Shown: positions 1 through 64,000 of the stretch, piece after piece
Layout of the letters: each line of letters opens with the position of its first letter
How positions within the stretch are numbered: the stretch's first letter is position 1
Virus record (IMG/VR): IMGVR_UViG_3300045988_154481
Length of the DNA stretch: 64,000 nt
Strand: one strand, 5' to 3'
Origin: a virus
Program-made: the position numbers and the translations under genes
The notes under the pieces: model-generated
What the model saw: the letters and a program-made list of their open reading frames with translations, nothing else
Databases searched by the model: none
What the model was told of the DNA's origin: nothing

Positions 1-1849
1 AAGGTCTAGATGCATGAGTTCATTCATGAACTTCTGTACTCTTACTATTATCAGAAGTGGTTATAGTTTTCTCTTTATGATTAGTCAGTCCTGTAATTTT
101 GCCTGGGAGTTTTCCTCTTTTAAAAGAGTATTTACTCATAGATGCAGATTGTCTAAAATAAGGATTTTCTATTAATCCAGGTATTGCCAATCATCCTGAA
201 TAAACAGAATTATTTTTAAGTTTATCCTTCCTCTGTGAAAGCCAATTATCAACTCATTTTCGAGTATCTGCCCCATCTTGAGCTTTAATAATTCCTCCAT
301 TACGTTCTGATACTACCTCATTTCCAAGAACACCTGCTCCAAGTATCGCAGGGACTCTTCTAAATAGTTTCAAAATGATATCCTTATTCTCTTTCCAGAA
401 GGTTTCTTTAGCTTGTAAAGCATTAGAGCTTGTAGTTGGATAAAACATATTAGCATCCCAACCTATATCAAAGATTTTTCTAGCTTCTGCTTCAGTTAAT
501 TCTGTAAAAGAAGATCTAATTCCAGCTTCTGCTTTGTAACTCATAATTTTGGAATAGATATCTTTAGCACTATTTTCCTGAGTCATTGCAGATAAGAATT
601 TCTTTGGAAACAATTCTTTCTCTGTATAAGATAATCCTCTTAATCCAAAATCATCTTTAGTTCCAACTAATTCTTGAAGAAGCTGCTTTGATGCAGCCTT
701 CTCTCCTGAACGTAAAGGATTTTGTGCTGCAGGATTTATTTCAAGAATTGTTTCTCCAGTCTTTGCATCTTTAAAGAATGCATAGTCATGTTTTGGATTC
801 CCCAATCTAACTTTAGAAATTTGTTTAGGAACCTCTAATCTTTCAGCTGCAGGAATACTTCCTTTATGAGCATTTCTTAACCATTTTAAAGCACCATGAA
901 AATATTTAGATAAATCATTTCCATAATGTTTATAAATTAAGTTAACCCCTTCTTCTGCAGCTTTTACTGTATTTTTAGCAACTTCAGATGTACCCACTAC
1001 TCCAGGCAGAACAGCTAGTCTGGCCGAATCTTCATCTTCTGTTGCTGAGTAATGGAATAAACCGTAAGGAGTAAATCCTGCTATAATATCAGCTGGAGCT
1101 GAATTTGCTCAACTACTTGAATTGTATGCAGTAGCAATATTGTCTCATTTCCTTCTAAGTCAAGATCTATTATCTGGCCTAATTTCTCCAGTCCCTCCTG
1201 CTTGAAATTTAAGAATTCCTCCATGCTTAGCAGAGGCTATTATTCTTTTTAAAGTATCTTCATACCTTGGGTCTGTTGCATAACCTCCTTTGGCCACTCT
1301 GTCTGCGAAACCAGCTATGTCTCCAGTAAAAGCCTTATATCTATTGTTATTAAGTAGAGAAATTTTATATTTTGCATAGTCTTCTAAAGAATCAAAATCT
1401 CTAAAACTATCATTAATATAAACATCTTTCCCATTAATAACTTCTCTTGTTCTTTTTACAGAGCCTTTTCCTTTAATACCTCCAAAATTGAATTTACCAG
1501 AAGGCTTAGTTCCTCAGGCAGATTCAAGTCCATCTTGTGCAACTAACGCTTTGGCATAGGCTGCATTTAAACCCATTTGAGAAAGGATTCTCTCATAAAT
1601 AGGTAACATAGTAGCCTTAAATTCATTCTTACTTTTAAATGAAGATGAAGTAGTATTTGCACTAATTGTATATGTAGGTTTTGATTCTTTCTCGGCTCTA
1701 GGTTTTTCTTCTGAAGTTTCAATACTATCAATTATAGGGGAGGCAACAGTTTGAGGTCTTGGTTCTTCCCTTTCTTCAGTGTTGAATCTGGGTAAATAAC
1801 CTTGGAGCTCATCTGGCTCTCTTGAAATTTTCCTATACCATGTTTTCAT
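1..1849 (-). CDS. Large protein with a GH73 glucosaminidase domain (tail lysin or peptidoglycan hydrolase). It is partial and runs off the window start. Several in-frame TGA codons are read as Trp.
   Basis: ORFs 254..997(-) and 1514..1849(-) are continuous when TGA is read through; I checked the codons down to position 2 and found no TAA or TAG. The motif FGGIKG...GGYATDPRYEDTLKRII is the FlgJ/GH73 signature. The start is the ATG at 1849..1847. Confidence 0.6.
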
Positions 1850-1905
1850 AATTACATTATTTGATCGCTACAAATATAGTTATAGTTCTATTTAAAACAA
1901 AATAA

Positions 1906-1931
1906 AAGCAGCCTTTTTATGAAGACTGCTT
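1906..1931 (-). terminator. Weak hairpin (aagcag/ctgctt) followed on the minus strand by a T-rich tract, between the M15 and GH73 genes.
   Basis: 6-bp stem with a 14-nt loop, then ttttattttgtttt on the minus strand. Confidence 0.25.
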
Positions 1932-1939
1932 TTAAGAGG

Positions 1940-2368
1940 CTATGCTTTGAAAAAATAGATTTTATTTCCCTTAGTATTTCCTATATCAATATGTAATCAT
2001 GTAATTTCTCCATTATTATCTCATTTTTCTACACGTATAGGATACTTAAGTTTATCTTGATTATTTTCGAGGATTTCTCGCATCTCTTTAGCGGTTAATT
2101 TAGCTGATATTAAATCAAAAGCTTGTCCTTTATAATGATAACCTGTAGGAGTTCCTACTCCACATCCAGGTTCTCTATAACCGCTGTAATTTCTAGAGCC
2201 TCCTGCAGCTCAATTGTTACATATAAGAGGGACATTTAGAATTTCTCTAACGTTCTCCAATGCTTCAAGAGCTTTTGGATCTAGAAATTTTATAGCATCA
2301 TCTCCATATTGATTATATATTTTAGATGATACTAATTCTTTTACTTGAAAGTATTTATTTGCTTGCAT
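1940..2368 (-). CDS. Peptidase M15 family protein (L-Ala-D-Glu or DD-peptidase-like endolysin), 142 aa, with three in-frame TGA.
   Basis: Manual minus-strand translation gives MQANKYFQVKELVSSKIYNQYGDDAIKFLDPKALEALENVREILNVPLICNNWAAGGSRNYSGYREPGCGVGTPTGYHYKGQAFDL...EKWDNNGEITWLHIDIG, and then a TAG stop at plus 1940-1942. The motifs H..G.A.D and WLHID match M15. Confidence 0.55.
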
Positions 2369-2399
2369 CTTTAGTTATGTGTATCAAATTTATAGGTGT

Positions 2400-2756
2400 A
2401 GCTTGAATCTGGACTTAAAGTACAATATTTTCATACATTATGGAGTACTTGATATTGTACCTGTCTGAGATGCCTCCTGCTTAATTACAAGATCCTCCAT
2501 TAAGAATGCAAATCCCCCCCCCCGATTTTGAAAAAATGATTTGTTTTATCATATATTTTTAGTTTTTGCTAAGTTAGAAAAAATTTTGGGAAAATACAAG
2601 AAATTGTGTAGGTATTGTGAGGGAGAGGACAGTTATCTTTTTTGGCCCCCTCCCGTTTTGTTTGGAAAATTGAAAATTTTTTGAGACTAATTTTATGGAG
2701 TTATATTTATACAAATATCTGGGAATAATCCCAATAACAACAAAACTCTCAAAACA
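2400..2756. promoter_or_regulatory. Divergent intergenic region between the minus-strand lysis genes and the plus-strand gene block. It contains a C10 homopolymer at 2514..2523.
   Basis: AT-rich, no ORF on either strand, flanked by oppositely oriented genes. Confidence 0.4.
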
Positions 2757-3323
2757 ATGGCAAAAATCATTTCATCCGTCAAAATTGACGAAACGGCGAT
2801 TTTCTTCACGTCGAACAGACCGACCGAAGGCACTAAAATCTTGTTTCTTTCGACCGAAGCCGCAAACGGCATTCTTACAGGTTACGACAAGAACGAGGAC
2901 GGTGCGGCAGTGTACGCAAACGGCATTCGTTGCATCCTTTGCGACGAAGTGGGTTTGCGTCCTTACGTTATCCCCGTCAACGATTTTATGGCGCAAAGTA
3001 CGGCGTTAATTAACAACAAATTCACGCCGCAGGACGGCCACACAATCACAAAACGCATCCGCACTTTTGGTACATCTGCTTTGCAGGAACTCGGCAATGC
3101 TTGTGCGGTTGCTGTTGTGGGTGCGACCTATCCCATGAAAGTCAAAAAGTTTACATCTGACGACACGTACAATTGGACGACGTTAGGAGTAGACGAAACA
3201 AAGGACACCTATAAATTGAAAGACGGCGTAATCACTTACGACAAGAAAACAATTACCCTTGAAGAGTGTGCCAAATTCTTCGAGGAACACCAGAAACGGC
3301 AGAACGACAGACTTAATAAATAG
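2757..3323 (+). CDS. Hypothetical protein (GC-rich gene, no in-frame TGA).
   Basis: 188-aa ORF ending in TAG. Local GC is about 50%, against about 33% elsewhere. The antisense ORF 2772..2996 has junk-like composition. Confidence 0.5.
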   Translation: MAKIISSVKIDETAIFFTSNRPTEGTKILFLSTEAANGILTGYDKNEDGAAVYANGIRCILCDEVGLRPYVIPVNDFMAQSTALINNKFTPQDGHTITKRIRTFGTSALQELGNACAVAVVGATYPMKVKKFTSDDTYNWTTLGVDETKDTYKLKDGVITYDKKTITLEECAKFFEEHQKRQNDRLNK

Positions 3324-3644
3324 CAATCGAGGGAGTGAGAAATCACTCCCTTTTAATATCTTTAAAACCATGAAAGACATTATCGACGAACCTTTCGAGG
3401 ATTTTTACGCAAATGCAGAAATTGCAGCGTTGAACGAGTGTGCAAACTCTCAAATCATTCAGTTTTAACCCCACAACAACGAAGAAAGGGCATTACGCCC
3501 TTTCTTTTTCTTATGAGGGTATGGAGTTATATTCCTACAAGTCTTTGGGCATCGTGGTATCATAGCCTCATATCATGTATATCCATTTAAAACAAAGCCC
3601 TTTTCCTGCCTAAAGTTGTAGACAATTTAAATTTAAGTTATAAA

Positions 3645-4274
3645 ATGGCAAAAGTACCTGTTCTTAAAATTAAGCAAGAGAACTTCAATGGCATCATGGC
3701 CAATCAGGAGTTCGCAACGCTCCGCATCCAGAATCAGCTGGGTGATCGTTTCTTCATTCCGAAGCCTGAAATGCTCCTCGTCGTAGGTTCGTCGATTCCT
3801 GCACTCGATCGTGATGGCAACACCATCAAGGACGAGAAGGGCAACGAGACGTATCGTTCGGTAGGTCAGCATTTCCCCGCAGTTCGTATCGTCGACGGCA
3901 AGCCGACGGAAGTTGTCGAGCTGTATGTCGGTCAGCTCGTGAAGCTGGACATCAACCGCAAGCTGGTCTTCCCTGGCATCCTTTCGGATTCTCTCCGTAA
4001 GGGTTCGGATGACTTCAAGAAGGCCATCTGCGGGAAGGTTCTGGAGATCACCGAAGAAACCGAATGCGACGATCGCGTCTGGGATGCGAACAACGCTCGC
4101 TGGATGCGCGATCCCGAGGATGACACGAAGTTCGTGTCGCAGAAGAAGCGTGCCTTCAAGTTCGAACCGAAGGCTTCGGCACTGAACGCCGCAGATACCG
4201 ACGAAGCATACAAGATGCTCGAACGGTATATCACCGAGATGTACTCGGAAATCGCTGAGACCGTTGAGAAATAG
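3645..4274 (+). CDS. Hypothetical protein (GC-rich, TGA-free).
   Basis: 209-aa ORF with protein-like composition and a TAG stop. The antisense ORFs 3633..4283 and 3932..4234 are Arg/Leu-rich artefacts. Confidence 0.55.
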   Translation: MAKVPVLKIKQENFNGIMANQEFATLRIQNQLGDRFFIPKPEMLLVVGSSIPALDRDGNTIKDEKGNETYRSVGQHFPAVRIVDGKPTEVVELYVGQLVKLDINRKLVFPGILSDSLRKGSDDFKKAICGKVLEITEETECDDRVWDANNARWMRDPEDDTKFVSQKKRAFKFEPKASALNAADTDEAYKMLERYITEMYSEIAETVEK

Positions 4275-4282
4275 TCTCATCA

Positions 4283-4353
4283 CTCTGAAAGGTAGATGTG
4301 ATTGACCGTATGTAATTACTTATTACGGTAAATATCGCATCTACCTTTCAGAG
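4283..4353. repeat. 16-bp perfect inverted repeat (CTCTGAAAGGTAGATG / CATCTACCTTTCAGAG) enclosing a smaller accgta/tacggt hairpin.
   Basis: Seen directly in sequence. There is no U-tract after it. Confidence 0.7.
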
Positions 4354-4533
4354 ATCCCAATTAAAGCATATACATATTGGGAACTAATTAAAACAAACAT
4401 CAAGATTAACGGAGAGTTTTGTTACATATTGCTACGGGCGATGTAAAGCTGGCTATGTTAAAACTCTCCCCTTAATGCAGCTTTAGCGGTGACAAGCCCG
4501 TGTAAATGCAGAGTCAAGGGTTTTGTTGTTATA

Positions 4534-4567
4534 GGGAGAGGCGTGAGAAACCTCTCCCAAATACTTT
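4534..4567 (+). terminator. GC hairpin gggagagg-N9-cctctccc followed by aaatactttt.
   Basis: 8-bp stem with a weak U tract. Confidence 0.3.
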
Positions 4568-4620
4568 TAAAATTATGGATACATTAGCACTTATTGGAGC
4601 TATTGCAGCGATTATAATCA

Positions 4621-4839
4621 TTGCATACTTACTTCGAGATTTTCTCGACAAACCTTGTAAGTTTTAAGCTTATGAAAGACACAATAAAAGCAGCTATGAA
4701 AGCTGCATTGGCAGATATGGGAGTATCTCAAGATAAATATCAAGCTCTTGAATTTTCTGTAAAAAGTTTACAGGAGATTCGAGAGAATGATGTAGTCATT
4801 CATAAAGAAACAACAGTAGCAATTAAAATAGTTCAGTAA
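4621..4839 (+). CDS. Hypothetical small protein.
   Basis: 72-aa ORF whose stop overlaps the ATGA start of the next gene. Confidence 0.35.
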   Translation: MHTYFEIFSTNLVSFKLMKDTIKAAMKAALADMGVSQDKYQALEFSVKSLQEIRENDVVIHKETTVAIKIVQ

Positions 4840-5174
4840 TGAATAAAAATCTAAGAATCCTTAAATGGATTTATACGGAGGGTTTAAAAGAAAACCCGAT
4901 GCCATATAAAGAGTTAGCTGAGCATTGTGGAGTATGTTCTGCCACAATTGCTTCTGTGGTTCGTAAGCTTGAGGCATTTGGAATTTTAAAGATTTCCGAT
5001 AAAGGTAAAAGAAACGCCAAGTATAAGTGGATCAGCTCTGTGCAACCGAATGAAAGTTTGGCTATCAGAGTAGGTAGAACTAAACTTACTACTATGAATT
5101 TTACTGATTTTGAAGATTCTCGGCTTATTCAGGAATTGAAGAGTCGTGGGTATGTAATCTTCAAAGAAGTATAA
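4839..5174 (+). CDS. Winged-helix DNA-binding protein (MarR-like HTH).
   Basis: The segment YKELAEHCGVCSATIASVVRKLEAFGIL is a typical helix-turn-helix. Confidence 0.45.
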   Translation: MNKNLRILKWIYTEGLKENPMPYKELAEHCGVCSATIASVVRKLEAFGILKISDKGKRNAKYKWISSVQPNESLAIRVGRTKLTTMNFTDFEDSRLIQELKSRGYVIFKEV

Positions 5175-5274
5175 AAATTGAAGAGTAAGGGAGAATTAAT
5201 CTTCCTTACTCTTCAATTTTAAATTCAACCGTTGTAGTTTTTTCTTCTTTGAGTTTATTAATTTCTTTCATAGC

Positions 5275-5919
5275 TCATTGAAGTTGTTTCTTTAGTTGCT
5301 CAATGTCTTCAGTATTCTTTTCTACTTTCTCATTTACATAAAGAACAGCTTGGCAAACTTTAGCCATGTCTATGGCCAAAACAGGTTTGTTATATCCAGC
5401 TTCATCTCTTTCATAAGATGTGAGTTCAGTTATAATATTTAGTTCTTTCATTTCTCTAGTTCTTCGTTTAATTGTACTTACAGAAGTGTTCATTGATGTC
5501 GCAAGTTCTTCTTGTGATTTAGCAACATAAGCATATTCTGTTACAGGATCTTTATAAGCTTGAGCTAAGTAACCCATAATATATCCTTTTGTTTCAGGGG
5601 TTCATTCAGTTTTGGATAAGAATTTTAGAGTTATCCTTTCAAAATCTTCTGTAAGTTTAGTGAACTCATAAACATTAGAATATTTTTTTTTCCTTGTAAC
5701 TTTAATTGCACTCTCTCTTTCTAAATTAGCAATGGCCTTTCTAATAGTTGGGAGTGAACATCCTGAATCTGCTTTAATAGTATCCATAGACGGCCAACAT
5801 TTGAAAGTTTCTTTATTCATATACTTTCTGATATGTGCATAAATATATCAGTCAAGTGCTTTTAAGTTCCATTTCGATGGATGTGGAACTTGTACGTGCT
5901 GTTTATTTGTATAGTCCAT
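5275..5919 (-). CDS. Replication initiator or organiser-like protein, with an N-terminal DnaD-like winged helix and a C-terminal HTH. Two in-frame TGA.
   Basis: ORFs 5275..5577(-) and 5602..5820(-) join through a TGA at plus 5599-5601. They extend upstream through another TGA to the ATG at 5919. The motifs are CWPSMDTIKADSGCSLPTIRKAIANLE and ELATSMNTSVSTIKRR. Confidence 0.55.
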
Positions 5920-5953
5920 ATTATTTGTATTTTTCTTGCAACAAAGATAGAGA

Positions 5954-6058
5954 AATTTTCTCTAAAATTAAAAATTTTCTCTAAAAATTTTCTGTCTGAG
6001 GGTCAAATCTTTCGGTCTGAGGGTCAATTTTTGGGGTCAAATTTTTCGGTATAGGGAT
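5954..6058. repeat. Iteron array: AAATTTTCTCTAAAA x2, then GGGTCAAAT-type repeats x4 (tctgagggtcaaat, tctgagggtcaattt, ggggtcaaattt, agggatcaaatt).
   Basis: Direct repeats at about 20-nt spacing, immediately upstream (on the minus strand) of the initiator-like gene. This is a candidate origin or operator. Confidence 0.55.
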
Positions 6059-6111
6059 CAAATTTTATACACTAACTATATAACCAACTAAACTCGCGTA
6101 ACTATATAATA

Positions 6112-6136
6112 GCGACCACCTTGCGGTGGGTCGCCG
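6112..6136. other. GC-rich hairpin gcgaccacc-ttgc-ggtgggtcgc next to the iterons.
   Basis: Near-perfect 9-bp stem with no U-tract. It could be an origin-associated structure. Confidence 0.3.
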
Positions 6137-6175
6137 AGATGTCCAATTTGGATTTTCGACCTCAAACTTGAAAAT

Positions 6176-6376
6176 ATGTCAGAGTATTCTGCAACAAATA
6201 TAACACAATCAGTACTTCCTAGTGATGATAAAAAGTATCCACTTAAAGAGAATTCTACTATAAATTGGAATATGGATATGTTAATGAGATATTTTGAGGG
6301 TGTGAAAAAGATGAAAGGTGCTAGAGGGGACAGTCAAATCCTTCCTTCCTCTCCAGAAACTTTCTCTCTTTCCTAA
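6176..6376 (+). CDS. Hypothetical small protein.
   Basis: 66-aa ORF. Confidence 0.3.
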   Translation: MSEYSATNITQSVLPSDDKKYPLKENSTINWNMDMLMRYFEGVKKMKGARGDSQILPSSPETFSLS

Positions 6377-6406
6377 ACTCAAAATTCATCTCTAATATCC
6401 TTCCAC

Positions 6407-6613
6407 ATGGTACTTATTCTCAATCCAAATACTAAAGAAGCTACAACTCTCAACCTTTCTGAATTTCAACTCTTCGTTGGAAATCGTCATCTCTCTATAA
6501 AAGATCTCTCTGGAGATCTCGTTATAGAAAACCTTCCAATTAATGAGAATAGAAACTCAAGAAAGCCTTTTCATGTTTCTACTCAACAATACAAATTACA
6601 AATATTCAAATAA
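6407..6613 (+). CDS. Hypothetical small protein.
   Basis: 68-aa ORF. Confidence 0.3.
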   Translation: MVLILNPNTKEATTLNLSEFQLFVGNRHLSIKDLSGDLVIENLPINENRNSRKPFHVSTQQYKLQIFK

Positions 6614-6615
6614 CT

Positions 6616-6852
6616 ATGCCTGTAGAAATGATCATCATGATGATCGGACTTGGACTGGGGAGCCATTTCAGGGATGCTCTGGAAAAGTCAGGTAAAGAGA
6701 CTTTTACCAAAGAAGATCTCATTCCGATCCATGCAAATGCAATCACAAGCTTCTGTGCGGATTTTCGGGACAAGAAAAAGGAAGAGGAGCAGAAATCCAA
6801 AGAGGCAGAGCTCTCGAAACTAGGAATTCTTCCTAAGTCTGGAATTTCGTAA
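6616..6852 (+). CDS. Hypothetical small protein.
   Basis: 78-aa ORF. Confidence 0.35.
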   Translation: MPVEMIIMMIGLGLGSHFRDALEKSGKETFTKEDLIPIHANAITSFCADFRDKKKEEEQKSKEAELSKLGILPKSGIS

Positions 6853-6864
6853 CATAAGGTAACA

Positions 6865-6889
6865 AAAATCCTATCATGACGATGTTAGG
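6865..6889 (+). promoter_or_regulatory. Conserved hairpin motif AAAATCCTATCATGACGATGTTAGG (copy 1 of 2).
   Basis: Imperfect palindrome cctatcat-gacg-atgttagg. A near-identical copy lies at 21268..21292. Confidence 0.4.
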
Positions 6890-7039
6890 TTGTGGTAGTT
6901 TCACACATTATAAAGGAAACTGAGTGTTTAGCTCCACTAAACTTGAGCAAGAGGTTATCACATAAGACCCGTAGACTGATGAATTCTAGAAAAGTGAGTT
7001 GTGGTAGTTATGCCCATCTTGACGAAGATAAAAATAGCA

Positions 7040-7098
7040 TTTGTGAACGGAAAAATTCGATTGCTTTGCAAGGTTGAAAACCCGTCCGTTCCTTTTTT
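7040..7098 (+). terminator. Long-range hairpin gaacgg...ccgttcc followed by T7.
   Basis: Stem plus ttttttt at 7092..7098, downstream of the small-gene cluster. Confidence 0.35.
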
Positions 7099-7137
7099 TG
7101 AAGCTTTTTAAGTTTAACAATATCTAAAATTGTACAC

Positions 7138-7380
7138 ATGGAATACAAAGCAATTTCCAAAAAGACGATGCGATCGAAGGATTTCAAAGCCCTTAAGGCA
7201 AAGAAACCTGGATATCGTATGCACGTTGCAACCACCGAGGACAATACGAAAGAAGTACTCTTTCGTACACCGCGTGGATTCTTTCTTCAAGATTCCTCTG
7301 AACCTGCAATCGAAATCTCTGTAACGCAGGCTCAAGCCTTCTACGACACGTACGGCATCCGAGTTGAAACAGGCTGGTAG
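7138..7380 (+). CDS. Hypothetical protein (GC-richer).
   Basis: 80-aa ORF. Confidence 0.4.
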   Translation: MEYKAISKKTMRSKDFKALKAKKPGYRMHVATTEDNTKEVLFRTPRGFFLQDSSEPAIEISVTQAQAFYDTYGIRVETGW

Positions 7381-7383
7381 ATA

Positions 7384-7533
7384 TGACCAGAGAAGAGCTC
7401 AAAGAAAGAGTATCAAAACTCATTCAAACATTAGAGAACGTTGAGAGATCTCTTCAGTTTACAAATATCCCTGTACACGTTCTCACCAACTACATCAAAG
7501 AAGAAACAAACATCGACATCACAAAAAACTAAA
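7384..7533 (+). CDS. Hypothetical small protein (49 aa, below the ORF track cutoff).
   Basis: ATG..TAA ORF MTREELKERVSKLIQTLENVERSLQFTNIP..., found by manual translation. Confidence 0.3.
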
Positions 7534-7539
7534 AAGATT

Positions 7540-7875
7540 ATGGCAAAGAAAGAAATCAAAAAGCAGACCATCGAAGAGATCCTCGCAGAGCACACTCCGA
7601 CCTCCGACGCCGTCAAGAGTGCAGTCCAGCGTTACAACGAAGAGAAGAAGAAGAAGCAGGAACAGATCATCATCGATACCCTCGGCGCCGTCGACTGTAT
7701 CGTCTCGGACCTCGTGGATAACCTTCGCAGGATCCGCGCAGAAGAGAAACGAGCTCAGCAGCGTATCCTCGACGTGACGGCGGCCAAGGAGGCCTACCTG
7801 GCAGATCCCGATCAGGAGGTTCTGGTCCAGGAGCTTCGTAAGGCAGGTGTCTGCTTTGCTCGTTACACCGAGTAA
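7540..7875 (+). CDS. Hypothetical protein (coiled-coil, GC-rich).
   Basis: The MAKKEIKK start lies inside ORF 7441..7875. The upstream part of that ORF overlaps the 7384 gene in another frame. Confidence 0.45.
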   Translation: MAKKEIKKQTIEEILAEHTPTSDAVKSAVQRYNEEKKKKQEQIIIDTLGAVDCIVSDLVDNLRRIRAEEKRAQQRILDVTAAKEAYLADPDQEVLVQELRKAGVCFARYTE

Positions 7876-8406
7876 CGGGAACTCGTCTAAGCGAGTCTAA
7901 ATAGGTCTTTAAGCTTAGAGCGTCTCTGGTCTTTATGACCAGAGGGTAGATGATAGAAATTTAGAATCATAGAAATTTTAAATTTCTTATAAATTTATTA
8001 TTATTATGTTGATATTAGCCCACCTAATTATTAAATGATATGGAAGAACTTTGAATTCGGAAATAGTTATAAAGGTGGGAATGGAGGATATGGGCCAGTT
8101 CCTTTGAGACAGTACCATATTCAAGTATGTTATCTAGTCAATAATATACTTCAGAGAAGGTTTTATACGCTCTGTTCCATTGTGCTATCAAGCCTTAACC
8201 CGACTTAAATTTAGTCTATGGGACTTTGATCGGTCCCATAGGCTCTTATGTGGTAGCGATTGCCGCGTTTTTCTTCAATTTTGTTCATAGTGTTATTACT
8301 CTCTTCGAAATTGCCACATTTTGCAAGATCTGAGGGTTTGGTTGCAATCCAAGAAGCAGAAGAAAGAAAATGGTTTTGTAAACTAAGTATTTCAAGCAAC
8401 AACGTT

Positions 8407-8481
8407 GCTCGGTTCGTCTAGTTGGCCTAGGACGCAGGATTTTCATTCCTGAAATCATGGGTTCGAATCCCATACCGAGTA
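8407..8481 (+). tRNA. tRNA-Glu(UUC)
   Basis: Manual cloverleaf: acceptor gctcggt/accgagt; Glu-type D-arm gtctagttggcctaggac; anticodon stem cagga/tcctg with loop ttTTCat; T-arm atggg-ttcgaat-cccat. No encoded CCA. Confidence 0.7.
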
Positions 8482-8620
8482 CAATTTAAAATTAAATAAA
8501 TGAAGTCTTTCCTCATAACGTATCTCTTCTACAATGAAGAAGGGATTCCGATTCAAAGTTCTCTTCCTGTTCTTGCTAAAGATGAATCTGATGCAAGAAA
8601 TACTATGAAGTTACTCGCAT

Positions 8621-8893
8621 TTGGGTGCATTGAAATCATATCAATTCAAAGAAATGGATAATGAAACTCTCGGAGGTTGCATGGGAGCAATCATTGGAAT
8701 TGTTGTAATTATCGCTATTGCAGCCTTCTTTATGAGCATTTTCATTTATTTGCTCTGGCCTGTAGTGATTCCCGCAGTATTTCCCAAACTTGTAGCAGAA
8801 GGTTACATTGTAGGTAAACTTTCACCTGCGCTCTCTTTAGGAGTTGCTATACTTTGTGCAAGTCTCTTTAAGGGAACTAGTTACAAAAATTAA
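8621..8893 (+). CDS. Small membrane protein.
   Basis: 90 aa with two hydrophobic helices. Confidence 0.4.
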   Translation: MGALKSYQFKEMDNETLGGCMGAIIGIVVIIAIAAFFMSIFIYLLWPVVIPAVFPKLVAEGYIVGKLSPALSLGVAILCASLFKGTSYKN

Positions 8894-8900
8894 AATTATT

Positions 8901-8974
8901 GGTGGTTTCATCTAGTTGCGTTAGGATACCAGAGTCTCATTCTGGAAACAGAGGTTGGAGTCCTCTAATCACTA
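8901..8974 (+). tRNA. tRNA-Glu(CUC)
   Basis: Acceptor ggtggtt/aatcact; D-arm atctagttgcgttaggat; anticodon stem ccaga/tctgg with loop gtCTCat; T-arm agagg-ttggagt-cctct. Confidence 0.65.
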
Positions 8975-9734
8975 CAAATGTTTAACAATATCACAAATTG
9001 TACTTATAACAAAAAATCTGTTCTCGAATCGCACTCCTTTTGAGAAGTGTTATCTCGTAGAAAACGTAAAACAGCTTTCGTTCATTCCTGGGAATCGTAA
9101 TCTCAGAATGGCTCATGTCAAAAGCATTTTCAAAGCCTTCCTTAACGGAGAGTGGATTCCTCCCGTGTTTGTCACTCCCAAAGGAGAGGTACTGGATGGT
9201 CAGCATCGTATCGCAGCATTTCGTATGCTGAAGGAGAAATACCCTGACAGCAAAGCAGCTCTTCCTGTGATGGTTGTTAATGCAGACGAATCAGCTCTGT
9301 TGTCGGCAATCAAGTTTAATTCGGAACATGCCAATTGGGTGATTGAGGACTACATGAGAGCGCATCTGGAGAAAGGTATTCATGGGTATGAGCAGCTTCG
9401 TGACTTTTTGAAGGCTTACCCTGAATTCGAAATCAAAGCTGCAATCCAGCTTATCAAGGGTAAGCACTCTACGAAAGAGTTCAAAGAAGGAGCTCTGAAA
9501 ATCTCTGACGAAGAGTACATGGAAGCTTCCAAAAAGGCTGCTGCTCTGTGTCTTATCTCAGTGAAACTCAACACCAAGGTTGTTTTCCGTCGGGATGTCG
9601 TGGTGGCATTCTACCGCGTATGGGATAAAATCTCCAATATCCAGACGTATGTCAAACGACTGAGTCTCTTCAAAATGCCGCTCACTGAACCCCGTAAGGA
9701 ATGGGAGAGAGCGTACGAGGACTTACTGCGATAA
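8955..9734 (+). CDS. ParB-like nuclease domain protein. The start is uncertain: the ORF-track ATG lies inside the tRNA 3' end.
   Basis: FIPGNRNLRMAHVKSI...GEVLDGQHRIAAF is the ParB/Srx motif. No in-frame ATG exists between 8975 and the conserved region. Confidence 0.55.
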   Translation: MESSNHYKCLTISQIVLITKNLFSNRTPFEKCYLVENVKQLSFIPGNRNLRMAHVKSIFKAFLNGEWIPPVFVTPKGEVLDGQHRIAAFRMLKEKYPDSKAALPVMVVNADESALLSAIKFNSEHANWVIEDYMRAHLEKGIHGYEQLRDFLKAYPEFEIKAAIQLIKGKHSTKEFKEGALKISDEEYMEASKKAAALCLISVKLNTKVVFRRDVVVAFYRVWDKISNIQTYVKRLSLFKMPLTEPRKEWERAYEDLLR

Positions 9735-9759
9735 GGCCTCTACAAGTTAATAAAGTTTT

Positions 9760-10250
9760 TACTTTATGCCTGCTACGGTTTACGCACGTGTGATTAAATA
9801 GAATTTATAAGGGAGCGAACGCTAATCGTATCGCCACGATCTTAAATCTATTATGAACGCAGGTCGGTGATGGTCACTATCTCAGCCTCGCCACAACGAA
9901 ATACGCGCTGTCTGCTGTTGTTTTCTTTTTATACATAACTTAAATCAACTGGATTAAACCTTGAAGACGGGTAATCCAGAGAGGGAATTAAAGGCAATCC
10001 TTATAAATAAGCCTGTATTTTACTTCTGCCGTGGTGACGCAGATGAATAAGTGTTTGGTTGATTTAAGGTGAATCGTTTTCTTTGATTGTAGGTTCTTGT
10101 CGTAAGAAGTAACCTACGGGTTGTAGAGTTCGGGCTAACAAGCCCTTAAACCTACTTAACCAACTCTACAAGCTTTGTAAATTTAGTCACTTTACAAAGT
10201 GTAGCTCTACCTGCTGAGCGAGTCCTCTTACGGAGTTCGAGGAAGGATGC
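9760..10250. ncRNA. Structured noncoding region, a candidate ncRNA. It has nested helices: ttgtagagtt/aactctacaa enclosing gggct-aaca-agccc, ctttgtaaa-N9-tttacaaag, and ggatta...taatcc.
   Basis: About 700 nt without a credible ORF, local GC about 45%, and many perfect stems read directly from the sequence. Confidence 0.35.
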
Positions 10251-10433
10251 AGGATGACTTGCGCCAAGGTCCGAAGAATGTCTACTTCGTCGACACAGCA
10301 AGAGATCTTTACTTGAAGGCTCATACTTTCTTTGTTTGTCCAGGGAGTGTAAAGATTTTAATATTTATGTGGCCGATTAATTTATCTATATCTGTAGCCT
10401 GGCAAGCGTTGACAATGCAGATATTTTTTTAAT

Positions 10434-10739
10434 TTGAAAATTATGATTGGAATATATATATTCTGGGGAGTGATGACTATCTTATCCTTTTCACTATGGT
10501 TCATTGCAAGAGCTGCGTGGATTCAGGATACTCCTGATAAAAATAAATGTTTTTGGGTTTGTTTAATAGGAACAATTCTTATACAATTTTTATTATTTGC
10601 AGCAGTAGATACCGTAAGACCTAAAACAACTCTTCCGACAGAGAAAGTAAAAATTATTATTAATAGTAATATTCCCAGAGACTCCATAGAATTAATAGTC
10701 AATTCCAATTATGAAGCATATAGTACTGATCTCCCATAA
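10434..10739 (+). CDS. Membrane protein.
   Basis: 101 aa, N-terminal transmembrane helices. Confidence 0.4.
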   Translation: MKIMIGIYIFWGVMTILSFSLWFIARAAWIQDTPDKNKCFWVCLIGTILIQFLLFAAVDTVRPKTTLPTEKVKIIINSNIPRDSIELIVNSNYEAYSTDLP

Positions 10740-11053
10740 TGGGGAAAATTCTTGGGAATCTTTCTCAACTAAAGAAGATGCTCTGCGTTATATGGATTAC
10801 CTCAAAAATCAATATTACAATGACATCATTGTTATTTACGCTATAATTCCTTAAAAATGGGTGAACATCCTAAAACAGAAGAATTTACCACTCAAGAGTA
10901 TTTTGAAACTCTTATTGGTATGCTCAATACTCCTATAGGGAGAAGAAAAAACTCTGAGGACGTCAATAAGTGTGTCCAAGCTCTGGCAAGCGCTCTTCAA
11001 CAGGGGGCAAAGATCATTATTCCTACAAGATAATTTCTAATTAAATAAACAGT

Positions 11054-11248
11054 ATGAAGGGTGGAAAACCTGGACTGAATGTCCGTCGCAAAGGTGCTCT
11101 TGCTCGCCTGGAAGCTACGTATGCAGCTTTCAAAAAAGCAGGAAAAGACAAGGAGAATCCGATTACGGGAAAAACTGTTCCCTACGATCAGGAACTCGCT
11201 CGTATGGAGCGTGAGATGGCAACTCTCAAATCTCGAATCTACAACTAA
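11054..11248 (+). CDS. Small basic protein.
   Basis: 64-aa ORF. Confidence 0.35.
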   Translation: MKGGKPGLNVRRKGALARLEATYAAFKKAGKDKENPITGKTVPYDQELARMEREMATLKSRIYN

Positions 11249-11259
11249 AGAGAAAACAC

Positions 11260-11448
11260 ATGGCAATTATCGGACAAGTACATCGTATTACTGAGAAACT
11301 CAGACTGGAAGCGATGAAAAAAGAAGCACGTCGGACTCGTCATTACATTCAGAAGATCGAGTTCTTCAACCTGAAAACGAAAAAGAAAGAGATTCGGAAG
11401 ATCGAACATTTCAAGCCCAAGAAGAAAGAGGAAGAAACCGCAGCGTAA
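11260..11448 (+). CDS. Small basic, Lys-rich protein.
   Basis: 62-aa ORF. Confidence 0.35.
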   Translation: MAIIGQVHRITEKLRLEAMKKEARRTRHYIQKIEFFNLKTKKKEIRKIEHFKPKKKEEETAA

Positions 11449-11456
11449 AGCTGCAG

Positions 11457-11529
11457 AGAGCTATAGTATTTATAGGTAAGTACACTACTCTAAGGAGTAG
11501 AGATAGAGGTTCAAATCCTCTTAGCTCTC
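11457..11529 (+). tRNA. tRNA-like gene with an irregular anticodon arm (6-nt loop ctaagg, or a 6-bp stem with a 4-nt loop).
   Basis: Good acceptor (agagcta/tagctct), D-stem (gtat/gtac) and T-arm (agagg-ttcaaat-cctct). The anticodon stem ctact/agtag leaves only 6 loop nucleotides. Confidence 0.4.
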
Positions 11530-11666
11530 CAAGACTTTTAAAATTTGTATAATGGAAAAAGTGACACAAAATGTACCTGATACAGGTTGGATAGATCCTG
11601 ATGAATTCGTGAATGACCCTTGTATCGAAGCCATAGAGGATGAAGAACCTCTTAACATAGAATAAT

Positions 11667-12086
11667 ATGTACATAATAACTTTAATTTTAGGAATTGTAG
11701 GTGTCGTCCTTCTTGCTTTTGCAATCAGGGAAGATGAAGATGATCGAGCCTTCCCGTTGGGAATATTATCAGTAGTCTCTCTGATATGCTCAGTGATACT
11801 CTGGTGCTATACTGACACCAAGCATGAACGAGAACAACCCTTAACAACAATTTCAACTTTTGTTGAGGAGCATTCTCAATACCTCTCTCCAACTACAGTG
11901 AGAACTGTAAGTGCAGCACCTATTCGGGAAATGCCTGATGGATGTTTCGTATACAGTGTTATTCTGGTTGATCAGGACTCTATGTATACGTATTCTGCAG
12001 TTTTAGATCCTGAAAACATCGAGGTAGTTAATTTTATTCTCGAAGAATCTATTCCTCGACTCGAAAATCATCAAAATAAAAAATAA
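11667..12086 (+). CDS. Membrane-anchored hypothetical protein.
   Basis: 139 aa with an N-terminal transmembrane segment. Confidence 0.4.
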   Translation: MYIITLILGIVGVVLLAFAIREDEDDRAFPLGILSVVSLICSVILWCYTDTKHEREQPLTTISTFVEEHSQYLSPTTVRTVSAAPIREMPDGCFVYSVILVDQDSMYTYSAVLDPENIEVVNFILEESIPRLENHQNKK

Positions 12087-12089
12087 ACA

Positions 12090-12752
12090 ATGGCAAAAAA
12101 TCGTCTTTTTGGTTGGATGTTCGTTGAGGACTCCAATAAAGAGTCTGAGACAGTTAAGCCTCGTACTTCACAGGAAGCATCTGCTCCTGCTACGGTTGCT
12201 GTTCCCAGTCCTGTCGTAACTTCTGTGCCTGCTCCCACAATTATGGCATCAGGAGATGTAGATACCAAACTGGTGGAACTCCTGGAGCGTAAGATCAACG
12301 AAGCAAATCTTCCTGGCCCTGACTATCTGGAACTTCTTCAGTCAGCGGAACAGATGAAGCAGTATATCCCTGATGAGACTACACGTCTCAAAGCTGCTTT
12401 CGGTTCCATTCAGGGCATGGATCCTCGGATGACGAAGGATGTCGTTCTGGCATCGATTGACACCTATCTGGGTGTGATTGAAGCTGAACGAGGAAAAGCA
12501 AAGCTTCGCATGGAGAAGCTCCGTAAGGAGACTGTCGAGGACAAGGCAGAGGAGTTGAAAGCAACGAATCTTCGTATCGAGCAGCTTCGTGAGGAACTGA
12601 AAACTCTCACGGACAAGTCGATTGATCTCAACTCAGAGATCCAGAAGAATACAGCTGAAACCGCTGCTTTCGAAGCTCGAACGAATGCAACCATCGACAA
12701 GGTTACGAATCGCCTGAGTGAGGACAAGGTCCGACTGGCACAAATTCTGTAA
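12090..12752 (+). CDS. Coiled-coil protein (GC-richer, TGA-free).
   Basis: 220 aa with a long heptad-like C-terminal half. Confidence 0.5.
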   Translation: MAKNRLFGWMFVEDSNKESETVKPRTSQEASAPATVAVPSPVVTSVPAPTIMASGDVDTKLVELLERKINEANLPGPDYLELLQSAEQMKQYIPDETTRLKAAFGSIQGMDPRMTKDVVLASIDTYLGVIEAERGKAKLRMEKLRKETVEDKAEELKATNLRIEQLREELKTLTDKSIDLNSEIQKNTAETAAFEARTNATIDKVTNRLSEDKVRLAQIL

Positions 12753-12754
12753 GT

Positions 12755-13789
12755 ATGATGCTGCCTGAAGGTTCAAGTCTCTCTAACTGGGAAAAACCAG
12801 GAGGCAAAACTGGTATGGTAGTTTTGGGTTTGTTAGGTGCAGGAGGGTTGATGCTTTTTTATAAAGCTCTTCCTTTCCTGATTACCCTGGCATCCAATAC
12901 ACTGTACCTTGGACTGCTCCTGGGATTAATTGCAGGAATTATCTATCTCCTGTGTGATCCCAAGTTCAGGAAAATCTGCTCTGCCACTTACTTTATGTTA
13001 ATGAGAAAGCTGACTGGATTGGTTATCGAAATCGATCCTATTGCTATCGTGGAACAACGTATCCGTGATATGCAGAAAAAGTCAGCTGACATTAAAAAGG
13101 TAATGGGAGATCTCAGAGGTTGTATCATTCGTTCTAAGAACGATATTCAGAACGATACAAGGGAAATGCGTAATTGCATGGATGAAGCACAAGTGTCTGA
13201 GCGTAATGGAAACATTGCAATGGCAACAATTCAGAAACGCCAAGCACTTCGTCTTAAAGAATCGTTGGATGATCAGTTACTTGCTCTTAAGAACTCAGAA
13301 ATGTGGTTTGAAAAGCTTAAAAAGCTTGAAGAGTATGCAAATCTGACAATTCAGGATGTTACTAACGAAGTAAATATTCGAAAGAAAACATTCGAACGAA
13401 TCCGTGCACAGCATAAAGCTTTCAAATCTGTAATGTCTATCGTTAAGGGTGATCCTGACGAATTGGCAATGTTCACTGATGCTATGGATTTCATGGCAAA
13501 AGATATCTCTGATAAGATCGGAGAGATGGAACATGTCATTGACTCTACTACAGGTATGTTGGCTGATTTGGATGCAAAGAATGGTGTTGCCAATATGAGG
13601 GCAGAAGAACTACTGGAACGATACAACAAGTCAGGAATTGACAGTCTCTTTAATAAGTTCTCTGATGGTCGCAAGGCTATCACTGCACCCAAAGTAGGAG
13701 AGTATGTTCAGTTCCAGGAAATTCTCAAAGTCCCTGTAAATGGTAACGAAGTTTCTCCTAAATCCCTCGACGACTTCTGGGGTGAGTAA
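12755..13789 (+). CDS. Membrane-anchored coiled-coil protein. TelA-like is a possibility I could not verify.
   Basis: 344 aa with two N-terminal transmembrane helices. Confidence 0.45.
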   Translation: MMLPEGSSLSNWEKPGGKTGMVVLGLLGAGGLMLFYKALPFLITLASNTLYLGLLLGLIAGIIYLLCDPKFRKICSATYFMLMRKLTGLVIEIDPIAIVEQRIRDMQKKSADIKKVMGDLRGCIIRSKNDIQNDTREMRNCMDEAQVSERNGNIAMATIQKRQALRLKESLDDQLLALKNSEMWFEKLKKLEEYANLTIQDVTNEVNIRKKTFERIRAQHKAFKSVMSIVKGDPDELAMFTDAMDFMAKDISDKIGEMEHVIDSTTGMLADLDAKNGVANMRAEELLERYNKSGIDSLFNKFSDGRKAITAPKVGEYVQFQEILKVPVNGNEVSPKSLDDFWGE

Positions 13790-14525
13790 ATTTTTCCTGA
13801 ATAATAGGAATATTGCTATATGTATTCTTTTGAATACTGTAGTGATATTTCTATTGTCCTTTCACCGATTTCAACATGTCCTTTTGCCACTAGATGTGGC
13901 ATTTACCATATTCTTTATAATAGAGATGATTGTTAAGATTAAATGTCTTGGCAAATCATTCTTTAAGGATAAAGAATGTGTTTTTGATTTATTAATTGTT
14001 GTAGTTTCATCGATCCCATTATTTGGGTTGTTCAGTTTAGATTGGATTCAAGTAATGCGATTAACTCGAATATTTAAGAGTCTTCGATTGTTTGAATTGA
14101 TTCCTAATTACAAAAAGTTACTCATCAATTTTAGGTTAGTAATTCGAAGTTGTATTGGAATCTTAGTAGGATTATCTATTTTGATTTTTCTATTATCAAT
14201 TATTCTGTCTTCTTTATATGGAAGTATTGTTCCAGAGTATTTTGGAAATCCCCTTGAAAGTATTTATTCAGTTTTCCGATTGTTTTCTATTGAGGGTTGG
14301 TATGATATTCCAAATGCTATTGCCGAACATAGTTCCTATATAATGGGATATTTGTCTAAGTTTTTCTTATCAGGTATAGTTCTTGTTTTCGGTATATTCG
14401 GAATGGGATTTGTATCATCTATGTTTATTGATGAGGTAACTTCAGATAATAATGATGAAGTTCTACAACGATTAAGTAAGTTAGAAGAAATTTTAAAGAA
14501 AATACAAGAAAATGGCACAACTTAA
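13740..14525 (+). CDS. Voltage-gated cation channel homologue (single 6TM Ion_trans domain, BacNaV/NaChBac-like). The start is uncertain: the ORF 5' end overlaps the previous gene, and a TTG or GTG near 13830 is possible.
   Basis: S4-like segment RLTRIFKSLRLFEL, with a basic residue every third position. Pore-like motif FRLFSIEGWYD (S/T-x-E-x-W). Six hydrophobic segments, 261 aa. Confidence 0.6.
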   Translation: MVTKFLLNPSTTSGVSKFFLNNRNIAICILLNTVVIFLLSFHRFQHVLLPLDVAFTIFFIIEMIVKIKCLGKSFFKDKECVFDLLIVVVSSIPLFGLFSLDWIQVMRLTRIFKSLRLFELIPNYKKLLINFRLVIRSCIGILVGLSILIFLLSIILSSLYGSIVPEYFGNPLESIYSVFRLFSIEGWYDIPNAIAEHSSYIMGYLSKFFLSGIVLVFGIFGMGFVSSMFIDEVTSDNNDEVLQRLSKLEEILKKIQENGTT

Positions 14526-16038
14526 GCCAGGATTCAAAGTAGTCCTGATCATGGTCGCTGTAATTGCAGCATTTTTCGTAATCAAAGCCGTCGTCCCTTC
14601 CTCCTCGTCGTCGGGGCCATCCTCTACTTCGGGTCTCGGCGACATCTTCGGAGGAAAACCGACCATCAACATCGGAGTTAACACGTATGCGGGGTTTGCT
14701 CCCATCGTGTGGATTAACGGTGGTCTTCGTCCCAATGACGAGTCTATCCTGACTAAGGAGTATGGCATTCGTGCCAATATCATTATCCAGGATGATTTTG
14801 TTGCTGGACGCAACGCTTTCCTGAATGGGGATATCGACCTTATTTATTGTACTACGGATGTATTGGCCGTAGAGATGGGTGAAGGTTCCGCAATGAACAG
14901 TGCTAAGTATGTAATGATGCTTAACCGTTCTCAGGGGGCAGATGCAATGGTAGTTACCAAGAATATTCGTACCGTTGCAGATCTTAAGGGTAAAAAGATT
15001 GCAGTAGCTGAAGGAACTGCATCTCATACTCTTCTTCTGAATATTCTTGAAACGAACGGAATTAGCCAGCATGACGTAACACTTGTGAAAGTTGATAACG
15101 GTGGTGCTGCAGCTGACACATTTAAAGCTGGTCAGGTAGATGCTTGTGTTACATGGGCACCTGATGATCAAGCTTGTGTAGATGCTATTCCTGGTTCGAG
15201 AGTTCTCGTTTCAACCAAACATGCAAAAGACCTTGTAACAGATGGTCTTGTGGGAAAGGCAGAGTGGCTGGATAAGAATCATGACAATGTCAAGAAACTT
15301 ATTTCCGCAATTCTCTATGCTAATTCTACCCTGAATCAGAATCCGAATGCAGTGAAAGAAGCTTCGAAGATCTTCGCAAAAGCGTTTGGAACTGATCCTG
15401 AGTTTGCAGAATTGGGATGTGGGAGTATCTGGTTCGCTACTCTCGGTGATGAAGAAAATTTCTTTGGTATGACTTCCGATTATATGGGAATGAAGGCTGA
15501 AGAAATCTATTCAAAGATGGCTCGAACCTATGCTAGCCTTGGGCTTACTAAAAGTCCTCTGGGTTGGCGTAAAGTTTCCGACATGTCTTTCATCGAAGAG
15601 CTTTCCAGTGAGGGTACTGTGCAGGGCAATCAGGCTCCTCAACCCGCAGTTAAGTTCTCTGCTGTAACATCAGAAGTCAGGGAAAAACAGGCAATTTCTA
15701 ATAAGAAGTTGACTATTAATTTCCCTGTCAATGGTGACATCCTCGACAATGATGCTCGAGCTCTTATTGATCGAGAGTTTGTTCCGATTGCGAAGCAGTT
15801 CAACAATGCACGCGTTCGTATTGAAGGTAATACTGATAATACAGGTAATCGTGCATACAACGAGTCTCTTTCGTCTCGACGGGCTCAGGCTGTAGCTAAT
15901 TATTTAATTAATGACTACGGTTTTGATCCTAATCGGTTCATTATTGTTGGTAACGGTCCTAAGAATGCAATCCGTGACGGTGTGCAGGGTTCCAATATCA
16001 ACTATCGGACAACTGACTTTATGCTCGTAACTGAGTAA
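14512..16038 (+). CDS. ABC transporter substrate-binding protein (NMT1/NitT/TauT-like) fused to a C-terminal OmpA-like domain.
   Basis: Signal-anchor then a Ser-rich linker. C-terminal NTDNTGNRAYNESLSSRRAQAVANYL is the OmpA signature. All Trp codons are TGG. Confidence 0.65.
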   Translation: MAQLKPGFKVVLIMVAVIAAFFVIKAVVPSSSSSGPSSTSGLGDIFGGKPTINIGVNTYAGFAPIVWINGGLRPNDESILTKEYGIRANIIIQDDFVAGRNAFLNGDIDLIYCTTDVLAVEMGEGSAMNSAKYVMMLNRSQGADAMVVTKNIRTVADLKGKKIAVAEGTASHTLLLNILETNGISQHDVTLVKVDNGGAAADTFKAGQVDACVTWAPDDQACVDAIPGSRVLVSTKHAKDLVTDGLVGKAEWLDKNHDNVKKLISAILYANSTLNQNPNAVKEASKIFAKAFGTDPEFAELGCGSIWFATLGDEENFFGMTSDYMGMKAEEIYSKMARTYASLGLTKSPLGWRKVSDMSFIEELSSEGTVQGNQAPQPAVKFSAVTSEVREKQAISNKKLTINFPVNGDILDNDARALIDREFVPIAKQFNNARVRIEGNTDNTGNRAYNESLSSRRAQAVANYLINDYGFDPNRFIIVGNGPKNAIRDGVQGSNINYRTTDFMLVTE

Positions 16039-16039
16039 T

Positions 16040-16876
16040 ATGCAGTTGTTCAAAATGGGTGGGACGATCACCCATAAACAAGCATTGGCAACAGGTATCA
16101 TAGGAGCAATAGTTCTGCTGCTCCTATGGTATCTAGTTACCATGTCAGGAGAAATCATTCGTCCTCAGATTTTACCAAATCCTGTAAATGTGCTCAAGGC
16201 ATATCCAGATTTAATCTCCAACTCAGCTCTCTTTACTAATACTTGGTATACAGTAAAGCTGAACCTTATGGGATATTTCTATGCTTTAATTATTGCAATC
16301 CCTTTGGGCCTTATTATAGGATTGTTTCCCGTTACTAAAGCGTTATTTGGTAAGTACTTTGATGCCCTTCGTTATCTCCCTATACCTGCAGTGTCTGGCA
16401 TTTTTATCGCTGCTATAGGTATTGGATTCGATATGAAGGCTAGTTTTTTAGCTTTCGGCATTATTATTTACATTCTTCCTGTCGTTGTTCAACGAGTTTC
16501 TGAACTTCAGAATCCCGCTAATGATAAGGATTATGTGTATTTACAAACCATTTCAACGTTAGGTGCAACTAATTGGCAGAAATTTCGATATGTTTATTTT
16601 CCTTATGTAATGCAGCGAGTTTCCACTGATGTCATTAATCTAACTGCTATTTCTTACACTTATATAGTGATTGCAGAAACCCTTAACAAGGAAGGTGGCA
16701 TTGGTGCGCTGATAAACATAATGAGCAGACAGTCAAGAACTGCCGAAGTCTATGCACTTCTCTTCTTGATTATTGCTATCGGAATTCTCCAAGATGTCCT
16801 TCTAAAGAAATTGGATGTTGTGCTCTTTCCTTCAAAGTACAATAAGCCATCCATCAAATCCAAAATAATGAAATAA
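16040..16876 (+). CDS. ABC transporter permease.
   Basis: 278 aa with 6 predicted transmembrane segments, sitting between the binding-protein and ATPase genes. Confidence 0.6.
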   Translation: MQLFKMGGTITHKQALATGIIGAIVLLLLWYLVTMSGEIIRPQILPNPVNVLKAYPDLISNSALFTNTWYTVKLNLMGYFYALIIAIPLGLIIGLFPVTKALFGKYFDALRYLPIPAVSGIFIAAIGIGFDMKASFLAFGIIIYILPVVVQRVSELQNPANDKDYVYLQTISTLGATNWQKFRYVYFPYVMQRVSTDVINLTAISYTYIVIAETLNKEGGIGALINIMSRQSRTAEVYALLFLIIAIGILQDVLLKKLDVVLFPSKYNKPSIKSKIMK

Positions 16877-16878
16877 GT

Positions 16879-17715
16879 ATGGGGCTCTTTGATGGTTTAA
16901 CTGGATCCGTTCCAGTTCCCACATCTCGTTGTGAGGCTGTGGATGTAATTAACTTGAAAAATCTTAACCAGTCTTTTGATACTCCTAAAGGAAAGTTCAC
17001 TCTCTTTAAGGATTTTAGTCTGGATATAAAAGATTTCTCAGGAGAAGGGCAGTTTATCAGTATCTTAGGAAAGAGTGGTTGTGGTAAATCTCAGCTGCTC
17101 AAAATCATCTCTGGGCTTACACAGCCAGATTCAGGTGAAGTTCTTGTCTATGGAAAACCACAGACAGGAAAAATTCCTATGGTATTTCAGCAGTATTCTT
17201 CATTTCCATGGATGTCAGTTCTTGACAATGTAAAACTTCCGCTCATACTTCGAGGAGTTTCTGATAAAGAAGCTACAGAGAGGGCTATGAAAATGATCAA
17301 AATTGTAGGTCTGGAAGGTAATGAAACTAAATGGGGTCAATATCCTGTGTTATCAGGAGGACAGCTTCAACGAGTTTCAATGGCGCGAGCCCTGGTTGCA
17401 GATAACAAAATTCTTTTGTTAGATGAAGCCACTGGTGCATTAGATATTGTTATGAAACGAGAGATTCAGAACACCATTTTGGATATCTATTATAACGCCA
17501 AATTCGATCCTACAATCCTCAATGTTACACATAGCATTGAGGAGGCTGTGTATCTCTCAAATCGAATTTACATTTTAGCTCCTAATCCCTGTAAAGTTCA
17601 GGCTGTCATTGATGTTAACTTTGACGGTAGGAGAACTGATGCAATTCGTCAAACTGCAGCATTTGCAAATTATGTGAAACAAGTAGAACAAGTAATGTCA
17701 GAAACACATGAGTAA
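16879..17715 (+). CDS. ABC transporter ATP-binding protein.
   Basis: Walker A GKSGCGKS, signature LSGGQLQRVSMARAL, Walker B LLLDEATGALD. Confidence 0.85.
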   Translation: MGLFDGLTGSVPVPTSRCEAVDVINLKNLNQSFDTPKGKFTLFKDFSLDIKDFSGEGQFISILGKSGCGKSQLLKIISGLTQPDSGEVLVYGKPQTGKIPMVFQQYSSFPWMSVLDNVKLPLILRGVSDKEATERAMKMIKIVGLEGNETKWGQYPVLSGGQLQRVSMARALVADNKILLLDEATGALDIVMKREIQNTILDIYYNAKFDPTILNVTHSIEEAVYLSNRIYILAPNPCKVQAVIDVNFDGRRTDAIRQTAAFANYVKQVEQVMSETHE

Positions 17716-17904
17716 AATCAATTTCAAAGCTTTTCCTATGTATTTCAAGGAGAAGGTCTATGATGCCGAGGGCAATGTAAAGTGTAACAAAGATGGCGAA
17801 ATCGTTTACCAGCGTGTACAGCGTATGGTACGTCATAACGCAGCCTACTTTCCTAACCGAAAGTAAAACGGTTCTTTGAAACTCTGGTCGGGGATTAAAT
17901 TCTC

Positions 17905-17975
17905 CGACTTTTATGGTGGAGTCGTCTAGCGATTTAGGACGCCAGTTCTCAGCTGGAAACAGTAGTTTGAATCTG
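17905..17975 (+). tRNA. tRNA-Glu-like, degenerate (4-bp anticodon stem, loop ttCTCag, 71 nt).
   Basis: Acceptor ggtggag/ctccact; Glu-type D-arm gtctagcgatttaggac; T-arm agtag-tttgaat-ctgct with one GU pair. The anticodon stem ccag/ctgg is closed by a G.A mismatch. Confidence 0.4.
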
Positions 17976-18190
17976 CTCTCCACTACACTATTTTAATTAT
18001 TTAATTTAGTTAGGGGTGCTCCTATATAATGCACGGTAGGATATTACCTAAGTATGCCCGAGCTAGTTGCTGAGAATCTCGTTAAACTTTAGAAATGTGG
18101 GTTTCAGAATTTATAATCCCCGCAGCTAAAAAATTCTTCAGATACTATCAACTGGGAGCCTAACGGTATCCTCTTTGATAGTATCTATTT

Positions 18191-18264
18191 GGTCTGTTCG
18201 TCTAGTGGCTTAGGACATTACCCTCTCAAGGTAAAGACAGTTTAAGGTTCGAATCCTCTACAGA
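18191..18264 (+). tRNA. tRNA-Glu(CUC)-like with a weak T-stem.
   Basis: Acceptor ggtctgt/acagact; D-arm gtctagtggcttaggac; anticodon stem ttacc/ggtaa with loop ctCTCaa. The T-stem taagg/cctct has only 3 base pairs. Confidence 0.45.
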
Positions 18265-18282
18265 CTACTAATATAGTAAACT

Positions 18283-18657
18283 ATGAAACTTAACAAATAT
18301 AAAATGAAAATAGGAATTCCTGAATCTGTGGAATTTCTTGTATATGGAAAAGATAATTTTGAGATTCCCAAGGAGATAGAAGAAATAACTCTTCTTCAGG
18401 AAAATCTCAATAAAGAAGAGTTGGATGCAAACTTTGATCTTCCTATATATGAATTTACTGACTTCATGATTCTCTTCCTTCCTTTTAAAGGAAAACAGAA
18501 GAGAACTAGAGACAAAATTCTAAATGAAGTAGGAATTGTTTGTTGGGGAGACTTAGAAGTTGCGTATTACAACATTCGAAAACATGGAAGTACTCTTTCT
18601 AAAAAGCAGCGAGAGCTAGTTGTTGAAAAATACTCAGAAATAATCAATGGAATATAA
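18283..18657 (+). CDS. Hypothetical protein.
   Basis: 124-aa ORF. Confidence 0.4.
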   Translation: MKLNKYKMKIGIPESVEFLVYGKDNFEIPKEIEEITLLQENLNKEELDANFDLPIYEFTDFMILFLPFKGKQKRTRDKILNEVGIVCWGDLEVAYYNIRKHGSTLSKKQRELVVEKYSEIINGI

Positions 18658-18913
18658 ACGTGTAAAACTCACAAAAGTAGGACTCACTGGTAGAATTCCT
18701 GATGGATTGCATCCTAACGGAATTGAAGTGGGTTATATAGAGGAAGGTTATATGGTAGAACCTCCTAAAGTTGGAGAAATGTTTCTTCTCTATCCTCACA
18801 ATAAAGTAACCTTTGGTAATACTCCCCATTTTCATACCTCTCTTGTAACAGAGGTAATCTCAGATACTGAATTCAGAACGTTAAACAGTTTATATAAAAT
18901 AGAAGTAATATAG
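18647..18913 (+). CDS. Hypothetical protein.
   Basis: 88-aa ORF. Confidence 0.4.
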   Translation: MEYKRVKLTKVGLTGRIPDGLHPNGIEVGYIEEGYMVEPPKVGEMFLLYPHNKVTFGNTPHFHTSLVTEVISDTEFRTLNSLYKIEVI

Positions 18914-18923
18914 AAGGATTAGG

Positions 18924-19130
18924 TTGATGGAGAGACAACTATATAGAGAAGTATGGGTAGGTCCAGGAACAGAACTTATAGAAGTTTCTGAAGAAGAAGT
19001 CAAAGCAGCTAAAGAAGAGTATGCTAAGACAGGCAAATGTGATTGTATCTATATCTATGATGAATTCAGTTACTGTGACTACTATCTAAGGTACTGTGGT
19101 ATCTGTGGAAGCCTTGTTTCATTAATATAA
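18924..19130 (+). CDS. Cys-rich small protein.
   Basis: 68 aa with CDC...C..C...CGIC. Confidence 0.35.
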   Translation: MMERQLYREVWVGPGTELIEVSEEEVKAAKEEYAKTGKCDCIYIYDEFSYCDYYLRYCGICGSLVSLI

Positions 19131-19148
19131 TACCAAGAGAAGTAAATT

Positions 19149-19340
19149 ATGGAAATGCAAGATACACATAAAGGATATTGGCGTATTAATAAGGGTAAGA
19201 CAAAGATTCTGGTGCATCCAGGATCAGCTCATCCTTATAAGCCTACGTCCTTTATTTACAACACAGATCCTCCTTGTAAAAGTAAAGCAGACTTCTACGA
19301 GATCAGAAGGGTTGTCAGATCTCTATATACAGAGGAATAA
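19149..19340 (+). CDS. Hypothetical small protein.
   Basis: 63-aa ORF. Confidence 0.35.
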   Translation: MEMQDTHKGYWRINKGKTKILVHPGSAHPYKPTSFIYNTDPPCKSKADFYEIRRVVRSLYTEE

Positions 19341-20269
19341 CTCTTCGAATATTTTTGCAGTATTGCAGAATAACTACAAGATATGAAGATTCGATTCAAC
19401 AACAAAAAGAAATACTGGTATAAACCAGGGAGAGGATAATAAGTCAAAATCCTGCATTCTTAAGCCGTGTCTCTAATGAGAATTGTAGTTGTAGTATAAT
19501 GGTGGTAAAGGCTAGAGGAAGCTACAACGAAGGCCAACATGATGTGTCTAGATACTTATTATTTTAACAAAGGGCTATATTACCGTATCCAAACCAGAGC
19601 CCTTGAGGCTAAAGGGAGCCATGGATTTTACCATGAGGAAGCTCAAAGCCAACAGTCCACGATATAATGTCTAGAGCGCTGTTAGGGATACACTAATTAG
19701 AGAGGAAGGTCAGACTGGTGTATAGTCGCATATAGAGTATGGCACAGACGAGAGATCTGAATAATAGCCCATTACTAGCACACTCTAATTTTGTAGGCTT
19801 TCAGGCTTAAGTAAAAGACCAAGTGAATCTGTTTAACATCACTAATATCTTAGATATTCTTAAAGGTAATCTTTAGTGGCCGCTGGCCCTCCGTGAGTAC
19901 AGGCTGTGTTTGAAAAGAGGAAGTATAAGAATAGGCAGATACTTGCATACTTGAGAGTCTTTACATCTCCTCAATGACTTGGTAAGAGAGGAGATTTTTA
20001 CATCCCTACACTTTCTCGTGTAGTGCAGACTATAGGAGTTTGATCGCTCCTATAGTCACCGTTTGCTTCAGAGGCTTAAGTTATACTAAGTAAATCTTGC
20101 CTGAATCTAATAAGCTGGAGTGCGAATCTATTCAATGACTTAGTAAAGAGAATAGGATTTTTATATTATATATGGAAGAAATTAAAGAGTATCAAATATT
20201 AGGAATAGGATTTTTAGCGATAGCTATTCTTGCAGGGTTAATCTTAATTCTTATGTAGTTTTTATTTTA
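19341..20269. ncRNA. Candidate large structured ncRNA (ROOL/GOLLD-like ornate RNA) immediately upstream of the tRNA cluster.
   Basis: About 930 nt with no ORF of 60 aa or more on either strand, yet not AT-poor junk. Contains many stems: ctcctc-N15-gaggag, ctataggag-N8-ctcctatag, ggccgctggcc. The motif caatgacttRgtaaaga occurs twice (19969 and 20133). Confidence 0.4.
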
Positions 20270-20342
20270 GGGCCTATAGTTAAAAGGTTTATAACGCACG
20301 ACTCATAATCCTGTATTCCTGGTTCGAGTCCAGGTAGGCCCA
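20270..20342 (+). tRNA. tRNA-Met or Ile2 (CAU)
   Basis: Perfect acceptor gggccta/taggccc; T-arm cctgg-ttcgagt-ccagg; anticodon loop ctCATaa (one mismatch in the anticodon stem). Confidence 0.65.
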
Positions 20343-20361
20343 CTAATTTAAGATATAAGCA

Positions 20362-20655
20362 ATGAATGTAGATAAAGAACATATTATAAGTTATTTCCAA
20401 GATATTATTCATATATGTGAGAAGACGACAACTAGAAATGTTTCTCATCAAATGAGTAATATTAGGATTACTTATAGTTATATTGCTGATAAAGTAAAGG
20501 AGCAATATGGAGAGAACATAGCATATAATAATCTTATGCACGTTGTAGAGCTAGCTTCTGGAGCCACAACTGGCAACATTACTCATAAAGTTGCAACTAT
20601 AAAAGGTTTATGCCGAAGATGTATTGATTTTATTAATGAATACGGATTAGAATAA
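20362..20655 (+). CDS. Hypothetical protein.
   Basis: 97-aa ORF. Confidence 0.4.
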   Translation: MNVDKEHIISYFQDIIHICEKTTTRNVSHQMSNIRITYSYIADKVKEQYGENIAYNNLMHVVELASGATTGNITHKVATIKGLCRRCIDFINEYGLE

Positions 20656-20657
20656 TC

Positions 20658-20915
20658 ATGGGATTTTTAATTTGGATAGTGGCAGGTTCAACAATTCTAT
20701 ATATTTTAACGGTAGATGATTGTGAAGATTTTTTCAGTAAAGTTTTTGTATCTATAATATATTTTAGTATTTTTGTAGCAATAGTTCTCTTTGTTAAGAG
20801 TGATGTAGTGTGTAATATACACATGGAAGCTTATGAAAAGGGGAAGCTTGAGAAAGTATATACTATAAGAGATTCTGATACAACATATAAATGGACCTAC
20901 CGTGAGAAGAATTAG
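20658..20915 (+). CDS. Small membrane protein.
   Basis: 85 aa with an N-terminal transmembrane segment. Confidence 0.4.
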   Translation: MGFLIWIVAGSTILYILTVDDCEDFFSKVFVSIIYFSIFVAIVLFVKSDVVCNIHMEAYEKGKLEKVYTIRDSDTTYKWTYREKN

Positions 20916-21261
20916 TTTTGAAACAGCTAATTTAGCTGCTGAGAAAGGATATGATGAGGACTGTGATTCTGTTTATGATATTTATGGAAATATTATAGAT
21001 ATAGACAACTATGGTTTAGGTATTATTCCTGAATATTGTTGTCCAGCTCCATATCAGGCGGAGTTACAAGAGTGGCTGAGAAACGAGCATGGAGTAAGTG
21101 TATTAGTCTATTTAGATGAAACACTATCATATATATGGACTATTACTTGTTTGCATCCTAGAGCCTCAATCATGGAATATCATCAGTCTAATGAGGTATG
21201 GTGTGGACATTATGAGGATTGCTTAGAAGCAGGCTTACAGGCAGCTTTAAAGCTATCGTAA
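20902..21261 (+). CDS. Hypothetical protein, a paralogue of 44632 and 44877.
   Basis: It shares the C-terminal motif E(D/C)CLEAG..AAL with the other two. Confidence 0.45.
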   Translation: MRRISFETANLAAEKGYDEDCDSVYDIYGNIIDIDNYGLGIIPEYCCPAPYQAELQEWLRNEHGVSVLVYLDETLSYIWTITCLHPRASIMEYHQSNEVWCGHYEDCLEAGLQAALKLS

Positions 21262-21267
21262 ATATTT

Positions 21268-21292
21268 AAAATCCTAATATGACGATATTAGG
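21268..21292 (+). promoter_or_regulatory. Conserved hairpin motif AAAATCCTAATATGACGATATTAGG (copy 2 of 2).
   Basis: Perfect palindrome cctaatat-gacg-atattagg just after a stop codon. It matches 6865..6889. Confidence 0.4.
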
Positions 21293-21484
21293 TCGCAAGT
21301 GCTCTCACTATCGGAGAAAGTAATGGTAGTTAGTAGTTATACTAGTTTAACGTGAATGAAAATAATCTATCGTTGTAGGTTTAATAGTAAAATCCAGTAA
21401 CCTAACAAAGGCAGGAAAATGCAAAAAGTGCTACAGTTTTGTGAAGAGTCAAGGATAACTTGAGAAAGCTAGTCAAAACAAGAT

Positions 21485-21569
21485 GCCGAGATGGCGAAAT
21501 GGCAGCCGCAGGGGACTTAAAATCCCCTGGTCAGTAATGGCCGTGCGGGTTCGACTCCCGCTCTCGGTA
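21485..21569 (+). tRNA. tRNA-Leu(UAA)
   Basis: Acceptor gccgaga/tctcggt; anticodon stem gggga/tcccc with loop ctTAAaa; long variable arm; T-arm gcggg-ttcgact-cccgc. Confidence 0.7.
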
Positions 21570-21754
21570 CAGCAGTTATTTGATTACGCAACTAGGACAA
21601 TAACAGCTTATGCACGAATGCGTCGTGACGATAGGCAGGTGATAGTGAGGAAGACTACCGTAGGAAATGACGGGGCAGACTGTAAAGTTCTATCCAGATA
21701 CTTACCTCCAGCAGTGGCTAAAAGAGTATCATTTTTATTGAAATATTTTAATAT

Positions 21755-21943
21755 ATGGAAATTGGAACTATTATAGCAGCTTGTATAGTTGCTTACTTTC
21801 TTCAACTTGGTATGGGTGCTGTATTGGGAACTAATCAAAATAAGTGGCTAAAGATTGGATTTATTATTCCTGGTATTGGCCTCCTTGTACAGCTCGTATA
21901 TTTATTTTATTGCATGTTCTATATAATGTTTGATGAGGAGTAA
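21755..21943 (+). CDS. Small membrane protein.
   Basis: 62 aa, hydrophobic. Confidence 0.3.
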   Translation: MEIGTIIAACIVAYFLQLGMGAVLGTNQNKWLKIGFIIPGIGLLVQLVYLFYCMFYIMFDEE

Positions 21944-22017
21944 GGCAATAAGGTGACATACAGCAATCTTTTTAAATTATTGCATTTGGGTAAATATGAA
22001 CGTCACCTACCATTGAT

Positions 22018-22091
22018 AGGAGTATGGCGCAATTGGTTAGCGCACCTCCCTGATACGGAGGGGGTTTCTGGTTCGAATCCAGATACTCCTA
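22018..22091 (+). tRNA. tRNA-Ile(GAU)
   Basis: Acceptor aggagta/tactcct; D-stem gcgc/gcgc; anticodon stem cctcc/ggagg with loop ctGATac; T-arm tctgg-ttcgaat-ccaga. Confidence 0.7.
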
Positions 22092-22105
22092 CTAATTACT
22101 TTTAT

Positions 22106-22546
22106 ATGTATAAAATCTTACTTTGTTTACTTTTAGCATTTACTACTAATTATGGATATTCCCAATTAAAGTATAATCAAATAGATATCGAAATCGGGTT
22201 AAGTAGTAGTATTGATGAGCCACATATAAACATGTTATATGTTGGGGGAACTATTTATAATGCATATTTAGAGTTTCAAACCAATGCATTCACAAAAGGA
22301 ATGGGATATAATAACATTATAGATATGAAAGCTATAAATGTTGGAGCTGCCTTTCCTATGTATCAAACTAATAAATTTTCATATATTATAACTCCTAAAA
22401 TTGGTATATGGACTACTAATCCAAATACATATTTTTGTGGAGGATTGAATTTCAGTGTAGTATATAAGTTTATACGAATGTCTTTGCTTACAACATTTGT
22501 AAGAAGTGAGCAATTTATAGGAATTGGCTTAGGAGTTTCATTATAA
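22106..22546 (+). CDS. Secreted or outer-membrane-like protein (signal peptide).
   Basis: The MYKILLCLLLAFTTNYGYSQ start lies after the tRNA. The ORF-track start at 21953 overlaps tRNA-Ile. Confidence 0.4.
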   Translation: MYKILLCLLLAFTTNYGYSQLKYNQIDIEIGLSSSIDEPHINMLYVGGTIYNAYLEFQTNAFTKGMGYNNIIDMKAINVGAAFPMYQTNKFSYIITPKIGIWTTNPNTYFCGGLNFSVVYKFIRMSLLTTFVRSEQFIGIGLGVSL

Positions 22547-22562
22547 GTCCAATTGGGGTGTG

Positions 22563-22637
22563 GTGTAGTGGCGGCACGTTGGATTTTGATTCCAAAAGCA
22601 TCCGTAGGTTCGATTCCTACCACCCCAACAATAATTA
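22563..22637 (+). tRNA. tRNA-Gln(UUG), with an 8-nt variable region
   Basis: Acceptor tggggtg/cacccca; anticodon stem ttgga/tccaa with loop ttTTGat; T-arm gtagg-ttcgatt-cctac. Confidence 0.6.
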
Positions 22638-22837
22638 AAACAACAGTTATGATTTGGTATATTATTTTAGTAATTTTTATCATCTATCTTTTGGTAGTTT
22701 CAGGAATTATGTTTTTCTTTGCAACTAAGTTCGGATTGGTAAATACTATTGTTCAATGGGAAAAGGAAGATACTTTTTATATCTTTTGCCCCATTGTGCA
22801 TTTATTTACATTGTATTATTTCTGGACTCTCAAATAG

Positions 22838-22911
22838 GACGCCTTGCCTGAATTGGTTAAAGGAGCTGCCTGCAAAGCAGTTTTGTGTGGGTTCGAGCCC
22901 TACAGGCGTCT
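22838..22911 (+). tRNA. tRNA-Cys(GCA)
   Basis: Acceptor gacgcct/aggcgtc; anticodon stem gctgc/gcagt with loop ctGCAaa; T-arm gtggg-ttcgagc-cctac. Confidence 0.65.
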
Positions 22912-22928
22912 CATTATAAATTTACATT

Positions 22929-22967
22929 GCGGGGTAGAGCAGAGGCCAGCTCGCCAGCCTCATAACG
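22929..22967 (+). pseudogene. 5' half of a tRNA-Met-like gene (gcggggtagagcag...ctcataa) lacking a T-arm and 3' acceptor.
   Basis: Initiator-like 5' sequence with a CTCATAA loop, but no complementary 3' half downstream. Confidence 0.4.
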
Positions 22968-23066
22968 GACTTATGTCTAAGATGAAGCTTGTCTATTTAT
23001 TTATACGAACCTTTGTAAAGTTCGAAATTTTTTATATATTTGTAGTATAAATTAATAATTAATACT

Positions 23067-23714
23067 ATGAATAAATACTCAAAACAAGAACTAGAAACGT
23101 ATATTTTAAAGGATAAACTTTCATATGCAGCAATTGGAGGCATTTATGGAGTAACTGGAGCGGCAATAAAGAAAGCCGCTTTAAGGTATGGAATTATATT
23201 ACCTAAAAAGAGAACCATAAATGCGAAAGAGAACTTTAGTCACAAAGGGAAATCTAAAGTAGACTCTTTTTCAGATTCAGAATTTATAGAAATTATTTCT
23301 AGTAACATTGGTTGAAAAAATATTGGATCTGCGTTGGGATATACTAACCGCCCATCAAGTGATGTTGTTTCAAATATAAAAAGTAGATGCTCGAAGTTAG
23401 GTATTGAGCCTATTATTGAACAACCTTCTCCAATACTATTTAAAACTAAGGGAGAATTATTATCTTCTAGAAAAAATTACCAAAGTTATAGAAGTTCTAT
23501 TAGAAAACATGCTGAGTTAACTTATTTTAGATCGACTAAGGTTAAAAAATGTGCAATATGTGGATATGATAAACATATAGAAATTGCACATATTAAATCA
23601 GTAGCAGAGTTTGATGATTCTGTAACAATTGCTGAAATCAATTCCATTGATAATCTCATAGCTTTATGCCCTAACCATCATTGAGAATACGATAATGGAT
23701 TGATTACGATATAA
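23067..23714 (+). CDS. HNH homing endonuclease with an N-terminal HTH (two in-frame TGA).
   Basis: ORFs 23067..23315 and 23334..23684 join through a TGA at 23316. The C-terminus reads LCPNHH-W-EYDNGLITI through a second TGA, then stops at TAA at 23712. Confidence 0.75.
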
Positions 23715-23747
23715 GCTGGAGGTCGGAGGTTCGAATCCTCCTCCCGC
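23715..23747 (+). pseudogene. Isolated tRNA 3' half (T-arm ggagg-ttcgaat-cctcc plus acceptor 3' strand tcccgct).
   Basis: There is no complementary 5' acceptor within 90 nt upstream; that sequence is the HNH coding region. Confidence 0.35.
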
Positions 23748-23753
23748 TACTAA

Positions 23754-23838
23754 TTGCGGAGTGTAGTGCGCATGGTAATTGGGTAACCAGCTAGGGTCGC
23801 ATAACCCTAGAGATTCAGGTTCGAATCCTGACTCCGCT
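23754..23838 (+). tRNA. tRNA-like gene, class II length (85 nt), identity unclear.
   Basis: Acceptor gcggagt/actccgc; T-arm tcagg-ttcgaat-cctga; long hairpin ctaggg-tcgcataa-ccctag as a variable arm or anticodon arm. The D and anticodon arms do not fold cleanly by hand. Confidence 0.35.
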
Positions 23839-23916
23839 ACTAATATAAGGTGTCAAACAGCAAACTTTTACAATCGAATGACTTTTAATCATTAAATGAT
23901 GTAGGGATACCTTTCT

Positions 23917-23990
23917 GGAGCATATGGTGTAATTGGCTAACATATCGCCCTGTCACGGCGAAGTTCGGGGTTCGAATCCCCTATGTTCCG
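23917..23990 (+). tRNA. tRNA-Asp(GUC)
   Basis: Acceptor ggagcat/atgttcc (one GU pair); anticodon stem tcgcc/ggcga with loop ctGTCac; T-arm with loop ttcgaat. Confidence 0.6.
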
Positions 23991-24004
23991 CAAAATTATA
24001 ATTT

Positions 24005-24391
24005 ATGGATGTAAAATGGTTATCTGATAAGTCTTTTGTAGTTAAGGGTACTACATATACTGTACAGGTTCCTGTTACTTTAGAGGAAGCTTTGGAAGAG
24101 GTACAAACTGCACTTTCCGAGATAAAAAAGAAAAAGGAGTATTATAAAGGTTTATTGGAAAAACTAAATTTTTCTGATTCTTTTTTGAATAAAGCTCCTA
24201 TCAAAGTAATAGTAGATAAAATTAAAATTGAGGAAGATACATATAAAATGTTATTCTTTCTTAATGAAGAAGAATATAAATATACCTTACATTTAAAAAT
24301 CATTTTAAGAGTACTTGATTTTGTTAACCTAGCATATCATGAACTTGACTATAAAATGAGGTATAAATTAATTCCTGAAGATTTAGACTAA
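24005..24391 (+). CDS. Hypothetical protein.
   Basis: 128-aa ORF. Confidence 0.4.
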   Translation: MDVKWLSDKSFVVKGTTYTVQVPVTLEEALEEVQTALSEIKKKKEYYKGLLEKLNFSDSFLNKAPIKVIVDKIKIEEDTYKMLFFLNEEEYKYTLHLKIILRVLDFVNLAYHELDYKMRYKLIPEDLD

Positions 24392-24459
24392 ATGATAGGT
24401 GCTGATCCTTTATAAATGTGAAAGGCTCTCAAGATATATCTAAATAATAGGAATGATTC

Positions 24460-24548
24460 GGAGGGTTGTCAGAGTTGGTTTATTGTGTCACTCTTGAAAA
24501 GTGATGTACGTGATGAGCGTACCAGGGGTTCGAATCCCTTACCCTCCG
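24460..24548 (+). tRNA. tRNA-Ser(UGA)
   Basis: Acceptor ggagggt/accctcc; anticodon stem tcact/agtga with loop ctTGAaa; long variable arm; T-loop ttcgaat. Confidence 0.7.
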
Positions 24549-24622
24549 CTTTGCGGTAGTAGTTCTTTGTGAAATTCTCTGCGGTATACAGTAAGTGGAA
24601 GCATAAAAGAATTTCACTTTAA

Positions 24623-24694
24623 GCACCTTTGGTGTAATTGGTAACACGATGGTCTCCAAAACCATAGTTTAGAGTTCAAGTCTTTAAGGGTGTG
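24623..24694 (+). tRNA. tRNA-Trp(CCA)
   Basis: Acceptor gcacctt/agggtgt; D-stem gtgt/acac; anticodon stem atggt/accat with loop ctCCAaa; T-arm tagag-ttcaagt-cttta. Confidence 0.65.
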
Positions 24695-24749
24695 CATAGT
24701 TTTATTATTGTTTATTACAAAGTCTCTTCAGCAAATATTATCAATAGGG

Positions 24750-24795
24750 GATTGTAGATCACGGGTTCAAATCCCGTTTATTAGCATAGCTCTAA
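24750..24795 (+). pseudogene. tRNA-like remnant (T-arm acggg-ttcaaat-cccgt without a proper acceptor or D-arm).
   Basis: Only the T-arm is recognisable. It might fold as a D-armless minimal tRNA. Confidence 0.25.
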
Positions 24796-24847
24796 TAATA
24801 GCTCAGTCAGGTAAAGCAACAATATGATATAAATGAGACTTTTTTAT

Positions 24848-24920
24848 CGGGATGTAGCACAGTTGGTAGCGCGCATGCTTTGGGAGCATGAGGCCGCAGG
24901 TTCGAGCCCTGTCATCCCGA
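24848..24920 (+). tRNA. tRNA-Pro(UGG)
   Basis: Acceptor cgggatg/catcccg; anticodon stem catgc/gcatg with loop ttTGGga; T-arm gcagg-ttcgagc-cctgt. Confidence 0.7.
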
Positions 24921-24936
24921 CTATTTCAAACATAAT

Positions 24937-25497
24937 ATGAATAAAATAGATAAGTATTTAAGAAGATTTGCTTATAAGATTGTAACCTCCGAAAGCAAGC
25001 AATCTAGGTATTACACTATTGGTGAGTTAATTGTTAGAGTATCAGATCACATAGGTAGAAATTCTGATGGTGACATATCAATTATCATTGATAGAGAGAA
25101 CTATATATTATATGTTCCAACTACTAATAAAGTAAGTCTTATTCCTTATGAAGATTGTAAGGCTTTGATTAAAGGAATTGTTCTACATGCTTCTTTATTT
25201 TTAACTGGGGATCCTCAATTTCAAAAATCACTGATTAAGGAAAATAGAGCATTAGAAATGCAAGTCCAAACATTAAAGCAGGAATTAAATGATTTGAAAA
25301 CTAGTTCTATAGGTAAACATACTAGTAATACTCCCTTGGTGACTATAAAAACTTTGTTAAATAAATTGACAAAGGGGCAAAAGAAAAGAATTAAGTCTGT
25401 ATATGGGTCTGATTGTTTCTCTAGTATGACTGAGGAACAACTTAGAACAATTTGGAAAAATCCAGAAATTCAAAAATATGTCCAACAAAATAATTAG
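24937..25497 (+). CDS. Hypothetical protein.
   Basis: 186-aa ORF with a coiled-coil segment. Confidence 0.45.
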   Translation: MNKIDKYLRRFAYKIVTSESKQSRYYTIGELIVRVSDHIGRNSDGDISIIIDRENYILYVPTTNKVSLIPYEDCKALIKGIVLHASLFLTGDPQFQKSLIKENRALEMQVQTLKQELNDLKTSSIGKHTSNTPLVTIKTLLNKLTKGQKKRIKSVYGSDCFSSMTEEQLRTIWKNPEIQKYVQQNN

Positions 25498-26284
25498 TAT
25501 GAAATTAAATGTATTACTCGCAAAACTGGAGCAGGGTGCTTCTCAGTTTAAAGCTCTCCTTCGAGATTATACAACCTTCTTTAAGAAGGAGTCAGACAAC
25601 TTTCGAGGGGTTAAAAACACCTACGAACCTCGTCCTGACACTGTAGATCTTCCCAGTGAACGTAAACTCATTGCGGTTGTAACAACTGTAGATGAGAAAT
25701 TTGACTATTTCACTAATATGGTAAAAAGCTATATCAGTGAGATGTTTAATTGTGAAGCAACTAATGCATCGGGAACTGCTCGTGCAGATCTGGTTGTGGA
25801 TGGTAATGTAATTGCTAATCTGAGCAGTCTAGAGCTTCTTAAGCTCAAGTCATTTCTGGAAAATCCTCAGCTTCATGAGATGTTCCAGAACATTCCCGTT
25901 CGTAAAGATTCTGAGATCTGGGAACCATGTACTGAAGAAATGTATGCAGGTCGAGCAATTATGCAGTCTCCCCTTCTGAAAGGTACTAAAAAGTCTATCA
26001 CTAAGACTCAGTACATTTTGGAAGATCCGAATGTTCAGAAGCTCGGCAATGCAACTCACTATCAGCCCCAAATTGCAGTAAAAGATACTGTGATGGAACT
26101 TGGTGATTATACCATGCAGCGTTTCTCTGGTGAATGGACCCCTCGTCAGCGAGCATTAGCTCTTCAGCGTAGAAGTACTCTTCTGTCAGCAACTATTGCT
26201 GCACTGAAAGTAGCAAATGAGGTAGAAGCAGTAAAATCCAATCTGGATTCAGAATGGCTGCTGAACTATCTCCAAGGTAGGTAA
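25478..26284 (+). CDS. Hypothetical protein.
   Basis: 268-aa ORF. Confidence 0.45.
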   Translation: MSNKIISMKLNVLLAKLEQGASQFKALLRDYTTFFKKESDNFRGVKNTYEPRPDTVDLPSERKLIAVVTTVDEKFDYFTNMVKSYISEMFNCEATNASGTARADLVVDGNVIANLSSLELLKLKSFLENPQLHEMFQNIPVRKDSEIWEPCTEEMYAGRAIMQSPLLKGTKKSITKTQYILEDPNVQKLGNATHYQPQIAVKDTVMELGDYTMQRFSGEWTPRQRALALQRRSTLLSATIAALKVANEVEAVKSNLDSEWLLNYLQGR

Positions 26285-26452
26285 TAAAACAAACAAAATA
26301 TTTGACGATAGACTTAGCTTCAGACTTAGACTAAGTAGCAAAGAGCTGTAATATCCTAGATAAATTACAAGGAGCTACATAAGATTTAGTGTCGCGTCAA
26401 AAGCTTTAGTCTCAAGTTAATAAGGATGTGCTAATTCACTAATAAAAAAATC

Positions 26453-26520
26453 ATAAGACTGGGGGTTCGAGTCCCCCATTCGCCGCTAATTAAATCACTA
26501 TATGGCGAATTGGAGAAATG
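26453..26520 (+). pseudogene. Apparently permuted tRNA pieces: a 3' half (ggggg-ttcgagt-ccccc-attcgcc-g) followed 16 nt later by a matching 5' half (ggcgaat-tg-gag-aaatggttaa-ctc).
   Basis: The 5' acceptor GGCGAAT is the exact complement of the upstream 3' strand ATTCGCC, but lies downstream of it. There is no anticodon arm between them. Confidence 0.35.
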
Positions 26521-26643
26521 GTTAACTCGTATGAATACAATAAGTTAAAGTGAGTTAGATGCACATTATCGTACAATATTTAAGAATACTGTAATTCATC
26601 AATGAAGGGGAAGTAAGCGGGCCATGCTTGCTTCTCCATTTTA

Positions 26644-26724
26644 TGGCCCTGTAAGCAAAGTGGTAAAGCTGCTTATATATTCTAGGTTCATAAGTGTGTG
26701 GAGGTTCGAGTCCTTCCATGGCCA
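26644..26724 (+). tRNA. tRNA-like gene (81 nt), anticodon region irregular.
   Basis: Acceptor ggccctg/catggcc (one mismatch); D-stem agc/gct; T-arm ggagg-ttcgagt-ccttc. A candidate anticodon stem gctta/taagt would enclose a 16-nt loop. Confidence 0.3.
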
Positions 26725-26843
26725 CAAATTCTTTACAGTTTTACAATGAATAGGTAACATACAGCAAAGTAAATGGTTTAAGCAAAATTTCTCTTTTAAT
26801 TTAGCGAAAAGGTTCAAGTCCTTATTGTTACCTAGTTTTAGGA

Positions 26844-26930
26844 GCGGGTATGGCGCAATTGGTAGCGCAGATCACTTTTAATGATAAGGGAGCCGAAAGG
26901 CCGTTCAGGGTTCAAGTCCCTGTGCCCGCA
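26844..26930 (+). tRNA. tRNA with anticodon UUU (Lys-type loop ctTTTaa) but a 19-nt variable arm carrying a GAAA tetraloop. It is an atypical class-II-like tRNA.
   Basis: Acceptor gcgggta/tgcccgc; perfect D-stem gcgc/gcgc; anticodon stem gatca/tgata; variable arm agggagccgaaaggccgtt; T-arm caggg-ttcaagt-ccctg. The arm lengths sum to 87 nt. Confidence 0.5.
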
Positions 26931-26949
26931 CAAGTAAAATATATGTTAA

Positions 26950-27567
26950 ATGAGTAGAAAATACACTAAAGAAGAAATAATAAAATGCGTAGAAGGTTCT
27001 AAAACACCTTCTGAATGTTTATTGAAGCTAGGAGTTGCTCCTATTGGAGGAAATTATCCAATGTTGTATAATTTACTAAAATGATATAATATTTCAGTAC
27101 CTTTTAGAATTGGAGCAACTAGGGTTAAAAGTAATTTAAAAAAGAAGTTGATTAATGATAGAGGACATAAATGTGAAATGTGTTTAAATACAGAATGATT
27201 AGAAGATCCTATTCCTTTAGAGCTACATCACATTGATGGAAATCCAGATAACAATGTGGATTCTAATTTAATGCTTCTTTGTCCTAATTGTCATGCTAAA
27301 ACAGATAACTATAAAAGCAAAAATCGGCAAATCAATAAGAAAACCTATGCATGTTCAGAATGTGGTAAAGTTCTAAATTCCGCTTCCATGACTGGATTAT
27401 GTATAACTTGTTTACGTAAATCTTTAAAGAATCCTGTACGACCTTCTAAAGAAGAATTAGAGGAACTTCTAAAGACTAATTCTAAAACAGCACTAGGTAA
27501 GAAGTTTGGAGTTAGTGGCAGAACTATTCTTAAATGATATCGGCAGGATCACGGCATGGATGATTAA
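26950..27567 (+). CDS. HNH homing endonuclease (four in-frame TGA).
   Basis: Manual translation gives CEMCLNTE-W-LEDPIPLELHHIDGNPDNN...LMLLCPNCHAKTDN and the end ...ILK-W-YRQDHGMDD*. The ORF track shows only the 27256..27537 fragment. Confidence 0.8.
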
Positions 27568-27660
27568 TCTTGCATATGTAAAATAAAGTTATTATCTTTG
27601 TAAACACAAGGTTACTTCAGCAAGCTTCTTCTACTGAATTGTATTTTGTTGAACAGCGAT

Positions 27661-27685
27661 CTGGGTTCGAGTCCCAGTTATAGGA
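27661..27685 (+). pseudogene. Isolated tRNA 3' half (ctggg-ttcgagt-cccag-ttatagg-a).
   Basis: No complementary 5' acceptor upstream. Confidence 0.3.
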
Positions 27686-27747
27686 AACTTCAGGGCTGAG
27701 AAGTACTATAGTCGTCTAATGGTAGGATGTAAATTAGAGTAACCTAG

Positions 27748-27820
27748 CCCACTTTGGGAGTATGGCGCAATGGCTAACGCAATCGGCTGTTAACCGATAG
27801 ATTCCAAGTTCGAATCTTGG
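27748..27820 (+). tRNA. tRNA-Asn(GUU)
   Basis: Acceptor gggagta/tgctccc; anticodon stem atcgg/ccgat with loop ctGTTaa; T-arm ccaag-ttcgaat-cttgg. Confidence 0.7.
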
Positions 27821-27844
27821 TGCTCCCGCTTAAAAAGAATAAAA

Positions 27845-28276
27845 ATGACTACTAAACAATTAGGAAATATAGGTGAGGCGAAAGCTCTTGCTAAATTTGT
27901 TGAACTTCAGATACCTGTATATATTCCATTTGGAGATAATGAAAAGTCAGATTTAATTGCTGACTTTAATGGAAAATTAAATAAAGTCCAGGTAAAAACC
28001 TCTGAAGAGTGAATTGATTCAGAGAAATTTGTTATTAGCCTGGTTAGTTCAACAATGCACAGGAACTCTGGGGAGAAGCACAAATATACTCATGAAGAAA
28101 TAGATTATTTTGCGTGCTATAACCTACAAAGTAATGTATTATTTTTATTACCTATCGAAGTTGTTGAGGGACAAACTATGATTACAATAAGACACCCTTA
28201 CGTTAACGTAGGTAAAAATCAATATAAGAGAATTAATTGAGAAGATTATACTTTTGAAAAAGTATGTAAAGCATAA
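27845..28276 (+). CDS. PD-(D/E)xK-type nuclease-like protein (one in-frame TGA).
   Basis: GNIGEAKALAKFVELQIPVYIPFGDNEKSDLIADFNGKLNKVQVKT reads as D...(D/E)xK. It continues past a TGA at 28238 to a TAA at 28274. Confidence 0.4.
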
Positions 28277-28739
28277 TAAAATGATAAAGATTTATCTTGC
28301 AGGTCCGTTTTTCAATGAAAAAGAACGGCATCTTGTAGAAACTGCAGCACTCATTCTGCGTAATCAAGGATATGAAGTTATAGTTCCTATGGAACACTTC
28401 ATTGAAAATGGTGAAAAGTTAACTAATGAAGAGTGGGCACGTGAAGTGTTTGACTATGATGTAGAACAGATCAGAAATGCAGATTGTGTACTTGCAATCT
28501 ACCATGGTCATTATTCTGACAGTGGTACTGCCTGGGAGTTAGGTTTGGCATTTGCACACGATATTACTTGTATCGTTGCTCATGTTGATACAAGTAATGT
28601 AGCAAGTATCATGCCTGTTACTGGATGCTACTACAATATTAAATTCTCAGATATTGGTAAGATAGATCTGAAGAATTTACTTGATAATGAAAGGCCTTCT
28701 TCCAGAGGATTGAATGCTTGGATAGTAGAGCAGAAATAA
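28254..28739 (+). CDS. Nucleoside 2-deoxyribosyltransferase family protein. The start is possibly at 28281.
   Basis: The motifs IYLAGPFF and DSGTAWELGLAFA. Confidence 0.65.
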   Translation: MKKYVKHNKMIKIYLAGPFFNEKERHLVETAALILRNQGYEVIVPMEHFIENGEKLTNEEWAREVFDYDVEQIRNADCVLAIYHGHYSDSGTAWELGLAFAHDITCIVAHVDTSNVASIMPVTGCYYNIKFSDIGKIDLKNLLDNERPSSRGLNAWIVEQK

Positions 28740-28950
28740 CACAACTAGGATTTGTAGTGAAATGTAAAGCCGAGAGTGCGGTATGGACATTGCAGGCTCT
28801 GATATGAAGGCACTCTAATCTATCAGTATTAGTCCAGAGATCAGAAATGATTCAAAGCGAAAATTTCACAGTTGTGTTTTACAAGGTCTCTTACAGCAAC
28901 CTTTATTTAGCAATAGACTTTTAATCTACGGAGCTTTATAGAGACCTTTT
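28740..28950. ncRNA. Structured intergenic element (long-range helix cacaact...agttgtg enclosing gagagtgc...gcactct).
   Basis: Nested inverted repeats and no ORF. Confidence 0.3.
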
Positions 28951-28952
28951 AT

Positions 28953-29024
28953 GAGGTATTGGTGTTAGTGATAGCATATGTGACTTCCAATCACAAGGGG
29001 AGAGTTTGAATCTCTTATACCTCT
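28953..29024 (+). tRNA. tRNA-Gly(UCC)
   Basis: Acceptor gaggtat/atacctc; anticodon stem tgtga/tcaca with loop ctTCCaa; T-arm gagag-tttgaat-ctctt. Confidence 0.65.
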
Positions 29025-29059
29025 CAATTGTAACTAATAATTATTAATAAACTAAATTA

Positions 29060-29794
29060 ATGAAACGTTTTAAAGAACTTTCAGATGATATAATCAGAAC
29101 TGTGTGAAATAACAGTAAAAGTTTGTTTGAAATTTGTAAAAAGTTAGAAATTCATGATAATATTTCTAATAGAAATAAATTAAAAGAATGGGCAGTTAAA
29201 AATAAAGTGGAGATTCCTGTTACTAACATACTTACAAAAGATAGTTATGAAAAGAATCCTAAACTATGTAAACAATGCGGAAATGTAATTTTATGAAGTA
29301 AAAGAGCCAATGACTTTTGTTCCCATTCATGTAGTGCTACATATCTAAATTTAAAAAGAGAGGCCAAGTCAAGTGGTAAGTATGTTCGTGGTGCTACTTC
29401 TATCTGTATAAATTGTGGAAACGTCATACCTGCAAGAAATCAATATTGTAATCACAAATGCCAAGCTGAATATGCCTACAAGGAATTTATCAAACGCTGA
29501 AAAGAAGGTAAAGAATTAGGAATGGCAGGTGAAGATGGATTATCTGCACATATTCGACGATATTTATTAGAGAAGGCTAATTATACCTGTGAAATTCCAG
29601 GATGTGGATGTAATTTCATTAATCCTTATACTAATTTATCCATTCTTCAGATACATCATATTGATGGAGATGCAACTAACAATAAAGAAGAAAATCTCCA
29701 GGTTTTGTGTCCAAATCATCATGCAATGACTGAACATTTTGGATCAAGGAATAAAAATAGTACTAGACGATATCGATACTCTAAAAATAAATAG
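29060..29794 (+). CDS. HNH homing endonuclease (three in-frame TGA).
   Basis: Manual translation 29060..29794 reads ...RTV-W-NNSK...VIL-W-SKRANDFCSHSC...IKR-W-KEGKELGMAGEDG...QIHHIDGD...LCPNHH. The ORF track shows only the last 90 aa. Confidence 0.8.
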
Positions 29795-30019
29795 TTTATA
29801 GGCTAGCTCAAAGCCTATTCGAACAAACTACCGAAGTACAAGGTAATGAGCACTCCCTAAATGTTAGGGTAAAGTCGATGCTGATAGACAATAAAGAAAC
29901 AAGTTAGTTTCATTCAGCAATTTTAGCGGCGTAATAACTCTTAACATATAAATTGATCATTTGTATGGAGTTTCTGTGGCAATAAAAATCAGACGTGCAA
30001 ACTACGATAGTGTTTATAA

Positions 30020-30101
30020 GCCTCCTTGGCACAGCGGCGACTGCAACGGTTTTGTAATCCGTCTTCATTTGAACGCGTCGGTTCGAGTCCGACAGGAGGC
30101 T
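30020..30101 (+). tRNA. Class-II-length tRNA (82 nt). The anticodon is UGU by position, but the loop ttTGTAa also contains GUA. Thr/Tyr is ambiguous.
   Basis: Acceptor gcctcct/aggaggc; D-stem gca/tgc; anticodon stem acggt/tccgt with a T.T mismatch; 14-nt variable arm; T-arm gtcgg-ttcgagt-ccgac. Confidence 0.45.
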
Positions 30102-30128
30102 CTAAAATTTTATTAAAAACTTTATAAT

Positions 30129-30314
30129 ATGTTAGAACTTATAAAGAAATGGTTTGAATTGAAATTTCATGTACATGATTGGGAGACAGTTGAAGAAAAA
30201 TTAAAAAAGGTGTTTGAAAATGACTATCAAAGTCGCCCAGTTAAAGTTGAAAAAGTTTATATACAGCGTTGTAAAATATGTAATAAAATAAGACAATTTC
30301 GTATTAAACTTTAA
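30129..30314 (+). CDS. Hypothetical small protein.
   Basis: 61-aa ORF. Confidence 0.3.
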   Translation: MLELIKKWFELKFHVHDWETVEEKLKKVFENDYQSRPVKVEKVYIQRCKICNKIRQFRIKL

Positions 30315-30321
30315 GTATTTT

Positions 30322-30393
30322 GGGCCATGTAGTGTAAAGGCGAGCACATTTCCTTTGCAAGGAAATAGAGGGGTTCGAATCCCACATGTGTCC
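30322..30393 (+). tRNA. tRNA-Ala(UGC)-like with weak acceptor and T-stems.
   Basis: Perfect anticodon arm tttcc-ttTGCaa-ggaaa. The acceptor pairs 5 of 7 and the T-stem 3 of 5. Confidence 0.4.
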
Positions 30394-30512
30394 ACAATCT
30401 TCTATAAACTAGAGTTCTATATAGAAAGAGTACTGTAATCTGTTAAGGGCTTATAAATCAGACGTTAAAGAAAAAAGTCTTCGGGGCTGAAGAGCCCTGC
30501 TATGAACTTAAT

Positions 30513-30538
30513 TCCAGTAGAAATACTGGAATTTTTTA
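30513..30538 (+). terminator. Rho-independent terminator ttccagta-gaaa-tactggaa then TTTTTT.
   Basis: Perfect 8-bp stem with a GNRA-like loop and a T6 tract. A second hairpin ggggct-gaag-agccc sits at 30484..30498. Confidence 0.7.
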
Positions 30539-30540
30539 TT

Positions 30541-30613
30541 GGGACTGCGGTGTGCGTGGTGCGCTCGTTGGACTGAAAATCCAAAGGTGAACGTTCGACT
30601 CGTTCCAGTCCCA
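30541..30613 (+). tRNA. tRNA-Phe(GAA)
   Basis: Acceptor gggactg/cagtccc; anticodon stem ttgga/tccaa with loop ctGAAaa; T-arm gaacg-ttcgact-cgttc. Confidence 0.7.
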
Positions 30614-30700
30614 CTAATAGGCTACATACAGCAATTAGCTTCTTAATGTATTTTTTTGGATGATAGTGTAGCCTTTCTTTGAAATTAATTATTACAAAAT

Positions 30701-31189
30701 ATGACTTGGTATTTAATTTTATTAGTAATCTCTGCTTGTATCTTAATTGGACAGACAGTTTTATCCTTTATTGGAGGAGAGATTGATGTTGATATGGATA
30801 CAGACATAGATTCGAGTGACATGTTATCTTTTAAGGGTATTGTTCACTTTGTATTTGGATTTTCTCTAACATTGACTACAATGGGAAGAGTTTCAGTACT
30901 ATCTACTTTCGTAGCTGTTTTGGTGGGATTGTTATTTACTGTGATTCTGTTCTATCTTTACAGATACATATATAAGCATCTTCGTCAAGAAATCATCTAT
31001 CAAGATGAAATTAAGGATACTCCCGCACAGGTTTATTATTGGGACTCCGAGTTAAATAAAGGAGAGGTAGTAGTGAAGCTGGAAGGAAGATTAGTATATG
31101 TGGATGCAACATCTACAAAGAATGTTAACTATCAACCTGGAGAATCAGTTATAGTGGAAGGTACACGACATCAAGTAACAATTAAATAA
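30701..31189 (+). CDS. NfeD-like membrane protein.
   Basis: N-terminal transmembrane segments and a C-terminal OB-fold-like GEVVVKLEGRLVYV. It directly precedes the flotillin gene. Confidence 0.5.
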   Translation: MTWYLILLVISACILIGQTVLSFIGGEIDVDMDTDIDSSDMLSFKGIVHFVFGFSLTLTTMGRVSVLSTFVAVLVGLLFTVILFYLYRYIYKHLRQEIIYQDEIKDTPAQVYYWDSELNKGEVVVKLEGRLVYVDATSTKNVNYQPGESVIVEGTRHQVTIK

Positions 31190-31196
31190 TTAAAAG

Positions 31197-32810
31197 ATGA
31201 CTCTATTTATCATTCTCGGTGCAGCACTACTGTTAGTGTTGCTCTCAGTAGTGGGAATTCTCTCACGGTACAGAAAATGTCCTTCTGACAAGATTCTTGT
31301 AATCTTTGGTAAGACGGGAGGCGAAAAATCTGCTAAGTGCATTCATGGAGGAGCAGCTTTCGTGGTACCTATCGTACAGGGTTACAGTTTCATGTCACTT
31401 AAACCTTTGCAGTTTGAGTGTAATCTTCAGAAAGCTCTATCTTCACAGAATATCCGAGTAGATGTTCCAACTACTGTGACTGTAGGTATTTCTACAGAAC
31501 CTGAAGTAATGCAAATGGCTGCAGAGCGATTGCTTGGATTGACTACTGACCAGATTGAAGATCTCGTTAAGGATATTGTATATGGTCAGATGCGTCTAAT
31601 TGTGTCTAATATGACCATTGAAGAGCTGAACTCTGAACGAGACAAGTTCCTGGAAGAAGTGAAGAATGTTGTTGGTGGAGAGCTTCGTAAGATTGGCCTG
31701 CATCTTATCAACGTCAATATCACTGATATCAGGGATGAGGCAGGTTATATCATCGCATTAGGTCAGAAGGACAAAGCAATTGCTCTTAATAAGGCAAATG
31801 TTGAAATCGCTAAGGCTGAAAAAGACGGTGCAACTCAAACTGCAGAGCAGAACAAAATTAAGAACTCTGAAGTTGCTGTAACCCAACGTGAGGAAGCAGT
31901 TGCGGTCGCAGTGGCAAATGCCGAGCGAGATTCCAAGGTTGCAGAAACTCAGCGTACTCGTGATATCAATGTGGCAACTGCTAAAGCAGAAGGTGAGATT
32001 GGTAAAATCGAAGCTGAGAAGACTGTAACAAACAAGAATGCTGAGTTGGAAGTTGTGCGAGCAGATGCTGAAAAGGCTGCAAACACAGCTCGTGTAAAAG
32101 CAGAAGCTGAAGTCGCTAAGGAGAAAGAGCTTGCTCAAGTAGAAGTTGTTAAGGCTGAAGCAAAAGTGCTGCAAGAGCAAGAACTCGCTCAGAAGACTGC
32201 AGAAGAAGCTCGTGCTCAGCGTCAAGAAGCAGCCTTACATGCTGATAAGATTGTACCTGCAGAAATTTCTAAGAAAGAGAGTCTGCTGCGTGCTGAAGCT
32301 TATCAGCTGGAACAGGAGAAAATCGCAGAAACTAATGCTAATAAGACTAAAATCGAAGCTGATGGTAAAGCGCAAGCTGAAGCTCTCAAGGGTGAAGGTG
32401 AGGCTAAAGCCATTACTGCTAAAGGTCTTGCTGAAGCAGAGGTTGTTCGTCAGAAAGGTTTGGCTCAGGCAGAAGCAGAGAAAGCTTCTCTTAAGGCTCA
32501 GGCAGATGGTTTCCGTGAGATGATCGAAGCTGCCAAAACTGATCCTGCGATTGCAATTCAGTTCAAGATGGTTCAAGAAGGAACCTACGAAAACATTGCT
32601 AAGCAACAGGTTGAGGCTTACAAGCACATGAACTTCGGTAATGTGACCATCATGGACACTACGAAGGGTAGAGGCCTCACAGATGTGATGCAGAGCCTTC
32701 TGTCTCAAGTATCCCCCATGCTGAATGTTATGAAAGAAATGAAAATTCCTGGAGTATCAAAGGCATTAGAAGAGAAAACTGAGGATGCTAAATTTCCTGA
32801 AGTTAAGTAA
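31197..32810 (+). CDS. Flotillin (SPFH/band 7 domain, YqiK/FloT-like).
   Basis: N-terminal transmembrane segment, an SPFH region, and a long Ala/Glu-rich coiled coil. The internal ORFs 31758..32225(-), 32146..32523(+) and 32235..32708(-) are repeat artefacts. Confidence 0.75.
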   Translation: MTLFIILGAALLLVLLSVVGILSRYRKCPSDKILVIFGKTGGEKSAKCIHGGAAFVVPIVQGYSFMSLKPLQFECNLQKALSSQNIRVDVPTTVTVGISTEPEVMQMAAERLLGLTTDQIEDLVKDIVYGQMRLIVSNMTIEELNSERDKFLEEVKNVVGGELRKIGLHLINVNITDIRDEAGYIIALGQKDKAIALNKANVEIAKAEKDGATQTAEQNKIKNSEVAVTQREEAVAVAVANAERDSKVAETQRTRDINVATAKAEGEIGKIEAEKTVTNKNAELEVVRADAEKAANTARVKAEAEVAKEKELAQVEVVKAEAKVLQEQELAQKTAEEARAQRQEAALHADKIVPAEISKKESLLRAEAYQLEQEKIAETNANKTKIEADGKAQAEALKGEGEAKAITAKGLAEAEVVRQKGLAQAEAEKASLKAQADGFREMIEAAKTDPAIAIQFKMVQEGTYENIAKQQVEAYKHMNFGNVTIMDTTKGRGLTDVMQSLLSQVSPMLNVMKEMKIPGVSKALEEKTEDAKFPEVK

Positions 32811-32854
32811 TTAATTTCTTTATGAGCTGTATAGTTAATATGCAGCTCTTTTAT

Positions 32855-32940
32855 CCCGACGCGGCTACGATGGTGGAGTGGCACAGCACTGTAAATGCTG
32901 TACATCAGAAACTCATGAGGTTCGAATCCTCACGGCGGGA
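32855..32940 (+). tRNA. tRNA-Tyr(GUA)
   Basis: Acceptor cccgacg/cggcggg (one A.G mismatch); anticodon stem cagca/tgctg with loop ctGTAaa; long variable arm; T-arm tgagg-ttcgaat-cctca. Confidence 0.55.
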
Positions 32941-32955
32941 CTAATTTATATTGAC

Positions 32956-33426
32956 ATGAAAATTGTAGATAATTTTATATTCTTCTGGGGAGGTTGGTTA
33001 AGTAACTTTCATCCTTGTAGAATAGTATTTGGCTCTAAAGTTTTTAAATCATCTGAACAGCTTTTTATGTATCTTAAAGCTTTGCATTTTGGTGATATAG
33101 AAACAGCAGAGAGGATTCTATTAGCAGAGACTCCAAAGGAAGCTAAAACCCTTGGTAGGGAGGTTAGAAACTTTGATGAAAAATCCTGGAATGAGGTTAA
33201 GATTCAGAAAATGTATCTTGCCTTGGAAGGTAAATTTAGCCAAAATAAAGATTTGATGGATAAACTTAAAGACCCAGCATTAAATGGGAAATTCTTTGTT
33301 GAAGCATCTCCCTTTGATAGAGTCTGGGGTATAGGCTATGATCAAGATCATGCACTTCAAAACCAATCAAATTGGGGAGAAAATCTACTTGGTAAGACTC
33401 TTACCTTTTACAGAGAATCTTTATAA
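32956..33426 (+). CDS. NADAR/YbiA family protein.
   Basis: MKIVDNFIFFWGGWLSNFHPC... The motif FFWGG..LSNF is diagnostic. The ORF-track start at 32878 lies inside tRNA-Tyr. Confidence 0.65.
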   Translation: MKIVDNFIFFWGGWLSNFHPCRIVFGSKVFKSSEQLFMYLKALHFGDIETAERILLAETPKEAKTLGREVRNFDEKSWNEVKIQKMYLALEGKFSQNKDLMDKLKDPALNGKFFVEASPFDRVWGIGYDQDHALQNQSNWGENLLGKTLTFYRESL

Positions 33427-33483
33427 ACAATTTGCGGATATTGACATCGCTCAATATCCGCTTTATTTTTAAAACTTAATAAG

Positions 33484-35175
33484 ATGTTTGAAGCAAAAAA
33501 GAAAACATTATTTGCTGTTGATAGCAGTAAATCGGCATCTAAATCAGCCTTTATTCAGGCAGGATTAAAAACTGCAGCAGAAACCACTACAGGTAACGGT
33601 GGTAAAGCCTATTCCAGTACAGGGGATCCCTTCGTTGACCAGTTTGGTAGTACATCTAAGTACAGAGAGATTCGCCCATTTGCAGAAATTGCAAAAGACT
33701 GTGAAATTCTCTGGGCAGAAAATAAAGAAGATACTGTTAAATTTATCTTTTTCTTGCGAATGATTTGTCGTAAGATTAATGATAAAGAGTATGGTACCAA
33801 AGAAGCACAAAAGGGTTCTGAGCTTCGTCATGAAGGTATTATGCGTCTCATCTGGCTACATACCAAAGATAAAGAAGTATTCTGGAAGAATGCTTGGCTG
33901 ATTCCCTTGGTGGGTTCTTGGAAAGATCTCTTCGTTATGCTTCGTTATGACTTAGTTTATAACGGCTGGGAACACCGAGTTCTGGATTGGCGTCGTTTTG
34001 CAGATCTGATTACTGCAGGTCTTGGCTCTGATTCTCAAACGAATCTCATTCGTAAGTATCTTCCTCAGATCAAGGCACGTTCCAAGTGTACTACAGTAAA
34101 GGCACAAGCAAATTGTATGATTGCAAAATGGCTGTGTTCAGAACTTTATGGTGCATCAGGAGCAAAGACAGATGCTGAAAAGTATCAGGTATATCGTTCT
34201 TATGCAAAGATGAAAGCTGCAGGAACAGCACATAGCTGGCAACAGCTTATTTCAAAGCAACGATATACAGAGATTGACTTTGATAAGATTCATGGTCGTG
34301 CCTTAAACCTTCTTGTACACTCCAAGTTCTTAGAGAATCATAATCTCAAAGAGAAGTATCAGGAATGGATAGGAGCTCCAGAGACAAAGGAGGTGAAGTA
34401 CACAGGTTTCGTACATGAGCTCTTTAAACCTATTTGTAACACTGTTCCTTATAATATAGAGCAGCATATCAAAGATACTATTAACAAGCAATTTATGACC
34501 CTTGTTAATAAGTGTAAGGAAGAGGGCAATACTACAGACCTTATCGTAGTACGTGATACTTCTGGTTCAATGGGTGCAGAAGCAACTGGAACTTCCATGT
34601 CTTGCTACAATGTAGGTAAGGCAATTGCTCTGTATTTCTCTTATTTCTTAAGAGGGAGATTCCAAAATGCATGGATTGAGTTTAACTCAAAAGCTATGAT
34701 GCATGAGTGGAAAGGAGAAACTCCTCTGGAGAAATGGTTTAATGACCATTCGGGGTACTATGGAAGTACAAACTTTGAGGGTGTTATTAACCTCTTTGCT
34801 CAGTTGAAGCTTGAAGGTGTTCCAGAAGAGGAATTTCCTAAAGGAATTCTTTGTATCAGTGATTGTGAGTTTGATGCTTCAAGTCTGAATAAGACTTCAG
34901 TTGAAAGAGTCCATGATACATTGACAGCTGCAGGATTTTCTAAAGAGTATGTTGACAATTTTGTCATTTGCCTTTGGAATTTGAGAAATGATTACTACGG
35001 ATATAATGCGCAGAATCGCACTCCATTCCAAACTTATGGTGATGTCAAGAATGTCTACTACATGTCTGGATATTCAGCACAGATTGTATCTTTCTTAAAT
35101 GGAAAGGTACAGACTACACGGGATCTGTTTGATGAGGCTATGAATCAAGAGATTCTGTCTCTCATTAAGATGTAA
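33484..35175 (+). CDS. Large protein with a C-terminal vWA domain (MIDAS DTSGSM). The long N-terminal alpha region could be TROVE/Ro60-like, but this is tentative.
   Basis: LIVVRDTSGSMGAEATGTS...NVGKAIALYF...GSTNFEGV...ILCISDCEFD matches a vWA fold. 563 aa, the size and order expected for Ro60. Confidence 0.55.
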   Translation: MFEAKKKTLFAVDSSKSASKSAFIQAGLKTAAETTTGNGGKAYSSTGDPFVDQFGSTSKYREIRPFAEIAKDCEILWAENKEDTVKFIFFLRMICRKINDKEYGTKEAQKGSELRHEGIMRLIWLHTKDKEVFWKNAWLIPLVGSWKDLFVMLRYDLVYNGWEHRVLDWRRFADLITAGLGSDSQTNLIRKYLPQIKARSKCTTVKAQANCMIAKWLCSELYGASGAKTDAEKYQVYRSYAKMKAAGTAHSWQQLISKQRYTEIDFDKIHGRALNLLVHSKFLENHNLKEKYQEWIGAPETKEVKYTGFVHELFKPICNTVPYNIEQHIKDTINKQFMTLVNKCKEEGNTTDLIVVRDTSGSMGAEATGTSMSCYNVGKAIALYFSYFLRGRFQNAWIEFNSKAMMHEWKGETPLEKWFNDHSGYYGSTNFEGVINLFAQLKLEGVPEEEFPKGILCISDCEFDASSLNKTSVERVHDTLTAAGFSKEYVDNFVICLWNLRNDYYGYNAQNRTPFQTYGDVKNVYYMSGYSAQIVSFLNGKVQTTRDLFDEAMNQEILSLIKM

Positions 35176-35182
35176 ACTCAAT

Positions 35183-35215
35183 AGGCTCTAGTAGAAGTGC
35201 TAGAGCCTTTTTATT
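35183..35215 (+). terminator. Rho-independent terminator aggctctag-N8-ctagagcct then TTTTATT.
   Basis: 9-bp perfect stem with a T-run. Confidence 0.7.
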
Positions 35216-35227
35216 AATAATCTAATT

Positions 35228-35366
35228 ATGGGTAAGTACCTTAAAGATTATCAAATTCCTGATTATTGTGAGGAGGATAAACCTAGAATGCCAAAACGGC
35301 CTAAGAAGTTTAAAGACCAAGAGGGAGGAAAACCTTTAGTAAAGAAAAAGTTCAAGCGATGAAGAG
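35228..35366 (+). CDS. Small basic protein (one TGA).
   Basis: Manual translation gives MGKYLKDYQIPDYCEEDKPRMPKRPKKFKDQEGGKPLVKKKFKR-W-RDDS*. Confidence 0.25.
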
Positions 35367-35645
35367 ATGATTCTTAAGAATATTTAGAAGATTTAATGAA
35401 CCATCAACTGATAGTTCAAAAGAATTTCCTAAAAAAGTAATTGACTTAGAACAATTTGACGATGTATTTATAATTACTAATAAAAAGGTATATAAGGCCT
35501 GGGTTATGAAAAGAACCAGTAGACTTCTACAGATTTTTATTTGGGAGTCTAAAAAGGAGGTAATTATAAATACAATTGGACAAGCTAATTCTAGTGTTAT
35601 TCCTTTTGGCAAGGATAGCTATTTAATTATAAATAAAAAAGATAT

Positions 35646-36227
35646 ATGCGATTACTTGTAGTAGTTGATATGCAAGAAGACTTCATCAGAGGTGCATTAA
35701 CGGTTCCTGGTGCTGAAGAAATAATTTCTCCTATAGAGAGATTAGTTAAAGAGTATATAACAGCAGATGATGCTGTTCTTTTTACTCGGGATACTCATTA
35801 TGAGCATAGTGATACTAGGGGATTTAGTTATGCTATGACTCGTGAAGGTAGAAATCTTCCAATTCTTCATTGCGTTTGTGGAACTGAAGGTCATAAGATT
35901 ATTAAGGAATTTAAACCTTACCTTCGTTCCTGCTATGTAATGGATAAACTAAACAGGTTTGGATTTATTCAGGACGAGTTCAATGATGCCAAGGTAGATG
36001 AAGGAGAATATTTATTTGACCTTACTGGTTACATTACAGAAATTACTCTGGTTGGTGTAGTAACTAACCTTTGTGTTATTTCATGTGCTGTAAGTTTTCA
36101 GCAAATATTCCCTAACGCAGATATCATCATAGATGCTTCCTGCTGTCGTTCTAATAACAATGAACTTCATAACAAAGCTTTAGATGTTATGGAGGGTTTA
36201 CAAATGACTATAATTAATCGTTATTAA
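35646..36227 (+). CDS. pncA: Isochorismatase-family hydrolase (nicotinamidase PncA-like).
   Basis: MRLLVVVDMQEDF...LFTRDTHY...CG is the cysteine-hydrolase fold. Confidence 0.65.
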   Translation: MRLLVVVDMQEDFIRGALTVPGAEEIISPIERLVKEYITADDAVLFTRDTHYEHSDTRGFSYAMTREGRNLPILHCVCGTEGHKIIKEFKPYLRSCYVMDKLNRFGFIQDEFNDAKVDEGEYLFDLTGYITEITLVGVVTNLCVISCAVSFQQIFPNADIIIDASCCRSNNNELHNKALDVMEGLQMTIINRY

Positions 36228-36313
36228 TTTTTTGATTTTTATAAACTTAATGTTTAGAACAGTTTGTGAAATTAAATTTTATTGATATCTTTGTAGTATA
36301 AAACTAATAAAGT

Positions 36314-36802
36314 ATGGATAAAATTTGTTCAAAATGTGGGGAAACTAAAGACATTTCACTCTTTGCTAAGGATCGGCACTCTTCTGATGGATATACTTAT
36401 TGATGTAAAGATTGTAGAAATACAGCAAATAAGAAATATCGGAAAGAAAATCCTGATAAAGTTCAGGAACATAATGAAAAGTGAAAAGATAAAAGAAAAG
36501 AATATTATAGTCTTCCTAAAAATCAAGAAAAGCTTAGAAGACATCATCTCAAGAAAATGTATAATATTACTTTGGAAGACTATGATGCTTTGTTTCAACT
36601 TCAAGGTGGTGTTTGTGCTATATGTGGAAAACCTGAAACAAGCTCAAAGGCTAGTAACTTAGCAGTAGATCATGATCACACAAATGGTAGTATTAGAGGC
36701 CTATTATGTAATAAATGTAATAGAGGCTTAGGATATTTTGAAGATGATGCAACTATTTTGTCTAAAGCTATAGAATATTTAAAAAATAAAGATAATGTTT
36801 AG
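36314..36802 (+). CDS. Recombination endonuclease VII (two in-frame TGA).
   Basis: Manual translation gives CSKCGETKD...GYTY-W-CKDCRN...HNEK-W-KDKR...CAICGKPE...DHDHTNGSIRGLLCNKCNRGLGYF. The ORF track shows only 36557..36802. Confidence 0.8.
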
Positions 36803-38279
36803 ACCGTGTTCAGTCCTCCTTTCAGATTTTTATAAGCAGGATCACCAGCGTCAATATGACCCTAGCATCACTAAGGTAGTTTCTTACTATGTACCTCGTA
36901 AAACTAGGATTCCTGAATTTGATAAGGTAGTAGTTTTTGGTATTCAAGCATTTATTGAGGAGTATCTGATTGAGTACATGAATGAAACTTTCTTTAACCG
37001 TCCCTTAGAAGAAGTTATTGCAGAATATGAATTTGTGATTTCTTCTACTATGGGAGCAGACCGTGTTAACTCGGATAAAATTAAAAACCTTCATGAATTA
37101 GGATATCTTCCTATCGAGATCTGGGCACTTCCTGAGGGATATAAAGTAGGAATGAATGTCCCCTGTATCGAGATTTCTAATACTAATCCAGAATTTGCAT
37201 GGTGTACTAATTTCATTGAAACCTTGATGCTCTCTGAGCTTTGGTATCCAATGTGTGTTGCAACTGCTGTAACTAAATATCGTAGTATCGTAAATGATTT
37301 TTATTCTAAAACTTCTGATATTTCTGGTCGTTCTGCTATTTCTGAGTTCGGATTTAGAAGTTTAGTTGGACTTCATGGTGCTATTAAAGCTTCGTGTGGA
37401 TTTTTGCTCTCTTTTAATAAGACTGCGACTATTCCTGGCATTATGTATGCTTCAAAGTATTATCATACCCCAATGTCTGTAGTAGGTGGAGGTATGGCTT
37501 CTACTGAGCACTCCGTAATGTGTAGTTCTGCTGCCATTGATGGGGATGAAAAAGTTATGATTCGACGCCTCCTTACTGAGGTCTACCCGAATGGATCATT
37601 CTCTATGGTAAGTGATTCCTATGATTACTGGAATGTTGTCGATGAGATTCTTCCATCTCTTAAGGAAGAAATTCTCAGTAGAAACGGCACTTTGTATGTT
37701 CGTGGTGACTCTGGGGATCCTGTAGAAATTGTAACTGAGACAGTTTTCTCTCTTTGGGAGACTTTTGGAGGTACTGTCAACTCTAAAGGGTATAAAGTCT
37801 TAGATCCTCATGTTCGAGCTTTATATGGTGATGGCATCACTCAGTTACGTGCAAAACAGATTTATCAGATTTTGTATGATAAAGGATTCTCTGCAGAGAA
37901 TGTTGCACTTGGTGCAGGAGGATTTTCCATGCTTTCTTACATGGATGAGTTTGGGAATGTGGATATGTTCTCTCGCGATACATTTAATGTAGCAATTAAG
38001 TGCAGCTATGTAGAACAAACCATTGATGGAAAAACTAAATCTATCATGGTCTACAAAGATCCTAAAACGGATTCAGGAATGAAGAAATCCCACAGAGGAT
38101 GTTGTGCTGTTTTCTACAACCATGTAACTGGTGAGTTTGATTGTGATGAAGGTATGACACTGAAAGAAGCTCATAATGAGCCTTTCAATTTACTTCGTCC
38201 TATCTTTTCAGATGGAAAAATGAGAGAGCAAACTACTCTCACAGAAATTCGTAGAACTCTTTGGAACGGGAAATTCTAA
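36795..38279 (+). CDS. nadV: Nicotinamide phosphoribosyltransferase (Nampt/NadV family, or the homologous Namat).
   Basis: Block-by-block similarity to NAMPT: LLSDFYKQDHQRQY, LPIEIWALPEGYKV, NTNPEFAWCTNFIETLMLSELWYPMCVAT, DFGFRS, VSDSYDYWN, RGDSGDP, NSKGYKVLDPHVRALYGDGI, IKCSYV. Confidence 0.9.
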   Translation: MFRPCSVLLSDFYKQDHQRQYDPSITKVVSYYVPRKTRIPEFDKVVVFGIQAFIEEYLIEYMNETFFNRPLEEVIAEYEFVISSTMGADRVNSDKIKNLHELGYLPIEIWALPEGYKVGMNVPCIEISNTNPEFAWCTNFIETLMLSELWYPMCVATAVTKYRSIVNDFYSKTSDISGRSAISEFGFRSLVGLHGAIKASCGFLLSFNKTATIPGIMYASKYYHTPMSVVGGGMASTEHSVMCSSAAIDGDEKVMIRRLLTEVYPNGSFSMVSDSYDYWNVVDEILPSLKEEILSRNGTLYVRGDSGDPVEIVTETVFSLWETFGGTVNSKGYKVLDPHVRALYGDGITQLRAKQIYQILYDKGFSAENVALGAGGFSMLSYMDEFGNVDMFSRDTFNVAIKCSYVEQTIDGKTKSIMVYKDPKTDSGMKKSHRGCCAVFYNHVTGEFDCDEGMTLKEAHNEPFNLLRPIFSDGKMREQTTLTEIRRTLWNGKF

Positions 38280-39049
38280 TGAAAGAAGTATATGAAGGAA
38301 TAGTTTCCTTTCTTAAGAATTATCAAGAACGTACCCATGTGAAAGGGTATGTTCTTGGTATTTCTGGAGGAAAGGATTCTACTGTAGTGGCCAAATTATT
38401 GGTAGATTCTATAGGTAAGGAAAATGTATTAGGTGTGCTAATGCCTAATGGTAAGCAAGCTGATATTGAGGATAGTTATACAGTATGTGACTTTCTTGGT
38501 ATTAACTATACTGTTGTTAATATAGAGAATGCATTTGATGAACTTATTCATCAAATTGATGTTTCGAAAATAACTACAGTGGAAGGGAATGAAGAAAACA
38601 TTCCAGTAACGAAAAAGGCTCTTACTAATGTTCCTCCTCGTATTCGTATGACTATTCTATATACTATAGCTCAGTCTGTAGGATATCGAGTAGCGGGGAC
38701 TAGTAATGCTTCAGAATTATTTATTGGTTGGGGAACTAAATGGGGAGATTTGGCATCTGATATTAATCCTATTTCTCAATTAACATGTTCTGAAGTTATT
38801 TCTTTAGGAGACTATATGGGGCTCCCATATGATCTTATACATAAGACTCCTGCAGATGGATTAACAGGAAAGTCTGATGAAGAAAATTTTGGTTTTACAT
38901 ACAAAGAGCTTGATACTCTTATTGTAAAGCAGCGAAATCTTACTTGCACAGGTAGAATACAATGTGCTTTTACTGAACAAGAATTAAAAATCTTAAAATT
39001 ACATGAAGCTGCGTATCACAAAGATCATGTAATTAAAATACATTATTAA
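38261..39049 (+). CDS. nadE: NAD+ synthetase (NadE family).
   Basis: PP-loop GISGGKDSTVVAKLL and the NadE-like C-terminal half. Confidence 0.8.
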   Translation: MEREILMKEVYEGIVSFLKNYQERTHVKGYVLGISGGKDSTVVAKLLVDSIGKENVLGVLMPNGKQADIEDSYTVCDFLGINYTVVNIENAFDELIHQIDVSKITTVEGNEENIPVTKKALTNVPPRIRMTILYTIAQSVGYRVAGTSNASELFIGWGTKWGDLASDINPISQLTCSEVISLGDYMGLPYDLIHKTPADGLTGKSDEENFGFTYKELDTLIVKQRNLTCTGRIQCAFTEQELKILKLHEAAYHKDHVIKIHY

Positions 39050-39050
39050 T

Positions 39051-39941
39051 ATGGGAAGCGGATCATGGAGTTCTAGCACATATAAAGCTTTTGCTGATAG
39101 CTATACTAAAAAATCCAGAGAAGAAATCTTTCATCAAAGATCTCTACACGAAGAAATGGATCTTACAAAAAGTAAGACACATATTCGAGAATCTAGAGAT
39201 TCTGAGGAACACCCAGAATCTCTTCCAGTTTTCATTGCATTAGATGAAACTGGTTCAATGGGTTCAATTCCTGATAAGATGATCAGGGATTATCTTCCGA
39301 AGTTAATGGATTCTATTATTGATTCTATTGGAGTTAAACACCCTCAAATTCTTTTTATGGGAGTGGGAGATCATGAATGTGATTACTACCCGTGTCAGGT
39401 AGGTCAATTCGAATCTTCAACTGTTGCAATTAATCAGTGTCTCTCTAAAATTTATTTGGAGGGTCGTGGTGGAGGTAATAGTGGAGAATCCTACTTACTT
39501 CCTTGGATTATTGCAGGAAATCATACGTCAATTGATAGTTGGGAAAAGCGAAAGCAAAAAGGATTCCTTTTTACAGTTGGTGATGAACCTACTTTGACAA
39601 GAATAAGTAGGGGAACTTTGGCATCCCTCACTGGAATGGAGTATGAGCGTGATTATACCTGGCAGGAGGCTTATGAACTTGCCTGTGAGAAATATCATGT
39701 GTTTCATATCCATGTTCGACATGGAAGTGAACATTATGATGAGGTAGTAGCTAAACAAATGAAAGAAACTCTTAGAGAAAACTTTATTGTGTGCAAACCT
39801 GATGAAGTTGTAGAAGCCATTTGTGAAGCTATGGGTAAAACTCTAAAAGGTAGCTCTTCAGTAATTGAAGAGGTTTCTGCAGAAAAAACTGTAGAAAATA
39901 CAGAATCAAAACCTAATATATTTGACATACATCGACGATAA
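39051..39941 (+). CDS. vWA-domain protein.
   Basis: The MIDAS-like motif VFIALDETGSMGS. Confidence 0.45.
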   Translation: MGSGSWSSSTYKAFADSYTKKSREEIFHQRSLHEEMDLTKSKTHIRESRDSEEHPESLPVFIALDETGSMGSIPDKMIRDYLPKLMDSIIDSIGVKHPQILFMGVGDHECDYYPCQVGQFESSTVAINQCLSKIYLEGRGGGNSGESYLLPWIIAGNHTSIDSWEKRKQKGFLFTVGDEPTLTRISRGTLASLTGMEYERDYTWQEAYELACEKYHVFHIHVRHGSEHYDEVVAKQMKETLRENFIVCKPDEVVEAICEAMGKTLKGSSSVIEEVSAEKTVENTESKPNIFDIHRR

Positions 39942-41035
39942 TGTATAATATTGTAGTGGGTTGTACGTTTGGCGACGAGGGCAAGGGTCAAGTGACTCAT
40001 GCCCTTTGTTGCGACGCTAAAAGAAAGCGTTTAAAACCTCTGGTTGTTAGATTTTCTGGAGGGCATCAAGCAGGGCATACAGTAACTACTTCATCTGGAA
40101 CAATGCATATATTTTCTTGCTTTGGATCTGGAACATTTGCTGAAGCACCTACCTATTGGATGAAGCAATGTGTTATGGATCCACTACAATGGATGCGGGA
40201 ACGAGAGGAGTTGGATTTCTTAGGATGTAATATCCCTATCCAATATTTTGATCCATATGTACAAGTAACAACTCCTTTTGACGTAATGCTGAATTCTGAA
40301 AGGAGTAAAGGTTTTACAGTAGGAAAAGGGATATGGGAGACTGTTCAGAGACAAAGAGAAGGACTAGCTTTATATGTAAAAGATTTAGCTTTTCCTCAAG
40401 TTGTAAAAATGAAGCTCCGATTAATTAGAGAATGGGCGGAAGATAGACTCCAGTTTAAGGAAACTTATTCAAGATTTACTCATGTTTTCGATAACTTAGA
40501 TTCTTTAGTACATACTTATTGTAAGATTTTTTATCCCAATATAGTATTGGAGGATACGTTATCTAAATTAGCATGGAAAGAAAAGACTTCTGTGATATTT
40601 GAGGGTTCTCAAGGAGTACTTTTGGACCCTAATATTGGATTTTCATATGAATATACCACCCCACTTCCATGTTGTCCATCATGGAACAATCTCCCATTCT
40701 TTTTAAGTGATGATCAACTAATATTTAATTTTGTATATAGATCTTATTTAACAAGACATGGTAAAGGGCCTGTTGGAGGTTCTATATTCAAGGAGATTAA
40801 TAATCCTTATGAAACAAATTTAAATAACCCTTTTCAAGGGGAATTTCAAACTTATGAATTCAATAAGGAATTAGTCTTGTATGGAATTGATCATGTTAAA
40901 TCACACTTTAATCCTGAATATAAGGTAAGGTTGATTGAAACATGTTGTGACATATGTGCAGGACATGACTTAGGAATCCCTTATAATTACTCTATCAAAA
41001 CCTGCAAAAAGAATTTTGACTCTGTATGCAAATAA
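39941..41035 (+). CDS. purA: Adenylosuccinate synthetase.
   Basis: GDEGKGQV...VVRFSGGHQAGHTV is the PurA N-terminal signature. Confidence 0.85.
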   Translation: MYNIVVGCTFGDEGKGQVTHALCCDAKRKRLKPLVVRFSGGHQAGHTVTTSSGTMHIFSCFGSGTFAEAPTYWMKQCVMDPLQWMREREELDFLGCNIPIQYFDPYVQVTTPFDVMLNSERSKGFTVGKGIWETVQRQREGLALYVKDLAFPQVVKMKLRLIREWAEDRLQFKETYSRFTHVFDNLDSLVHTYCKIFYPNIVLEDTLSKLAWKEKTSVIFEGSQGVLLDPNIGFSYEYTTPLPCCPSWNNLPFFLSDDQLIFNFVYRSYLTRHGKGPVGGSIFKEINNPYETNLNNPFQGEFQTYEFNKELVLYGIDHVKSHFNPEYKVRLIETCCDICAGHDLGIPYNYSIKTCKKNFDSVCK

Positions 41036-41832
41036 TTAACTTTTTATACCCAGAAAAGTCAGAAATAAAGTATCGAATTGATACTTATCCTGATTCCCAA
41101 TCCCATCTTGTACTTGAGTCTGAAATGGATAGACGAAAGTCCCTGCTGATCTATACTAGATTATCCAATTTGAATGATATTTGGATTCTAATGCAATTAG
41201 CGGATATTTGTCATCGTCAAGGTATCCAGATTTCCTATCTACAAATAGCTTATTTGTTTGCAGCGCGAACTGATAGATTATTTTCTTTTAATGAGGCATT
41301 AGATTTGGAGCTTGTTAAAAAATGTCTTATCTTTGTACAAGCACAGCAAATTCTAGTACTGGATCCTCATTCTAAGCGTTTGATTACAGAAGGGGTAATT
41401 GATAATGACTGGCCTGCATTCTTTGCTTTAGAACCAGGTTCTAATATTCCAGAGAATGTTTTATTCCCTGACGAAGGTGCCTATCATCGTTACAGTGGGC
41501 TTTTTGACTTTGATACGACATACTATGCTACAAAGTATAGGATTTCAAGAGATAAGTTAGAGGTAAAATTACCTTCTAGAATAAAGCCAAATACTTCTAT
41601 TCTAGTTTTTGATGACTTATGTGATGGTGGAGGAACTTTCTTTGCAATTTATAAAGCATTACAAGACATGGGAGTAACTGATGTGCATTTACGTGTCACA
41701 CATGCTATCCAAAAAGAACCTTTAGTAAAGTTGTCAGAACTTTACAAAACAATAACAATTACCAATTCTTATAAGGATTGGGATAAAGAAGAACTTCCAA
41801 ACAATATAAAAGTAATAAAAGTTTATGAATAA
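41026..41832 (+). CDS. PRPP-synthetase-like phosphoribosyltransferase (Prs, or the Prs-like ADPR-PP synthetase Adps).
   Basis: Type-I PRTase motif ILVFDDLCDGGGTF. 268 aa. Confidence 0.55.
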   Translation: MQIINFLYPEKSEIKYRIDTYPDSQSHLVLESEMDRRKSLLIYTRLSNLNDIWILMQLADICHRQGIQISYLQIAYLFAARTDRLFSFNEALDLELVKKCLIFVQAQQILVLDPHSKRLITEGVIDNDWPAFFALEPGSNIPENVLFPDEGAYHRYSGLFDFDTTYYATKYRISRDKLEVKLPSRIKPNTSILVFDDLCDGGGTFFAIYKALQDMGVTDVHLRVTHAIQKEPLVKLSELYKTITITNSYKDWDKEELPNNIKVIKVYE

Positions 41833-42175
41833 ATTTAATGAAATTCTGAGTGCTACTGGAACTGCAGTACTCAAGAAACGTGCTGAAATCATCAATGCTG
41901 ATGCCCGCGAAGCAGCTAAGGATCAGGTTAATCTCATTGAGAAAGAGATTCGTCAGATTAAGTCCAAGATTATGAATCTGGAGGATCTGTCGATTAAATC
42001 GACCGAATCACTGGTTGTAGGTACAGACTTTAAGGCAGATGAGTGGGTAACTCAGATGTTCAAGCTTCGTGATGACCTGCGCAACGCTGAAATCTGTCTG
42101 GAAATTGCTCAGAATATTTATAATGAGTATTTCACAGAACTTCCTGAAGTAAGCTGCGATAAGAAAGCAGAGTAA
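41825..42175 (+). CDS. Hypothetical coiled-coil protein.
   Basis: 116-aa ORF. Confidence 0.45.
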   Translation: MNKFNEILSATGTAVLKKRAEIINADAREAAKDQVNLIEKEIRQIKSKIMNLEDLSIKSTESLVVGTDFKADEWVTQMFKLRDDLRNAEICLEIAQNIYNEYFTELPEVSCDKKAE

Positions 42176-42181
42176 CTTCAT

Positions 42182-42204
42182 AGGCGGATTTACTCCGCCT
42201 TTTA
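42182..42204 (+). terminator. Rho-independent terminator aggcgga-tttact-ccgcct then TTTTAA.
   Basis: 6 to 7-bp GC stem with a T-run, immediately before the tRNA. Confidence 0.55.
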
Positions 42205-42205
42205 A

Positions 42206-42279
42206 GGGCCTTTAGCTCAATTGAATAGAGCATCTGACTACGAATTAGAAGGTTACAGGTTTGAGTCCTGTAGGGCCCA
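42206..42279 (+). tRNA. tRNA-Arg(ACG)
   Basis: Acceptor gggcctt/agggccc; D-stem gctc/gagc; anticodon stem tctga/ttaga with loop ctACGaa; T-arm acagg-tttgagt-cctgt. Confidence 0.7.
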
Positions 42280-42475
42280 CATATGAAAACTGTTTTATAT
42301 AGAATACAATCAATTGAAGCCCCAGAAAATGAAGGGTTTCGGTATGGCTCATTAAGAACACTATCTAAGACAAAGGTAGATGAAGAAATGTGCTTAAGGA
42401 ATGAGTTTGGAAGTCATTATCTAATTAATGTTCCAGATTATTGAATTTGTGAGATTTTAAAAGAAATAGAAGAAG

Positions 42476-43537
42476 ATGATGTATAGTTTAGATGAAATAG
42501 GTATTTTACCTAGTTCAAAAGCCACGGATATTACAAGTCGTAGTGAGTGTAGTCCTTTAGGAGACTTAGGAACATATCCTATTTTCGTTTCTCCTATGAC
42601 ATCCGTTATTGATGAATCAAATTATCAACTTTTTACAAAGGCTGATGTTCTTCCAATCATTCCAAGACGTGTAGATAATTTACAGTTTAGACTTAATGCG
42701 TGTAACCATGTTTGGTGTGCCTTTAGTTTAAAGGAATTTGAAATGTACTTTTGTGAAGGAGAAGTCTCTGATGAATGTCCTTTAGTACTTATTGATCTGG
42801 CTAATGGTCATATGAAGAAAATTTATGATTTAGTTAAAAAAGCTAAAGAAAGATGGAGTACTATTATCATAATGGTTGGAAATATCGCACACCCAGATAT
42901 TTATTGGGAATGTTGTGACGCAGGAGTAGATTATGTTCGTGTAGGTATTGGAACAGGTAGTGTATGTACTACAGGTGTAAAAACTGGAATACATGCTTCG
43001 ATGGAATGGTTACTACGAAAGTTATCCACCTGTAAGACACTAATTAATGCTTCTCCTAAACCTATGAAAGCTCCTAAAATTATTGCAGATGGAGGCATTT
43101 CTACAATAGATAGAGCTATAAAGTGTTTAGCTTTAGGTGCTGATTATGTTATGATGGGCAAAATGTTTGCACAATGTGAGGAGGCTTGCGGGCAAACTCG
43201 GACAAAAGGACTAGATGATAATCCTGAGACGCTTAGATATTTTATGTCTCTAACTAAAGCAGACAGAGAACGAGTTATTGGACTGTACCCCAAAGAAAGA
43301 CTATACTACGGAATGGCAAGTGAACGTGGTCAAAAGGATATTTCAAACACTAAAAAGGCCGAAGAAGGAATTGAAATTTGGGTTCCTGTTGAATATACTC
43401 TTGAATCTTTACTTTCTCAATTTGATTCTGCATTAAGGTCTGCTATGTCTTATACAGGATGTAGGACTCTTGAAGAATTCAAAAATGTAAAATGGGAGTA
43501 TATGTCTCCCTCTGAAAGAAATGCTTATTACAAATAA
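42476..43537 (+). CDS. GMP reductase or IMPDH-family TIM-barrel enzyme (GuaC-like).
   Basis: VGIGTGSVCTTGV matches the IMPDH/GuaC active-site loop. 353 aa with no CBS insert. Confidence 0.7.
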   Translation: MMYSLDEIGILPSSKATDITSRSECSPLGDLGTYPIFVSPMTSVIDESNYQLFTKADVLPIIPRRVDNLQFRLNACNHVWCAFSLKEFEMYFCEGEVSDECPLVLIDLANGHMKKIYDLVKKAKERWSTIIIMVGNIAHPDIYWECCDAGVDYVRVGIGTGSVCTTGVKTGIHASMEWLLRKLSTCKTLINASPKPMKAPKIIADGGISTIDRAIKCLALGADYVMMGKMFAQCEEACGQTRTKGLDDNPETLRYFMSLTKADRERVIGLYPKERLYYGMASERGQKDISNTKKAEEGIEIWVPVEYTLESLLSQFDSALRSAMSYTGCRTLEEFKNVKWEYMSPSERNAYYK

Positions 43538-43725
43538 AATGAATAATCTTGATTTATACACAGTAATAGTTTTTGGAATCTTTGTTTTATGTTTATTATT
43601 AGGACTTGGATTTGCATTAACTATGTAGTCTGCTCCTTGGGGAATATTCTACTTCGGAGGAATGATCGTGCTTACTATTTATTATCTTAATATATTAAAA
43701 GATAGGATAGAGTAATTAAAGGTTT

Positions 43726-43810
43726 GCGGAGGTGACCAGAATGGATAATGGACCAGTCTTCTAAACTGGCGGCTGAATAGCCATTGTGGGTTCGAGTCCC
43801 ACCCTCCGTA
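43726..43810 (+). tRNA. Class-II-length tRNA (85 nt) with anticodon UCU (loop ctTCTaa) and a long variable arm. The amino-acid identity is ambiguous.
   Basis: Acceptor gcggagg/cctccgt; anticodon stem ccagt/actgg; variable arm cggct-gaat-agccatt; T-arm gtggg-ttcgagt-cccac. Confidence 0.5.
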
Positions 43811-43826
43811 CTAATAACATTATAAT

Positions 43827-44201
43827 ATGGCATGGATATATAGAGATAAAAATGGAGACTTAATGTTCTCCAAAATAAAACCTAAAAAAGTTTATATTTT
43901 CAGATTTAAAAATTATGAAATTCATAAAGAATCAGAAAGTACATGGTCTCCGTTTCTGGACTACAACTATATTATAACAGTTGGGATACCTGAAAGTTAT
44001 TTTGAATCTCCTGGTTATTATGAAGTGAATGATTATGGAGATGATAATGTTCTCAGAAAGGTTTATAAAAATGAATGTGTTTTTGAAGGAGATTATTCTA
44101 TGGGTTTTCCTGTAACATTTAAACCTGAAACAATTGCTACTTTAAAATCTATTGTTGATTTAGAGAATCTTACTATTGAGGATGGATTAATTGAAATATA
44201 A
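43827..44201 (+). CDS. Hypothetical protein.
   Basis: 124-aa ORF. Confidence 0.4.
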   Translation: MAWIYRDKNGDLMFSKIKPKKVYIFRFKNYEIHKESESTWSPFLDYNYIITVGIPESYFESPGYYEVNDYGDDNVLRKVYKNECVFEGDYSMGFPVTFKPETIATLKSIVDLENLTIEDGLIEI

Positions 44202-44464
44202 TGGAGAAAATCAAAATTAACAATAACATTGAAGAAGATCATGTTCCTTTATATAATCCTGAAGGTAAGTTAGTTGGAATTATAGAAAATGAACTAGCTT
44301 TTAATGATGTTCGTATTCAAATCATGGAAAACAAACTAAGAGGGTACTATATTGTATATAAAGGTCAGGTATGTCGAATAGATATTCATGGAGAATTAGA
44401 TATTTGGCCTAATGACTTATATAGGACAAATGTAGACCAACTATCAAAATTATTATGCTTTTAG
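44201..44464 (+). CDS. Hypothetical protein.
   Basis: 87-aa ORF. Confidence 0.4.
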   Translation: MEKIKINNNIEEDHVPLYNPEGKLVGIIENELAFNDVRIQIMENKLRGYYIVYKGQVCRIDIHGELDIWPNDLYRTNVDQLSKLLCF

Positions 44465-44465
44465 T

Positions 44466-44654
44466 ATGAAACAAATAAAAACATACTGTCCAAATTGTGG
44501 TAGGGAAACTATTCATGTTATTTATACAGAAGATGGATATGGGGCTTCTGGTGTAGCAAGAATTTTTTCTACCTTAATTTCTCTTGGAACGTCTAATTTA
44601 GCTTGCACTACATACAGTAAGTGTATTAGTTGTGGAAAGACTAAAGAATTATAA
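44466..44654 (+). CDS. Zinc-ribbon small protein.
   Basis: CPNCG...CISCG. Confidence 0.35.
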   Translation: MKQIKTYCPNCGRETIHVIYTEDGYGASGVARIFSTLISLGTSNLACTTYSKCISCGKTKEL

Positions 44655-44919
44655 AATGATTAATGACCAAATTAAAAAGTTAGCTAATAAAAAGATTCCA
44701 TTATATAATAACTCTTCTAGTTTATATGATATTTTGGATTGGCTGCGGGAGAAAAAATTCCTACATGTAGAGATACAATGGTATCCTCATGGTTGGATGT
44801 TTGTTATTTATAAAATTGATTCTCAAGAGGATGAACCATATGATACTTCCTCTGAAGTATATACTAGTTATCTAGATTGTTTAGAGGCTGGAATTATAAG
44901 AGCATTAAATATTATATAA
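44632..44919 (+). CDS. Hypothetical protein (tandem paralogue A).
   Basis: Shares LHVEI.W.P.G....IY.I.S...EP...SSE.Y..Y..CL.A.I..A.N with 44877..45137. Confidence 0.45.
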   Translation: MERLKNYKMINDQIKKLANKKIPLYNNSSSLYDILDWLREKKFLHVEIQWYPHGWMFVIYKIDSQEDEPYDTSSEVYTSYLDCLEAGIIRALNII

Positions 44920-45137
44920 TTATGAAAAATACAGGTTTACATGATATTCTGGATGAACTAAGAGATAAAGAGTCTTTACATGTAGAAATCGGATGGCATC
45001 CTAATGGATATGCATACGCTATTTATAGAATTAATAGTCGAGATACAGAGCCATGTTATGCTTCTTCTGAAAGATACGATAATTATCGGGAATGCTTAGG
45101 AGCGGCAATTGTAAAAGCAATGAACTTAGTGGATTAA
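44877..45137 (+). CDS. Hypothetical protein (tandem paralogue B).
   Basis: See 44632..44919. A third member lies at 20902..21261. Confidence 0.45.
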   Translation: MFRGWNYKSIKYYIIMKNTGLHDILDELRDKESLHVEIGWHPNGYAYAIYRINSRDTEPCYASSERYDNYRECLGAAIVKAMNLVD

Positions 45138-45142
45138 TAAAA

Positions 45143-45574
45143 ATGAAAACACTTCTTTGGGTAGATGATGCTCGTAATCCAATGGAAGATGATTGGATGA
45201 ATTTTAGTCCAATTGGTAGAAATTGTAAAGTAATATGGGCTCAATCTTACCAAGAAGCAATTGATTTTCTTGAGAAAGAATGGCCTGATGCAATTTGTCT
45301 AGATCATGATTTAGGGGAAGAGAAATCTGGATATGATATAGCTAAGTATATTGTGGATCGGTGTATTGATGAGGGTAAAAAACTTCCTGAGTTTGCTAGT
45401 CAGTCTGCTAATCCTGTTGGAAGGGAAAATATTATTACATTATTGAGCAATTATAAGAGACATGAACTTCTAGATCATATTCAAAAAGTTATTGATTATA
45501 AACATGATTGGCGGAAAGCAGTACAAGAAGGAAAAAGTTTGCCAAAATGGAATGGAAAAATTAAAGTCAATTAA
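45143..45574 (+). CDS. CheY-like receiver-domain-like protein.
   Basis: MKTLLWVDDARNP...DAICLDHDLGEEKSGYDIAKYI fits a receiver fold. Confidence 0.35.
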   Translation: MKTLLWVDDARNPMEDDWMNFSPIGRNCKVIWAQSYQEAIDFLEKEWPDAICLDHDLGEEKSGYDIAKYIVDRCIDEGKKLPEFASQSANPVGRENIITLLSNYKRHELLDHIQKVIDYKHDWRKAVQEGKSLPKWNGKIKVN

Positions 45575-45577
45575 TTT

Positions 45578-45790
45578 ATGACACAGTATATTTATATACA
45601 TACAAACAAATTTTCTAGGTGGTTCCTTTTAAGATATCTTAAAAAGAAAGGTTATACTTTTAGAAATAACATGACTCAGGAGCATATTTTTATTCATCCT
45701 TATGGCAGATATGCTTTTTGCATGTGTGAGAAAATCATAGCTTATGAGGAAGTATGGGCTTGGGTTGTTTTTAACAGTATATTTAAATAA
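45578..45790 (+). CDS. Hypothetical small protein.
   Basis: 70-aa ORF. Confidence 0.3.
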   Translation: MTQYIYIHTNKFSRWFLLRYLKKKGYTFRNNMTQEHIFIHPYGRYAFCMCEKIIAYEEVWAWVVFNSIFK

Positions 45791-45919
45791 TTTTAACAAT
45801 GCTTTACTGTAATATATGTGGATCTCCTTTACGATATATAGGAGAAACTAAGGATGCTAATGGAAATGTTATAAGCATCTATTCGTGTCCAAAATGTAAC
45901 AAGCTAGTTTATATTTAGT

Positions 45920-46300
45920 ATGTTCTTTCTTAATTTAGCTGTATTAATTTTTTGTGGAGCAGTTCTTGGATATGAAAGACAAAAAACTAACAAGGTAATT
46001 GGAATTCGTTCCGTTGTTCTACTGATATTAGGATCTTTTATATTTACATATATCTCTACAAGAATAGGTGGAGACCCTTCTAGAGTAGCTGCCCAGATAG
46101 CTTCTGGAGTTGGCTTTATTGGTGCTGGAATCATTTGGAAGGACAAATCCACTAATATAGCTAACTTAACAACAGCAATTCTCATTTGGGTTATTGCAGC
46201 TCTAGGAAGTATGATTTCTATTGGATTACTTGCTGAAGCAATAGTAATAACAGGAATAATTTACATTGTCCTTAGATTTAATTTTTTAAAGGACGTCTAA
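45920..46300 (+). CDS. mgtC: MgtC/SapB family membrane protein.
   Basis: LGYERQ motif plus 4 transmembrane helices. Confidence 0.7.
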   Translation: MFFLNLAVLIFCGAVLGYERQKTNKVIGIRSVVLLILGSFIFTYISTRIGGDPSRVAAQIASGVGFIGAGIIWKDKSTNIANLTTAILIWVIAALGSMISIGLLAEAIVITGIIYIVLRFNFLKDV

Positions 46301-46306
46301 AGGTTT

Positions 46307-46391
46307 GGAGAGTAATCCTTGATGGTGATAGGGCTTGCCTGCTAAGCAATGTGTGCCTTTCTGGCATGTGGTTCGATTCCACTGCTCTCCG
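46307..46391 (+). tRNA. tRNA-Ser(GCU)
   Basis: Acceptor ggagagt/gctctcc; anticodon loop ctGCTaa; long variable arm; T-arm tgtgg-ttcgatt-ccact. Confidence 0.6.
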
Positions 46392-46415
46392 CAAATAAAT
46401 TAATATTAAAAGGAT

Positions 46416-46610
46416 ATGGAATTTAAAGTAATCAGAATCACTTTTGATAACGGAACAGAACAGGTTTTTAATTTTCAACATGTAAGAGATTTCAGTTATA
46501 ATGAAAAAAATAAATCTGCAACTATAACTATAAAAGGAAACGGACCAAATTGGGATACTCAGATATTTACTAATAATATTACTGAAATATATGTTTCGAA
46601 TCTAGAGTAA
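46416..46610 (+). CDS. Hypothetical small protein.
   Basis: 64-aa ORF between two tRNAs. Confidence 0.35.
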   Translation: MEFKVIRITFDNGTEQVFNFQHVRDFSYNEKNKSATITIKGNGPNWDTQIFTNNITEIYVSNLE

Positions 46611-46618
46611 TTAAGAAT

Positions 46619-46701
46619 GCCTCTGTGGTGGAATTGGTAGACACGTGTGCCTTAGGAGCACATGGACCTAGTCCATGCAGGTTCGAGTCCTGTCAGGGGT
46701 A
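46619..46701 (+). tRNA. tRNA-Leu(UAG)
   Basis: Acceptor gcctctg/caggggt; D-stem gtg/cac; anticodon stem tgtgc/gcaca with loop ctTAGga; variable hairpin tggacctagtcca; T-arm gcagg-ttcgagt-cctgt. Confidence 0.65.
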
Positions 46702-46728
46702 CTTAATAATATTTAAAACTAATATAAA

Positions 46729-47298
46729 ATGAATATTGAAAATTTTTCAACGGCAAATCTTCCTGGTCTAGCAGACCTAGGAGATACTAAAAATTGAGCG
46801 AGTATTAAAGGGATTAAAGGATCTGTAGGTCCTGTGGGATGTTCAGCAACAGGTGTAGGTAGTGGAAATCTTACTTCTACTACCTCAAATTCATACATCC
46901 CTCCAACTACTTATACTAATGGCCTCATTATAGGCTCTAGTAATCCGTATGCATATGGACCAATTAAAACAGAAAGACTTCCTATGAGTGAAGAACTTTA
47001 TTTATATATAACTGGAGGTAAATCCTGTATTTCTACAGCACCTCCTACTTGGAATAGTCAGGAGAACTGTCTTTGGCATGCAAAAGGTTCCCGAGTACTT
47101 TCTATAGAAGGTGATTATGGACTATCTCGTCTTATAAAATCTTATATTGGTTCTGAACTAGATGTAATTTACACATATCTTACTATAAATGGATTTAATG
47201 TTTATGCTACTATTTTAGGACCTTCTGGAGAACTATTTGTAGAAAAGGCACCTATTAAAGGTAAAGAGAATCTAATTCATAGGAGTCGAAAGAAATAA
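46729..47298 (+). CDS. Hypothetical Gly/Ser/Thr-rich protein (one TGA).
   Basis: Manual translation from the ATG at 46729 reads through ...DTKN-W-ASIKG... into ORF 46834..47298. Confidence 0.45.
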
Positions 47299-47309
47299 TA
47301 GAAAGGATT

Positions 47310-47399
47310 GCGCCTGACCCGAGGCGGGGGGGAGGTCTTCAAAACCTCTATGCTGTTGGTCCATCTTCAGCCCTGTGGGATCGTTACCTACCAGGCGTG
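47310..47399 (+). tRNA. Opal suppressor tRNA (anticodon UCA), 90 nt, with a 26-nt variable arm, a non-canonical T-loop (atcgtta) and G73.
   Basis: Acceptor gcgcctg (47310-16) pairs with caggcgt (47392-98). Anticodon stem gaggt/acctc (47332-36 and 47344-48) with loop cTTCAaa; the anticodon TCA is at 47339-41. T-arm gtggg-atcgtta-cctac. Variable-arm helix gctg...cagc. Confidence 0.6.
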
Positions 47400-47415
47400 C
47401 AAATAAGAAGTAAAT

Positions 47416-48000
47416 ATGACTATTAAGGAACAATGTATACATTTACGGGAAGAAGGAAAAACTTATAACGAAATTTGTACTATTCTACACTGTTCTAAAA
47501 GTACAGTTGCATATCATTTGAATACGACTACTAAGATAGCAGCTACAAAATGACAAAGCGAAAACAAATGTAAGGATTGAAAGTACAAATTTATGCATAG
47601 TTGTTCTAACTTTCTAAATCGAAGAGATAGATCTAAACATATCAGAACAATGTGTTCAGATTGAAATAAAAAGTTTAGAACTCACGTATCAGAGTTCAAT
47701 AATAGATATAAAAACAAAGGAAATTTGGCTAATAAATGTTATTACAAGGATGTGTTAACATATCTTAATGGAACTAATGTTAAATGTTATTTAACAGGTA
47801 CACCTATTGATTTGACAAAAGATGATTATTGTTTTGATCATATAGTTCCTGTATCAAAAGGAGGAACTAATGAATTATCAAATCTAGGAGTAACTATTCC
47901 CTCAGCTAATTATTCTAAACATGATTTAACTATAGAGGAATATTTGTCTTTATGTAAACAGGTTTTAGAACACCATGGGTATACTGTAAGTAAAACTTAA
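47416..48000 (+). CDS. HNH homing endonuclease with an N-terminal HTH (three in-frame TGA).
   Basis: Manual translation gives MTIKEQCIHLREEGKTYNEICTILHCSKSTVAYHL...ATK-W-QSENKCKD-W-KYKF...CSD-W-NKKF..., joining ORF 47725..48000 (DHIVPVSKGGTNELSNL). Confidence 0.75.
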
Positions 48001-48004
48001 AAAT

Positions 48005-48508
48005 ATGACTTATAAACAAATTTTTATTGGAGGGATTACTATTCTGGGTATGTATATGCTACTGGGTTTGATGTTAAATTTCCCATGTAAATCAGAAGTG
48101 TCTCCAGTAAACTCTCCTGTAATTATTACAGAAGATTGTGATTCTCTTACAGAGTGGCAAGTTTTTATCATGGCACTTGTTGAAGTAGAATGTGAGAGAA
48201 ATCCAAAAGTAAAATCTAGTAAAAATGCAATAGGCCCATTCCAAATTACTAAAATTTATGTTGATGAAGTTAATAACTTATATAACACTAATTTTGTGTT
48301 AGAGGATGCTTGGGATCTTGATAAAGCTTTAACTATGTTTGAAATGATGAATGACCATTATAATCCAACTAGAGATATTGATAGAGCAATTAAACTACAT
48401 AATCCTGGAGCTGGTAAATGGTATGGGAAAAGAATAAAAGATCGTATGGAACTAATTCGATTTAGTGAAGCACTAAGATTCAAAATTGTTGAACTTTACG
48501 ATAATTAA
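48005..48508 (+). CDS. Signal-anchored putative muramidase or transglycosylase (SAR-endolysin-like).
   Basis: N-terminal transmembrane segment, then AIGPFQITKIYVDEVNN, which resembles the SLT catalytic region. Tentative. Confidence 0.35.
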   Translation: MTYKQIFIGGITILGMYMLLGLMLNFPCKSEVSPVNSPVIITEDCDSLTEWQVFIMALVEVECERNPKVKSSKNAIGPFQITKIYVDEVNNLYNTNFVLEDAWDLDKALTMFEMMNDHYNPTRDIDRAIKLHNPGAGKWYGKRIKDRMELIRFSEALRFKIVELYDN

Positions 48509-48509
48509 T

Positions 48510-48611
48510 ATGTGGTGGTTGATTGGATTACTATTAGCTATTGCTATCATACTTAGTCCTATGTTATGGGCTATTTATAAACATATAACGTATGAGAAGT
48601 TGAATAACTAA
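48510..48611 (+). CDS. Tiny transmembrane peptide (holin-like?).
   Basis: MWWLIGLLLAIAIILSPMLWAIYKH... Confidence 0.2.
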   Translation: MWWLIGLLLAIAIILSPMLWAIYKHITYEKLNN

Positions 48612-49203
48612 AATTTTAAGTGGAGTTGCAATTATTTTAGGAATAACTGTTTACTTCATGAATGTAAGGATAAATGATTTAAATAAATCATTAGATATAT
48701 CCGTTAATAATGAAAAAGCATACTCGGCTGAAAACTCAGCCTTGAAAGAGAGTAATATAGTTTTTAGATTTGAGTTAGCTCAAATGACCCACATGAATGA
48801 TTCAATTCTTGTGAAAATGCGAGAAGTAGCCCAAGAACTCAAAATAAAGGATAAGAAATTAGAATCTTTACAATATCAGTTAGAACATATTTCTAAGTCA
48901 GATACTATTTTTATTAGAGATACTATATTTAAAGATCCTGGTTTTAAACTTGATACGTGTATTCAAGATAAATGGGCTAAAACTTGTCTACATCTTGAAT
49001 ATCCAAATGAAGTAGGAGTGTCAAGCGAGTTTAACAATGAAAAGTATATTATTACTTCTTGGAAAAAAGAACCAATTAAGCAAAGGAAGTGGTTCCTTCC
49101 AAGATGGTTTACGAAAAAACAAAAAATTGTAACTGTTGACGTAGTAGATAAGAATCCTTATGTAACTACAGAAAGACAGAGATTTGTACAAATTGTAGAT
49201 TAA
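48592..49203 (+). CDS. Type-II membrane coiled-coil protein (i-spanin-like), with one TGA near the start.
   Basis: ATG at 48592, then MRS-W-ITKILSGVAIILGITVYF, in frame with ORF 48658..49203. Confidence 0.35.
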
Positions 49204-49470
49204 ATGATTACAACAATACCTACAAAATATGATATAGGGCAGAAAGTATATTTAAAGAAAACTGCTCTTGACTTTTCTCGAGGATATTTCATTGATGTTG
49301 AAGTTCCAGATCCAACTCCTTACATAATTACATCTATTAGAATTCATGTATATCCTGATTATACAAGTATTTATTACCGTATCGATGGAAAACAGGAATC
49401 TATTAGGGAGGATAAAGTATTTAGTTCTTTAGAAGAGGTAGAAGCCCATTGTAAGCATGATTCAGAATAG
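49204..49470 (+). CDS. Hypothetical protein.
   Basis: 88-aa ORF. Confidence 0.4.
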   Translation: MITTIPTKYDIGQKVYLKKTALDFSRGYFIDVEVPDPTPYIITSIRIHVYPDYTSIYYRIDGKQESIREDKVFSSLEEVEAHCKHDSE

Positions 49471-49951
49471 CTTTTTGGAAAAAGGTAAAGAGAAAGAATT
49501 AGAATTTGCCTTAGCTCTTTGCAAAGCTAAAAGTCTTTCGTCCTCTATAATAGAAGAAGCTAGCAAGGAAGATGACATTTATCGTCATATTGATATCTGG
49601 GTGGGAGCAAATAGTTTCGATGTTAAAGCTGCAAAGAAAACCAACCGCTCTGATTTACTTCCTAACTATGATATTCATTGGATAGAACTCAGAAACGTTC
49701 ATGGAGACAAAGGCTGGCTATTCGGGCAAGCTGATTATATAGCCTTTGAGTTGGAAACTACTTGGTGTATCTGTCCAAGAATTTCTTTAATACGGTCTCT
49801 AAAGGGTAAAATTGATTTTTCCAATTTTACTACTAATAGAGATGATATGTTTAGAGTATATAGACGTAAAGATAGATTAGATGCTATTGTTAAAGTCGAT
49901 AGTGATTTTTTGACCAAGGTTACGTCTAGTTTTTTAATTCCTAAAGAATAG
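49457..49951 (+). CDS. Hypothetical protein.
   Basis: 164-aa ORF. Confidence 0.45.
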   Translation: MIQNSFLEKGKEKELEFALALCKAKSLSSSIIEEASKEDDIYRHIDIWVGANSFDVKAAKKTNRSDLLPNYDIHWIELRNVHGDKGWLFGQADYIAFELETTWCICPRISLIRSLKGKIDFSNFTTNRDDMFRVYRRKDRLDAIVKVDSDFLTKVTSSFLIPKE

Positions 49952-49954
49952 ACT

Positions 49955-50137
49955 ATGATTTTCTCTTTAGTGTATTACTTGATTTGTGCAGGTATTATTT
50001 TTGGTTCTGATGACGGAAAACCTTGGAAGTTTTCAGATTATATACTTTTATTGTTTGCAGGTATTTATGCTCCTTTAAGTGTAGGAGTTTATATTGGTAA
50101 ACATTTAAGGGAACACAAGGTATATAAGGAGGATTAA
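49955..50137 (+). CDS. Small membrane protein.
   Basis: 60 aa with 2 transmembrane segments. Confidence 0.3.
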   Translation: MIFSLVYYLICAGIIFGSDDGKPWKFSDYILLLFAGIYAPLSVGVYIGKHLREHKVYKED

Positions 50138-50147
50138 CCTCCTATAT

Positions 50148-50223
50148 GGTGTATATAGCTCAGTTGGTTTAGAGCGCCAGATTGTGGCTCTGGAGGTCAC
50201 CGATTCAAATTCGGTTATACACC
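50148..50223 (+). tRNA. tRNA-His(GUG) with an encoded G-1
   Basis: g-1 then gtgtata/tatacac, discriminator C; D-stem gctc/gagc; anticodon stem ccaga/tctgg with loop ttGTGgc; T-arm accga-ttcaaat-tcggt. Confidence 0.75.
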
Positions 50224-50237
50224 CTAAAATATGAATT

Positions 50238-50561
50238 ATGATTGAACAAAAACTATATCTTAAGAATGGATTCTTATTTGCAAATGGTTTTGAAAGAGTA
50301 GTTCATGGAGGTAGAGGAGATTATATTGAGTTAACAAGAGCACAAATTAAATTACCTTTACTATCTAGATTTGGAAATAAGAATTGGGAAACTACTAATT
50401 CTGAGGATATTTACTATTACTGGTTGTTTCCTGTAGGGTTTCCCGATGTTAAAATTTATAAACAGTGTAAAACTGTAAAATATGCTGATTATAAGGTAGG
50501 ATATTATTATATTTCTCCTAATGAGTTACTTAATTTTAAAGATCCAGAAGAATTATTTTAA
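50238..50561 (+). CDS. Hypothetical protein.
   Basis: 107-aa ORF. Confidence 0.4.
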   Translation: MIEQKLYLKNGFLFANGFERVVHGGRGDYIELTRAQIKLPLLSRFGNKNWETTNSEDIYYYWLFPVGFPDVKIYKQCKTVKYADYKVGYYYISPNELLNFKDPEELF

Positions 50562-50563
50562 AT

Positions 50564-51052
50564 ATGAAAAAATTAAACATTGCACTTGTTGCACATGATG
50601 CAAGGAAAAAGGAATTAATTGATTGGGTTAAATTCAATAAACAGTCATTATATAATCATCATATTATTGCTACAGGCACTACAGGTAAGTTACTTGGCAA
50701 TATCATGGTTAAACAAGTTGCAGAAACAGACTGGAAAGGAAATGAATATTTTGTAAATAAATATTTAAATGTAACCTCTGTTCTTTCTGGACCTCTTGGA
50801 GGAGATCAAATGATTGGTGCAATGATTGCACAAGGTCAAATTGATGTATTAATCTTCTTCTGTGATAATCTTATTACACAAGGACATCAAACAGATATTT
50901 CTGCATTAACTCGATTGGCATCCTTATATAATATTGCATTTGCAACAAATAGAACTACAGCAGACATGATTCTTACTTCGTCATTATTTGCGAATGAAGA
51001 ATATTGTCCTGTAAAAGCGGATTTTAGTAGTTATTTAAATCGCAAACTTTAG
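50564..51052 (+). CDS. mgsA: Methylglyoxal synthase.
   Basis: IALVAHD, ATGTTG, LSGPLGGDQMIGAMIAQGQIDVLIFF and ATNRTTADMIL align with E. coli MgsA. Confidence 0.85.
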   Translation: MKKLNIALVAHDARKKELIDWVKFNKQSLYNHHIIATGTTGKLLGNIMVKQVAETDWKGNEYFVNKYLNVTSVLSGPLGGDQMIGAMIAQGQIDVLIFFCDNLITQGHQTDISALTRLASLYNIAFATNRTTADMILTSSLFANEEYCPVKADFSSYLNRKL

Positions 51053-51054
51053 TT

Positions 51055-51312
51055 ATGTCAAAAAGTCGCAAACTTCCAATTTTTAAAGATAAAGGTCTTA
51101 AAGGCATTTATCACAGAATCGTTAAAAGGAGAATAAAAAATTATTTAAAGAGTAATTTTTTAAGATTACAAGATGAGGATTTTGATTGTAATATTCCAAA
51201 TCCTAAAACAATAGTTAGCGACTACAATTATAGCGATTATACAATCGATTTACGTTATGAAAAAGGTAAAAGATGGGGAGAAGAGTGGAAAGCTAAATTC
51301 TCTAGAAAATAA
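51055..51312 (+). CDS. Hypothetical basic protein.
   Basis: 85-aa ORF. Confidence 0.35.
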   Translation: MSKSRKLPIFKDKGLKGIYHRIVKRRIKNYLKSNFLRLQDEDFDCNIPNPKTIVSDYNYSDYTIDLRYEKGKRWGEEWKAKFSRK

Positions 51313-51438
51313 ACGTATCTTAGATTACATAAAGGCTGTAAGGAAGAAATCAAGGGAAGGGGAGATCCAATTGTATGGAAAACCTCTTCCTAAAACTAAG
51401 ATTAAAGAATCAAAAAAGATATATAAGAGAAATAAAAA

Positions 51439-52815
51439 ATGACTGCATTAGATTTTTTTTATGATGAGTTTGTTGCATTTTGCAATAAGTATGATCTAGT
51501 GGAACAATTTAATAAAGGGTTGCAGATAAAAGGTTTTCCTTACGAGTTAAGCTGTAAACCCTTTATTTTATCTAGGTTATCTCCAGAAATATTTAATTAC
51601 TCTTTACATTGGGCAGAAACTCCTACCCCAAAATCACATTCATGGGGAGAAATTCATGATCTTTGGGCAGAAAAAAGTGCAAAGATAGAAAATAGCTTCA
51701 AGAAGAAATCAAAAGTATTTGAATCATTTCCAGTATACTACTTTAAGTATAAAGGATATGATTATTTAGACTATGTTTCCGATCATATTAGGCAGTTATA
51801 CTATGCAGATCAGTTAATTCCAGTAAGAGTTATAGATGTAGAACAAGTAGACGTAAAAAATGGATGCCCAGAAGGTGTACATATTATTTCAAATATGTCC
51901 ATGTGGGCATTAAAAATGGTGACTAAGTATAGGGGGGTTGTTGAATATAAGGAGTATGACTTAGGAAAGAACATTATTAGAATGTCTGATAAGTTTGTAT
52001 CTATTATGAAAGCATTCCCAGCTGGATTATCTGCCATTCTAGAACTAAATCCTTCTAAAAAGGTCAATTATCTAGATATTGACTATAATACAGGCAAAGT
52101 TTCTTATCTTCCTATAGAGAAAACTCTTAAAAAGGATTTTGAGTCTGTACGTGCATATGCAGATAGTAATAGGAAAACAACTACTATAGGACGATTACTC
52201 AATAAGTTCAATTGGGCCCCTTATCTAGATAGATGTGATATCGAAAGGATATCCAATTTTGTTTCTGGATGTGGAGAAACTCTCAGTGTAGAAATTTGGG
52301 AACCTGAAAAAATACGTATAGCATATTTAGAAGATAATTATGCAGAAGAACTAAGATGTATAAAATCTACATTGCATAATTCTTGTATGCGACGTGCTGA
52401 GTGTCAAGATTTTTTTGAGTTTTATGAAAAAGCTGATGCAAAGATTGCTGTAGCACTTGATGAAAAAGGTAAAGTTTGTGCCAGAGCAATACTTTGGCAA
52501 ATCAATGATTCTTTATACTTTCTGGATAGAATTTACTCAATTAGTCCTTTTTACTATGTAAAGTTCGCAAAAGCTGTTGCAAGTAAGGTTCCTATAGACT
52601 TTTATAAAGTAGATAGAACTATATACAGTATAAAGACTCTCACTGAAGTAGAAATGCCAGTTTATAGATTATTTAGACCGAAGTTAATAAATTATGAAGG
52701 ATTGGTTCCCTATGTAGATACTTTCTATATATTTGATTCTACTTGTGGAGAACTATTGACTGATGCAAAAATTTTTAGACTTCAAACTACCGAAGGAAAT
52801 TTAATACATATATAA
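51439..52815 (+). CDS. Hypothetical protein (458 aa).
   Basis: Long ORF, TGA-free. Confidence 0.5.
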   Translation: MTALDFFYDEFVAFCNKYDLVEQFNKGLQIKGFPYELSCKPFILSRLSPEIFNYSLHWAETPTPKSHSWGEIHDLWAEKSAKIENSFKKKSKVFESFPVYYFKYKGYDYLDYVSDHIRQLYYADQLIPVRVIDVEQVDVKNGCPEGVHIISNMSMWALKMVTKYRGVVEYKEYDLGKNIIRMSDKFVSIMKAFPAGLSAILELNPSKKVNYLDIDYNTGKVSYLPIEKTLKKDFESVRAYADSNRKTTTIGRLLNKFNWAPYLDRCDIERISNFVSGCGETLSVEIWEPEKIRIAYLEDNYAEELRCIKSTLHNSCMRRAECQDFFEFYEKADAKIAVALDEKGKVCARAILWQINDSLYFLDRIYSISPFYYVKFAKAVASKVPIDFYKVDRTIYSIKTLTEVEMPVYRLFRPKLINYEGLVPYVDTFYIFDSTCGELLTDAKIFRLQTTEGNLIHI

Positions 52816-52816
52816 T

Positions 52817-53182
52817 ATGAAAAATGCACGTTTTTATTACAGTGTTCCGCTGAGCACTGTAAAGGTTTTAGTTGTAGGAACTCAAGATTTTATTCCTGAT
52901 GATGTTGCTGGTTTTTACAAATCTTCAATTCAGCCTATGCCTCGAATTACTATTTGTAGTCTGCTTAATGAGGATCGTACAAAATTATCTTTTGGAGTAG
53001 CTGTATGTTCAGCTAAAGATCGTTTCGTAAAGAAGATTGGTCGTGAGTTAGCTTACAAAAGAGCCCTTGAACATCCTTTCAAAGTAGCTGAAGTTACTAA
53101 AGATAATATTCGTGAAGTACGAATGAATGTATCTCAGGCTATTGAAGGAGAAATATGGGCAATGCATCCTAAGAAATTCTAA
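52817..53182 (+). CDS. Hypothetical protein.
   Basis: 121-aa ORF. Confidence 0.45.
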   Translation: MKNARFYYSVPLSTVKVLVVGTQDFIPDDVAGFYKSSIQPMPRITICSLLNEDRTKLSFGVAVCSAKDRFVKKIGRELAYKRALEHPFKVAEVTKDNIREVRMNVSQAIEGEIWAMHPKKF

Positions 53183-53332
53183 TGGAGTACGAAATTATAA
53201 TTCATGGTAAAGTTTCTACTAAAAATGTAGATAAATTCAAAGAATGCTTCGGAAAAGCATTAACAGATAGTGAATCCACCTTTAGGGGGAATACTTATAT
53301 CTATGAATTTACAGAATACGAAGAGGTAAAAG

Positions 53333-53746
53333 ATGATACAGAAAGCTAGGGAATTTACTGTTCCTATTCTTAATGTTAAAGTGTCAATCCTAATTGGAAG
53401 TCCACTATCCGTAGAAAGTTACCTTCAGGATGTTCATAACAAAGTATTCGGACATAGTGCACCAAATGTAGTTGCAGAAACCTTTTATTCTACTGAATCA
53501 GATGTTGATGAGTTTTTGTATATTGCATTATACGATGATACAGATATAAAAGATTCTGCATATAACGTTATACATGAATGTCTTCATGCTGCTCATAAAA
53601 TCTGCACTTTCAGAGGAGTTGAGTTAGATGAAGAGTTTCTATGTTATTTGCAGGGATTCTTAATTAACAAAGTATTTGAATGTTTGAATGCTGAACTGAT
53701 GGTAGTTACAAACCATCAATTGACTGCGGAGGATACTCTGCAATAA
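53333..53746 (+). CDS. Hypothetical protein with an HExxH motif (putative metallopeptidase-like).
   Basis: VIHECLHAAH. Confidence 0.35.
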   Translation: MIQKAREFTVPILNVKVSILIGSPLSVESYLQDVHNKVFGHSAPNVVAETFYSTESDVDEFLYIALYDDTDIKDSAYNVIHECLHAAHKICTFRGVELDEEFLCYLQGFLINKVFECLNAELMVVTNHQLTAEDTLQ

Positions 53747-54123
53747 TAACTCAAAATGGTGAAGTTATAAAAAAACTTTACAGAGGTTATAGAAACACTA
53801 CTAACAACCGTATGGAACTTCTAGGGGTCTTAGAATGTCTTAGATATTTTACAAACCCTGAACAAATAACCATATATTCGGATTCTCAATATGTAGTATC
53901 GAGTATTAACAACAAGCATCTTACCAAGTGGGTTGAAGACAATGATCAATCCAAAAAGAATCTTGATTTGTGATATCCGATTTATGAATTATTGAAGTTT
54001 CATACGGTTACTTTTGTGTGAGTAAAAGGCCACAATAATAACAAATTTAATGAGTTAGCGGATTTATTTGCAACTCATGCAAGTGATTGTTTAGATCTAC
54101 CAGAAGATAATGGTTCATTTTAA
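53680..54123 (+). CDS. rnhA: Ribonuclease HI (three in-frame TGA). It overlaps the 3' end of the previous ORF in another frame.
   Basis: Manual frame-1 translation gives MFEC-W-TDGSYKPSIDCGGYSAII...TTNNRMELLGVLE...YSDSQYVV...NLDL-W-YPIYELLKFHTVTFV-W-VKGHNNNKFNELADLFA. The TGA at 53971 aligns with the Trp of E. coli VDLW, and the TGA at 54019 with the Trp of WVKGH. Confidence 0.8.
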
Positions 54124-54475
54124 GATTAAAAAAGTCGGAAATCACTGGTATCCATGTGTTAATCATGAATATGACAGTGACATATCGTTGGATCCAAAAA
54201 TTGAGAAATATCTCAATAACTACTCTGTAAAATCTGGATATGTGGATGAAGTTACAATAGAGTTGGAAGAGATTCCAATGATAACAGAAGATATTAATTT
54301 AATCTTCTTTAACGAGTCTGATATTACAAGATATTATACTACTGATGACGATTTCAATCTTAGGTTTGAAATCAATGACCATGAATTTGAGATTGATGCA
54401 TATTTATTTGGATGCTTTGAATTGCAATTCAATTTAAATTTCCATGAAAATCTCTATAAATTACATATCTGGTAA
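54110..54475 (+). CDS. Hypothetical acidic protein.
   Basis: 121-aa ORF. Confidence 0.4.
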   Translation: MVHFKIKKVGNHWYPCVNHEYDSDISLDPKIEKYLNNYSVKSGYVDEVTIELEEIPMITEDINLIFFNESDITRYYTTDDDFNLRFEINDHEFEIDAYLFGCFELQFNLNFHENLYKLHIW

Positions 54476-54622
54476 TGAAATATGAAATCAGGATAGTGCA
54501 GATTACTCCCAATGGTTGTTGTTTAGTATATGCTAAAGACTGTGAGACCGATGAGGAAATTGAAGAGATGACAGTGTATAATAAGAAATTACGCTGTTTC
54601 ATGACAAAGGAACGCAAAGACG

Positions 54623-55198
54623 ATGGAATTAAAAACTGAGGCACAGGAATCGACAGAAAAATTAGATATTAAGAGAAGAAAGTGTACTTTATCTGAGAAT
54701 ATTCAAAAACTTTTACTGCGGCAATTAAAGCACGAGCTGTATAATCATAACCTCTATATGAGTTTTTCTAACTTTTATGGAGTGCAAGGATTAGCTGTTC
54801 TGGAACAGTATTATAAAGAACGTGCAGATGAGGAATATCATCATCATTCATGGATTCGTACATATATGAATGAGAATGATGCAGCATATATTTACCCTGA
54901 TATTCCTGCCATTAGTGAAACTTTTGAAGATAATGTAACGCCATTTAAGTTAACTGTAGATAAGGAGATTCAAACAACTCAACTTATTTATGAAATTGTG
55001 GATGCAGCTCTTGAAGAGGGGGACTGGGCCACTTTTAATTGGCTAAATGGAGATAACGATGAAACTGGACGACTTGTTCAAGAACAAGTTGAAGAAGAAT
55101 CAATCTCACGTACTGCTCTAGATATTGCTATGGAGGAAGGTTCTTGGCTTCGTAAGGAGAAATCCATTATGAATGCTTATAAAGGAGATGTTGATTAA
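54623..55198 (+). CDS. Ferritin-like protein.
   Basis: Helix-A-like LKHELYNHNLYMSFSNFY and E..H in KERADEEYHHH. Confidence 0.45.
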   Translation: MELKTEAQESTEKLDIKRRKCTLSENIQKLLLRQLKHELYNHNLYMSFSNFYGVQGLAVLEQYYKERADEEYHHHSWIRTYMNENDAAYIYPDIPAISETFEDNVTPFKLTVDKEIQTTQLIYEIVDAALEEGDWATFNWLNGDNDETGRLVQEQVEEESISRTALDIAMEEGSWLRKEKSIMNAYKGDVD

Positions 55199-55928
55199 GT
55201 TACCCGAAGACATTAATGATCTATATTTCTGTGGTGATATTCATGGTAATTTAGATTATTTAAAGTATTTTATAAATACAGGAGTTGGATTCCCACAAAA
55301 GATATTTAACTCCTGTATTGTTTTATGTGGAGATGTAGGATTAGGATTTTCTCCTGATCTTGAAAGTATGAAGATCTCTTTCTTGAATAAGCTCTGCGAA
55401 AAAACTAATAATTATATTATCGCCATAAGAGGGAATCATGATGATCCTCAACAGTTTAAAAACCTTTATAACAAGAGATTCAAAGCGGTTGAAGATTATT
55501 CTGTAATTCAATATAAAGATAAAAATATCTTGTGTATTGGAGGTGGAACTTCTATAGACAGAATCTATAGAAAAAATAACAAATGGGGATATTGGGAAGA
55601 TGAAAAGATTGTTGAGTTGGATAATTTTGATTCAATTCCATATTGTCAAATTATTGTGTCCCATTGTGCTCCTACCTGTGCATACCCTTATGGAATAGGA
55701 AAGTTAGTAATGGAATTCTGTGATGGAGATGATTCATTACTGGAAGAATTACTTTGGGAGAGAAATTATCTTCAAACTTGCTACGAAGAAATGTCTAAAA
55801 AAGGACCAGTAGAAGATTGGTATTATGGGCATTACCATAGTACTATGGATACTACTGTAGATAATACGAGGTTTCATTTACTTGGTATTAATTACCTTTC
55901 TAGATATTGTTATAATGATTACAATTAA
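55173..55928 (+). CDS. Calcineurin-like metallophosphoesterase (Ser/Thr phosphatase-like).
   Basis: GDIHGN, GDVG, GNHD. Confidence 0.75.
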   Translation: MLIKEMLIKLPEDINDLYFCGDIHGNLDYLKYFINTGVGFPQKIFNSCIVLCGDVGLGFSPDLESMKISFLNKLCEKTNNYIIAIRGNHDDPQQFKNLYNKRFKAVEDYSVIQYKDKNILCIGGGTSIDRIYRKNNKWGYWEDEKIVELDNFDSIPYCQIIVSHCAPTCAYPYGIGKLVMEFCDGDDSLLEELLWERNYLQTCYEEMSKKGPVEDWYYGHYHSTMDTTVDNTRFHLLGINYLSRYCYNDYN

Positions 55929-56232
55929 ATGTTGTTTAGTTGCAGTTCAGACTGGACAATATTCTAAATTGGTGTTTGAGGACCTTAATAGGGATCCTTG
56001 CGATGATTTAAAATATGTCACTGTTGTAATGCTTCCAAATTGAGACTATAAAGATACTCTCAAAATTGGAGATACTGGATATCTGCAATTTGAAAGTGTA
56101 AAAGCTGGAGAAACTCAGTGATATAATAGAGAAATACAAGATTTTGCAGTTTATAAATTTAATGCTAATTATTTTATAAACTTCATTAAACACAAAGAGA
56201 TAAATAATATGAAAGAATTTAAGTTTGATTAA
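55915..56232 (+). CDS. Hypothetical protein (two TGA), overlapping the phosphatase 3' end.
   Basis: Manual translation gives MITIKCCLVAVQTGQYSKLVFEDLNRDPCDDLKYVTVVMLPN-W-DYKD...ETQ-W-YNREIQDF... Confidence 0.35.
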
Positions 56233-56234
56233 AT

Positions 56235-57065
56235 ATGGATACAGAATTTGGAGCTAAGTTAAAGGAAGCTATAACGGCTAAAGACAATGATATTAATAGC
56301 TTGGTATGAAAAGACAAAACTGGTGTAAACATTCGTTTAATGGATATTTCCCAGAATGAACTAAAGCGATATCATCGTCATTGCGAACAAATGCTAACTA
56401 ACAGGGACATTTACAAACCTGGTAAATTAGTAATTCGTGAAAACATCCAAAAATGTTGAGATTCTTGTAATGCTGAATTGTTTGCAAGATATTTAATGCA
56501 TGATTGTGAGACAGATATTAAAACCAATAAAGATCTACTTGACTTTATCAATGTCCAAAGAAAAGCAAATAATGTAGATGTGGAAGACAGTATTTCAGTT
56601 TTATTTACTGGACTTCCTCCTATCTATGAGAAAGTTACTGTAGGGAAGTTAATGGATGTATGTTTTGATAAGCTTGATGTACTTAACAAAAAGATGATTA
56701 CAGACAAGTTTATTATTGCGCAGGGAATCTGACTCACAGACGAAGAAAAACAAGAGCTCACAGAATTAGAAACAGGGGGTAAAATTAGAAATCGAATGGA
56801 AGTTATCAAGGAAAGACTTTGTCTTAATCCTGATATTAGACTGCGTGTAAGTCCTACAGGACTTTCATTTGCTGAGTTTAGAGCTTTAATTCAACTTTCT
56901 GATCTCCCTAAAATATCTTCCTTGTCTACAATTGCTCTTAAAACTCTTAGAGACAAAGTTTTACTGCTTTTGGACAATGATCTTGATTATCATATCAATA
57001 AATGGATGAAAATTAAGAAGGATATTGAACGAGTAGCAGAATATAAAAACTGGAATTTAGATTAG
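56235..57065 (+). CDS. Hypothetical protein, 276 aa (three TGA).
   Basis: Joins ORFs 56478..56732 and 56796..57065 and extends to the ATG at 56235 through TGAs (LV-W-KDK, KC-W-DSC, GI-W-LTDEE). Confidence 0.5.
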
Positions 57066-57090
57066 GTTCTGAAAATTAATTTTAGTAATT

Positions 57091-64000: not shown

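What the first reader, a model, noticed from the sequence alone, without database searches (positions are those of the whole stretch)
8400..50230. Very large tRNA island with several non-canonical tRNA genes
I could fold by hand about 22 canonical tRNAs. These are Glu x2, Met/Ile-CAU, Leu-UAA, Ile, Gln, Cys, Asp, Ser-UGA, Trp, Pro, Asn, Gly, Phe, Tyr, Arg-ACG, Ser-GCU, Leu-UAG and His, plus the suppressor. There are also odd ones. Three to four Glu-family paralogues carry anticodon CUC, and two of them are degenerate (17905, 18191). One tRNA at 11457 has a 6-nt anticodon loop. One at 26844 has a Lys-type anticodon UUU but a 19-nt variable arm with a GAAA tetraloop. The class-II-length tRNAs at 30020 and 43726 have anticodons that do not belong to class II (UGU/GUA ambiguous, and UCU). 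Several of these may be non-standard decoders, regulatory tRNA-like RNAs or pseudogenes.
Basis: seen in the sequence. Interest (0 to 1): 0.6.

Follow-up and report, generated by a model that had tools for sequence, protein, structure and literature searches.

The report
Phage tRNA island with extra-arm tRNAs
This is the tRNA-rich region of a large phage that reads the stop codon TGA as tryptophan, and several of its ordinary tRNAs (Lys, Thr, Arg and the TGA decoder) carry an extra hairpin arm, a variant that turns out to be widespread in phages and that I could not find described.

Summary
ARAGORN and Rfam together tRNA genes at 8407-50224, all on the + strand. I found two more: a tRNA-Met split by an HNH gene, and a Met-like gene. 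There are also two candidate Y-RNA-like elements.

The window belongs to a family of roughly 90-180 kb phage contigs. They use TGA as Trp, so the odd 91-nt tRNA-UCA (47310) is the opal decoder, not tRNA-Sec.

The class-II-length Lys-UUU, Thr-UGU and Arg-UCU genes are true 7/5 cloverleaves with a paired variable arm. In 25 related contigs the long and normal-length alleles replace each other at the same slot (both present in 1 of 85 cases). Both lengths share the same discriminator base and 1:72 pair. I therefore read them as ordinary-identity tRNAs with an added arm, not as Ser/Leu mis-chargers or allo-tRNAs.

Six homing-endonuclease genes lie among the tRNAs, and allele-replacement scars are visible.

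Extra-arm tRNAs with class-I anticodons occur in hundreds of unrelated viral contigs, with Thr, Asn and Lys over-represented. No searched paper describes them.

The arm's role is inferred only: a shield against tRNA-cutting defence nucleases. The 6-nt-loop tRNA, the long-stem CUA tRNA and the three Glu-CUC copies remain unexplained.

The parts
8407..8482 (+). tRNA-Glu(UUC), canonical, G1.U72
   Evidence: ARAGORN; Rfam 61.8 bits
8901..8974 (+). tRNA-Glu(CUC) paralogue with T loop UUGGAGU
   Evidence: Rfam only, 46 bits; sequence and fold
11457..11530 (+). tRNA-like gene with a 6-nt anticodon loop CUAAGG (would-be anticodon AAG) and C73
   Evidence: Rfam 47.7 bits; 9 relatives carry CUGAGG; fold z = -2.75
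17915..17986 (+). tRNA-Glu(CUC) paralogue
   Evidence: ARAGORN only; no Rfam hit
18191..18268 (+). tRNA-Glu(CUC) paralogue, 78 nt, with a 4-nt insertion in the T stem (degenerate)
   Evidence: 74-nt alleles in relatives
20270..20343 (+). tRNA-Met/Ile2(CAU)
21485..21570 (+). tRNA-Leu(UAA), class II
22018..22092 (+). tRNA-Ile(GAU)
22554..22629 (+). tRNA-Gln(UUG)
22838..22912 (+). tRNA-Cys(GCA)
22928..23750 (+). Initiator-like tRNA-Met(CAU) split in its anticodon loop: 5' half 22928-22965, 3' half 23713-23750. Either an intron or a disrupted gene.
   Evidence: the intact 74-nt allele is at L017:301-374; no Rfam intron hit
23067..23714 (+). HNH homing endonuclease gene inside the Met tRNA, with two in-frame TGA codons
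   Evidence: Pfam HNH_2 2e-11; TGA<->TGG polymorphism at 23313 against L034
23755..23840 (+). Met-like tRNA with GGG/CCC anticodon stem and an 8-nt (or 6-nt) loop UCGCAUAA
   Evidence: Rfam 29.8 bits on a narrow scan
23917..23991 (+). tRNA-Asp(GUC)
24460..24549 (+). tRNA-Ser(UGA), class II
24623..24695 (+). tRNA-Trp(CCA), G1.U72, G73
24719..24842 (+). Candidate Y-RNA-like element: permuted tRNA-like core (T arm, closed acceptor hairpin, D arm) at 24753-24822
   Evidence: Rfam YrlA 25.5 bits, below gathering score 69, E = 0.019 on 3 kb; fold z = -2.6
24848..24921 (+). tRNA-Pro(UGG), normal length here; 92-nt variable-arm allele in 10 relatives
26451..26488 (+). 3' remnant of a Met-type tRNA
26645..26725 (+). 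tRNA(CUA), 81 nt. The anticodon helix has 9 layers with a 2x2 internal loop (or 5 bp plus a 13-nt loop).
   Evidence: Rfam 39.4 bits; identical in 10 contigs
26844..26931 (+). tRNA-Lys(UUU) with an added variable arm (88 nt, 7/5, 4-bp D stem, A73)
   Evidence: Rfam 59.8 bits; compensatory anticodon-stem change across alleles; alleles
26950..27567 (+). HNH homing endonuclease gene 19 nt after Lys, with three in-frame TGA codons
27609..27745 (+). Second candidate Y-RNA-like element, identified by eye only
   Evidence: z = -0.5, not significant
27756..27829 (+). tRNA-Asn(GUU), normal length here; 85-87-nt variable-arm alleles in relatives
27845..28276 (+). PD-(D/E)XK endonuclease gene 16 nt after Asn
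   Evidence: Pfam PDDEXK_5 2.3e-26
28953..29024 (+). tRNA-Gly(UCC)
   Evidence: Rfam only, 49.7 bits
29060..29794 (+). HNH homing endonuclease gene 36 nt after Gly, with three in-frame TGA codons
30020..30102 (+). tRNA-Thr(UGU) with a variable arm (83 nt, 7/5, 3-bp D stem, U73)
   Evidence: Rfam 48.8 bits; alleles
30323..30393 (+). Degenerate 'Ala(UGC)': irregular acceptor stem, no G3.U70
   Evidence: Rfam 34 bits, partial match
30541..30614 (+). tRNA-Phe(GAA)
32855..32941 (+). tRNA-Tyr(GUA), class II length, C1-G72
   Evidence: ARAGORN only; compensatory anticodon-stem changes in contig 154597
33484..35175 (+). Ro60/TROVE-like protein (DUF2828 + DUF7788)
36314..36802 (+). Endonuclease VII-type gene with two in-frame TGA codons
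   Evidence: Pfam 1e-25
42206..42280 (+). tRNA-Arg(ACG)
43726..43811 (+). tRNA-Arg(UCU) with a variable arm (86 nt, 7/5, G1.U72, A73)
   Evidence: Rfam 52 bits; compensatory changes against the 88-nt allele
46307..46392 (+). tRNA-Ser(GCU), class II
   Evidence: Rfam tRNA-Sec model 41.9 bits, below gathering score 47
46619..46702 (+). tRNA-Leu(UAG), class II
47310..47400 (+). tRNA(UCA) opal decoder: 91 nt, 7/5, reduced D arm, about 20-nt variable arm, T loop AUCGUUA, G1.U72, G73
   Evidence: no Rfam hit; identical in 11 contigs; slot conserved
47416..48000 (+). HNH homing endonuclease gene 16 nt after tRNA-UCA, with three in-frame TGA codons
50149..50224 (+). tRNA-His(GUG)

Best explanation
The region is the tRNA and auxiliary-gene module of a large phage (related contigs of roughly 90-180 kb) whose genes use TGA as tryptophan.

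It carries about 30 tRNA genes, one anticodon for each of 19 amino acids (Val is missing), plus a UCA tRNA that decodes TGA.

The tRNA genes are hot spots for homing endonucleases, both free-standing and inserted in anticodon loops. Co-infecting relatives keep swapping whole tRNA alleles, which explains the dispersed layout and the unusual allele diversity.

The class-II-length Lys-UUU, Thr-UGU and Arg-UCU genes, and the UCA tRNA, are translation-competent tRNAs of the identity their anticodon implies. A short stable hairpin has been added in the variable region.

- Shown: the structure, the conservation, the interchangeability with normal-length alleles, the shared acceptor-end features, and the wide occurrence in unrelated phages.
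- Inferred: these tRNAs are charged by the cognate synthetases.
- Inferred more weakly: the extra arm protects the tRNA from host tRNA-cutting defence nucleases that grip the anticodon stem and D loop, of the PARIS AriB type.
For: Phage context and relatives:
- GC is 35% and almost all ORFs lie on the + strand.
- Relatives come from IMG/VR.

TGA is a sense codon:
- Only 6 of 73 standard ORFs end in TGA.
- Code-4 translation restores a full helicase (9 TGA), RNase H, a Toprim primase and the HNH genes.
- TGA<->TGG polymorphisms occur at 23313, 58023, 58218, 58497 and 56730.
- TGA makes up 25% of Trp codons.

The UCA slot is kept in relatives:
- In 11 contigs it holds the identical 91-nt allele, with an HNH gene 16 nt downstream.
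- Elsewhere it holds alleles interrupted between U34 and C35 by a ~600-nt insert that carries an ORF resembling the PD-(D/E)XK endonuclease (by eye).
- The UCA tRNA shares G1.U72, C2-G71 and G73 with the phage Trp-CCA tRNA.

The variable-arm tRNAs are real tRNAs:
- They form 7/5 cloverleaves.
- They score 48.8-59.8 bits against Rfam tRNA.
- Alleles show compensatory changes in the acceptor, anticodon and T stems. Read by eye, so do three of the four stem pairs of the Arg variable arm, 86-nt against 88-nt allele.

Long and short alleles look interchangeable:
- They exclude each other at the same slot: both are present in 1 of 85 contig-by-anticodon cases, and they assort independently.
- N73 and the 1:72 pair are identical within each anticodon family and differ from the Ser set of G1-C72, G2-C71, A3-U70, G73.
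- AAA, AGA and ACA are major codons.

Homing-endonuclease activity:
- Six endonuclease genes lie in the island, four of them 16-36 nt after a tRNA.
- L019 reads [Arg-75][HNH][3' half of the long Arg allele].
- A tRNA-Met is split by an HNH gene.
- Mosaic breakpoints between relatives fall at tRNA genes.

Breadth beyond this family:
- Cellulophaga phage phi4:1 has a variable-arm Asn as the only Asn tRNA in its array; RefSeq annotates it as pseudo.
- At least 120 IMG/VR contigs hold a variable-arm Asn-GUU, in 84 distinct sequences. G73 is present in 81 of 84. The variable region forms a hairpin in 71%, against 25% of shuffles.
- In an anticodon-agnostic sample, 66 of 740 tRNAs with class-I anticodons are 81 nt or longer.

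Support for the shield idea:
- AriB cleaves Lys-UUU, Thr-UGU and Asn-GUU at 40|41, with a D-loop contact, and phage T5 tRNA variants rescue infection (PMC12409363).
- Those three species are about 3-fold enriched among variable-arm class-I tRNAs (p = 1.6e-4 for all; 0.003 for the subset not picked by the motif).
- The island also carries an NAD-salvage cluster; from general knowledge, phages use such genes against NAD-depleting defences.
Against: - No expression, aminoacylation or cleavage data exist. Cognate charging rests on genetics-style inference alone.
- Arg-UCU alleles share G1.U72 and A73 with the phage Leu tRNAs, and Asn has G73 like Ser, so dual identity is not excluded.
- Enrichment of ANN decoders as a whole is not significant once the motif-selected cases are removed (p = 0.25).
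- The Thr/Asn/Lys test was framed after seeing this family, and related contigs are not independent.
- Many variable-arm species (Trp, Cys, His, Glu, Gln) are not known AriB targets.
- Endonuclease genes are linked to both long alleles (Lys-88, UCA-91) and short alleles (Asn-74, Arg-75), so a DNA-level explanation fits as well.
- The host and its defence systems are unknown.
Confidence: 0.55

Rival explanations
1. The variable arm is a product of homing-endonuclease warfare at the DNA level. The variable region is the one place where a tRNA gene tolerates an insertion. An insertion there (or swapping in a differently shaped allele) would destroy the endonuclease recognition site, so arm-bearing and arm-less alleles would be mutually immune targets. 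On this view the arm has no RNA-level role.
For: - Six endonuclease genes lie in the island.
- Each endonuclease is linked to one specific allele: HNH to Lys-88 and to UCA-91, PD-(D/E)XK to Asn-74, HNH to Arg-75.
- For Arg, Asn and Lys, the endonuclease-linked allele and the endonuclease-free allele differ in length class.
- In L019 a 3' scar of the long Arg allele sits behind an Arg-75+HNH cassette.
Against: - The variable-arm stems keep their pairing through compensatory changes, and many are capped by GAAA-type loops. That points to selection on RNA structure.
- Variable-arm tRNAs are found in hundreds of unrelated contigs. Whether endonuclease genes lie next to them there was not examined.
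- HNH 29060 sits beside both the Thr-83 and the Thr-73 allele.
Confidence: 0.2
2. The class-II-length tRNAs keep a Ser, Leu or Tyr identity, because those synthetases ignore the anticodon. They would then insert the wrong amino acid at AAA, ACA and AGA, like allo-tRNAs or nematode nev-tRNAs. That would amount to deliberate mistranslation or a host-shutoff weapon.
For: - Each of the following anticodons is one substitution from a class-II anticodon: UGU/UGA, UCU/GCU, GUU/GUA, UGG/UGA, UCA/UGA (my reading of the sequences).
- The Thr and Arg alleles have the 3-bp D stem typical of class II.
- Arg shares G1.U72 and A73 with the phage Leu tRNAs.
- Allo-tRNAs insert Ser at Leu codons in E. coli (PMC5389517).
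Against: - Each genome carries a single tRNA for these anticodons, long or short but not both.
- The codons involved are the phage's own major codons.
- N73 and 1:72 match the normal-length alleles and not the phage Ser tRNAs.
- Variable-arm Asn tRNAs in unrelated phages carry U1-A72 and G73, as E. coli tRNA-Asn does (the E. coli comparison is from my own knowledge).
- The architecture is 7/5, not 8/4 or 9/3.
Confidence: 0.1
3. The remaining irregular genes are decaying copies or non-decoding tRNA mimics (decoys, Y-RNA-like partners of the Ro60-like protein) rather than adaptors. These are the 6-nt-loop 11457, the long-stem CUA 26645, Glu-CUC 18191 and 8901, the Ala-like 30323 and the Met-like 23755.
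For: - 18191 has a 4-nt insertion in its T stem.
- 30323 lacks G3.U70 and has an irregular acceptor stem.
- The CUA tRNA has an over-long anticodon helix, TAG is a normal stop (15 of 73 ORFs), and no in-frame TAG was seen.
- A Ro60-like gene and a weak YrlA match lie in the island.
- A 6-nt 'anticodon loop' is described for the D. radiodurans Y RNA (PMC4201824).
Against: - 11457 and 26645 are conserved almost to the base in about 10 contigs.
- Both keep N73-C74 3' ends like the working tRNAs.
- The only loop change in 11457 is A/G at the would-be wobble position, and RAG would serve the frequent CUY Leu codons.
Confidence: 0.4

Closest known systems
allo-tRNAs (Mukai et al. 2017, PMC5389517)
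   Same: Bacterial or phage tRNAs with a long variable arm and anticodons that are not Leu, Ser or Tyr. ARAGORN flags them as Sec-like.
   Different: Allo-tRNAs have 8/4 or 9/3 acceptor/T stems, a long D stem with a tetraloop, and mostly G73/U73 Ser (or G3.U70 Ala) identity. The tRNAs here are 7/5, and their acceptor ends match the normal-length tRNA of the same anticodon.
nev-tRNAs of nematodes (PMC3333845, abstract only)
   Same: Class II architecture carrying a class-I anticodon.
   Different: The abstract describes them as nematode-specific, with an anticodon that is neither Leu nor Ser, and as decoding an alternative code for leucine. Here the genetic evidence points to cognate identity.
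Suppressor tRNAs of TGA-to-Trp recoded phages (Borges et al., bioRxiv 10.1101/2021.08.26.457843)
   Same: A low-GC phage with in-frame TGA, a phage-encoded UCA tRNA, and TGA-rich homing endonuclease genes.
   Different: That work detected a TGA suppressor in only 35% of code-4 genomes and guessed that the rest have non-canonical structures. This one is such a case: 91 nt, long variable arm, reduced D arm, missed by Rfam, and interrupted by a ~600-nt insert in two relatives examined.
Phage T5 tRNA variants that evade PARIS AriB (PMC12409363) and anticodon-loop escape variants (PMC10264068)
   Same: Phage copies of Lys-UUU, Thr-UGU and Asn-GUU that differ from host-type tRNAs. The island also sits among other candidate counter-defence genes.
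   Different: The known escape is by point substitutions near the cut site or in the D loop. Here the difference is a whole extra arm, and no cleavage test exists.
Free-standing homing endonucleases in phage tRNA clusters (T4 SegB; recalled from my own knowledge, not checked here)
   Same: Endonuclease genes sit between tRNA genes, vary in presence among relatives, and neighbouring alleles are co-converted.
   Different: Several endonuclease families are involved, the genes carry in-frame TGA, and there are scars and an anticodon-loop insertion. Activity was not tested.
YrlA-type bacterial/phage Y RNAs with Ro60 (PMC4201824)
   Same: A permuted tRNA-like module (T arm, closed acceptor hairpin, D arm), with a Ro60-like gene about 6-9 kb away.
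   Different: The Rfam score is 25.5 bits against a gathering score of 69. The Ro-binding stem motif was not recognised. The second copy was identified by eye only.

Membership tests
Canonical bacterial class II tRNA (Leu/Ser/Tyr) | Variable region of 10 nt or more forming a stem-loop | tested here: met
   Lys has 19 nt, Thr about 13-14 nt and Arg 16 nt, each with a 3-4-bp stem. Read by eye from the sequences, three of the four Arg stem pairs change on both sides between the 86- and 88-nt alleles; RNAalifold on the MAFFT alignment recovered only part of this arm.
Canonical bacterial class II tRNA (Leu/Ser/Tyr) | Anticodon for Leu, Ser or Tyr | tested here: not met
   The anticodons are UUU, UGU, UCU and UCA.
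allo-tRNA | 8/4 or 9/3 acceptor/T-stem configuration | tested here: not met
   All are 7/5 in the ARAGORN cloverleaves.
allo-tRNA | Ser (G73/U73 plus variable arm) or Ala (G3.U70) identity elements | tested here: not met
   Lys has A73 and Arg has A73. Thr has U73, but so do the normal-length Thr alleles. None has the G1-C72/G2-C71/A3-U70/G73 set of the phage Ser tRNAs.
tRNA-Sec (for 47310) | 13-bp acceptor/T domain (8/5) and a 6-bp D stem with a 4-nt loop | tested here: not met
   It is 7/5 with a 3-4-bp D stem. The Rfam RF01852 model gives no hit at 47310.
tRNA-Sec (for 47310) | UGA read as Sec at SECIS-marked sites | tested here: not met
   TGA alternates with TGG at the same codons and occurs in many genes, including 9 times in one helicase. 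SelA, SelB and SECIS elements were not searched for.
Opal suppressor tRNA of code-4 phages | UCA anticodon together with in-frame TGA at Trp positions in phage genes | tested here: met
Opal suppressor tRNA of code-4 phages | Charged with Trp | not testable with these tools
   The only support is that it shares G1.U72, C2-G71 and G73 with the phage Trp-CCA tRNA.
tRNA-Pyl (ARAGORN's label for 26645) | 3-nt variable loop, 6-bp anticodon stem, G73 | tested here: not met
   It has A73, a variable loop of about 5 nt, and a 9-layer anticodon helix or a 13-nt loop. PylRS was not searched for.
Cognate Lys/Thr/Arg tRNA | Anticodon, discriminator base and 1:72 pair the same as in the accepted tRNA of that amino acid | tested here: met
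   N73 and 1:72 are identical between long and normal-length alleles in every family. A20 is present in the Arg D loop (read from the sequence).
Cognate Lys/Thr/Arg tRNA | Aminoacylated by LysRS, ThrRS or ArgRS | not testable with these tools
   Inferred from the mutual exclusivity of alleles.
Intronless homing / free-standing endonuclease cassette | Endonuclease gene next to the target gene, presence varying among relatives, with co-converted flanks or scars | tested here: met
Group I intron in a tRNA anticodon loop | Catalytic core recognisable; 5' exon ends in U and the intron ends in G | tested here: inconclusive
   The UCA alleles in L044 and L038 meet the U and G boundary rule and carry an ORF resembling the PD-(D/E)XK endonuclease by eye. 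Rfam finds no intron. In the window's Met insert the last base before the 3' half is U, and there is no Rfam hit.
YrlA Y RNA | Reaches the Rfam gathering score, with a Ro60 gene nearby | tested here: inconclusive
   25.5 bits against a gathering score of 69. The neighbouring protein matches DUF7788 above its cut-off and DUF2828 below it.

The most novel reading that the evidence does not exclude
Adding a stable hairpin in the variable region of otherwise ordinary class-I tRNAs is a widespread, so far undescribed phage strategy. It is most frequent for Thr-UGU, Asn-GUU and Lys-UUU, and it also occurs in Trp (CCA) tRNAs and in this family's UCA opal decoder. It would yield a natural class of 7/5 'class-II-shaped' tRNAs that keep their cognate identity. 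They would resist host tRNA-targeting immune nucleases such as PARIS AriB, and/or homing endonucleases. They are also systematically mis-annotated as pseudogenes or Sec/Pyl tRNAs.
Probability: 0.35. Interest if true: 0.8.

Novelty: new variant of a known kind. Interest (0 to 1): 0.65.

Why it matters
- It would overturn the textbook rule that in bacteria only Leu, Ser, Tyr (and Sec) tRNAs carry a long variable arm. It would also show that Lys, Thr, Arg, Asn, Pro and Trp synthetases, EF-Tu and the ribosome tolerate the arm in nature.
- It offers a concrete, testable way for phage tRNAs to escape tRNA-cleaving defence systems.
- It helps explain why suppressor tRNAs go undetected in most TGA-recoded phages.
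- It identifies tRNA genes that annotation pipelines currently label pseudo, OTHER, SeC or Pyl. The RefSeq record of Cellulophaga phage phi4:1 is one example.
- These natural scaffolds could also be useful for engineering orthogonal tRNAs.

Tried and rejected
- Near-identity DNA search of 12 kb against 50,697 phage records found nothing.
- Host inference with the ABC ATPase against one genome per species gave only 24-33% identity hits in unrelated taxa. The host is still unknown.
- TAG recoding: no gene is restored by reading through TAG, and 15 of 73 ORFs end in TAG. The CUA tRNA is therefore not explained by recoding.
- tRNA-Sec and tRNA-Pyl labels were rejected on structure and on TGA/TGG polymorphism.
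- Allo-tRNA membership was rejected because the tRNAs are 7/5.
- Group I intron searches with Rfam on the UCA inserts in L044 and L038 and on the Met insert in the window gave no hit.
- The 595-kb phage hit to the long Pro allele turned out to be a normal-length 77-nt tRNA-Pro.
- Nearest-paralogue analysis, meant to decide whether the long tRNAs derive from Ser, Leu or Tyr genes, was uninformative: about 70% identity to all class II tRNAs.
- Five literature searches found no description of variable-arm class-I tRNAs in phages. The library is incomplete, so this is not proof of novelty.
- Thermodynamic z-scores are unremarkable for the CUA tRNA, the UCA tRNA and the second Y-like element.

Full report

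Yes. ARAGORN tRNA genes between 8407 and 50224, all on the + strand. Rfam's tRNA model finds 24 at gathering score. Two of these ARAGORN missed: 8901-8974 (anticodon CUC) and 28953-29024 (UCC). Four ARAGORN calls get no Rfam tRNA hit: 17915, 32855, 46307 and 47310.

- 11457 has a 5-bp anticodon stem and a 6-nt loop, CUAAGG.
- 26844 is Lys-UUU, 88 nt, with a variable region holding GCC-GAAA-GGC.
- 30020 is 83 nt with UGU in a 7-nt loop closed by U.U.
- 43726 is Arg-UCU, 86 nt.
- 26645 (CUA) has an over-long anticodon helix.

All 28 genes end N73-C74 followed by something other than CA, so CCA is not encoded and the odd genes share the ends of the normal ones.

Scanning for orphan T arms found more:
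- A tRNA-Met(CAU) whose two halves (22928-22965 and 23713-23750) are separated by an HNH gene.
- A Met-like gene at 23755-23840.
- A 3' remnant at 26451-26488.
- Two permuted tRNA-like elements.

**2. What genome is this?**

GC is 35% and nearly all ORFs are on the + strand. There is no close DNA match among cultured phages.

A Ro60/TROVE-like protein (33484-35175) is 44% identical to one from a Leptolyngbya phage. IMG/VR holds about 25 contigs of this family whose proteins are 60-100% identical to the window's. Most come from a single metagenome.

The tRNAs are interleaved with auxiliary genes:
- NAD salvage genes: NADAR, nicotinamidase, NAPRTase and NAD synthase.
- A PurA-like gene and an IMPDH/GMP-reductase-like gene.
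- An ABC importer and MgtC.
- A cyclic-phosphate-processing receiver domain.

The host could not be assigned.

**3. TGA is a sense codon**

Only 6 of 73 standard ORFs end in TGA, against 52 in TAA and 15 in TAG. Reading TGA as Trp restores several genes:
- a full SF2 helicase (57996-59249, nine TGA codons, ResIII plus Helicase_C);
- RNase H (53680-54123);
- a Toprim primase (62973 onward);
- several endonucleases.

Relatives have TGG where the window has TGA at 23313, 56730, 58023, 58218 and 58497. TGA makes up 25% of Trp codons. Reading through TAG restores no gene.

This places the phage among the TGA-to-Trp recoded phages described by Borges et al. (bioRxiv 10.1101/2021.08.26.457843).

The UCA tRNA at 47310 is therefore the opal decoder:
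- It is 7/5, not the 8/5 of tRNA-Sec.
- It shares G1.U72, C2-G71 and G73 with the phage Trp-CCA tRNA.
- Its slot is conserved. Eleven contigs carry the identical 91-nt gene, with an HNH gene 16 nt downstream.
- In L044 the same gene, and in L038 a different allele, is interrupted between U34 and C35. The insert is about 600 nt and carries an ORF that resembles the PD-(D/E)XK endonuclease by eye (not run through Pfam). The 5' exon ends in U and the insert ends in G.
- Rfam does not recognise an intron there, so 'group I intron' remains a lead.

Borges et al. found TGA suppressors in only 35% of code-4 phages and suspected non-canonical structures. This tRNA is a concrete example.

**4. The class-II-length tRNAs**

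In the relatives, the same slots hold either a normal-length or a long allele of the same anticodon:

| Anticodon | Normal-length allele | Long allele |
|---|---|---|
| Lys-UUU | 74-75 nt | 87-88 nt |
| Thr-UGU | 73-75 nt | 83 nt |
| Arg-UCU | 73-75 nt | 86 or 88 nt |
| Asn-GUU | 73-74 nt | 85-87 nt |
| Pro-UGG | 72-77 nt | 92 nt |

Across 85 contig-by-anticodon cases, only one genome has both forms. The five loci assort independently: one contig has all five long, and the window has three.

The long alleles look selected as RNAs:
- Alleles differ by compensatory changes in the acceptor, anticodon and T stems.
- The Arg variable arm changes from GGCU/AGCC to GAGC/GCUC.
- The Asn variable arm changes an A-U pair to G-C.

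Within each anticodon family the discriminator and the 1:72 pair are the same in long and short alleles:
- Lys has A73.
- Thr has G1-C72 and U73.
- Arg has G1.U72 and A73.
- Asn has G73.
- Pro has C1-G72 and A73.

None of them carries the G1-C72, G2-C71, A3-U70, G73 set of the phage's Ser tRNAs. AAA, AGA and ACA are major codons of the phage.

Together these results argue that the long genes do the same job as the short ones. They are 7/5, so they are not allo-tRNAs, which are 8/4 or 9/3 (PMC5389517).

**5. The feature is not confined to this family**

A BLAST of the long alleles hit Cellulophaga phage phi4:1. Its 89-nt variable-arm Asn-GUU is the only Asn tRNA in its array, and RefSeq annotates it as 'tRNA-OTHER/pseudo'.

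- 119 are ARAGORN Asn-GUU genes of 81-92 nt, in 84 distinct sequences.
- G73 is present in 81 of 84.
- The 1:72 pair is U-A in 59 and G-C in 21.
- The variable region forms a hairpin of 3 bp or more in 71%, against 25% of shuffles.

The same loci hold variable-arm Met, Thr, Ile, His, Trp, Cys, Gln, Lys and other tRNAs. These keep features expected of their own amino acid (my reading), for example the G-1/C73 look of the His genes.

An anticodon-agnostic pattern (CGAAAG, a 4-10-nt gap, then GGTTCGAATCC) sampled 119 further contigs. About a quarter of the motif-bearing tRNAs have class-I anticodons. Overall, 66 of 740 tRNAs with class-I anticodons in those loci are 81 nt or longer. The commonest are Thr-UGU (10), Asn (8), Trp (7), Met (6), Cys (5) and Lys-UUU (5).

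I found no paper describing this. The library is incomplete.

**6. Homing endonucleases and allele turnover**

Six endonuclease genes sit in the island:
- HNH at 23067, 26950, 29060 and 47416;
- PD-(D/E)XK at 27845;
- Endonuclease VII at 36314.

Four of them start 16-36 nt after a tRNA. At least five of them contain in-frame TGA.

Each is tied to one allele in relatives: Lys-88, UCA-91, Asn-74 and Arg-75.

In L019 the order is Arg-75, then HNH, then the 3' half of the long Arg allele. That is a replacement scar. In the window an HNH gene sits inside a tRNA-Met anticodon loop. Breakpoints of similarity between relatives fall at tRNA genes.

This accounts for the spread-out layout and the allele diversity.

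**7. Why the extra arm?**

This step is inference. The PARIS nuclease AriB cuts Lys-UUU, Thr-UGU and Asn-GUU at 40|41 in the anticodon stem. It cuts Thr-CGU weakly, and sequencing also gave probable cleavage products for His-GUG and Pro-UGG. It appears to contact the D loop, and T5 tRNA variants rescue infection (PMC12409363).

The variable arm emerges next to that surface (my own knowledge of tRNA geometry). The species with long alleles here (Lys, Thr, Asn, Pro, Arg-UCU) overlap the AriB set.

In the anticodon-agnostic sample, Thr-UGU, Asn and Lys-UUU are about 3-fold enriched among variable-arm tRNAs (p = 1.6e-4; 0.003 without the motif-selected cases).

Caveats:
- The test was framed after seeing the family.
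- The contigs are not independent.
- ANN decoders as a whole are not significantly enriched in the unselected subset (p = 0.25).
- Many variable-arm species are not known AriB targets.

The alternative is that arm-bearing and arm-less alleles are mutually immune to each other's homing endonucleases. That fits the linkage pattern equally well, but it does not explain why the pairing in the arm is conserved.

**8. Still unexplained**

- 11457 is a perfect cloverleaf apart from its 6-nt loop. It is conserved in 10 contigs, and the only loop change is A/G at the would-be wobble position.
- The CUA tRNA is identical in 10 contigs and missing from about half of the contigs that cover its slot, while TAG is a normal stop.
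- There are three Glu-CUC copies.
- The Ala-like gene lacks G3.U70.
- Tyr-GUA has C1-G72 (compare PMC5370408).
- G1.U72 is frequent among this phage's tRNAs.
- The Y-RNA-like elements are candidates only: 25.5 bits against a gathering score of 69 (PMC4201824).

**9. Verdict**

The finding is real. The island is a known kind of thing, a phage tRNA cluster in a recoded phage. It contains a structural tRNA variant that appears common in phages and that I could not find described.

Noticed in passing
window 7881-7951 and 4469-4519: A pistol self-cleaving ribozyme (72.5 bits, gathering score 34.5) lies about 450 nt upstream of the first tRNA. A twister-P1-like match (47.1 bits, below the gathering score of 67.2) lies further upstream.
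   Followed up: no
window 39941-41035: A 364-aa adenylosuccinate-synthetase homologue (Pfam 5.7e-30) sits beside NAD and purine salvage genes. It could be a PurZ-type enzyme for 2-aminoadenine DNA. This was not tested.
   Followed up: no
window 32878-39049: An NAD salvage/synthesis cluster (NADAR, isochorismatase-type nicotinamidase, NAPRTase, NAD synthase) lies inside the tRNA island. From general knowledge, such genes can counter NAD-depleting host defences.
   Followed up: partly
window 33484-35175, 24719-24842, 27609-27745: A Ro60/TROVE-like protein (DUF7788 plus weak DUF2828) together with two permuted tRNA-like elements. One of these gives a weak Rfam YrlA match.
   Followed up: partly
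window 53680-64000: Replication genes (RNase H, helicase with 9 TGA codons, a RecA/DnaB-like gene, Toprim primase) are readable only with TGA = Trp. Standard-code ORF calling fragments them.
   Followed up: yes
L044:5257-5945 and L038:5893-6590: In relatives the UCA tRNA is interrupted between U34 and C35 by an insert of about 600 nt carrying an ORF that resembles the PD-(D/E)XK endonuclease by eye. The boundaries look like group I (U at the exon end, G at the insert end), but Rfam finds no intron. In L038 the variable arm resembles a Trp (CCA) anticodon stem-loop.
   Followed up: partly
L003:8958-9030, L006:3659, L014:6839: Relatives carry a 73-nt tRNA with an 8-nt anticodon loop (GUGCGUUG or GUGUGUUG) between the Ala-like and Phe genes. 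It is absent from the window.
   Followed up: no
L060:11970-12058 (NC_021788 90400-90481): Cellulophaga phage phi4:1 has a variable-arm tRNA-Asn(GUU) that RefSeq annotates as 'tRNA-OTHER / tRNA-Pseudo'. It is the only Asn tRNA in that array.
   Followed up: yes
window, 5' flanks of 17915, 24848, 26645, 28953, 32855: A recurrent CTTTTAT motif lies immediately upstream of several tRNA genes. It may be a processing or promoter signal.
   Followed up: no
window 45092-45574: A cREC_REC domain protein (cyclic-phosphate-processing receiver, 8.5e-21). From my own knowledge, this domain family is linked to RNA-repair systems. It lies within the tRNA island.
   Followed up: no
window 14512-17715: A phage-encoded ABC importer whose substrate-binding protein (NMT1/THI5-like) is fused to an OmpA-type peptidoglycan-binding domain. 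An ion-channel gene lies next to it (13740-14525).
   Followed up: no

Follow-up and report, generated by a model that had tools for sequence, protein, structure and literature searches.

Virus-encoded channels described so far are either pore-only potassium channels or viroporins. The viral potassium channels have two (rarely four) transmembrane (TM) segments that form only a pore, carry the signature (T/S)xGxGD and possess no voltage sensor (Greiner et al., 2018, PMC6163359); those of the Kcv type are thought to alter the membrane potential of the host, and the word "voltage" is absent from this survey of viral transport proteins (PMC6163359). Three BacNav groups (NavAb-like, Bacillus and AnclNav) have been described. 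The AnclNav group includes CavMr of Meiothermus ruber, a native calcium channel with the filter TLEGWVD, and Gly at filter position 4 sets calcium selectivity both in CavMr and in NavPp-D4G (PMC7041947). The NavAb mutant S178G, which has the same TLEGW core, remains sodium/lithium-selective (PCa/PNa <0.01); position 7 and the P-helix context affect selectivity in NavAb, and calcium exclusion there requires Met181 at position 7 (PMC12919392).

In this work we analyzed a viral stretch of DNA of 64,000 nucleotides (IMG/VR record IMGVR_UViG_3300045988_154481, hereafter the window) containing a gene of a Lak-like megaphage whose product is predicted to be a functional voltage-gated cation channel with a single 6-TM domain, belonging to the BacNav/Cav superfamily. 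We assign this reading a probability of about 0.8. The main features of the gene and its product are as follows.

13740..14525, + strand: channel gene, 261 aa, single-domain 6-TM voltage-gated cation channel homologue (ORF list, Pfam, PDB, AF2, Foldseek)
13803..14099, + strand: predicted voltage-sensor domain S1–S4, residues 22–120 (AF2 helices; alignment with NavAb, NaChBac and CavMr), with S1 at residues 22–39, S2 at 42–70 (D52, F59, E62, K66), S3 at 78–95 (D83) and S4 at 100–120
14058..14087, + strand: S4 gating charges R107, R110, K113 and R116 (RLTRIFKSLR; sequence, alignment)
14109..14219, + strand: predicted S4–S5 linker and S5, residues 124–160 (AF2 helix 124–160; hydropathy peak 126–168)
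14250..14330, + strand: predicted pore loop, composed of P1 helix 171–181, filter and P2 helix 184–197 (AF2; BacNav pore alignment)
14286..14306, + strand: selectivity filter SIEGWYD, residues 183–189 (alignment, conservation)
14337..14435, + strand: predicted S6 inner helix, residues ~200–232 (AF2 helix 200–258; conserved G218 and G221)
14445..14459, + strand: post-S6 motif DNNDE, residues 236–240, at the cytoplasmic end of S6 (conservation)
14460..14513, + strand: C-terminal helix with heptad-spaced L/I, VLQRLSKLEEILKKIQ (AF2 monomer helix unbroken to residue 258; sequence)

The reading frame runs on the + strand from the ATG at 13740 to the TAA at 14523–14525 (ORF list and sequence), exactly as given in the initial annotation. 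An in-frame TAA at 13737–13739 adjoins the ATG on its 5' side, and the frame therefore cannot extend further upstream, TAG recoding included. With this ATG the channel gene shares 50 nt with its upstream neighbour, and an alternative in-frame GTG at 13782 (GTGAGTAA), which overlaps the stop of the upstream gene, would give a protein of 247 aa. Since homologues from a second phage clade (see below) align to the channel only from residue 13–15, the first ~14 residues are uncertain.

The similarity of the protein to the Ion_trans family and to NavMs is far above chance. The initial annotation regarded the product as a voltage-gated cation channel homologue and proposed a profile search and a structural superposition as checks; both agree with it. 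Pfam Ion_trans (PF00520) matched residues 25–220 over model positions 8–225 of 241 (E 3.8e-20; 72.6 bits, cut-off 25). In a sequence search of the PDB the nearest solved structures were NavMs (E 1.2e-17), NavAb (E 1.9e-14) and NaChBac (E 3e-14). The AF2 model (pLDDT 87.4, pTM 0.66) contains helices 22–39, 42–70, 78–95, 100–120, 124–160, 171–181, 184–197 and 200–258, that is, S1–S6 and two pore helices, and thus the predicted fold comprises an S1–S4 voltage sensor, an S5-P1-filter-P2-S6 pore and a C-terminal helix. All top 50 Foldseek matches in the PDB were NavAb, CavAb, NavMs, NaChBac or NavAb/Nav1.7 chimeras (probability 1.0), with TM-scores, normalised by target length, of 0.50–0.74, the NavAb entries that superpose best scoring about 0.7. 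The claim of six hydrophobic segments holds for S1, S2, S3, S5 and S6, which are strongly hydrophobic, but S4 is amphipathic and charged (Kyte-Doolittle).

The voltage sensor is complete, with four gating charges and the residues of the charge-transfer centre. The S4 motif RLTRIFKSLRLF, noticed earlier for its Arg/Lys at every third residue, occupies residues 107–118 (nt 14058–14093), and its R107, R110, K113 and R116 are in register with R1–R4 of NavAb and NaChBac in the alignment. The pattern RxxRxx[KR]xx[RK] is kept in 72 of 76 homologues from Bacteroidota genomes. Residues F59, E62 and D83 are in register in the alignment with NavAb, NaChBac and CavMr; they stand in the S2 "FTIE" and S3 "FD" columns of NavAb, and we take them to be the equivalents of NavAb F56, E59 and D80. 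In total, eight residues (N32, F59, E62, D83, R107, R110, E185 and W187) were invariant in 51 homologues of 33–90% identity.

The pore loop FRLFSIEGWYD (residues 179–189, nt 14274–14306) had been likened to the T/S-x-E-x-W filter of bacterial sodium channels. This core is indeed present, S183, I184, E185, G186 and W187 standing opposite TLESW; as a whole, however, SIEGWYD, opposite which NavMs and NavAb have TLESWSM and CavMr has TLEGWVD, is nearer to the CavMr sequence and to Cav domain I, its position 4 being Gly and its position 7 acidic (Asp). Among the 51 homologues E185 and W187 are invariant while G186 and Y188 are conserved in at least 90%, and all 76 genome homologues examined match the pattern [ST][IV]EGWY[DE].

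The S6 helix and the region behind it are organized in a different way. The canonical BacNav Asn of S6 (the "xNL" column, presumably Asn211 in NavAb numbering) is missing: the Asn column of the NavAb "INL" is occupied by G, M or S across the phage and Bacteroidota family, and channel gating could therefore differ from that of BacNavs. In the post-S6 motif D236, N237 and N238 are invariant in the 51 sequences and D239 is conserved in at least 90%; the motif is absent from the aligned NavAb, NaChBac, NavMs and CavMr. By analogy with BacNav C-terminal domains, the C-terminal helix is presumed to be a tetramerisation coiled coil.

Thus, the protein shares with NavMs, NavAb and NaChBac the Pfam family, an approximately equal length, S1–S6 with P1/P2, a C-terminal helix, four S4 charges in register, the same charge-transfer centre and the filter core xxExW. 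It differs from them in its low identity (20–26% in structural alignments), in its position outside the NavAb-like and Bacillus groups, in Gly4 and Asp7 of the filter instead of Ser4 and Met/Ser7, in Lys as the third gating charge, in a GxxG-containing S6 without Asn followed by the invariant DNNDE, in the loss of the "GWN" motif before S3 in the phage copies, and in being phage-encoded. With CavMr it has in common the filter E3-G4-W5-x-D7 and the homotetramer-type 6-TM organization. Unlike CavMr, it lies outside the AnclNav clade, has no long Cys-containing P2–S6 loop, differs at filter positions 1, 2 and 6, and carries the turret VPEYFGN, of the Bacillus-group type. Like the Kcv-type channels it is a virus-encoded cation pore, presumably tetrameric; in contrast to them, it has a full S1–S4 sensor and an ExW-type filter, and the potassium signature TxGxGD is absent from its sequence.

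The channel had no match in PHROGs, NCBIfam or, by tblastn (E <= 0.01), in 50,697 GenBank phage records, 15 of them Lak genomes, and thus is not a known phage protein family; as IMG/VR holds 17 channel loci, these misses were not counted against a phage origin. The BFVD library of viral structures (Foldseek) gave only noise, with no match at E <= 0.001. No mention of a channel was found in the Lak papers, and nothing relevant on phage- or virus-encoded voltage-gated channels in literature whose coverage leaves out most subscription journals. As far as this literature goes, a voltage-gated channel of the bacterial sodium/calcium type appears to be new in a virus. If true, a phage protein uniting a full sensor with a calcium/sodium-type pore would imply that phages can control bacterial membrane potential in a voltage-dependent manner.

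The relationship of the channel to cellular proteins was analyzed in a neighbour-joining tree, which is distance-based only, with the reference set of PMC7041947 and bootstrap. The phage and Bacteroidota proteins form a separate clade (99.5% bootstrap) with the phage copies, from two huge-phage lineages, as one subclade within it (91%), and the channel falls in none of the NavAb-like, Bacillus and AnclNav groups. Membership of the AnclNav (CavMr) group, suggested by the filter, was discarded in view of this tree and of the turret, which does not have the AnclNav form NDPxHF. The nearest cellular homologues belong to Bacteroidales, among them Prevotella, which are presumed to be the hosts, and one Prevotella homologue sits in a chromosomal context. 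With DNNDE as a search pattern, at least 560 loci were found in Bacteroidota species genomes; the 80 best loci listed, from 185,579 species genomes, are 32–42% identical to the channel, 42% being the top value. Bacteroidota proteins named "ion transporter" (Prevotella sp. and a Paludibacteraceae MAG; P0070, P0065) resemble the channel in the filter [ST][IV]EGWY[DE], DNNDE, the glycine-rich S6 and length; unlike it, they are chromosomal, are 32–42% identical and keep GWN(K/R)xD before S3. Filter position 7 is mostly Glu in the 76 GTDB homologues, while Asp occurs in the clade of the window and in part of the second clade; some other members of the phage subclade have Glu at this position. We found no published characterisation of members of this subfamily.

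The channel evidently belongs to a Bacteroidota-wide subfamily without prior characterisation, apart from the three described BacNav groups, and the tree and identities indicate that it descends from this subfamily, having been derived from Bacteroidales hosts. The analysis exposes a large gut-Bacteroidales channel subfamily (at least 560 species genomes) in which a CavMr-like filter is accompanied by an atypical S6 and a novel invariant motif, which bears on the evolution of calcium versus sodium selectivity and of gating in the Nav/Cav superfamily. It should be mentioned that small channels of such type are also of value for structural studies and for use as genetic tools.

What ions the pore would conduct can be judged from its filter. 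Since SIEGWYD matches the CavMr filter better than TLESWSM, calcium permeability is plausible, and because E3, G4, W5 and D7 are common to SIEGWYD and CavMr, a calcium-permeable or calcium-preferring pore is rated the single likeliest option, at somewhat less than an even chance. Against it, Gly4 alone is insufficient in the NavAb background, and the channel lies outside the AnclNav group, in which the Gly4 rule was established. A poorly selective pore seems doubtful. It is possible, if rather improbable, that the protein is a sodium-selective BacNav, as the initial annotation implied, through which depolarisation would admit Na+, tapping or dissipating the sodium-motive force of Bacteroidales. 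The top matches in both sequence and structure are the sodium channels NavMs, NavAb and NaChBac, the turret PEYFGN aligns with that of the Bacillus sodium-channel group, and NavAb S178G shows that the same core can be sodium/lithium-selective (PMC12919392). However, Gly4 together with an acidic position 7 sets CavMr and Cav domains I/III apart from the sodium-selective BacNavs, the channel has Asp at the position where NavAb uses Met181 to exclude calcium, and in the tree its family branches apart from the characterised sodium-selective groups.

For the voltage-gated cation channel that we favour, the following mechanism can be proposed. Four subunits would assemble via the C-terminal helix in the inner membrane of the host; depolarisation would move S4 and open the pore, and external cations would enter. 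The cation entry might reinforce or signal the loss of membrane potential, for example blocking superinfecting phages or sharpening the triggering of lysis. We tentatively suggest, as a possibility on the unlikely side, an accessory role in host takeover, in which the channel couples depolarisation in the infected cell to Ca2+/Na+ entry; superinfection exclusion and lysis timing, named as possible roles at the outset, are speculation. With a calcium-permeable pore, the megaphage would install a depolarisation-activated conductance in a Prevotella-type host and make the cell electrically excitable, so that injection of competitor DNA or holin triggering could cause an influx of calcium or other cations serving exclusion or lysis timing, and the cytoplasmic DNNDE ring might serve as a sensor or gate for divalent cations specific to the Bacteroidota/phage subfamily. 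All these elements taken together, which would make this the first viral voltage-gated calcium channel, form a picture that we consider unlikely as a whole.

The window is evidently part of a giant gut phage related to Lak megaphages. Its genes lie uniformly on the + strand, and the tRNA scan revealed 26 tRNAs, including a TAG suppressor type with a CTA anticodon. The channel gene is located within an operon, the other elements of which are given below together with those just 3' of it.

11667-12086, + strand: unknown gene, upstream part of the operon (ORF list)
12090-12752, + strand: coiled-coil protein gene, upstream part; homologue in Lak-A2
12755-13789, + strand: protein with two N-terminal TM helices and weak PspA/Vipp1-like similarity, upstream part; homologue in Lak-A2
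14512-16038, + strand: substrate-binding protein (SBP) fused to an OmpA-like domain (Pfam NMT1 and OmpA); its 5' end shares 14 nt with the 3' end of the channel gene
16040-16876, + strand: ABC permease (PHROG ABC transporter)
16879-17715, + strand: ABC ATPase (PHROG ABC transporter)
17886..17909, + strand: terminator-like hairpin 3' of the final gene of the operon (consensus scan, pattern match only)
17915-17986, just 3' of the hairpin: tRNA-Glu (tRNA scan)

The operon frames abut or overlap (11667–13789 for the upstream set), and their synteny is kept on at least 10 IMG/VR contigs. The downstream genes (14512–17715) belong to NCBIfam families of the SsuA/Tau/Sao type; the adjoining ABC genes show 66–68% DNA identity to 15 Prevotella Lak genomes (Lak-A, Lak-B, Lak-C), and the operon is syntenic with Lak-A2. 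The original view that the channel is phage-encoded is thus borne out by a coupled operon with Lak-shared flanks, by the tRNAs and by the presence of the same locus on 12 IMG/VR viral contigs. In a second phage clade the order DNMK-channel-NUDIX is conserved on contigs of 215–387 kb. The channel is carried in two huge-phage lineages.

This neighbourhood raises the question of whether the channel acts together with the PspA/Vipp1-like protein and the SBP-OmpA/ABC importer in one membrane module, for example to sense or buffer membrane stress during operation of the importer, which we consider clearly unlikely. The operon is tight, translationally coupled and kept on at least 10 contigs, the channel, PspA-like and ABC genes have been degraded together in the related contigs L015 and L025, where the whole module decays, and the window further contains a gene for an SPFH/Band-7 membrane protein. 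On the other hand, in the second phage clade the channel is flanked by genes for a dNMP kinase and a NUDIX hydrolase, without these membrane partners, and because the neighbours differ there we down-weight a dedicated partnership with the ABC importer. Besides, Lak-A2 has the PspA-like and ABC genes without the channel, and the PspA assignment is below threshold (PspA_IM30 E 0.016, Vipp1 E 0.13–0.3).

Intact channel copies are under purifying selection, with a dN/dS of ~0.10 among 11 of them compared with 0.02–0.09 for the operon neighbours. At the same time, two null alleles were revealed by DNA alignment in related phage contigs.

14185..14189, + strand: run of T5, which is T6 in contig L107 and gives a frameshift null allele
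14299..14390, + strand: 92-bp segment flanked by GGTAT microhomology and deleted in contig L108

The frameshift explains why some database proteins lose similarity beyond residue ~144 or begin anew at M106. The deletion takes out the final part of the filter together with the beginning of S6; the corresponding cluster of truncated proteins, P0015, has 35 member sequences. We also asked whether TAG recoding accounts for the many truncated homologues in the databases and rejected this: they arise from frameshifts and deletions, and the frame is bounded by TAA on both sides. As null alleles are common in natural relatives, the channel is dispensable at least in some conditions.

Such losses could mean that the channel is a passenger gene ("moron") acquired from a host or another phage, bringing no benefit to the phage and now being lost. 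It is missing from all GenBank Lak genomes, which have a different ORF at this site (in Lak-A2, an unrelated 113-aa ORF at the syntenic position), and its GC3 of 0.25 against 0.38–0.39 in the two flanking genes suggests insertion into a pre-existing operon. We regard this explanation as very unlikely in view of the low dN/dS, the retention of every gating and filter residue across phage copies just 41–50% identical, the maintenance of the channel in two phage lineages with different neighbourhoods, and the overlap of its start and stop codons with codons of its neighbours. The coexistence of purifying selection and repeatedly occurring null alleles suggests an accessory gene that is useful under certain conditions, and the presence or absence of the channel could mark ecological differences between Lak-like megaphages.

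There is a negligible chance that the gene is bacterial and entered the window through mis-binning or chimeric assembly: the closest cellular homologues do come from the presumed hosts, Prevotella and other Bacteroidales, but none of the 80 best loci among the 185,579 species genomes exceeds 42% identity, identical junctions to phage genes are seen on 12 independent IMG/VR contigs as well as on additional contigs from ENA and Logan, the channel frame overlaps both neighbours, and the window is uniformly + stranded and tRNA-rich.

Finally, we looked for signals related to expression of the phage-encoded channel. Sites found by a sigma-70 promoter scan were no commoner than in shuffled sequence, the consensus being unsuited to promoters of the Bacteroidota type, and stop-to-stop ORF statistics in the window gave no clear preference for any recoding in the channel region. 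None of the six operon genes (12087–17715) contains an in-frame TAG, so that the channel would be translatable under the standard code before recoding begins, which is compatible with early or middle expression and may serve as a weak indication of its timing.

The initial annotation placed a 261-aa channel gene at 13740–14525; the ORF list and the sequence agree, with a plus-strand ORF between the ATG at 13740 and the TAA at 14523–14525. Since an in-frame TAA (13737–13739) directly precedes the ATG, the ORF is not extendable upstream, even with TAG recoding. The ATG gives a 50-nt overlap with the upstream gene; an alternative start is the GTG at 13782 (GTGAGTAA), and homologues from the second phage clade (copies beside dNMP kinase and NUDIX genes) begin to align only at residue 13–15. 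The S4 motif RLTRIFKSLRLF and the pore motif FRLFSIEGWYD were located at residues 107–118 and 179–189. Of the six hydrophobic segments claimed, five were strongly hydrophobic in a hydropathy scan; the other, S4, is charged and lies between the third and the fourth.

The product matches Pfam Ion_trans (E 3.8e-20, 72.6 bits, cut-off 25), and its closest solved relatives in a PDB sequence search are NavMs (E 1.2e-17), NavAb/CavAb constructs (~1e-14) and NaChBac (3e-14). An AlphaFold2 model built from an alignment of 51 sequences (mean pLDDT 87.4, pTM 0.66) contains the following helices:

Residues 22–39, S1
Residues 42–70, S2
Residues 78–95, S3
Residues 100–120, S4
Residues 124–160, S4-S5 linker and S5
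Residues 171–181, P1
Residues 184–197, P2
Residues 200–258, S6 and C-terminal helix

The best 50 Foldseek matches in the PDB were exclusively NavAb, CavAb, NavMs, NaChBac and NavAb/Nav1.7 chimeras (probability 1.0), with target-length-normalised TM-scores of 0.50–0.74; the NavAb entries that superpose best score about 0.7. The voltage sensor and pore arrangement is thus present in the predicted fold, which is that of bacterial voltage-gated sodium channels (BacNavs), and together with the Ion_trans match it upholds the proposed channel identity. Computation supports a subunit of six TM segments whose voltage sensor is intact and whose pore is of the ExW type, followed by a C-terminal helix.

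The residue register was taken from an alignment with the reference set published alongside the paper on CavMr, the native calcium channel of Meiothermus ruber. The S4 charges R107, R110, K113 and R116 align in register with R1–R4, while D52, F59, E62 and K66 of S2 and D83 of S3 match the BacNav external acidic site and charge-transfer centre. Columns invariant among 51 homologues (33–90% identity) include N32, F59, E62, D83, R107, R110, E185 and W187; thus, the voltage sensor and the pore are each conserved as a functional unit.

The selectivity filter is S183-I-E-G-W-Y-D189. Its initial description as sodium-channel-like holds in part: TLESWSM of NavAb and NavMs aligns with it, and so does TLEGWVD of CavMr, with which it has E3, G4, W5 and D7 in common. 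CavMr is highly calcium-selective, and filter Gly4 is a key calcium determinant: G4S and G4D reduce the calcium selectivity of CavMr, NavPp D4G acquires such selectivity, and Cav domains I and III combine Gly4 with a position-7 residue that is acidic or polar (Shimomura et al., PMC7041947). According to a 2026 study, NavAb S178G, whose filter core is likewise TLEGW, remains calcium-impermeable, and in the NavAb background the position-7 Met and the P-helix context govern how mono- and divalent cations are sorted (PMC12919392). The channel has Asp at position 7, where NavAb has Met, and on sequence grounds this Asp points towards calcium permeability. Because the channel background is neither NavAb-like nor AnclNav (the group of CavMr), calcium preference is here the favoured hypothesis, with a probability slightly under one half.

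In a bootstrapped neighbour-joining tree of 24 family members and 28 references, the phage channel and its Bacteroidota relatives form their own clade (99.5% bootstrap), separate from the NavAb-like, Bacillus and AnclNav groups. One subclade of it (91% bootstrap) unites the clade of the window with the second phage clade and further sequences from large contigs; those members that were inspected come from IMG/VR viral contigs or from 215–387 kb contigs with phage-type genes. The sister group of this subclade consists of proteins from Prevotella, Paludibacteraceae and other Bacteroidota. The whole family has the filter [ST][IV]EGWY[DE], a Bacillus-group-like turret PEYFGNP, and an S6 with conserved glycines and without the Asn that is canonical in BacNavs. 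Five residues past the conserved Asp ending S6 there is a DNNDE motif (residues 236–240, window 14445–14459), invariant in the phage and Bacteroidota members examined; characterised BacNavs and CavMr lack it. Were four subunits to assemble, its acidic and amide side chains would ring the cytoplasmic mouth.

A scan of one genome per GTDB species revealed at least 560 family loci. The best 80 listed are nearly all from Bacteroidota (32–42% identical to the phage channel) and include the isolates Prevotella sp. 10(H) and Dysgonomonas hofstadii; one Prevotella homologue has ordinary chromosomal surroundings. Among 1.84 billion representatives searched exhaustively with HMMER, there are 2012 relatives at E <= 1e-3, and 55 reach E <= 1e-30.

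That the channel is phage-encoded is borne out by operon synteny with Lak-A2, by the tRNA genes and by 17 channel loci in IMG/VR. Nearly all genes of the 64-kb window lie on the plus strand, and 26 tRNA genes span 8407–50224, a dense set consistent with an alternatively coded Lak-type megaphage. Two have suppressor-type anticodons, and ARAGORN also made one odd call:

26645–26725, tRNA, anticodon CTA (reads TAG)
47310–47400, tRNA, anticodon TCA (reads TGA)
11457–11530, tRNA call with an anticodon of two bases

Typical phage auxiliary genes (NAMPT, NAD synthetase-like, PRPP synthetase) are found in a nucleotide/cofactor cluster (36795–43537, plus strand):

36795–38279, plus, NAMPT
38261–39049, plus, NAD synthetase-like
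39941–41035, plus, adenylosuccinate synthetase-like (best PHROG annotation '2-aminooxy adenylosuccinate synthetase')
41026–41832, plus, PRPP synthetase
42476–43537, plus, IMPDH/GMP-reductase-like

The window's operon is present at 12 of the 17 IMG/VR loci (channel protein identity 88–100%). At the other five the channel is ~50% identical and stands between dNMP kinase and NUDIX genes, with PTH2, thioredoxin and ClpB-like genes close by, on contigs of 215–380 kb; this context recurs on 233-kb and 387-kb metagenomic contigs (channels 41–45% identical). Given these distinct neighbours and the low identity, at least two huge-phage lineages have retained the channel while diverging deeply.

A tblastn search of 50,697 GenBank phage records gave no match to the channel, PHROGs and NCBIfam hold no family matching it, and the BFVD viral protein structure library gave no significant match. 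Channels are unmentioned in the Lak papers and the huge-phage survey; a survey of virus-encoded transport proteins describes phages with 2-TM potassium channels and does not contain the word 'voltage', and a phrase search, in literature of incomplete coverage, returned no paper on phage- or virus-encoded voltage-gated channels. The channel belongs to the BacNav superfamily, yet its clade is separate and uncharacterised, its gate diverges, its invariant motif is new, and it is carried by phages.

In the operon (11667–17715) successive genes abut or overlap, and none of the six contains an in-frame TAG. The channel start overlaps the stop of the upstream gene, and a 14-nt overlap links the channel stop to the SBP start (14512). 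The adjoining features are:

12755–13789, plus, PspA/Vipp1-like gene, adjoining the channel upstream
14512–17715, plus, phage-encoded ABC importer of NitT/TauT type (sulfonate/taurine/nitrate-like)
17886–17909, terminator-like hairpin directly before a tRNA (pattern scan)

The upstream product, which has a homologue in Lak-A2, comprises two N-terminal TM helices and a long helical region that weakly resembles PspA/Vipp1 over its full length (IM30, ESCRT-III-like; Pfam E 0.016, PDB Vipp1 E 0.13–0.3), and may be a membrane-remodelling or membrane-repair protein. The importer SBP carries a TM anchor at its N terminus and an OmpA-like, peptidoglycan-binding domain at its C terminus. The importer genes, just 3' of the channel, are common to Lak-A, Lak-B and Lak-C phages, with 66–68% DNA identity to 15 Prevotella Lak megaphage genomes. 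Lak-A2 has the same order of coiled-coil protein, PspA-like protein, SBP-OmpA, permease and ATPase, but an unrelated 113-aa ORF at the channel's site. Because channel GC3 is 0.25 against 0.38–0.39 in both flanking genes, a value still inside the range of the window as a whole, and the second phage clade is AT-rich (GC ~28%), the data are compatible with, and only suggestive of, the channel having entered an existing Lak-type operon, possibly out of a different AT-rich phage. Small insertions seem to be accommodated by this operon in different Lak lineages. In the Lak-A2 locus (L018; MK250019.1, 275129–290389) the 113-aa ORF lies at locus 5271–5612, and an extra 167-aa ORF at 7319–7822 separates the SBP and permease genes.

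The channel is under purifying selection (dN/dS ~0.10, 11 intact copies), slightly more relaxed than that on its operon neighbours (0.02–0.09). Truncated relatives are numerous in databases, and inspection reveals genuine lesions. Contig L107 (1501–2330; 171 kb) carries a T5-to-T6 frameshift at window 14185–14189, and contig L108 (1501–2200; 83 kb) a 92-bp deletion (window 14299–14390) flanked by GGTAT microhomology, whose truncated product forms a cluster of 35 member sequences. In L015 (4549–7653) and L025 (2008–6143) the channel, PspA-like and ABC genes have been disrupted or lost together. In some lineages the locus resembles a hot spot of decay, or else of assembly error, to which some of the lesions could be due; if the lesions are taken as real, the pattern is consistent with an accessory gene that is useful under some conditions.

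By analogy with the BacNav literature, the subunits would form a tetramer in which depolarisation moves S4 outward and opens the S6 gate, so that external cations enter. Such a pore might amplify or report membrane-potential loss in the infected cell. DNA entry of superinfecting phages relies on membrane potential, and their exclusion is one plausible use; sharper lysis triggering is another. That no partners are conserved across the phage clades argues for a channel that works alone, and the repeated null alleles argue that it is non-essential.

A further membrane-organising protein in this phage region is a 537-aa SPFH/Band-7 (stomatin/flotillin-like) protein (31197–32810, plus strand; Pfam E 1.3e-26). 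On the 233-kb second-clade phage contig L021, a TnpB-like gene (4368–5687; OrfB_IS605/Cas12f-like domains) lies a few kb 5' of the channel.

Follow-up and report, generated by a model that had tools for sequence, protein, structure and literature searches.

The closest analogy to the RNAs described here comes from bacteriophage T4. Its tRNA cluster encodes two small, stable RNAs that are not tRNAs (RNAs C and D, or species 1 and 2), which are co-transcribed with the tRNAs and processed out. We do not expect them to be related to our RNAs in sequence or structure. The T4 RNAs are not known to have a loop-loop pseudoknot or exchangeable hairpins. The RNAs of the ROOL (RF03087) and GOLLD (RF01998) families are also non-coding, phage-borne, and adjacent to tRNA genes, with variable peripheral domains. 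In recent cryo-EM structures, they reportedly use loop-loop contacts, whose counterpart here would be a pair of covarying heptamers. But those RNAs are 500-800 nt, while ours are units of about 100-205 nt, in a setting of autonomous modules and micro-ORFs, and have no covariance-model match.

Two other systems are similar in part. The pRNA of phage phi29 is a small phage RNA in which two loops are kept complementary by covariation between related phages. There, separate molecules pair to form a ring on the packaging motor, while the pairing of our heptamers could be intra- or intermolecular. We know of no use of a packaging RNA by crAss-like phages. The theta (HDV-like) and pistol ribozymes of gut phages are small structured RNAs that lie directly beside tRNA genes. 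Our units match no ribozyme family, and they lie upstream of tRNAs rather than downstream.

No viruses of the human gut are more abundant than the crAss-like phages, yet their non-coding RNAs have hardly been described. A review of the Crassvirales treats their tRNAs, introns, and recoding and mentions no RNA of this kind. None of the papers that we searched contains the unit sequences, and general literature searches gave nothing specific, so these kissing-loop RNAs are apparently undescribed so far.

We analyzed a 64,000-nucleotide stretch of viral DNA, which we will call the window. It is from a gut crAss-like phage whose relatives are Crassvirales, and it contains 26-28 tRNAs. Its longest gap without a tRNA or an ORF is 19341-20250, where there is no ORF of 60 amino acids or more on either strand. 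Just downstream, at 20270, a tRNA-Met begins. A sequence-only reading had proposed that 19341-20269 encodes one large ornate RNA similar to ROOL or GOLLD. We found instead that this region is a patchwork of two micro-ORFs and several small, self-folding RNA modules, and not a single giant RNA. Its features are as follows.

19384-19440, + strand: 18-codon micro-ORF (MKIRFNNKKKYWYKPGRG*), conserved in relatives
19441-19562, + strand: block B, a spacer specific to this window, with no sign of function
19563-19683, + strand: candidate module C1, three hairpins, found in some relatives only
19684-19795, + strand: candidate module C2, a self-closing domain (AAUUAGAG/CUCUAAUU) and then a U-run
19796-19999, + strand: unit 1, a kissing-loop RNA (covariation across 32 distinct homologues)
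19796-19802 with 19953-19959, + strand: stem P1 of unit 1
19804-19806 and 19809-19812 with 19941-19947, + strand: stem P2 of unit 1
19818-19824, + strand: PK-a of unit 1 (ACCAAGU), the loop strand
19828-19939, + strand: V1, a swappable hairpin domain in unit 1
19965-19972 with 19988-19995, + strand: T, the 3' hairpin of unit 1 (8-bp stem)
19973-19987, + strand: T loop of unit 1, which holds PK-b (ACUUGGU, 19977-19983)
19995-19999, + strand: U-run of unit 1
20006-20023, + strand: V2, a small hairpin (CUACAC/GUGUAG) that varies among relatives
20028-20057, + strand: G hairpin, an 11-bp perfect stem with loop UUUGAUCG (13 variants in relatives)
20065-20162, + strand: unit 2, paralogous to unit 1 but lacking V1, found with the unit-1 covariance model
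20065-20071 with 20115-20121, + strand: stem P1 of unit 2
20072-20075 and 20078-20080 with 20096-20102, + strand: stem P2 of unit 2
20085-20091, + strand: PK-a of unit 2 (ACUAAGU)
20127-20133 with 20150-20156, + strand: T of unit 2 (7-bp stem)
20134-20149, + strand: T loop of unit 2, which holds PK-b (ACUUAGU, 20138-20144)
20158-20162, + strand: U-run of unit 2
20172-20258, + strand: 28-codon ORF (MEEIKEYQILGIGFLAIAILAGLILILM*), recognized from relatives' substitutions
20270-20343, + strand: tRNA(CAU), called as tRNA-Met by ARAGORN and Rfam (62.9 bits)

The region had been described as free of ORFs. This holds for ORFs of 60 amino acids or more, but a conserved ORF of 18 codons and another of 28 had been overlooked; together they take up ~140 nt of the stretch. 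In relatives, the 18-codon ORF has 22 distinct nucleotide versions. Its conservation begins at the ATG and stops at the stop codon, despite at least four unrelated upstream contexts, and it shows synonymous and conservative changes (CGA/AGG/AAG, TTC/TTT, TAC/TAT). One relative has TGA for its Trp codon, and in relative L126, the tail of the ORF (KKKYRYKPGKI) is joined to the upstream gene. The 28-codon ORF, whose product is predicted to be a small hydrophobic (membrane) peptide, also changes in a coding-type pattern, both synonymous (ATT/ATC, GAG/GAA, GGG/GGA, TTA/CTA) and conservative (A/V, I/L, L/I). Relative L074 contains another small ORF whose C-terminal motif is paralogous to it. The small ORFs flanking the region had no matches in PHROG. 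A recoded protein gene, whether TGA-recoded (table 4) or TAG-recoded, does not span the region: TAA, TAG, and TGA each occur 3-13 times in all six frames, and every frame is rich in all three stops.

Several other features named in the sequence-only reading are present. GC content is modestly higher than in the flanks (0.38-0.43 vs. about 0.30-0.36). The perfect hairpins lie at 19965-19995 (ATCTCCTC/GAGGAGAT), 20028-20057 (GACTATAGGAG/CTCCTATAGTC), and 19879-19889 (GGCC-GCT-GGCC). A 17-nt motif occurs twice (19972-19988 and 20133-20149), both times as a hairpin loop. With up to 3 mismatches allowed, the motif has 6 matches in the window compared to 4.7 expected, which is chance level, and only two copies are good. 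The claim that the region is highly structured fails in the thermodynamic sense. The z-score of the minimum free energy is -0.49 for the whole stretch, -1.05 for unit 1, +0.50 for unit 2, +1.24 for 19441-19566, -0.85 for 19563-19683, and +0.77 for 19684-19795. Only 20001-20062 (V2 and the G hairpin) stands out from shuffled sequences (z = -5.7). The other z-scores are unremarkable. The support for structure comes from comparing homologues and not from folding energy.

Comparison with homologues shows that units 1 and 2 share a fold. A 7-bp closing stem (P1) is followed by a bulged stem (P2), whose loop displays the heptamer PK-a; in unit 1 only, this loop also contains V1. Next is a 3' hairpin (T) with a loop of 15-16 nt, whose central heptamer (PK-b) pairs with the P2-loop heptamer to form a kissing-loop or pseudoknot helix, and then a U-run. 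The 17-nt motif is the loop of the 3' hairpin, and seven of its bases are complementary to the P2 loop.

In unit 1, 96.8% of the cells of this structure are paired across the 32 distinct homologues. Thirteen pairs show double changes, compared to 4.2±1.5 in shuffled controls (0 of 500 reach 13) and 1-4 in slid controls. The pseudoknot helix is 99.1% paired across the same homologues, with compensatory changes in 4 of its 7 pairs. The complementary heptamers come in five versions (ACCAAGU/ACUUGGU, ACCAAAU/AUUUGGU, ACUUAGU/ACUAAGU, ACUAAGU/ACUUAGU, and ACUUGGU/ACCAAGU), with duplex energies of -5.4 to -7.7 kcal/mol for the cognate pairs. This is complementarity at a distance that is kept by compensatory change, which is what marks a kissing loop or pseudoknot. 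The inner half of P2 (AAGU/ACUU) is almost invariant (1 of 32 cells varies) and gives no covariation signal. Also, the family is found in only one clade of gut crAss-like phages, at 90% identity or above outside the variable parts, so a small number of recombination events, instead of many independent substitutions, may account for many of the covariations. We rejected an alternative model that joined CAAGU of block D to ACUUG downstream of V1: this pairing is broken in relatives L002 and L144/L145, where the loop pairing is compensated.

A model built from unit-1 sequences alone identified unit 2 with 39.6 bits (E about 4e-6), and we found no further copy of the unit, nor any of the relatives' modules, elsewhere in the window. 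Unit 2 has 15 distinct versions, in which nearly all of its 28 pairs are standard. Judging from this similarity, units 1 and 2 are paralogues.

P1, T, C2, and the G hairpin contain G-U pairs that would become A-C if the opposite strand were transcribed, and U-runs follow the hairpins on the + strand only. Both observations place the RNA on the + strand. The proposal of a structured non-coding RNA beside tRNA genes is thus retained, for the + strand. It was to be given up if homologous regions showed no conserved structure, and the structure in those regions is conserved and covaries.

The RNA families that had been suggested were not found. With cmscan and Rfam 15, GOLLD, ROOL, HEARO, and group I/II introns had no match in the window at the gathering score or in 19100-20400 at E <= 10. 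Across all 4,227 Rfam families, 19100-20400 gave only the tRNA and chance-level matches at E <= 10. In 17 related loci, Rfam identified only tRNAs, except for one weak match to RAGATH-33 (31.7 bits, with a gathering score of 120) in a relative's insert that is missing from the window. As for the traits of HEARO and group I/II introns, we found no split gene and no ORF of at least 60 amino acids, and the stop codon of the 18-codon ORF is conserved. We also rejected a phi29-type pRNA (there is no Rfam pRNA match, and the relatives are Crassvirales) and a T-box (there is no Rfam match, and the ACCA/UGGU pairing is lost in other heptamer versions). A T-box-like role for the otherwise invariant loop triplet AUG, near tRNA(CAU), was rejected as well: the triplet is AUA in some loci, and it does not correlate with the downstream tRNA. 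Elsewhere in the window, Rfam identifies a pistol ribozyme (7881-7951).

Across about 60 related crAss-like phage contigs, the stretch is a mosaic, with blocks that come and go independently. The homologous stretches range from ~0.5 kb to >2 kb and differ by insertions, deletions, and swaps of blocks, some of which have even moved elsewhere. The order of blocks A, D, F, and G is constant, with spacings from tens of nucleotides to about 1400 nt. In L137-L139, the blocks are divided between two places in the genome, and in other phages (L144/L145), the core unit is found alone, directly upstream of a tRNA. What lies downstream of the units varies as well: a tRNA or tmRNA may follow, but so may unit 2, module X, or a protein gene.

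These comparisons bear on the proposal of one large ROOL/GOLLD-like RNA, at about 19341-20269, with variable peripheral domains. The location beside phage tRNA genes is as expected for such an RNA, the core blocks are conserved in a fixed order with variable inserts between them, and relative L039 has a tRNA within its variable part, as has reportedly been seen for GOLLD. But a core of ~500-800 nt that is inherited as a unit would be expected, and here each block has its own history of gain, loss, exchange, and relocation. Also, the stretch is split by two internal hairpins with U-runs and contains two conserved micro-ORFs, there is no Rfam match even at E <= 10, and the folding energy of the region as a whole is unexceptional. 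We found no long-range enclosing helix; the sole candidate, of 10 nt, is not conserved, and one of its arms lies within the protein gene upstream. The proposal was wrong in both size and family. It is already largely refuted, and we give it almost no credence.

The variable parts are mostly hairpins. Among the first 24 homologues, V1 has 16 distinct sequences of 28-135 nt, which belong to 8 unrelated types, and a ninth type was later found in L039. With metagenome loci added, there are 30 distinct sequences, two of which have mis-set boundaries. In 6 of the 8 types, V1 is closed within 1 nt of the junction by a helix of 4-8 bp; in the other two, this helix has just 2 bp. The flanks of V1 are about 100% conserved. 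At the position of V2, relatives have different hairpins, also self-closing, whose lengths range from about 65 to about 430 nt.

Near-identical flanks around wholly different inserts imply frequent homologous recombination at the blocks. Of a 20-kb query, only 19940-20293 (354 nt) matches cr111_1 at the megablast level, and L198 is an evident recombinant whose heptamers are mismatched. Given these observations, the blocks might be DNA-level or purely regulatory cassettes (recombination hot-spots, terminators or promoters, or PeSL-like elements) whose RNAs have no function of their own. The PeSLs of T4-type phages are also conserved stem-loops that border shuffled segments in a hyperplastic genome region. 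However, PeSLs occur in many dispersed copies, which border small protein genes and contain an early promoter. In contrast, our motif occurs just twice in 64 kb, the inserts between the blocks are mostly non-coding RNA hairpins and not genes, the long-range pairing is conserved, and we found no conserved promoter. We see no DNA-level rationale for a loop that is complementary to a site 150 nt upstream, for five versions of the heptamers, or for G-U pairs on one strand. We consider the cassette explanation very unlikely.

The 3' hairpins of the units resemble intrinsic terminators in that a stem containing G and C is followed by UUUU(U), after the 8-bp and 7-bp stems, in nearly all copies. But the short loop (3-8 nt) of an intrinsic terminator is replaced by a conserved loop of 15-16 nt. 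Because of this oversized loop, our terminator scan called neither hairpin, and the stability of the hairpin should depend on the tertiary pairing. The units could be cis-acting conditional terminators: the loop-loop helix would stabilize a poor terminator (8-bp stem, 15-nt loop), and a factor on one heptamer, or refolding, would tune read-through into tRNA(CAU), tmRNA, or a small ORF. A U-run after the hairpin in most copies, and a loop far larger than in ordinary terminators, are consistent with this. Also, 43 of 74 unit contexts have a tRNA within 1.5 kb downstream, and the next one is tRNA(CAT) in 41 of the 43, a pattern that holds in at least 6 different architectures and for 3 types of tRNA sequence. 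But this link may be inherited gene order; the downstream element is not constant; and the change of the loop triplet from AUG to AUA is unrelated to the downstream tRNA. We found no alternative (antiterminator) pairing, and the candidate competitor CAAGU/ACUUG is lost in L002 and L145, where the heptamer is changed.

The sequences that follow the units also argue against regulated termination. In L144, L145, and L177, tRNA(CAU) begins 4 nt past the unit's hairpin, and in L203, a tmRNA begins about 4 nt past it. In the loci with a tRNA, a tmRNA, or a tRNA-like gene directly after the hairpin, the U-run is shortened or interrupted: it is UUUAUG in L144/L145/L177 and L203, and UUUUUCG in L226. 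Regulated termination would be impossible there. The full U-run is kept in L184, where the tRNA begins 42 nt past the hairpin. Overall, we think that conditional termination is unlikely.

Efficient termination at the hairpins would also require promoters for the downstream modules and the tRNA. The modules are 3-5 nt apart, with AU-rich linkers that leave no space for promoters. In the region, the Bacteroides-type promoter element TAnnTTTG has 2 matches, compared to about 0.85 expected; neither is conserved, and neither has a -33 element.

Our preferred explanation, which we regard as probable but far from certain, is that the region is a mosaic island within the phage's tRNA region, with translated micro-ORFs, RNA modules, and tandem small stable RNAs that are processed from the tRNA operon. 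The units would be transcribed from the + strand along with the neighboring tRNA genes and freed as separate small RNAs, about 100 and about 205 nt long, that resist nucleases. Co-transcription and release from tRNA precursors are suggested by the tRNAs and tmRNAs that abut the hairpins and by the linkers without room for promoters. The 3' end of a unit could be set by the hairpin and U-run, acting as a leaky intrinsic terminator, or by RNase P cleavage where a tRNA or tmRNA abuts the hairpin. The loop-loop helix would lock the 3' hairpin into a compact fold. These transcript ends, and the stability and processing of the units, are predictions.

The second route to a 3' end has a known parallel. 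At MALAT1/mascRNA, RNase P cuts upstream of a tRNA-like element and leaves a 3' end that is protected by structure. Similarly, a tRNA or tmRNA begins 4 nt past the 3' hairpin of the unit in L144/L145, L177, and L203, where RNase P would set the 3' end next to a hairpin locked by tertiary pairing. But MALAT1 is eukaryotic and is protected by a triple helix, and the same logic is only presumed for the units.

The short distance to the tRNA or tmRNA in several phages, the compact, pseudoknotted fold, and the presence of a pistol ribozyme in the same window might instead indicate a self-cleaving ribozyme of a new kind, or an element that assists RNase P. It would mature the neighboring tRNA or tmRNA at its 5' end, as a counterpart to the theta ribozyme. 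This seems highly improbable: the units are unlike every ribozyme class in Rfam, and 5' maturation needs only RNase P. Also, neither unit abuts a tRNA in this window, where the nearest tRNA is 107 nt downstream of the U-run of unit 2, with an ORF in between.

The heptamers may instead pair between molecules and not within one. Head-to-tail pairing would form rings or chains, similar to those of phi29 pRNA or the ROOL/GOLLD cages, as an RNA-only scaffold that displays V1, and the rapid swapping of V1 between near-identical phages would reflect an arms race. The RNAs might, for example, serve as decoys against a host defence that targets RNA or against an enzyme that modifies or cleaves tRNAs and is linked to tRNA(CAU). 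We consider this scenario quite unlikely. Separate assemblies of unit 1 and unit 2 would need heptamers that do not cross-pair, and this is only partly the case: PK-a of unit 1 with the loop of unit 2 gives -1.1 kcal/mol, but PK-a of unit 2 with the loop of unit 1 gives -5.4 kcal/mol, which is as stable as a cognate pair.

The locus contains a compact RNA fold that is supported by covariation and has no counterpart in Rfam. Its unusual traits are a terminator-like hairpin with an oversized loop that is tied to an upstream loop, a slot where nearly identical phages exchange unrelated hairpins, and a recurrent place just upstream of tRNA(CAU) or tmRNA. The locus also shows that "non-coding" gaps in the tRNA-rich regions of these phages are chains of small autonomous RNA modules and micro-ORFs, which changes how such gaps should be annotated. 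If these RNAs turn out to act on tRNA biology or on host defence, they could help to explain the presence of tRNA arrays in phages.

The rest of the region is a mixture. Block B has no homologue in the related loci that we fetched or in IMG/VR. The stem of the G hairpin has compensatory changes at four positions (GGAG/CUCC to AGAG/CUCU or GAAG/CUUC, and GAC/GUC to GGC/GCC). C1 and C2 have modest support from alignments as putative RNA modules. In about 10 loci, C1 is 91-98% identical, and RNAalifold predicts 31 pairs, 3 of which have compensatory changes. For C2, it predicts 29 pairs, with 1 compensatory change and several one-sided changes to G-U that keep the pairing on the + strand only. 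C2 occurs in relatives with or without C1.

The sequence-only reading proposed that 19341-20269 encodes a single ROOL/GOLLD-like RNA of about 930 nt that is free of ORFs, highly structured, and unlike its flanks in base composition. We found no ORF of 60 amino acids or more on either strand of 19341-20250; no other tRNA-free gap of this type in the window is as long. Each stop codon occurs 3-13 times in each of the six frames, so the region does not hide a recoded gene. The hairpins and the two copies of a 17-nt motif that had been pointed out are present, and GC content is raised relative to the flanks, if only slightly. By folding energy, neither the whole region (z = -0.49 relative to shuffles) nor its parts are highly structured, except for 20001-20062, which contains two hairpins (z = -5.7). 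At the gathering score and at E ≤ 10, the only Rfam 15 match for the region was the tRNA, so GOLLD, ROOL, HEARO, group I or II introns, ribozymes, T-box, and pRNA are unsupported. A single ROOL/GOLLD-like RNA across the region is essentially excluded. Rfam 15 also found nothing but tRNAs in 17 related loci. (RAGATH-33 has a weak match at 834-943 of the related phage locus L061, with 31.7 bits against a gathering score of 120 and E = 0.005; this stretch lies within a 400-nt insert between modules that is absent from the window.)

The region is a mosaic of short modules, with two paralogous RNA units and two micro-ORFs:

Features of the region (+ strand)
19384-19440, + strand: 18-codon micro-ORF, peptide MKIRFNNKKKYWYKPGRG
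19441-19562: block B
19563-19683: module C1
19684-19795: module C2
19796-19999: unit 1
19828-19939: V1, a swappable hairpin inside unit 1
20006-20023: V2, a small variable hairpin
20028-20057: G hairpin
20065-20162: unit 2
20172-20258, + strand: ORF for a hydrophobic 28-residue peptide
20270-20343: tRNA(CAU)

In both of its copies, the 17-nt motif is a hairpin loop with a U-run behind the hairpin; this is the 3' hairpin (T) of each unit. Reading the homologues side by side gave a closing stem P1 (GGCUUUC/GAGAGUC) and a bulged stem P2 (GGC-UU-AAGU/ACUU-GCC) for unit 1. The P2-loop heptamer of unit 1, ACCAAGU, is complementary to ACUUGGU, which lies centrally in the loop of the 3' hairpin. Between these heptamers lies V1, where unrelated sequences substitute for each other across phages. 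The first 24 homologues have 16 distinct V1 sequences (28-135 nt) of 8 unrelated types, and a ninth type appeared later in L039. Within 1 nt of the junction, V1 is closed by a helix of 4-8 bp in six of the eight types and of 2 bp in the other two. The loop-loop complementarity is preserved across five heptamer pairs:

Heptamer pairs (L numbers are related phage loci)
Window: ACCAAGU/ACUUGGU
cr108_1: ACCAAAU/AUUUGGU
L144, L145, L226: ACUUAGU/ACUAAGU
L165 and unit 2: ACUAAGU/ACUUAGU
L166, L184: swapped, ACUUGGU/ACCAAGU, with new P1 and T stems

We analyzed covariation in 32 distinct unit-1 sequences with V1 taken out (an earlier set had 20), and 96.8% of cells have standard pairing. Both sides changed in 13 of the 29 pairs, as compared to 4.2 ± 1.5 after shuffling (0/500 reached 13) and 1-4 with slid partners; few independent evolutionary events underlie these counts, because the homologues all belong to a single phage clade and differ very little apart from the swapped segments. 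The claim of structure thus holds in the form of conserved, covarying pairs within the units. Pairing holds in 99.1% of cells of the loop-loop helix, where 4/7 pairs have compensatory changes; the T stem has them in 7/8. In P1, most changes are one-sided (G-U, G-C, A-U), and a single pair is compensatory. Just one of the 32 sequences differs in the inner half of P2, and there the pair is broken, so covariation is not informative there.

A covariance model of unit 1 only identified unit 2 (20062-20163, 39.6 bits, E about 4e-6) and no further copies in the 64 kb. Unit 2 has P1, P2, the loop-loop helix, and the T hairpin, without V1. The units are separated by V2 and the G hairpin, whose 11-bp stem has compensatory changes at four positions and contains G-U pairs that are possible on the + strand only. 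G-U pairs of this kind, together with the U-runs, suggest that the RNAs are transcribed on the + strand, like all of the tRNAs and genes. Every variant of the T loop follows the pattern AUG-NNN-NNN-UAA (19976-19987 and 20137-20148; for instance, AUG ACU UGG UAA), which is a three-codon mini-ORF across the pairing heptamer, except that AUA replaces AUG in a few loci. This pattern may be a coincidence.

Because the linkers between modules are just 3-5 AU-rich bases, and because we found no conserved promoter in the region, the modules are more likely to be co-transcribed and processed than to be separate transcription units. The comparisons establish the fold, the paralogy of the units, the mosaicism, and the micro-ORFs. 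Beyond this, we propose that the units are set free as stable small RNAs, whose 3' end would come from a leaky terminator or from RNase P and would be locked by the loop-loop helix. The nearest analogue of the units in behaviour is two stable RNAs, without a known function, that are encoded in the tRNA cluster of phage T4. The main rival is that the units act as regulated terminators. The U-run is full in L184, where a tRNA lies 42 nt past the unit hairpin. In three loci (L144, L145, and L177), tRNA(CAU) starts 4 nt past the hairpin, and in L203 a tmRNA starts about 4 nt past the hairpin of unit 1; wherever a tRNA or tmRNA abuts in this way, as well as in L226, the U-run is short or broken. 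There, RNase P would cut directly behind the unit hairpin. The phage-borne tmRNA (L203 105-461, - strand of the locus) has the tag AKNTIRKMANKVMSLAPQRAEVAMAA* and is followed by a tRNA(CAT). L226 has a tRNA-shaped sequence directly behind the unit (about 1190-1270, GGCCGUC...GGGUUCGAGCCCCUGGACGGCUA) that ARAGORN did not call and that may be an aberrant tRNA-like gene.

Another reading is that the heptamers pair head to tail between molecules, so that the units would assemble and display their V1 hairpins, for example as decoys; we consider this reading as a whole to be improbable. Cross-pairing between units 1 and 2 fails in one direction (-1.1 kcal/mol, versus -5.4 to -7.7 for cognate pairs) and is cognate-like in the other (-5.4 kcal/mol), so their heptamers are only partly distinct.

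Of the 74 distinct contexts in which a unit occurs, 43 contain a tRNA no more than 1.5 kb downstream of it; this tRNA is a tRNA(CAT) in 41 of the 43. Most of these tRNA(CAT)s belong to three related sequence types, which may resemble tRNA-Ile2. The association may reflect function or merely conserved gene order.

We compared the region by alignment to cr111_1 (L001) and cr108_1 (L002), and by BLAST searches of its individual blocks in about 60 related loci. Short blocks are 92-100% identical across relatives and keep a fixed order, with spacings that range between tens of bases and about 1.4 kb; entire modules are present or missing, and in L137-L139 the blocks are divided between two places in the genome. 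Given a 20-kb query, cr111_1 has a megablast-level match only at 19940-20293 (354 nt). In cr111_1 (L001 4530-4553) and cr108_1 (L002 2240-2263), the tRNA(CAU) gene is reduced to its first 24 nt, after which the sequence continues as the homologue of 20658 onwards, which implies a recombination or deletion breakpoint inside the tRNA. Block B had no homologue in the related loci or IMG/VR. Its start (19444-19459) is 88% identical over 16 nt to the anticodon/variable region of tRNA(CAU) (20303-20318), which may be coincidental or the remains of a tRNA. As RNA structures, C1 and C2 are modestly supported. Another conserved non-coding module of about 200 nt, "X", is absent from the window and has no Rfam match. 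It lies downstream of the G hairpin in L041, L053, L061, and L067 and upstream of the unit in L144 (about 2340-2545) and L145 (about 2280-2485). Its common motifs are GAGUGAUCAU, CCAGAUGUU.CACUGG, and CUCCCAAUAAGAAA, and a terminal stem with a U-run closes it.

The 18-codon ORF is conserved over its full length, ATG through stop, across 22 nucleotide versions, after at least four unrelated upstream sequences, and its substitutions include synonymous and conservative ones. In one phage, its tail is joined to an upstream protein. The ORF at 20172-20258 also has a coding-type substitution pattern. In L061, the 18-codon ORF has TGA in place of its Trp codon, which agrees with a TGA-suppressor tRNA. 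All 26-28 tRNA genes of the window are on the + strand, and two of them are likely suppressors of TAG and TGA, which suggests that part of this phage uses recoded stop codons:

Likely suppressor tRNAs and a ribozyme elsewhere in the window
26645-26725, + strand: tRNA with anticodon CTA (called Pyl)
47310-47400, + strand: tRNA with anticodon TCA (called SeC)
7881-7951, + strand: pistol self-cleaving ribozyme, full length, 72.5 bits (gathering score 34.5)

The only relatives of the region among GenBank phages are cr111_1 and cr108_1, which are Crassvirales genomes from human faeces. Nearer relatives are human-gut contigs of 100-178 kb from IMG/VR and metagenomes. A review (PMC10136315) describes large, tRNA-rich groups of crAss-like phages, with which this size and tRNA load agree.

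The pistol ribozyme falls within 7876-8210, a gap free of ORFs, and precedes the tRNA-Glu at 8407 by about 450 nt. Two tRNAs on the + strand (8901-8974 and 28953-29024) were found by Rfam and not listed by ARAGORN, which gave the tRNA at 11457-11530 an undetermined 2-nt anticodon. Four other tRNA-free gaps of 512-845 nt lack ORFs of 60 amino acids or more (1850-2694, 998-1513, 9735-10246 with GC 0.41, and 58076-58667); the unit RNA is absent from all four, which may hold additional RNA modules or micro-ORFs. Just upstream of the tRNA-rich segment, a 278-residue ORF (16879-17715, + strand) matches PHROG 293, "ABC transporter" ATPase (E = 6e-56).
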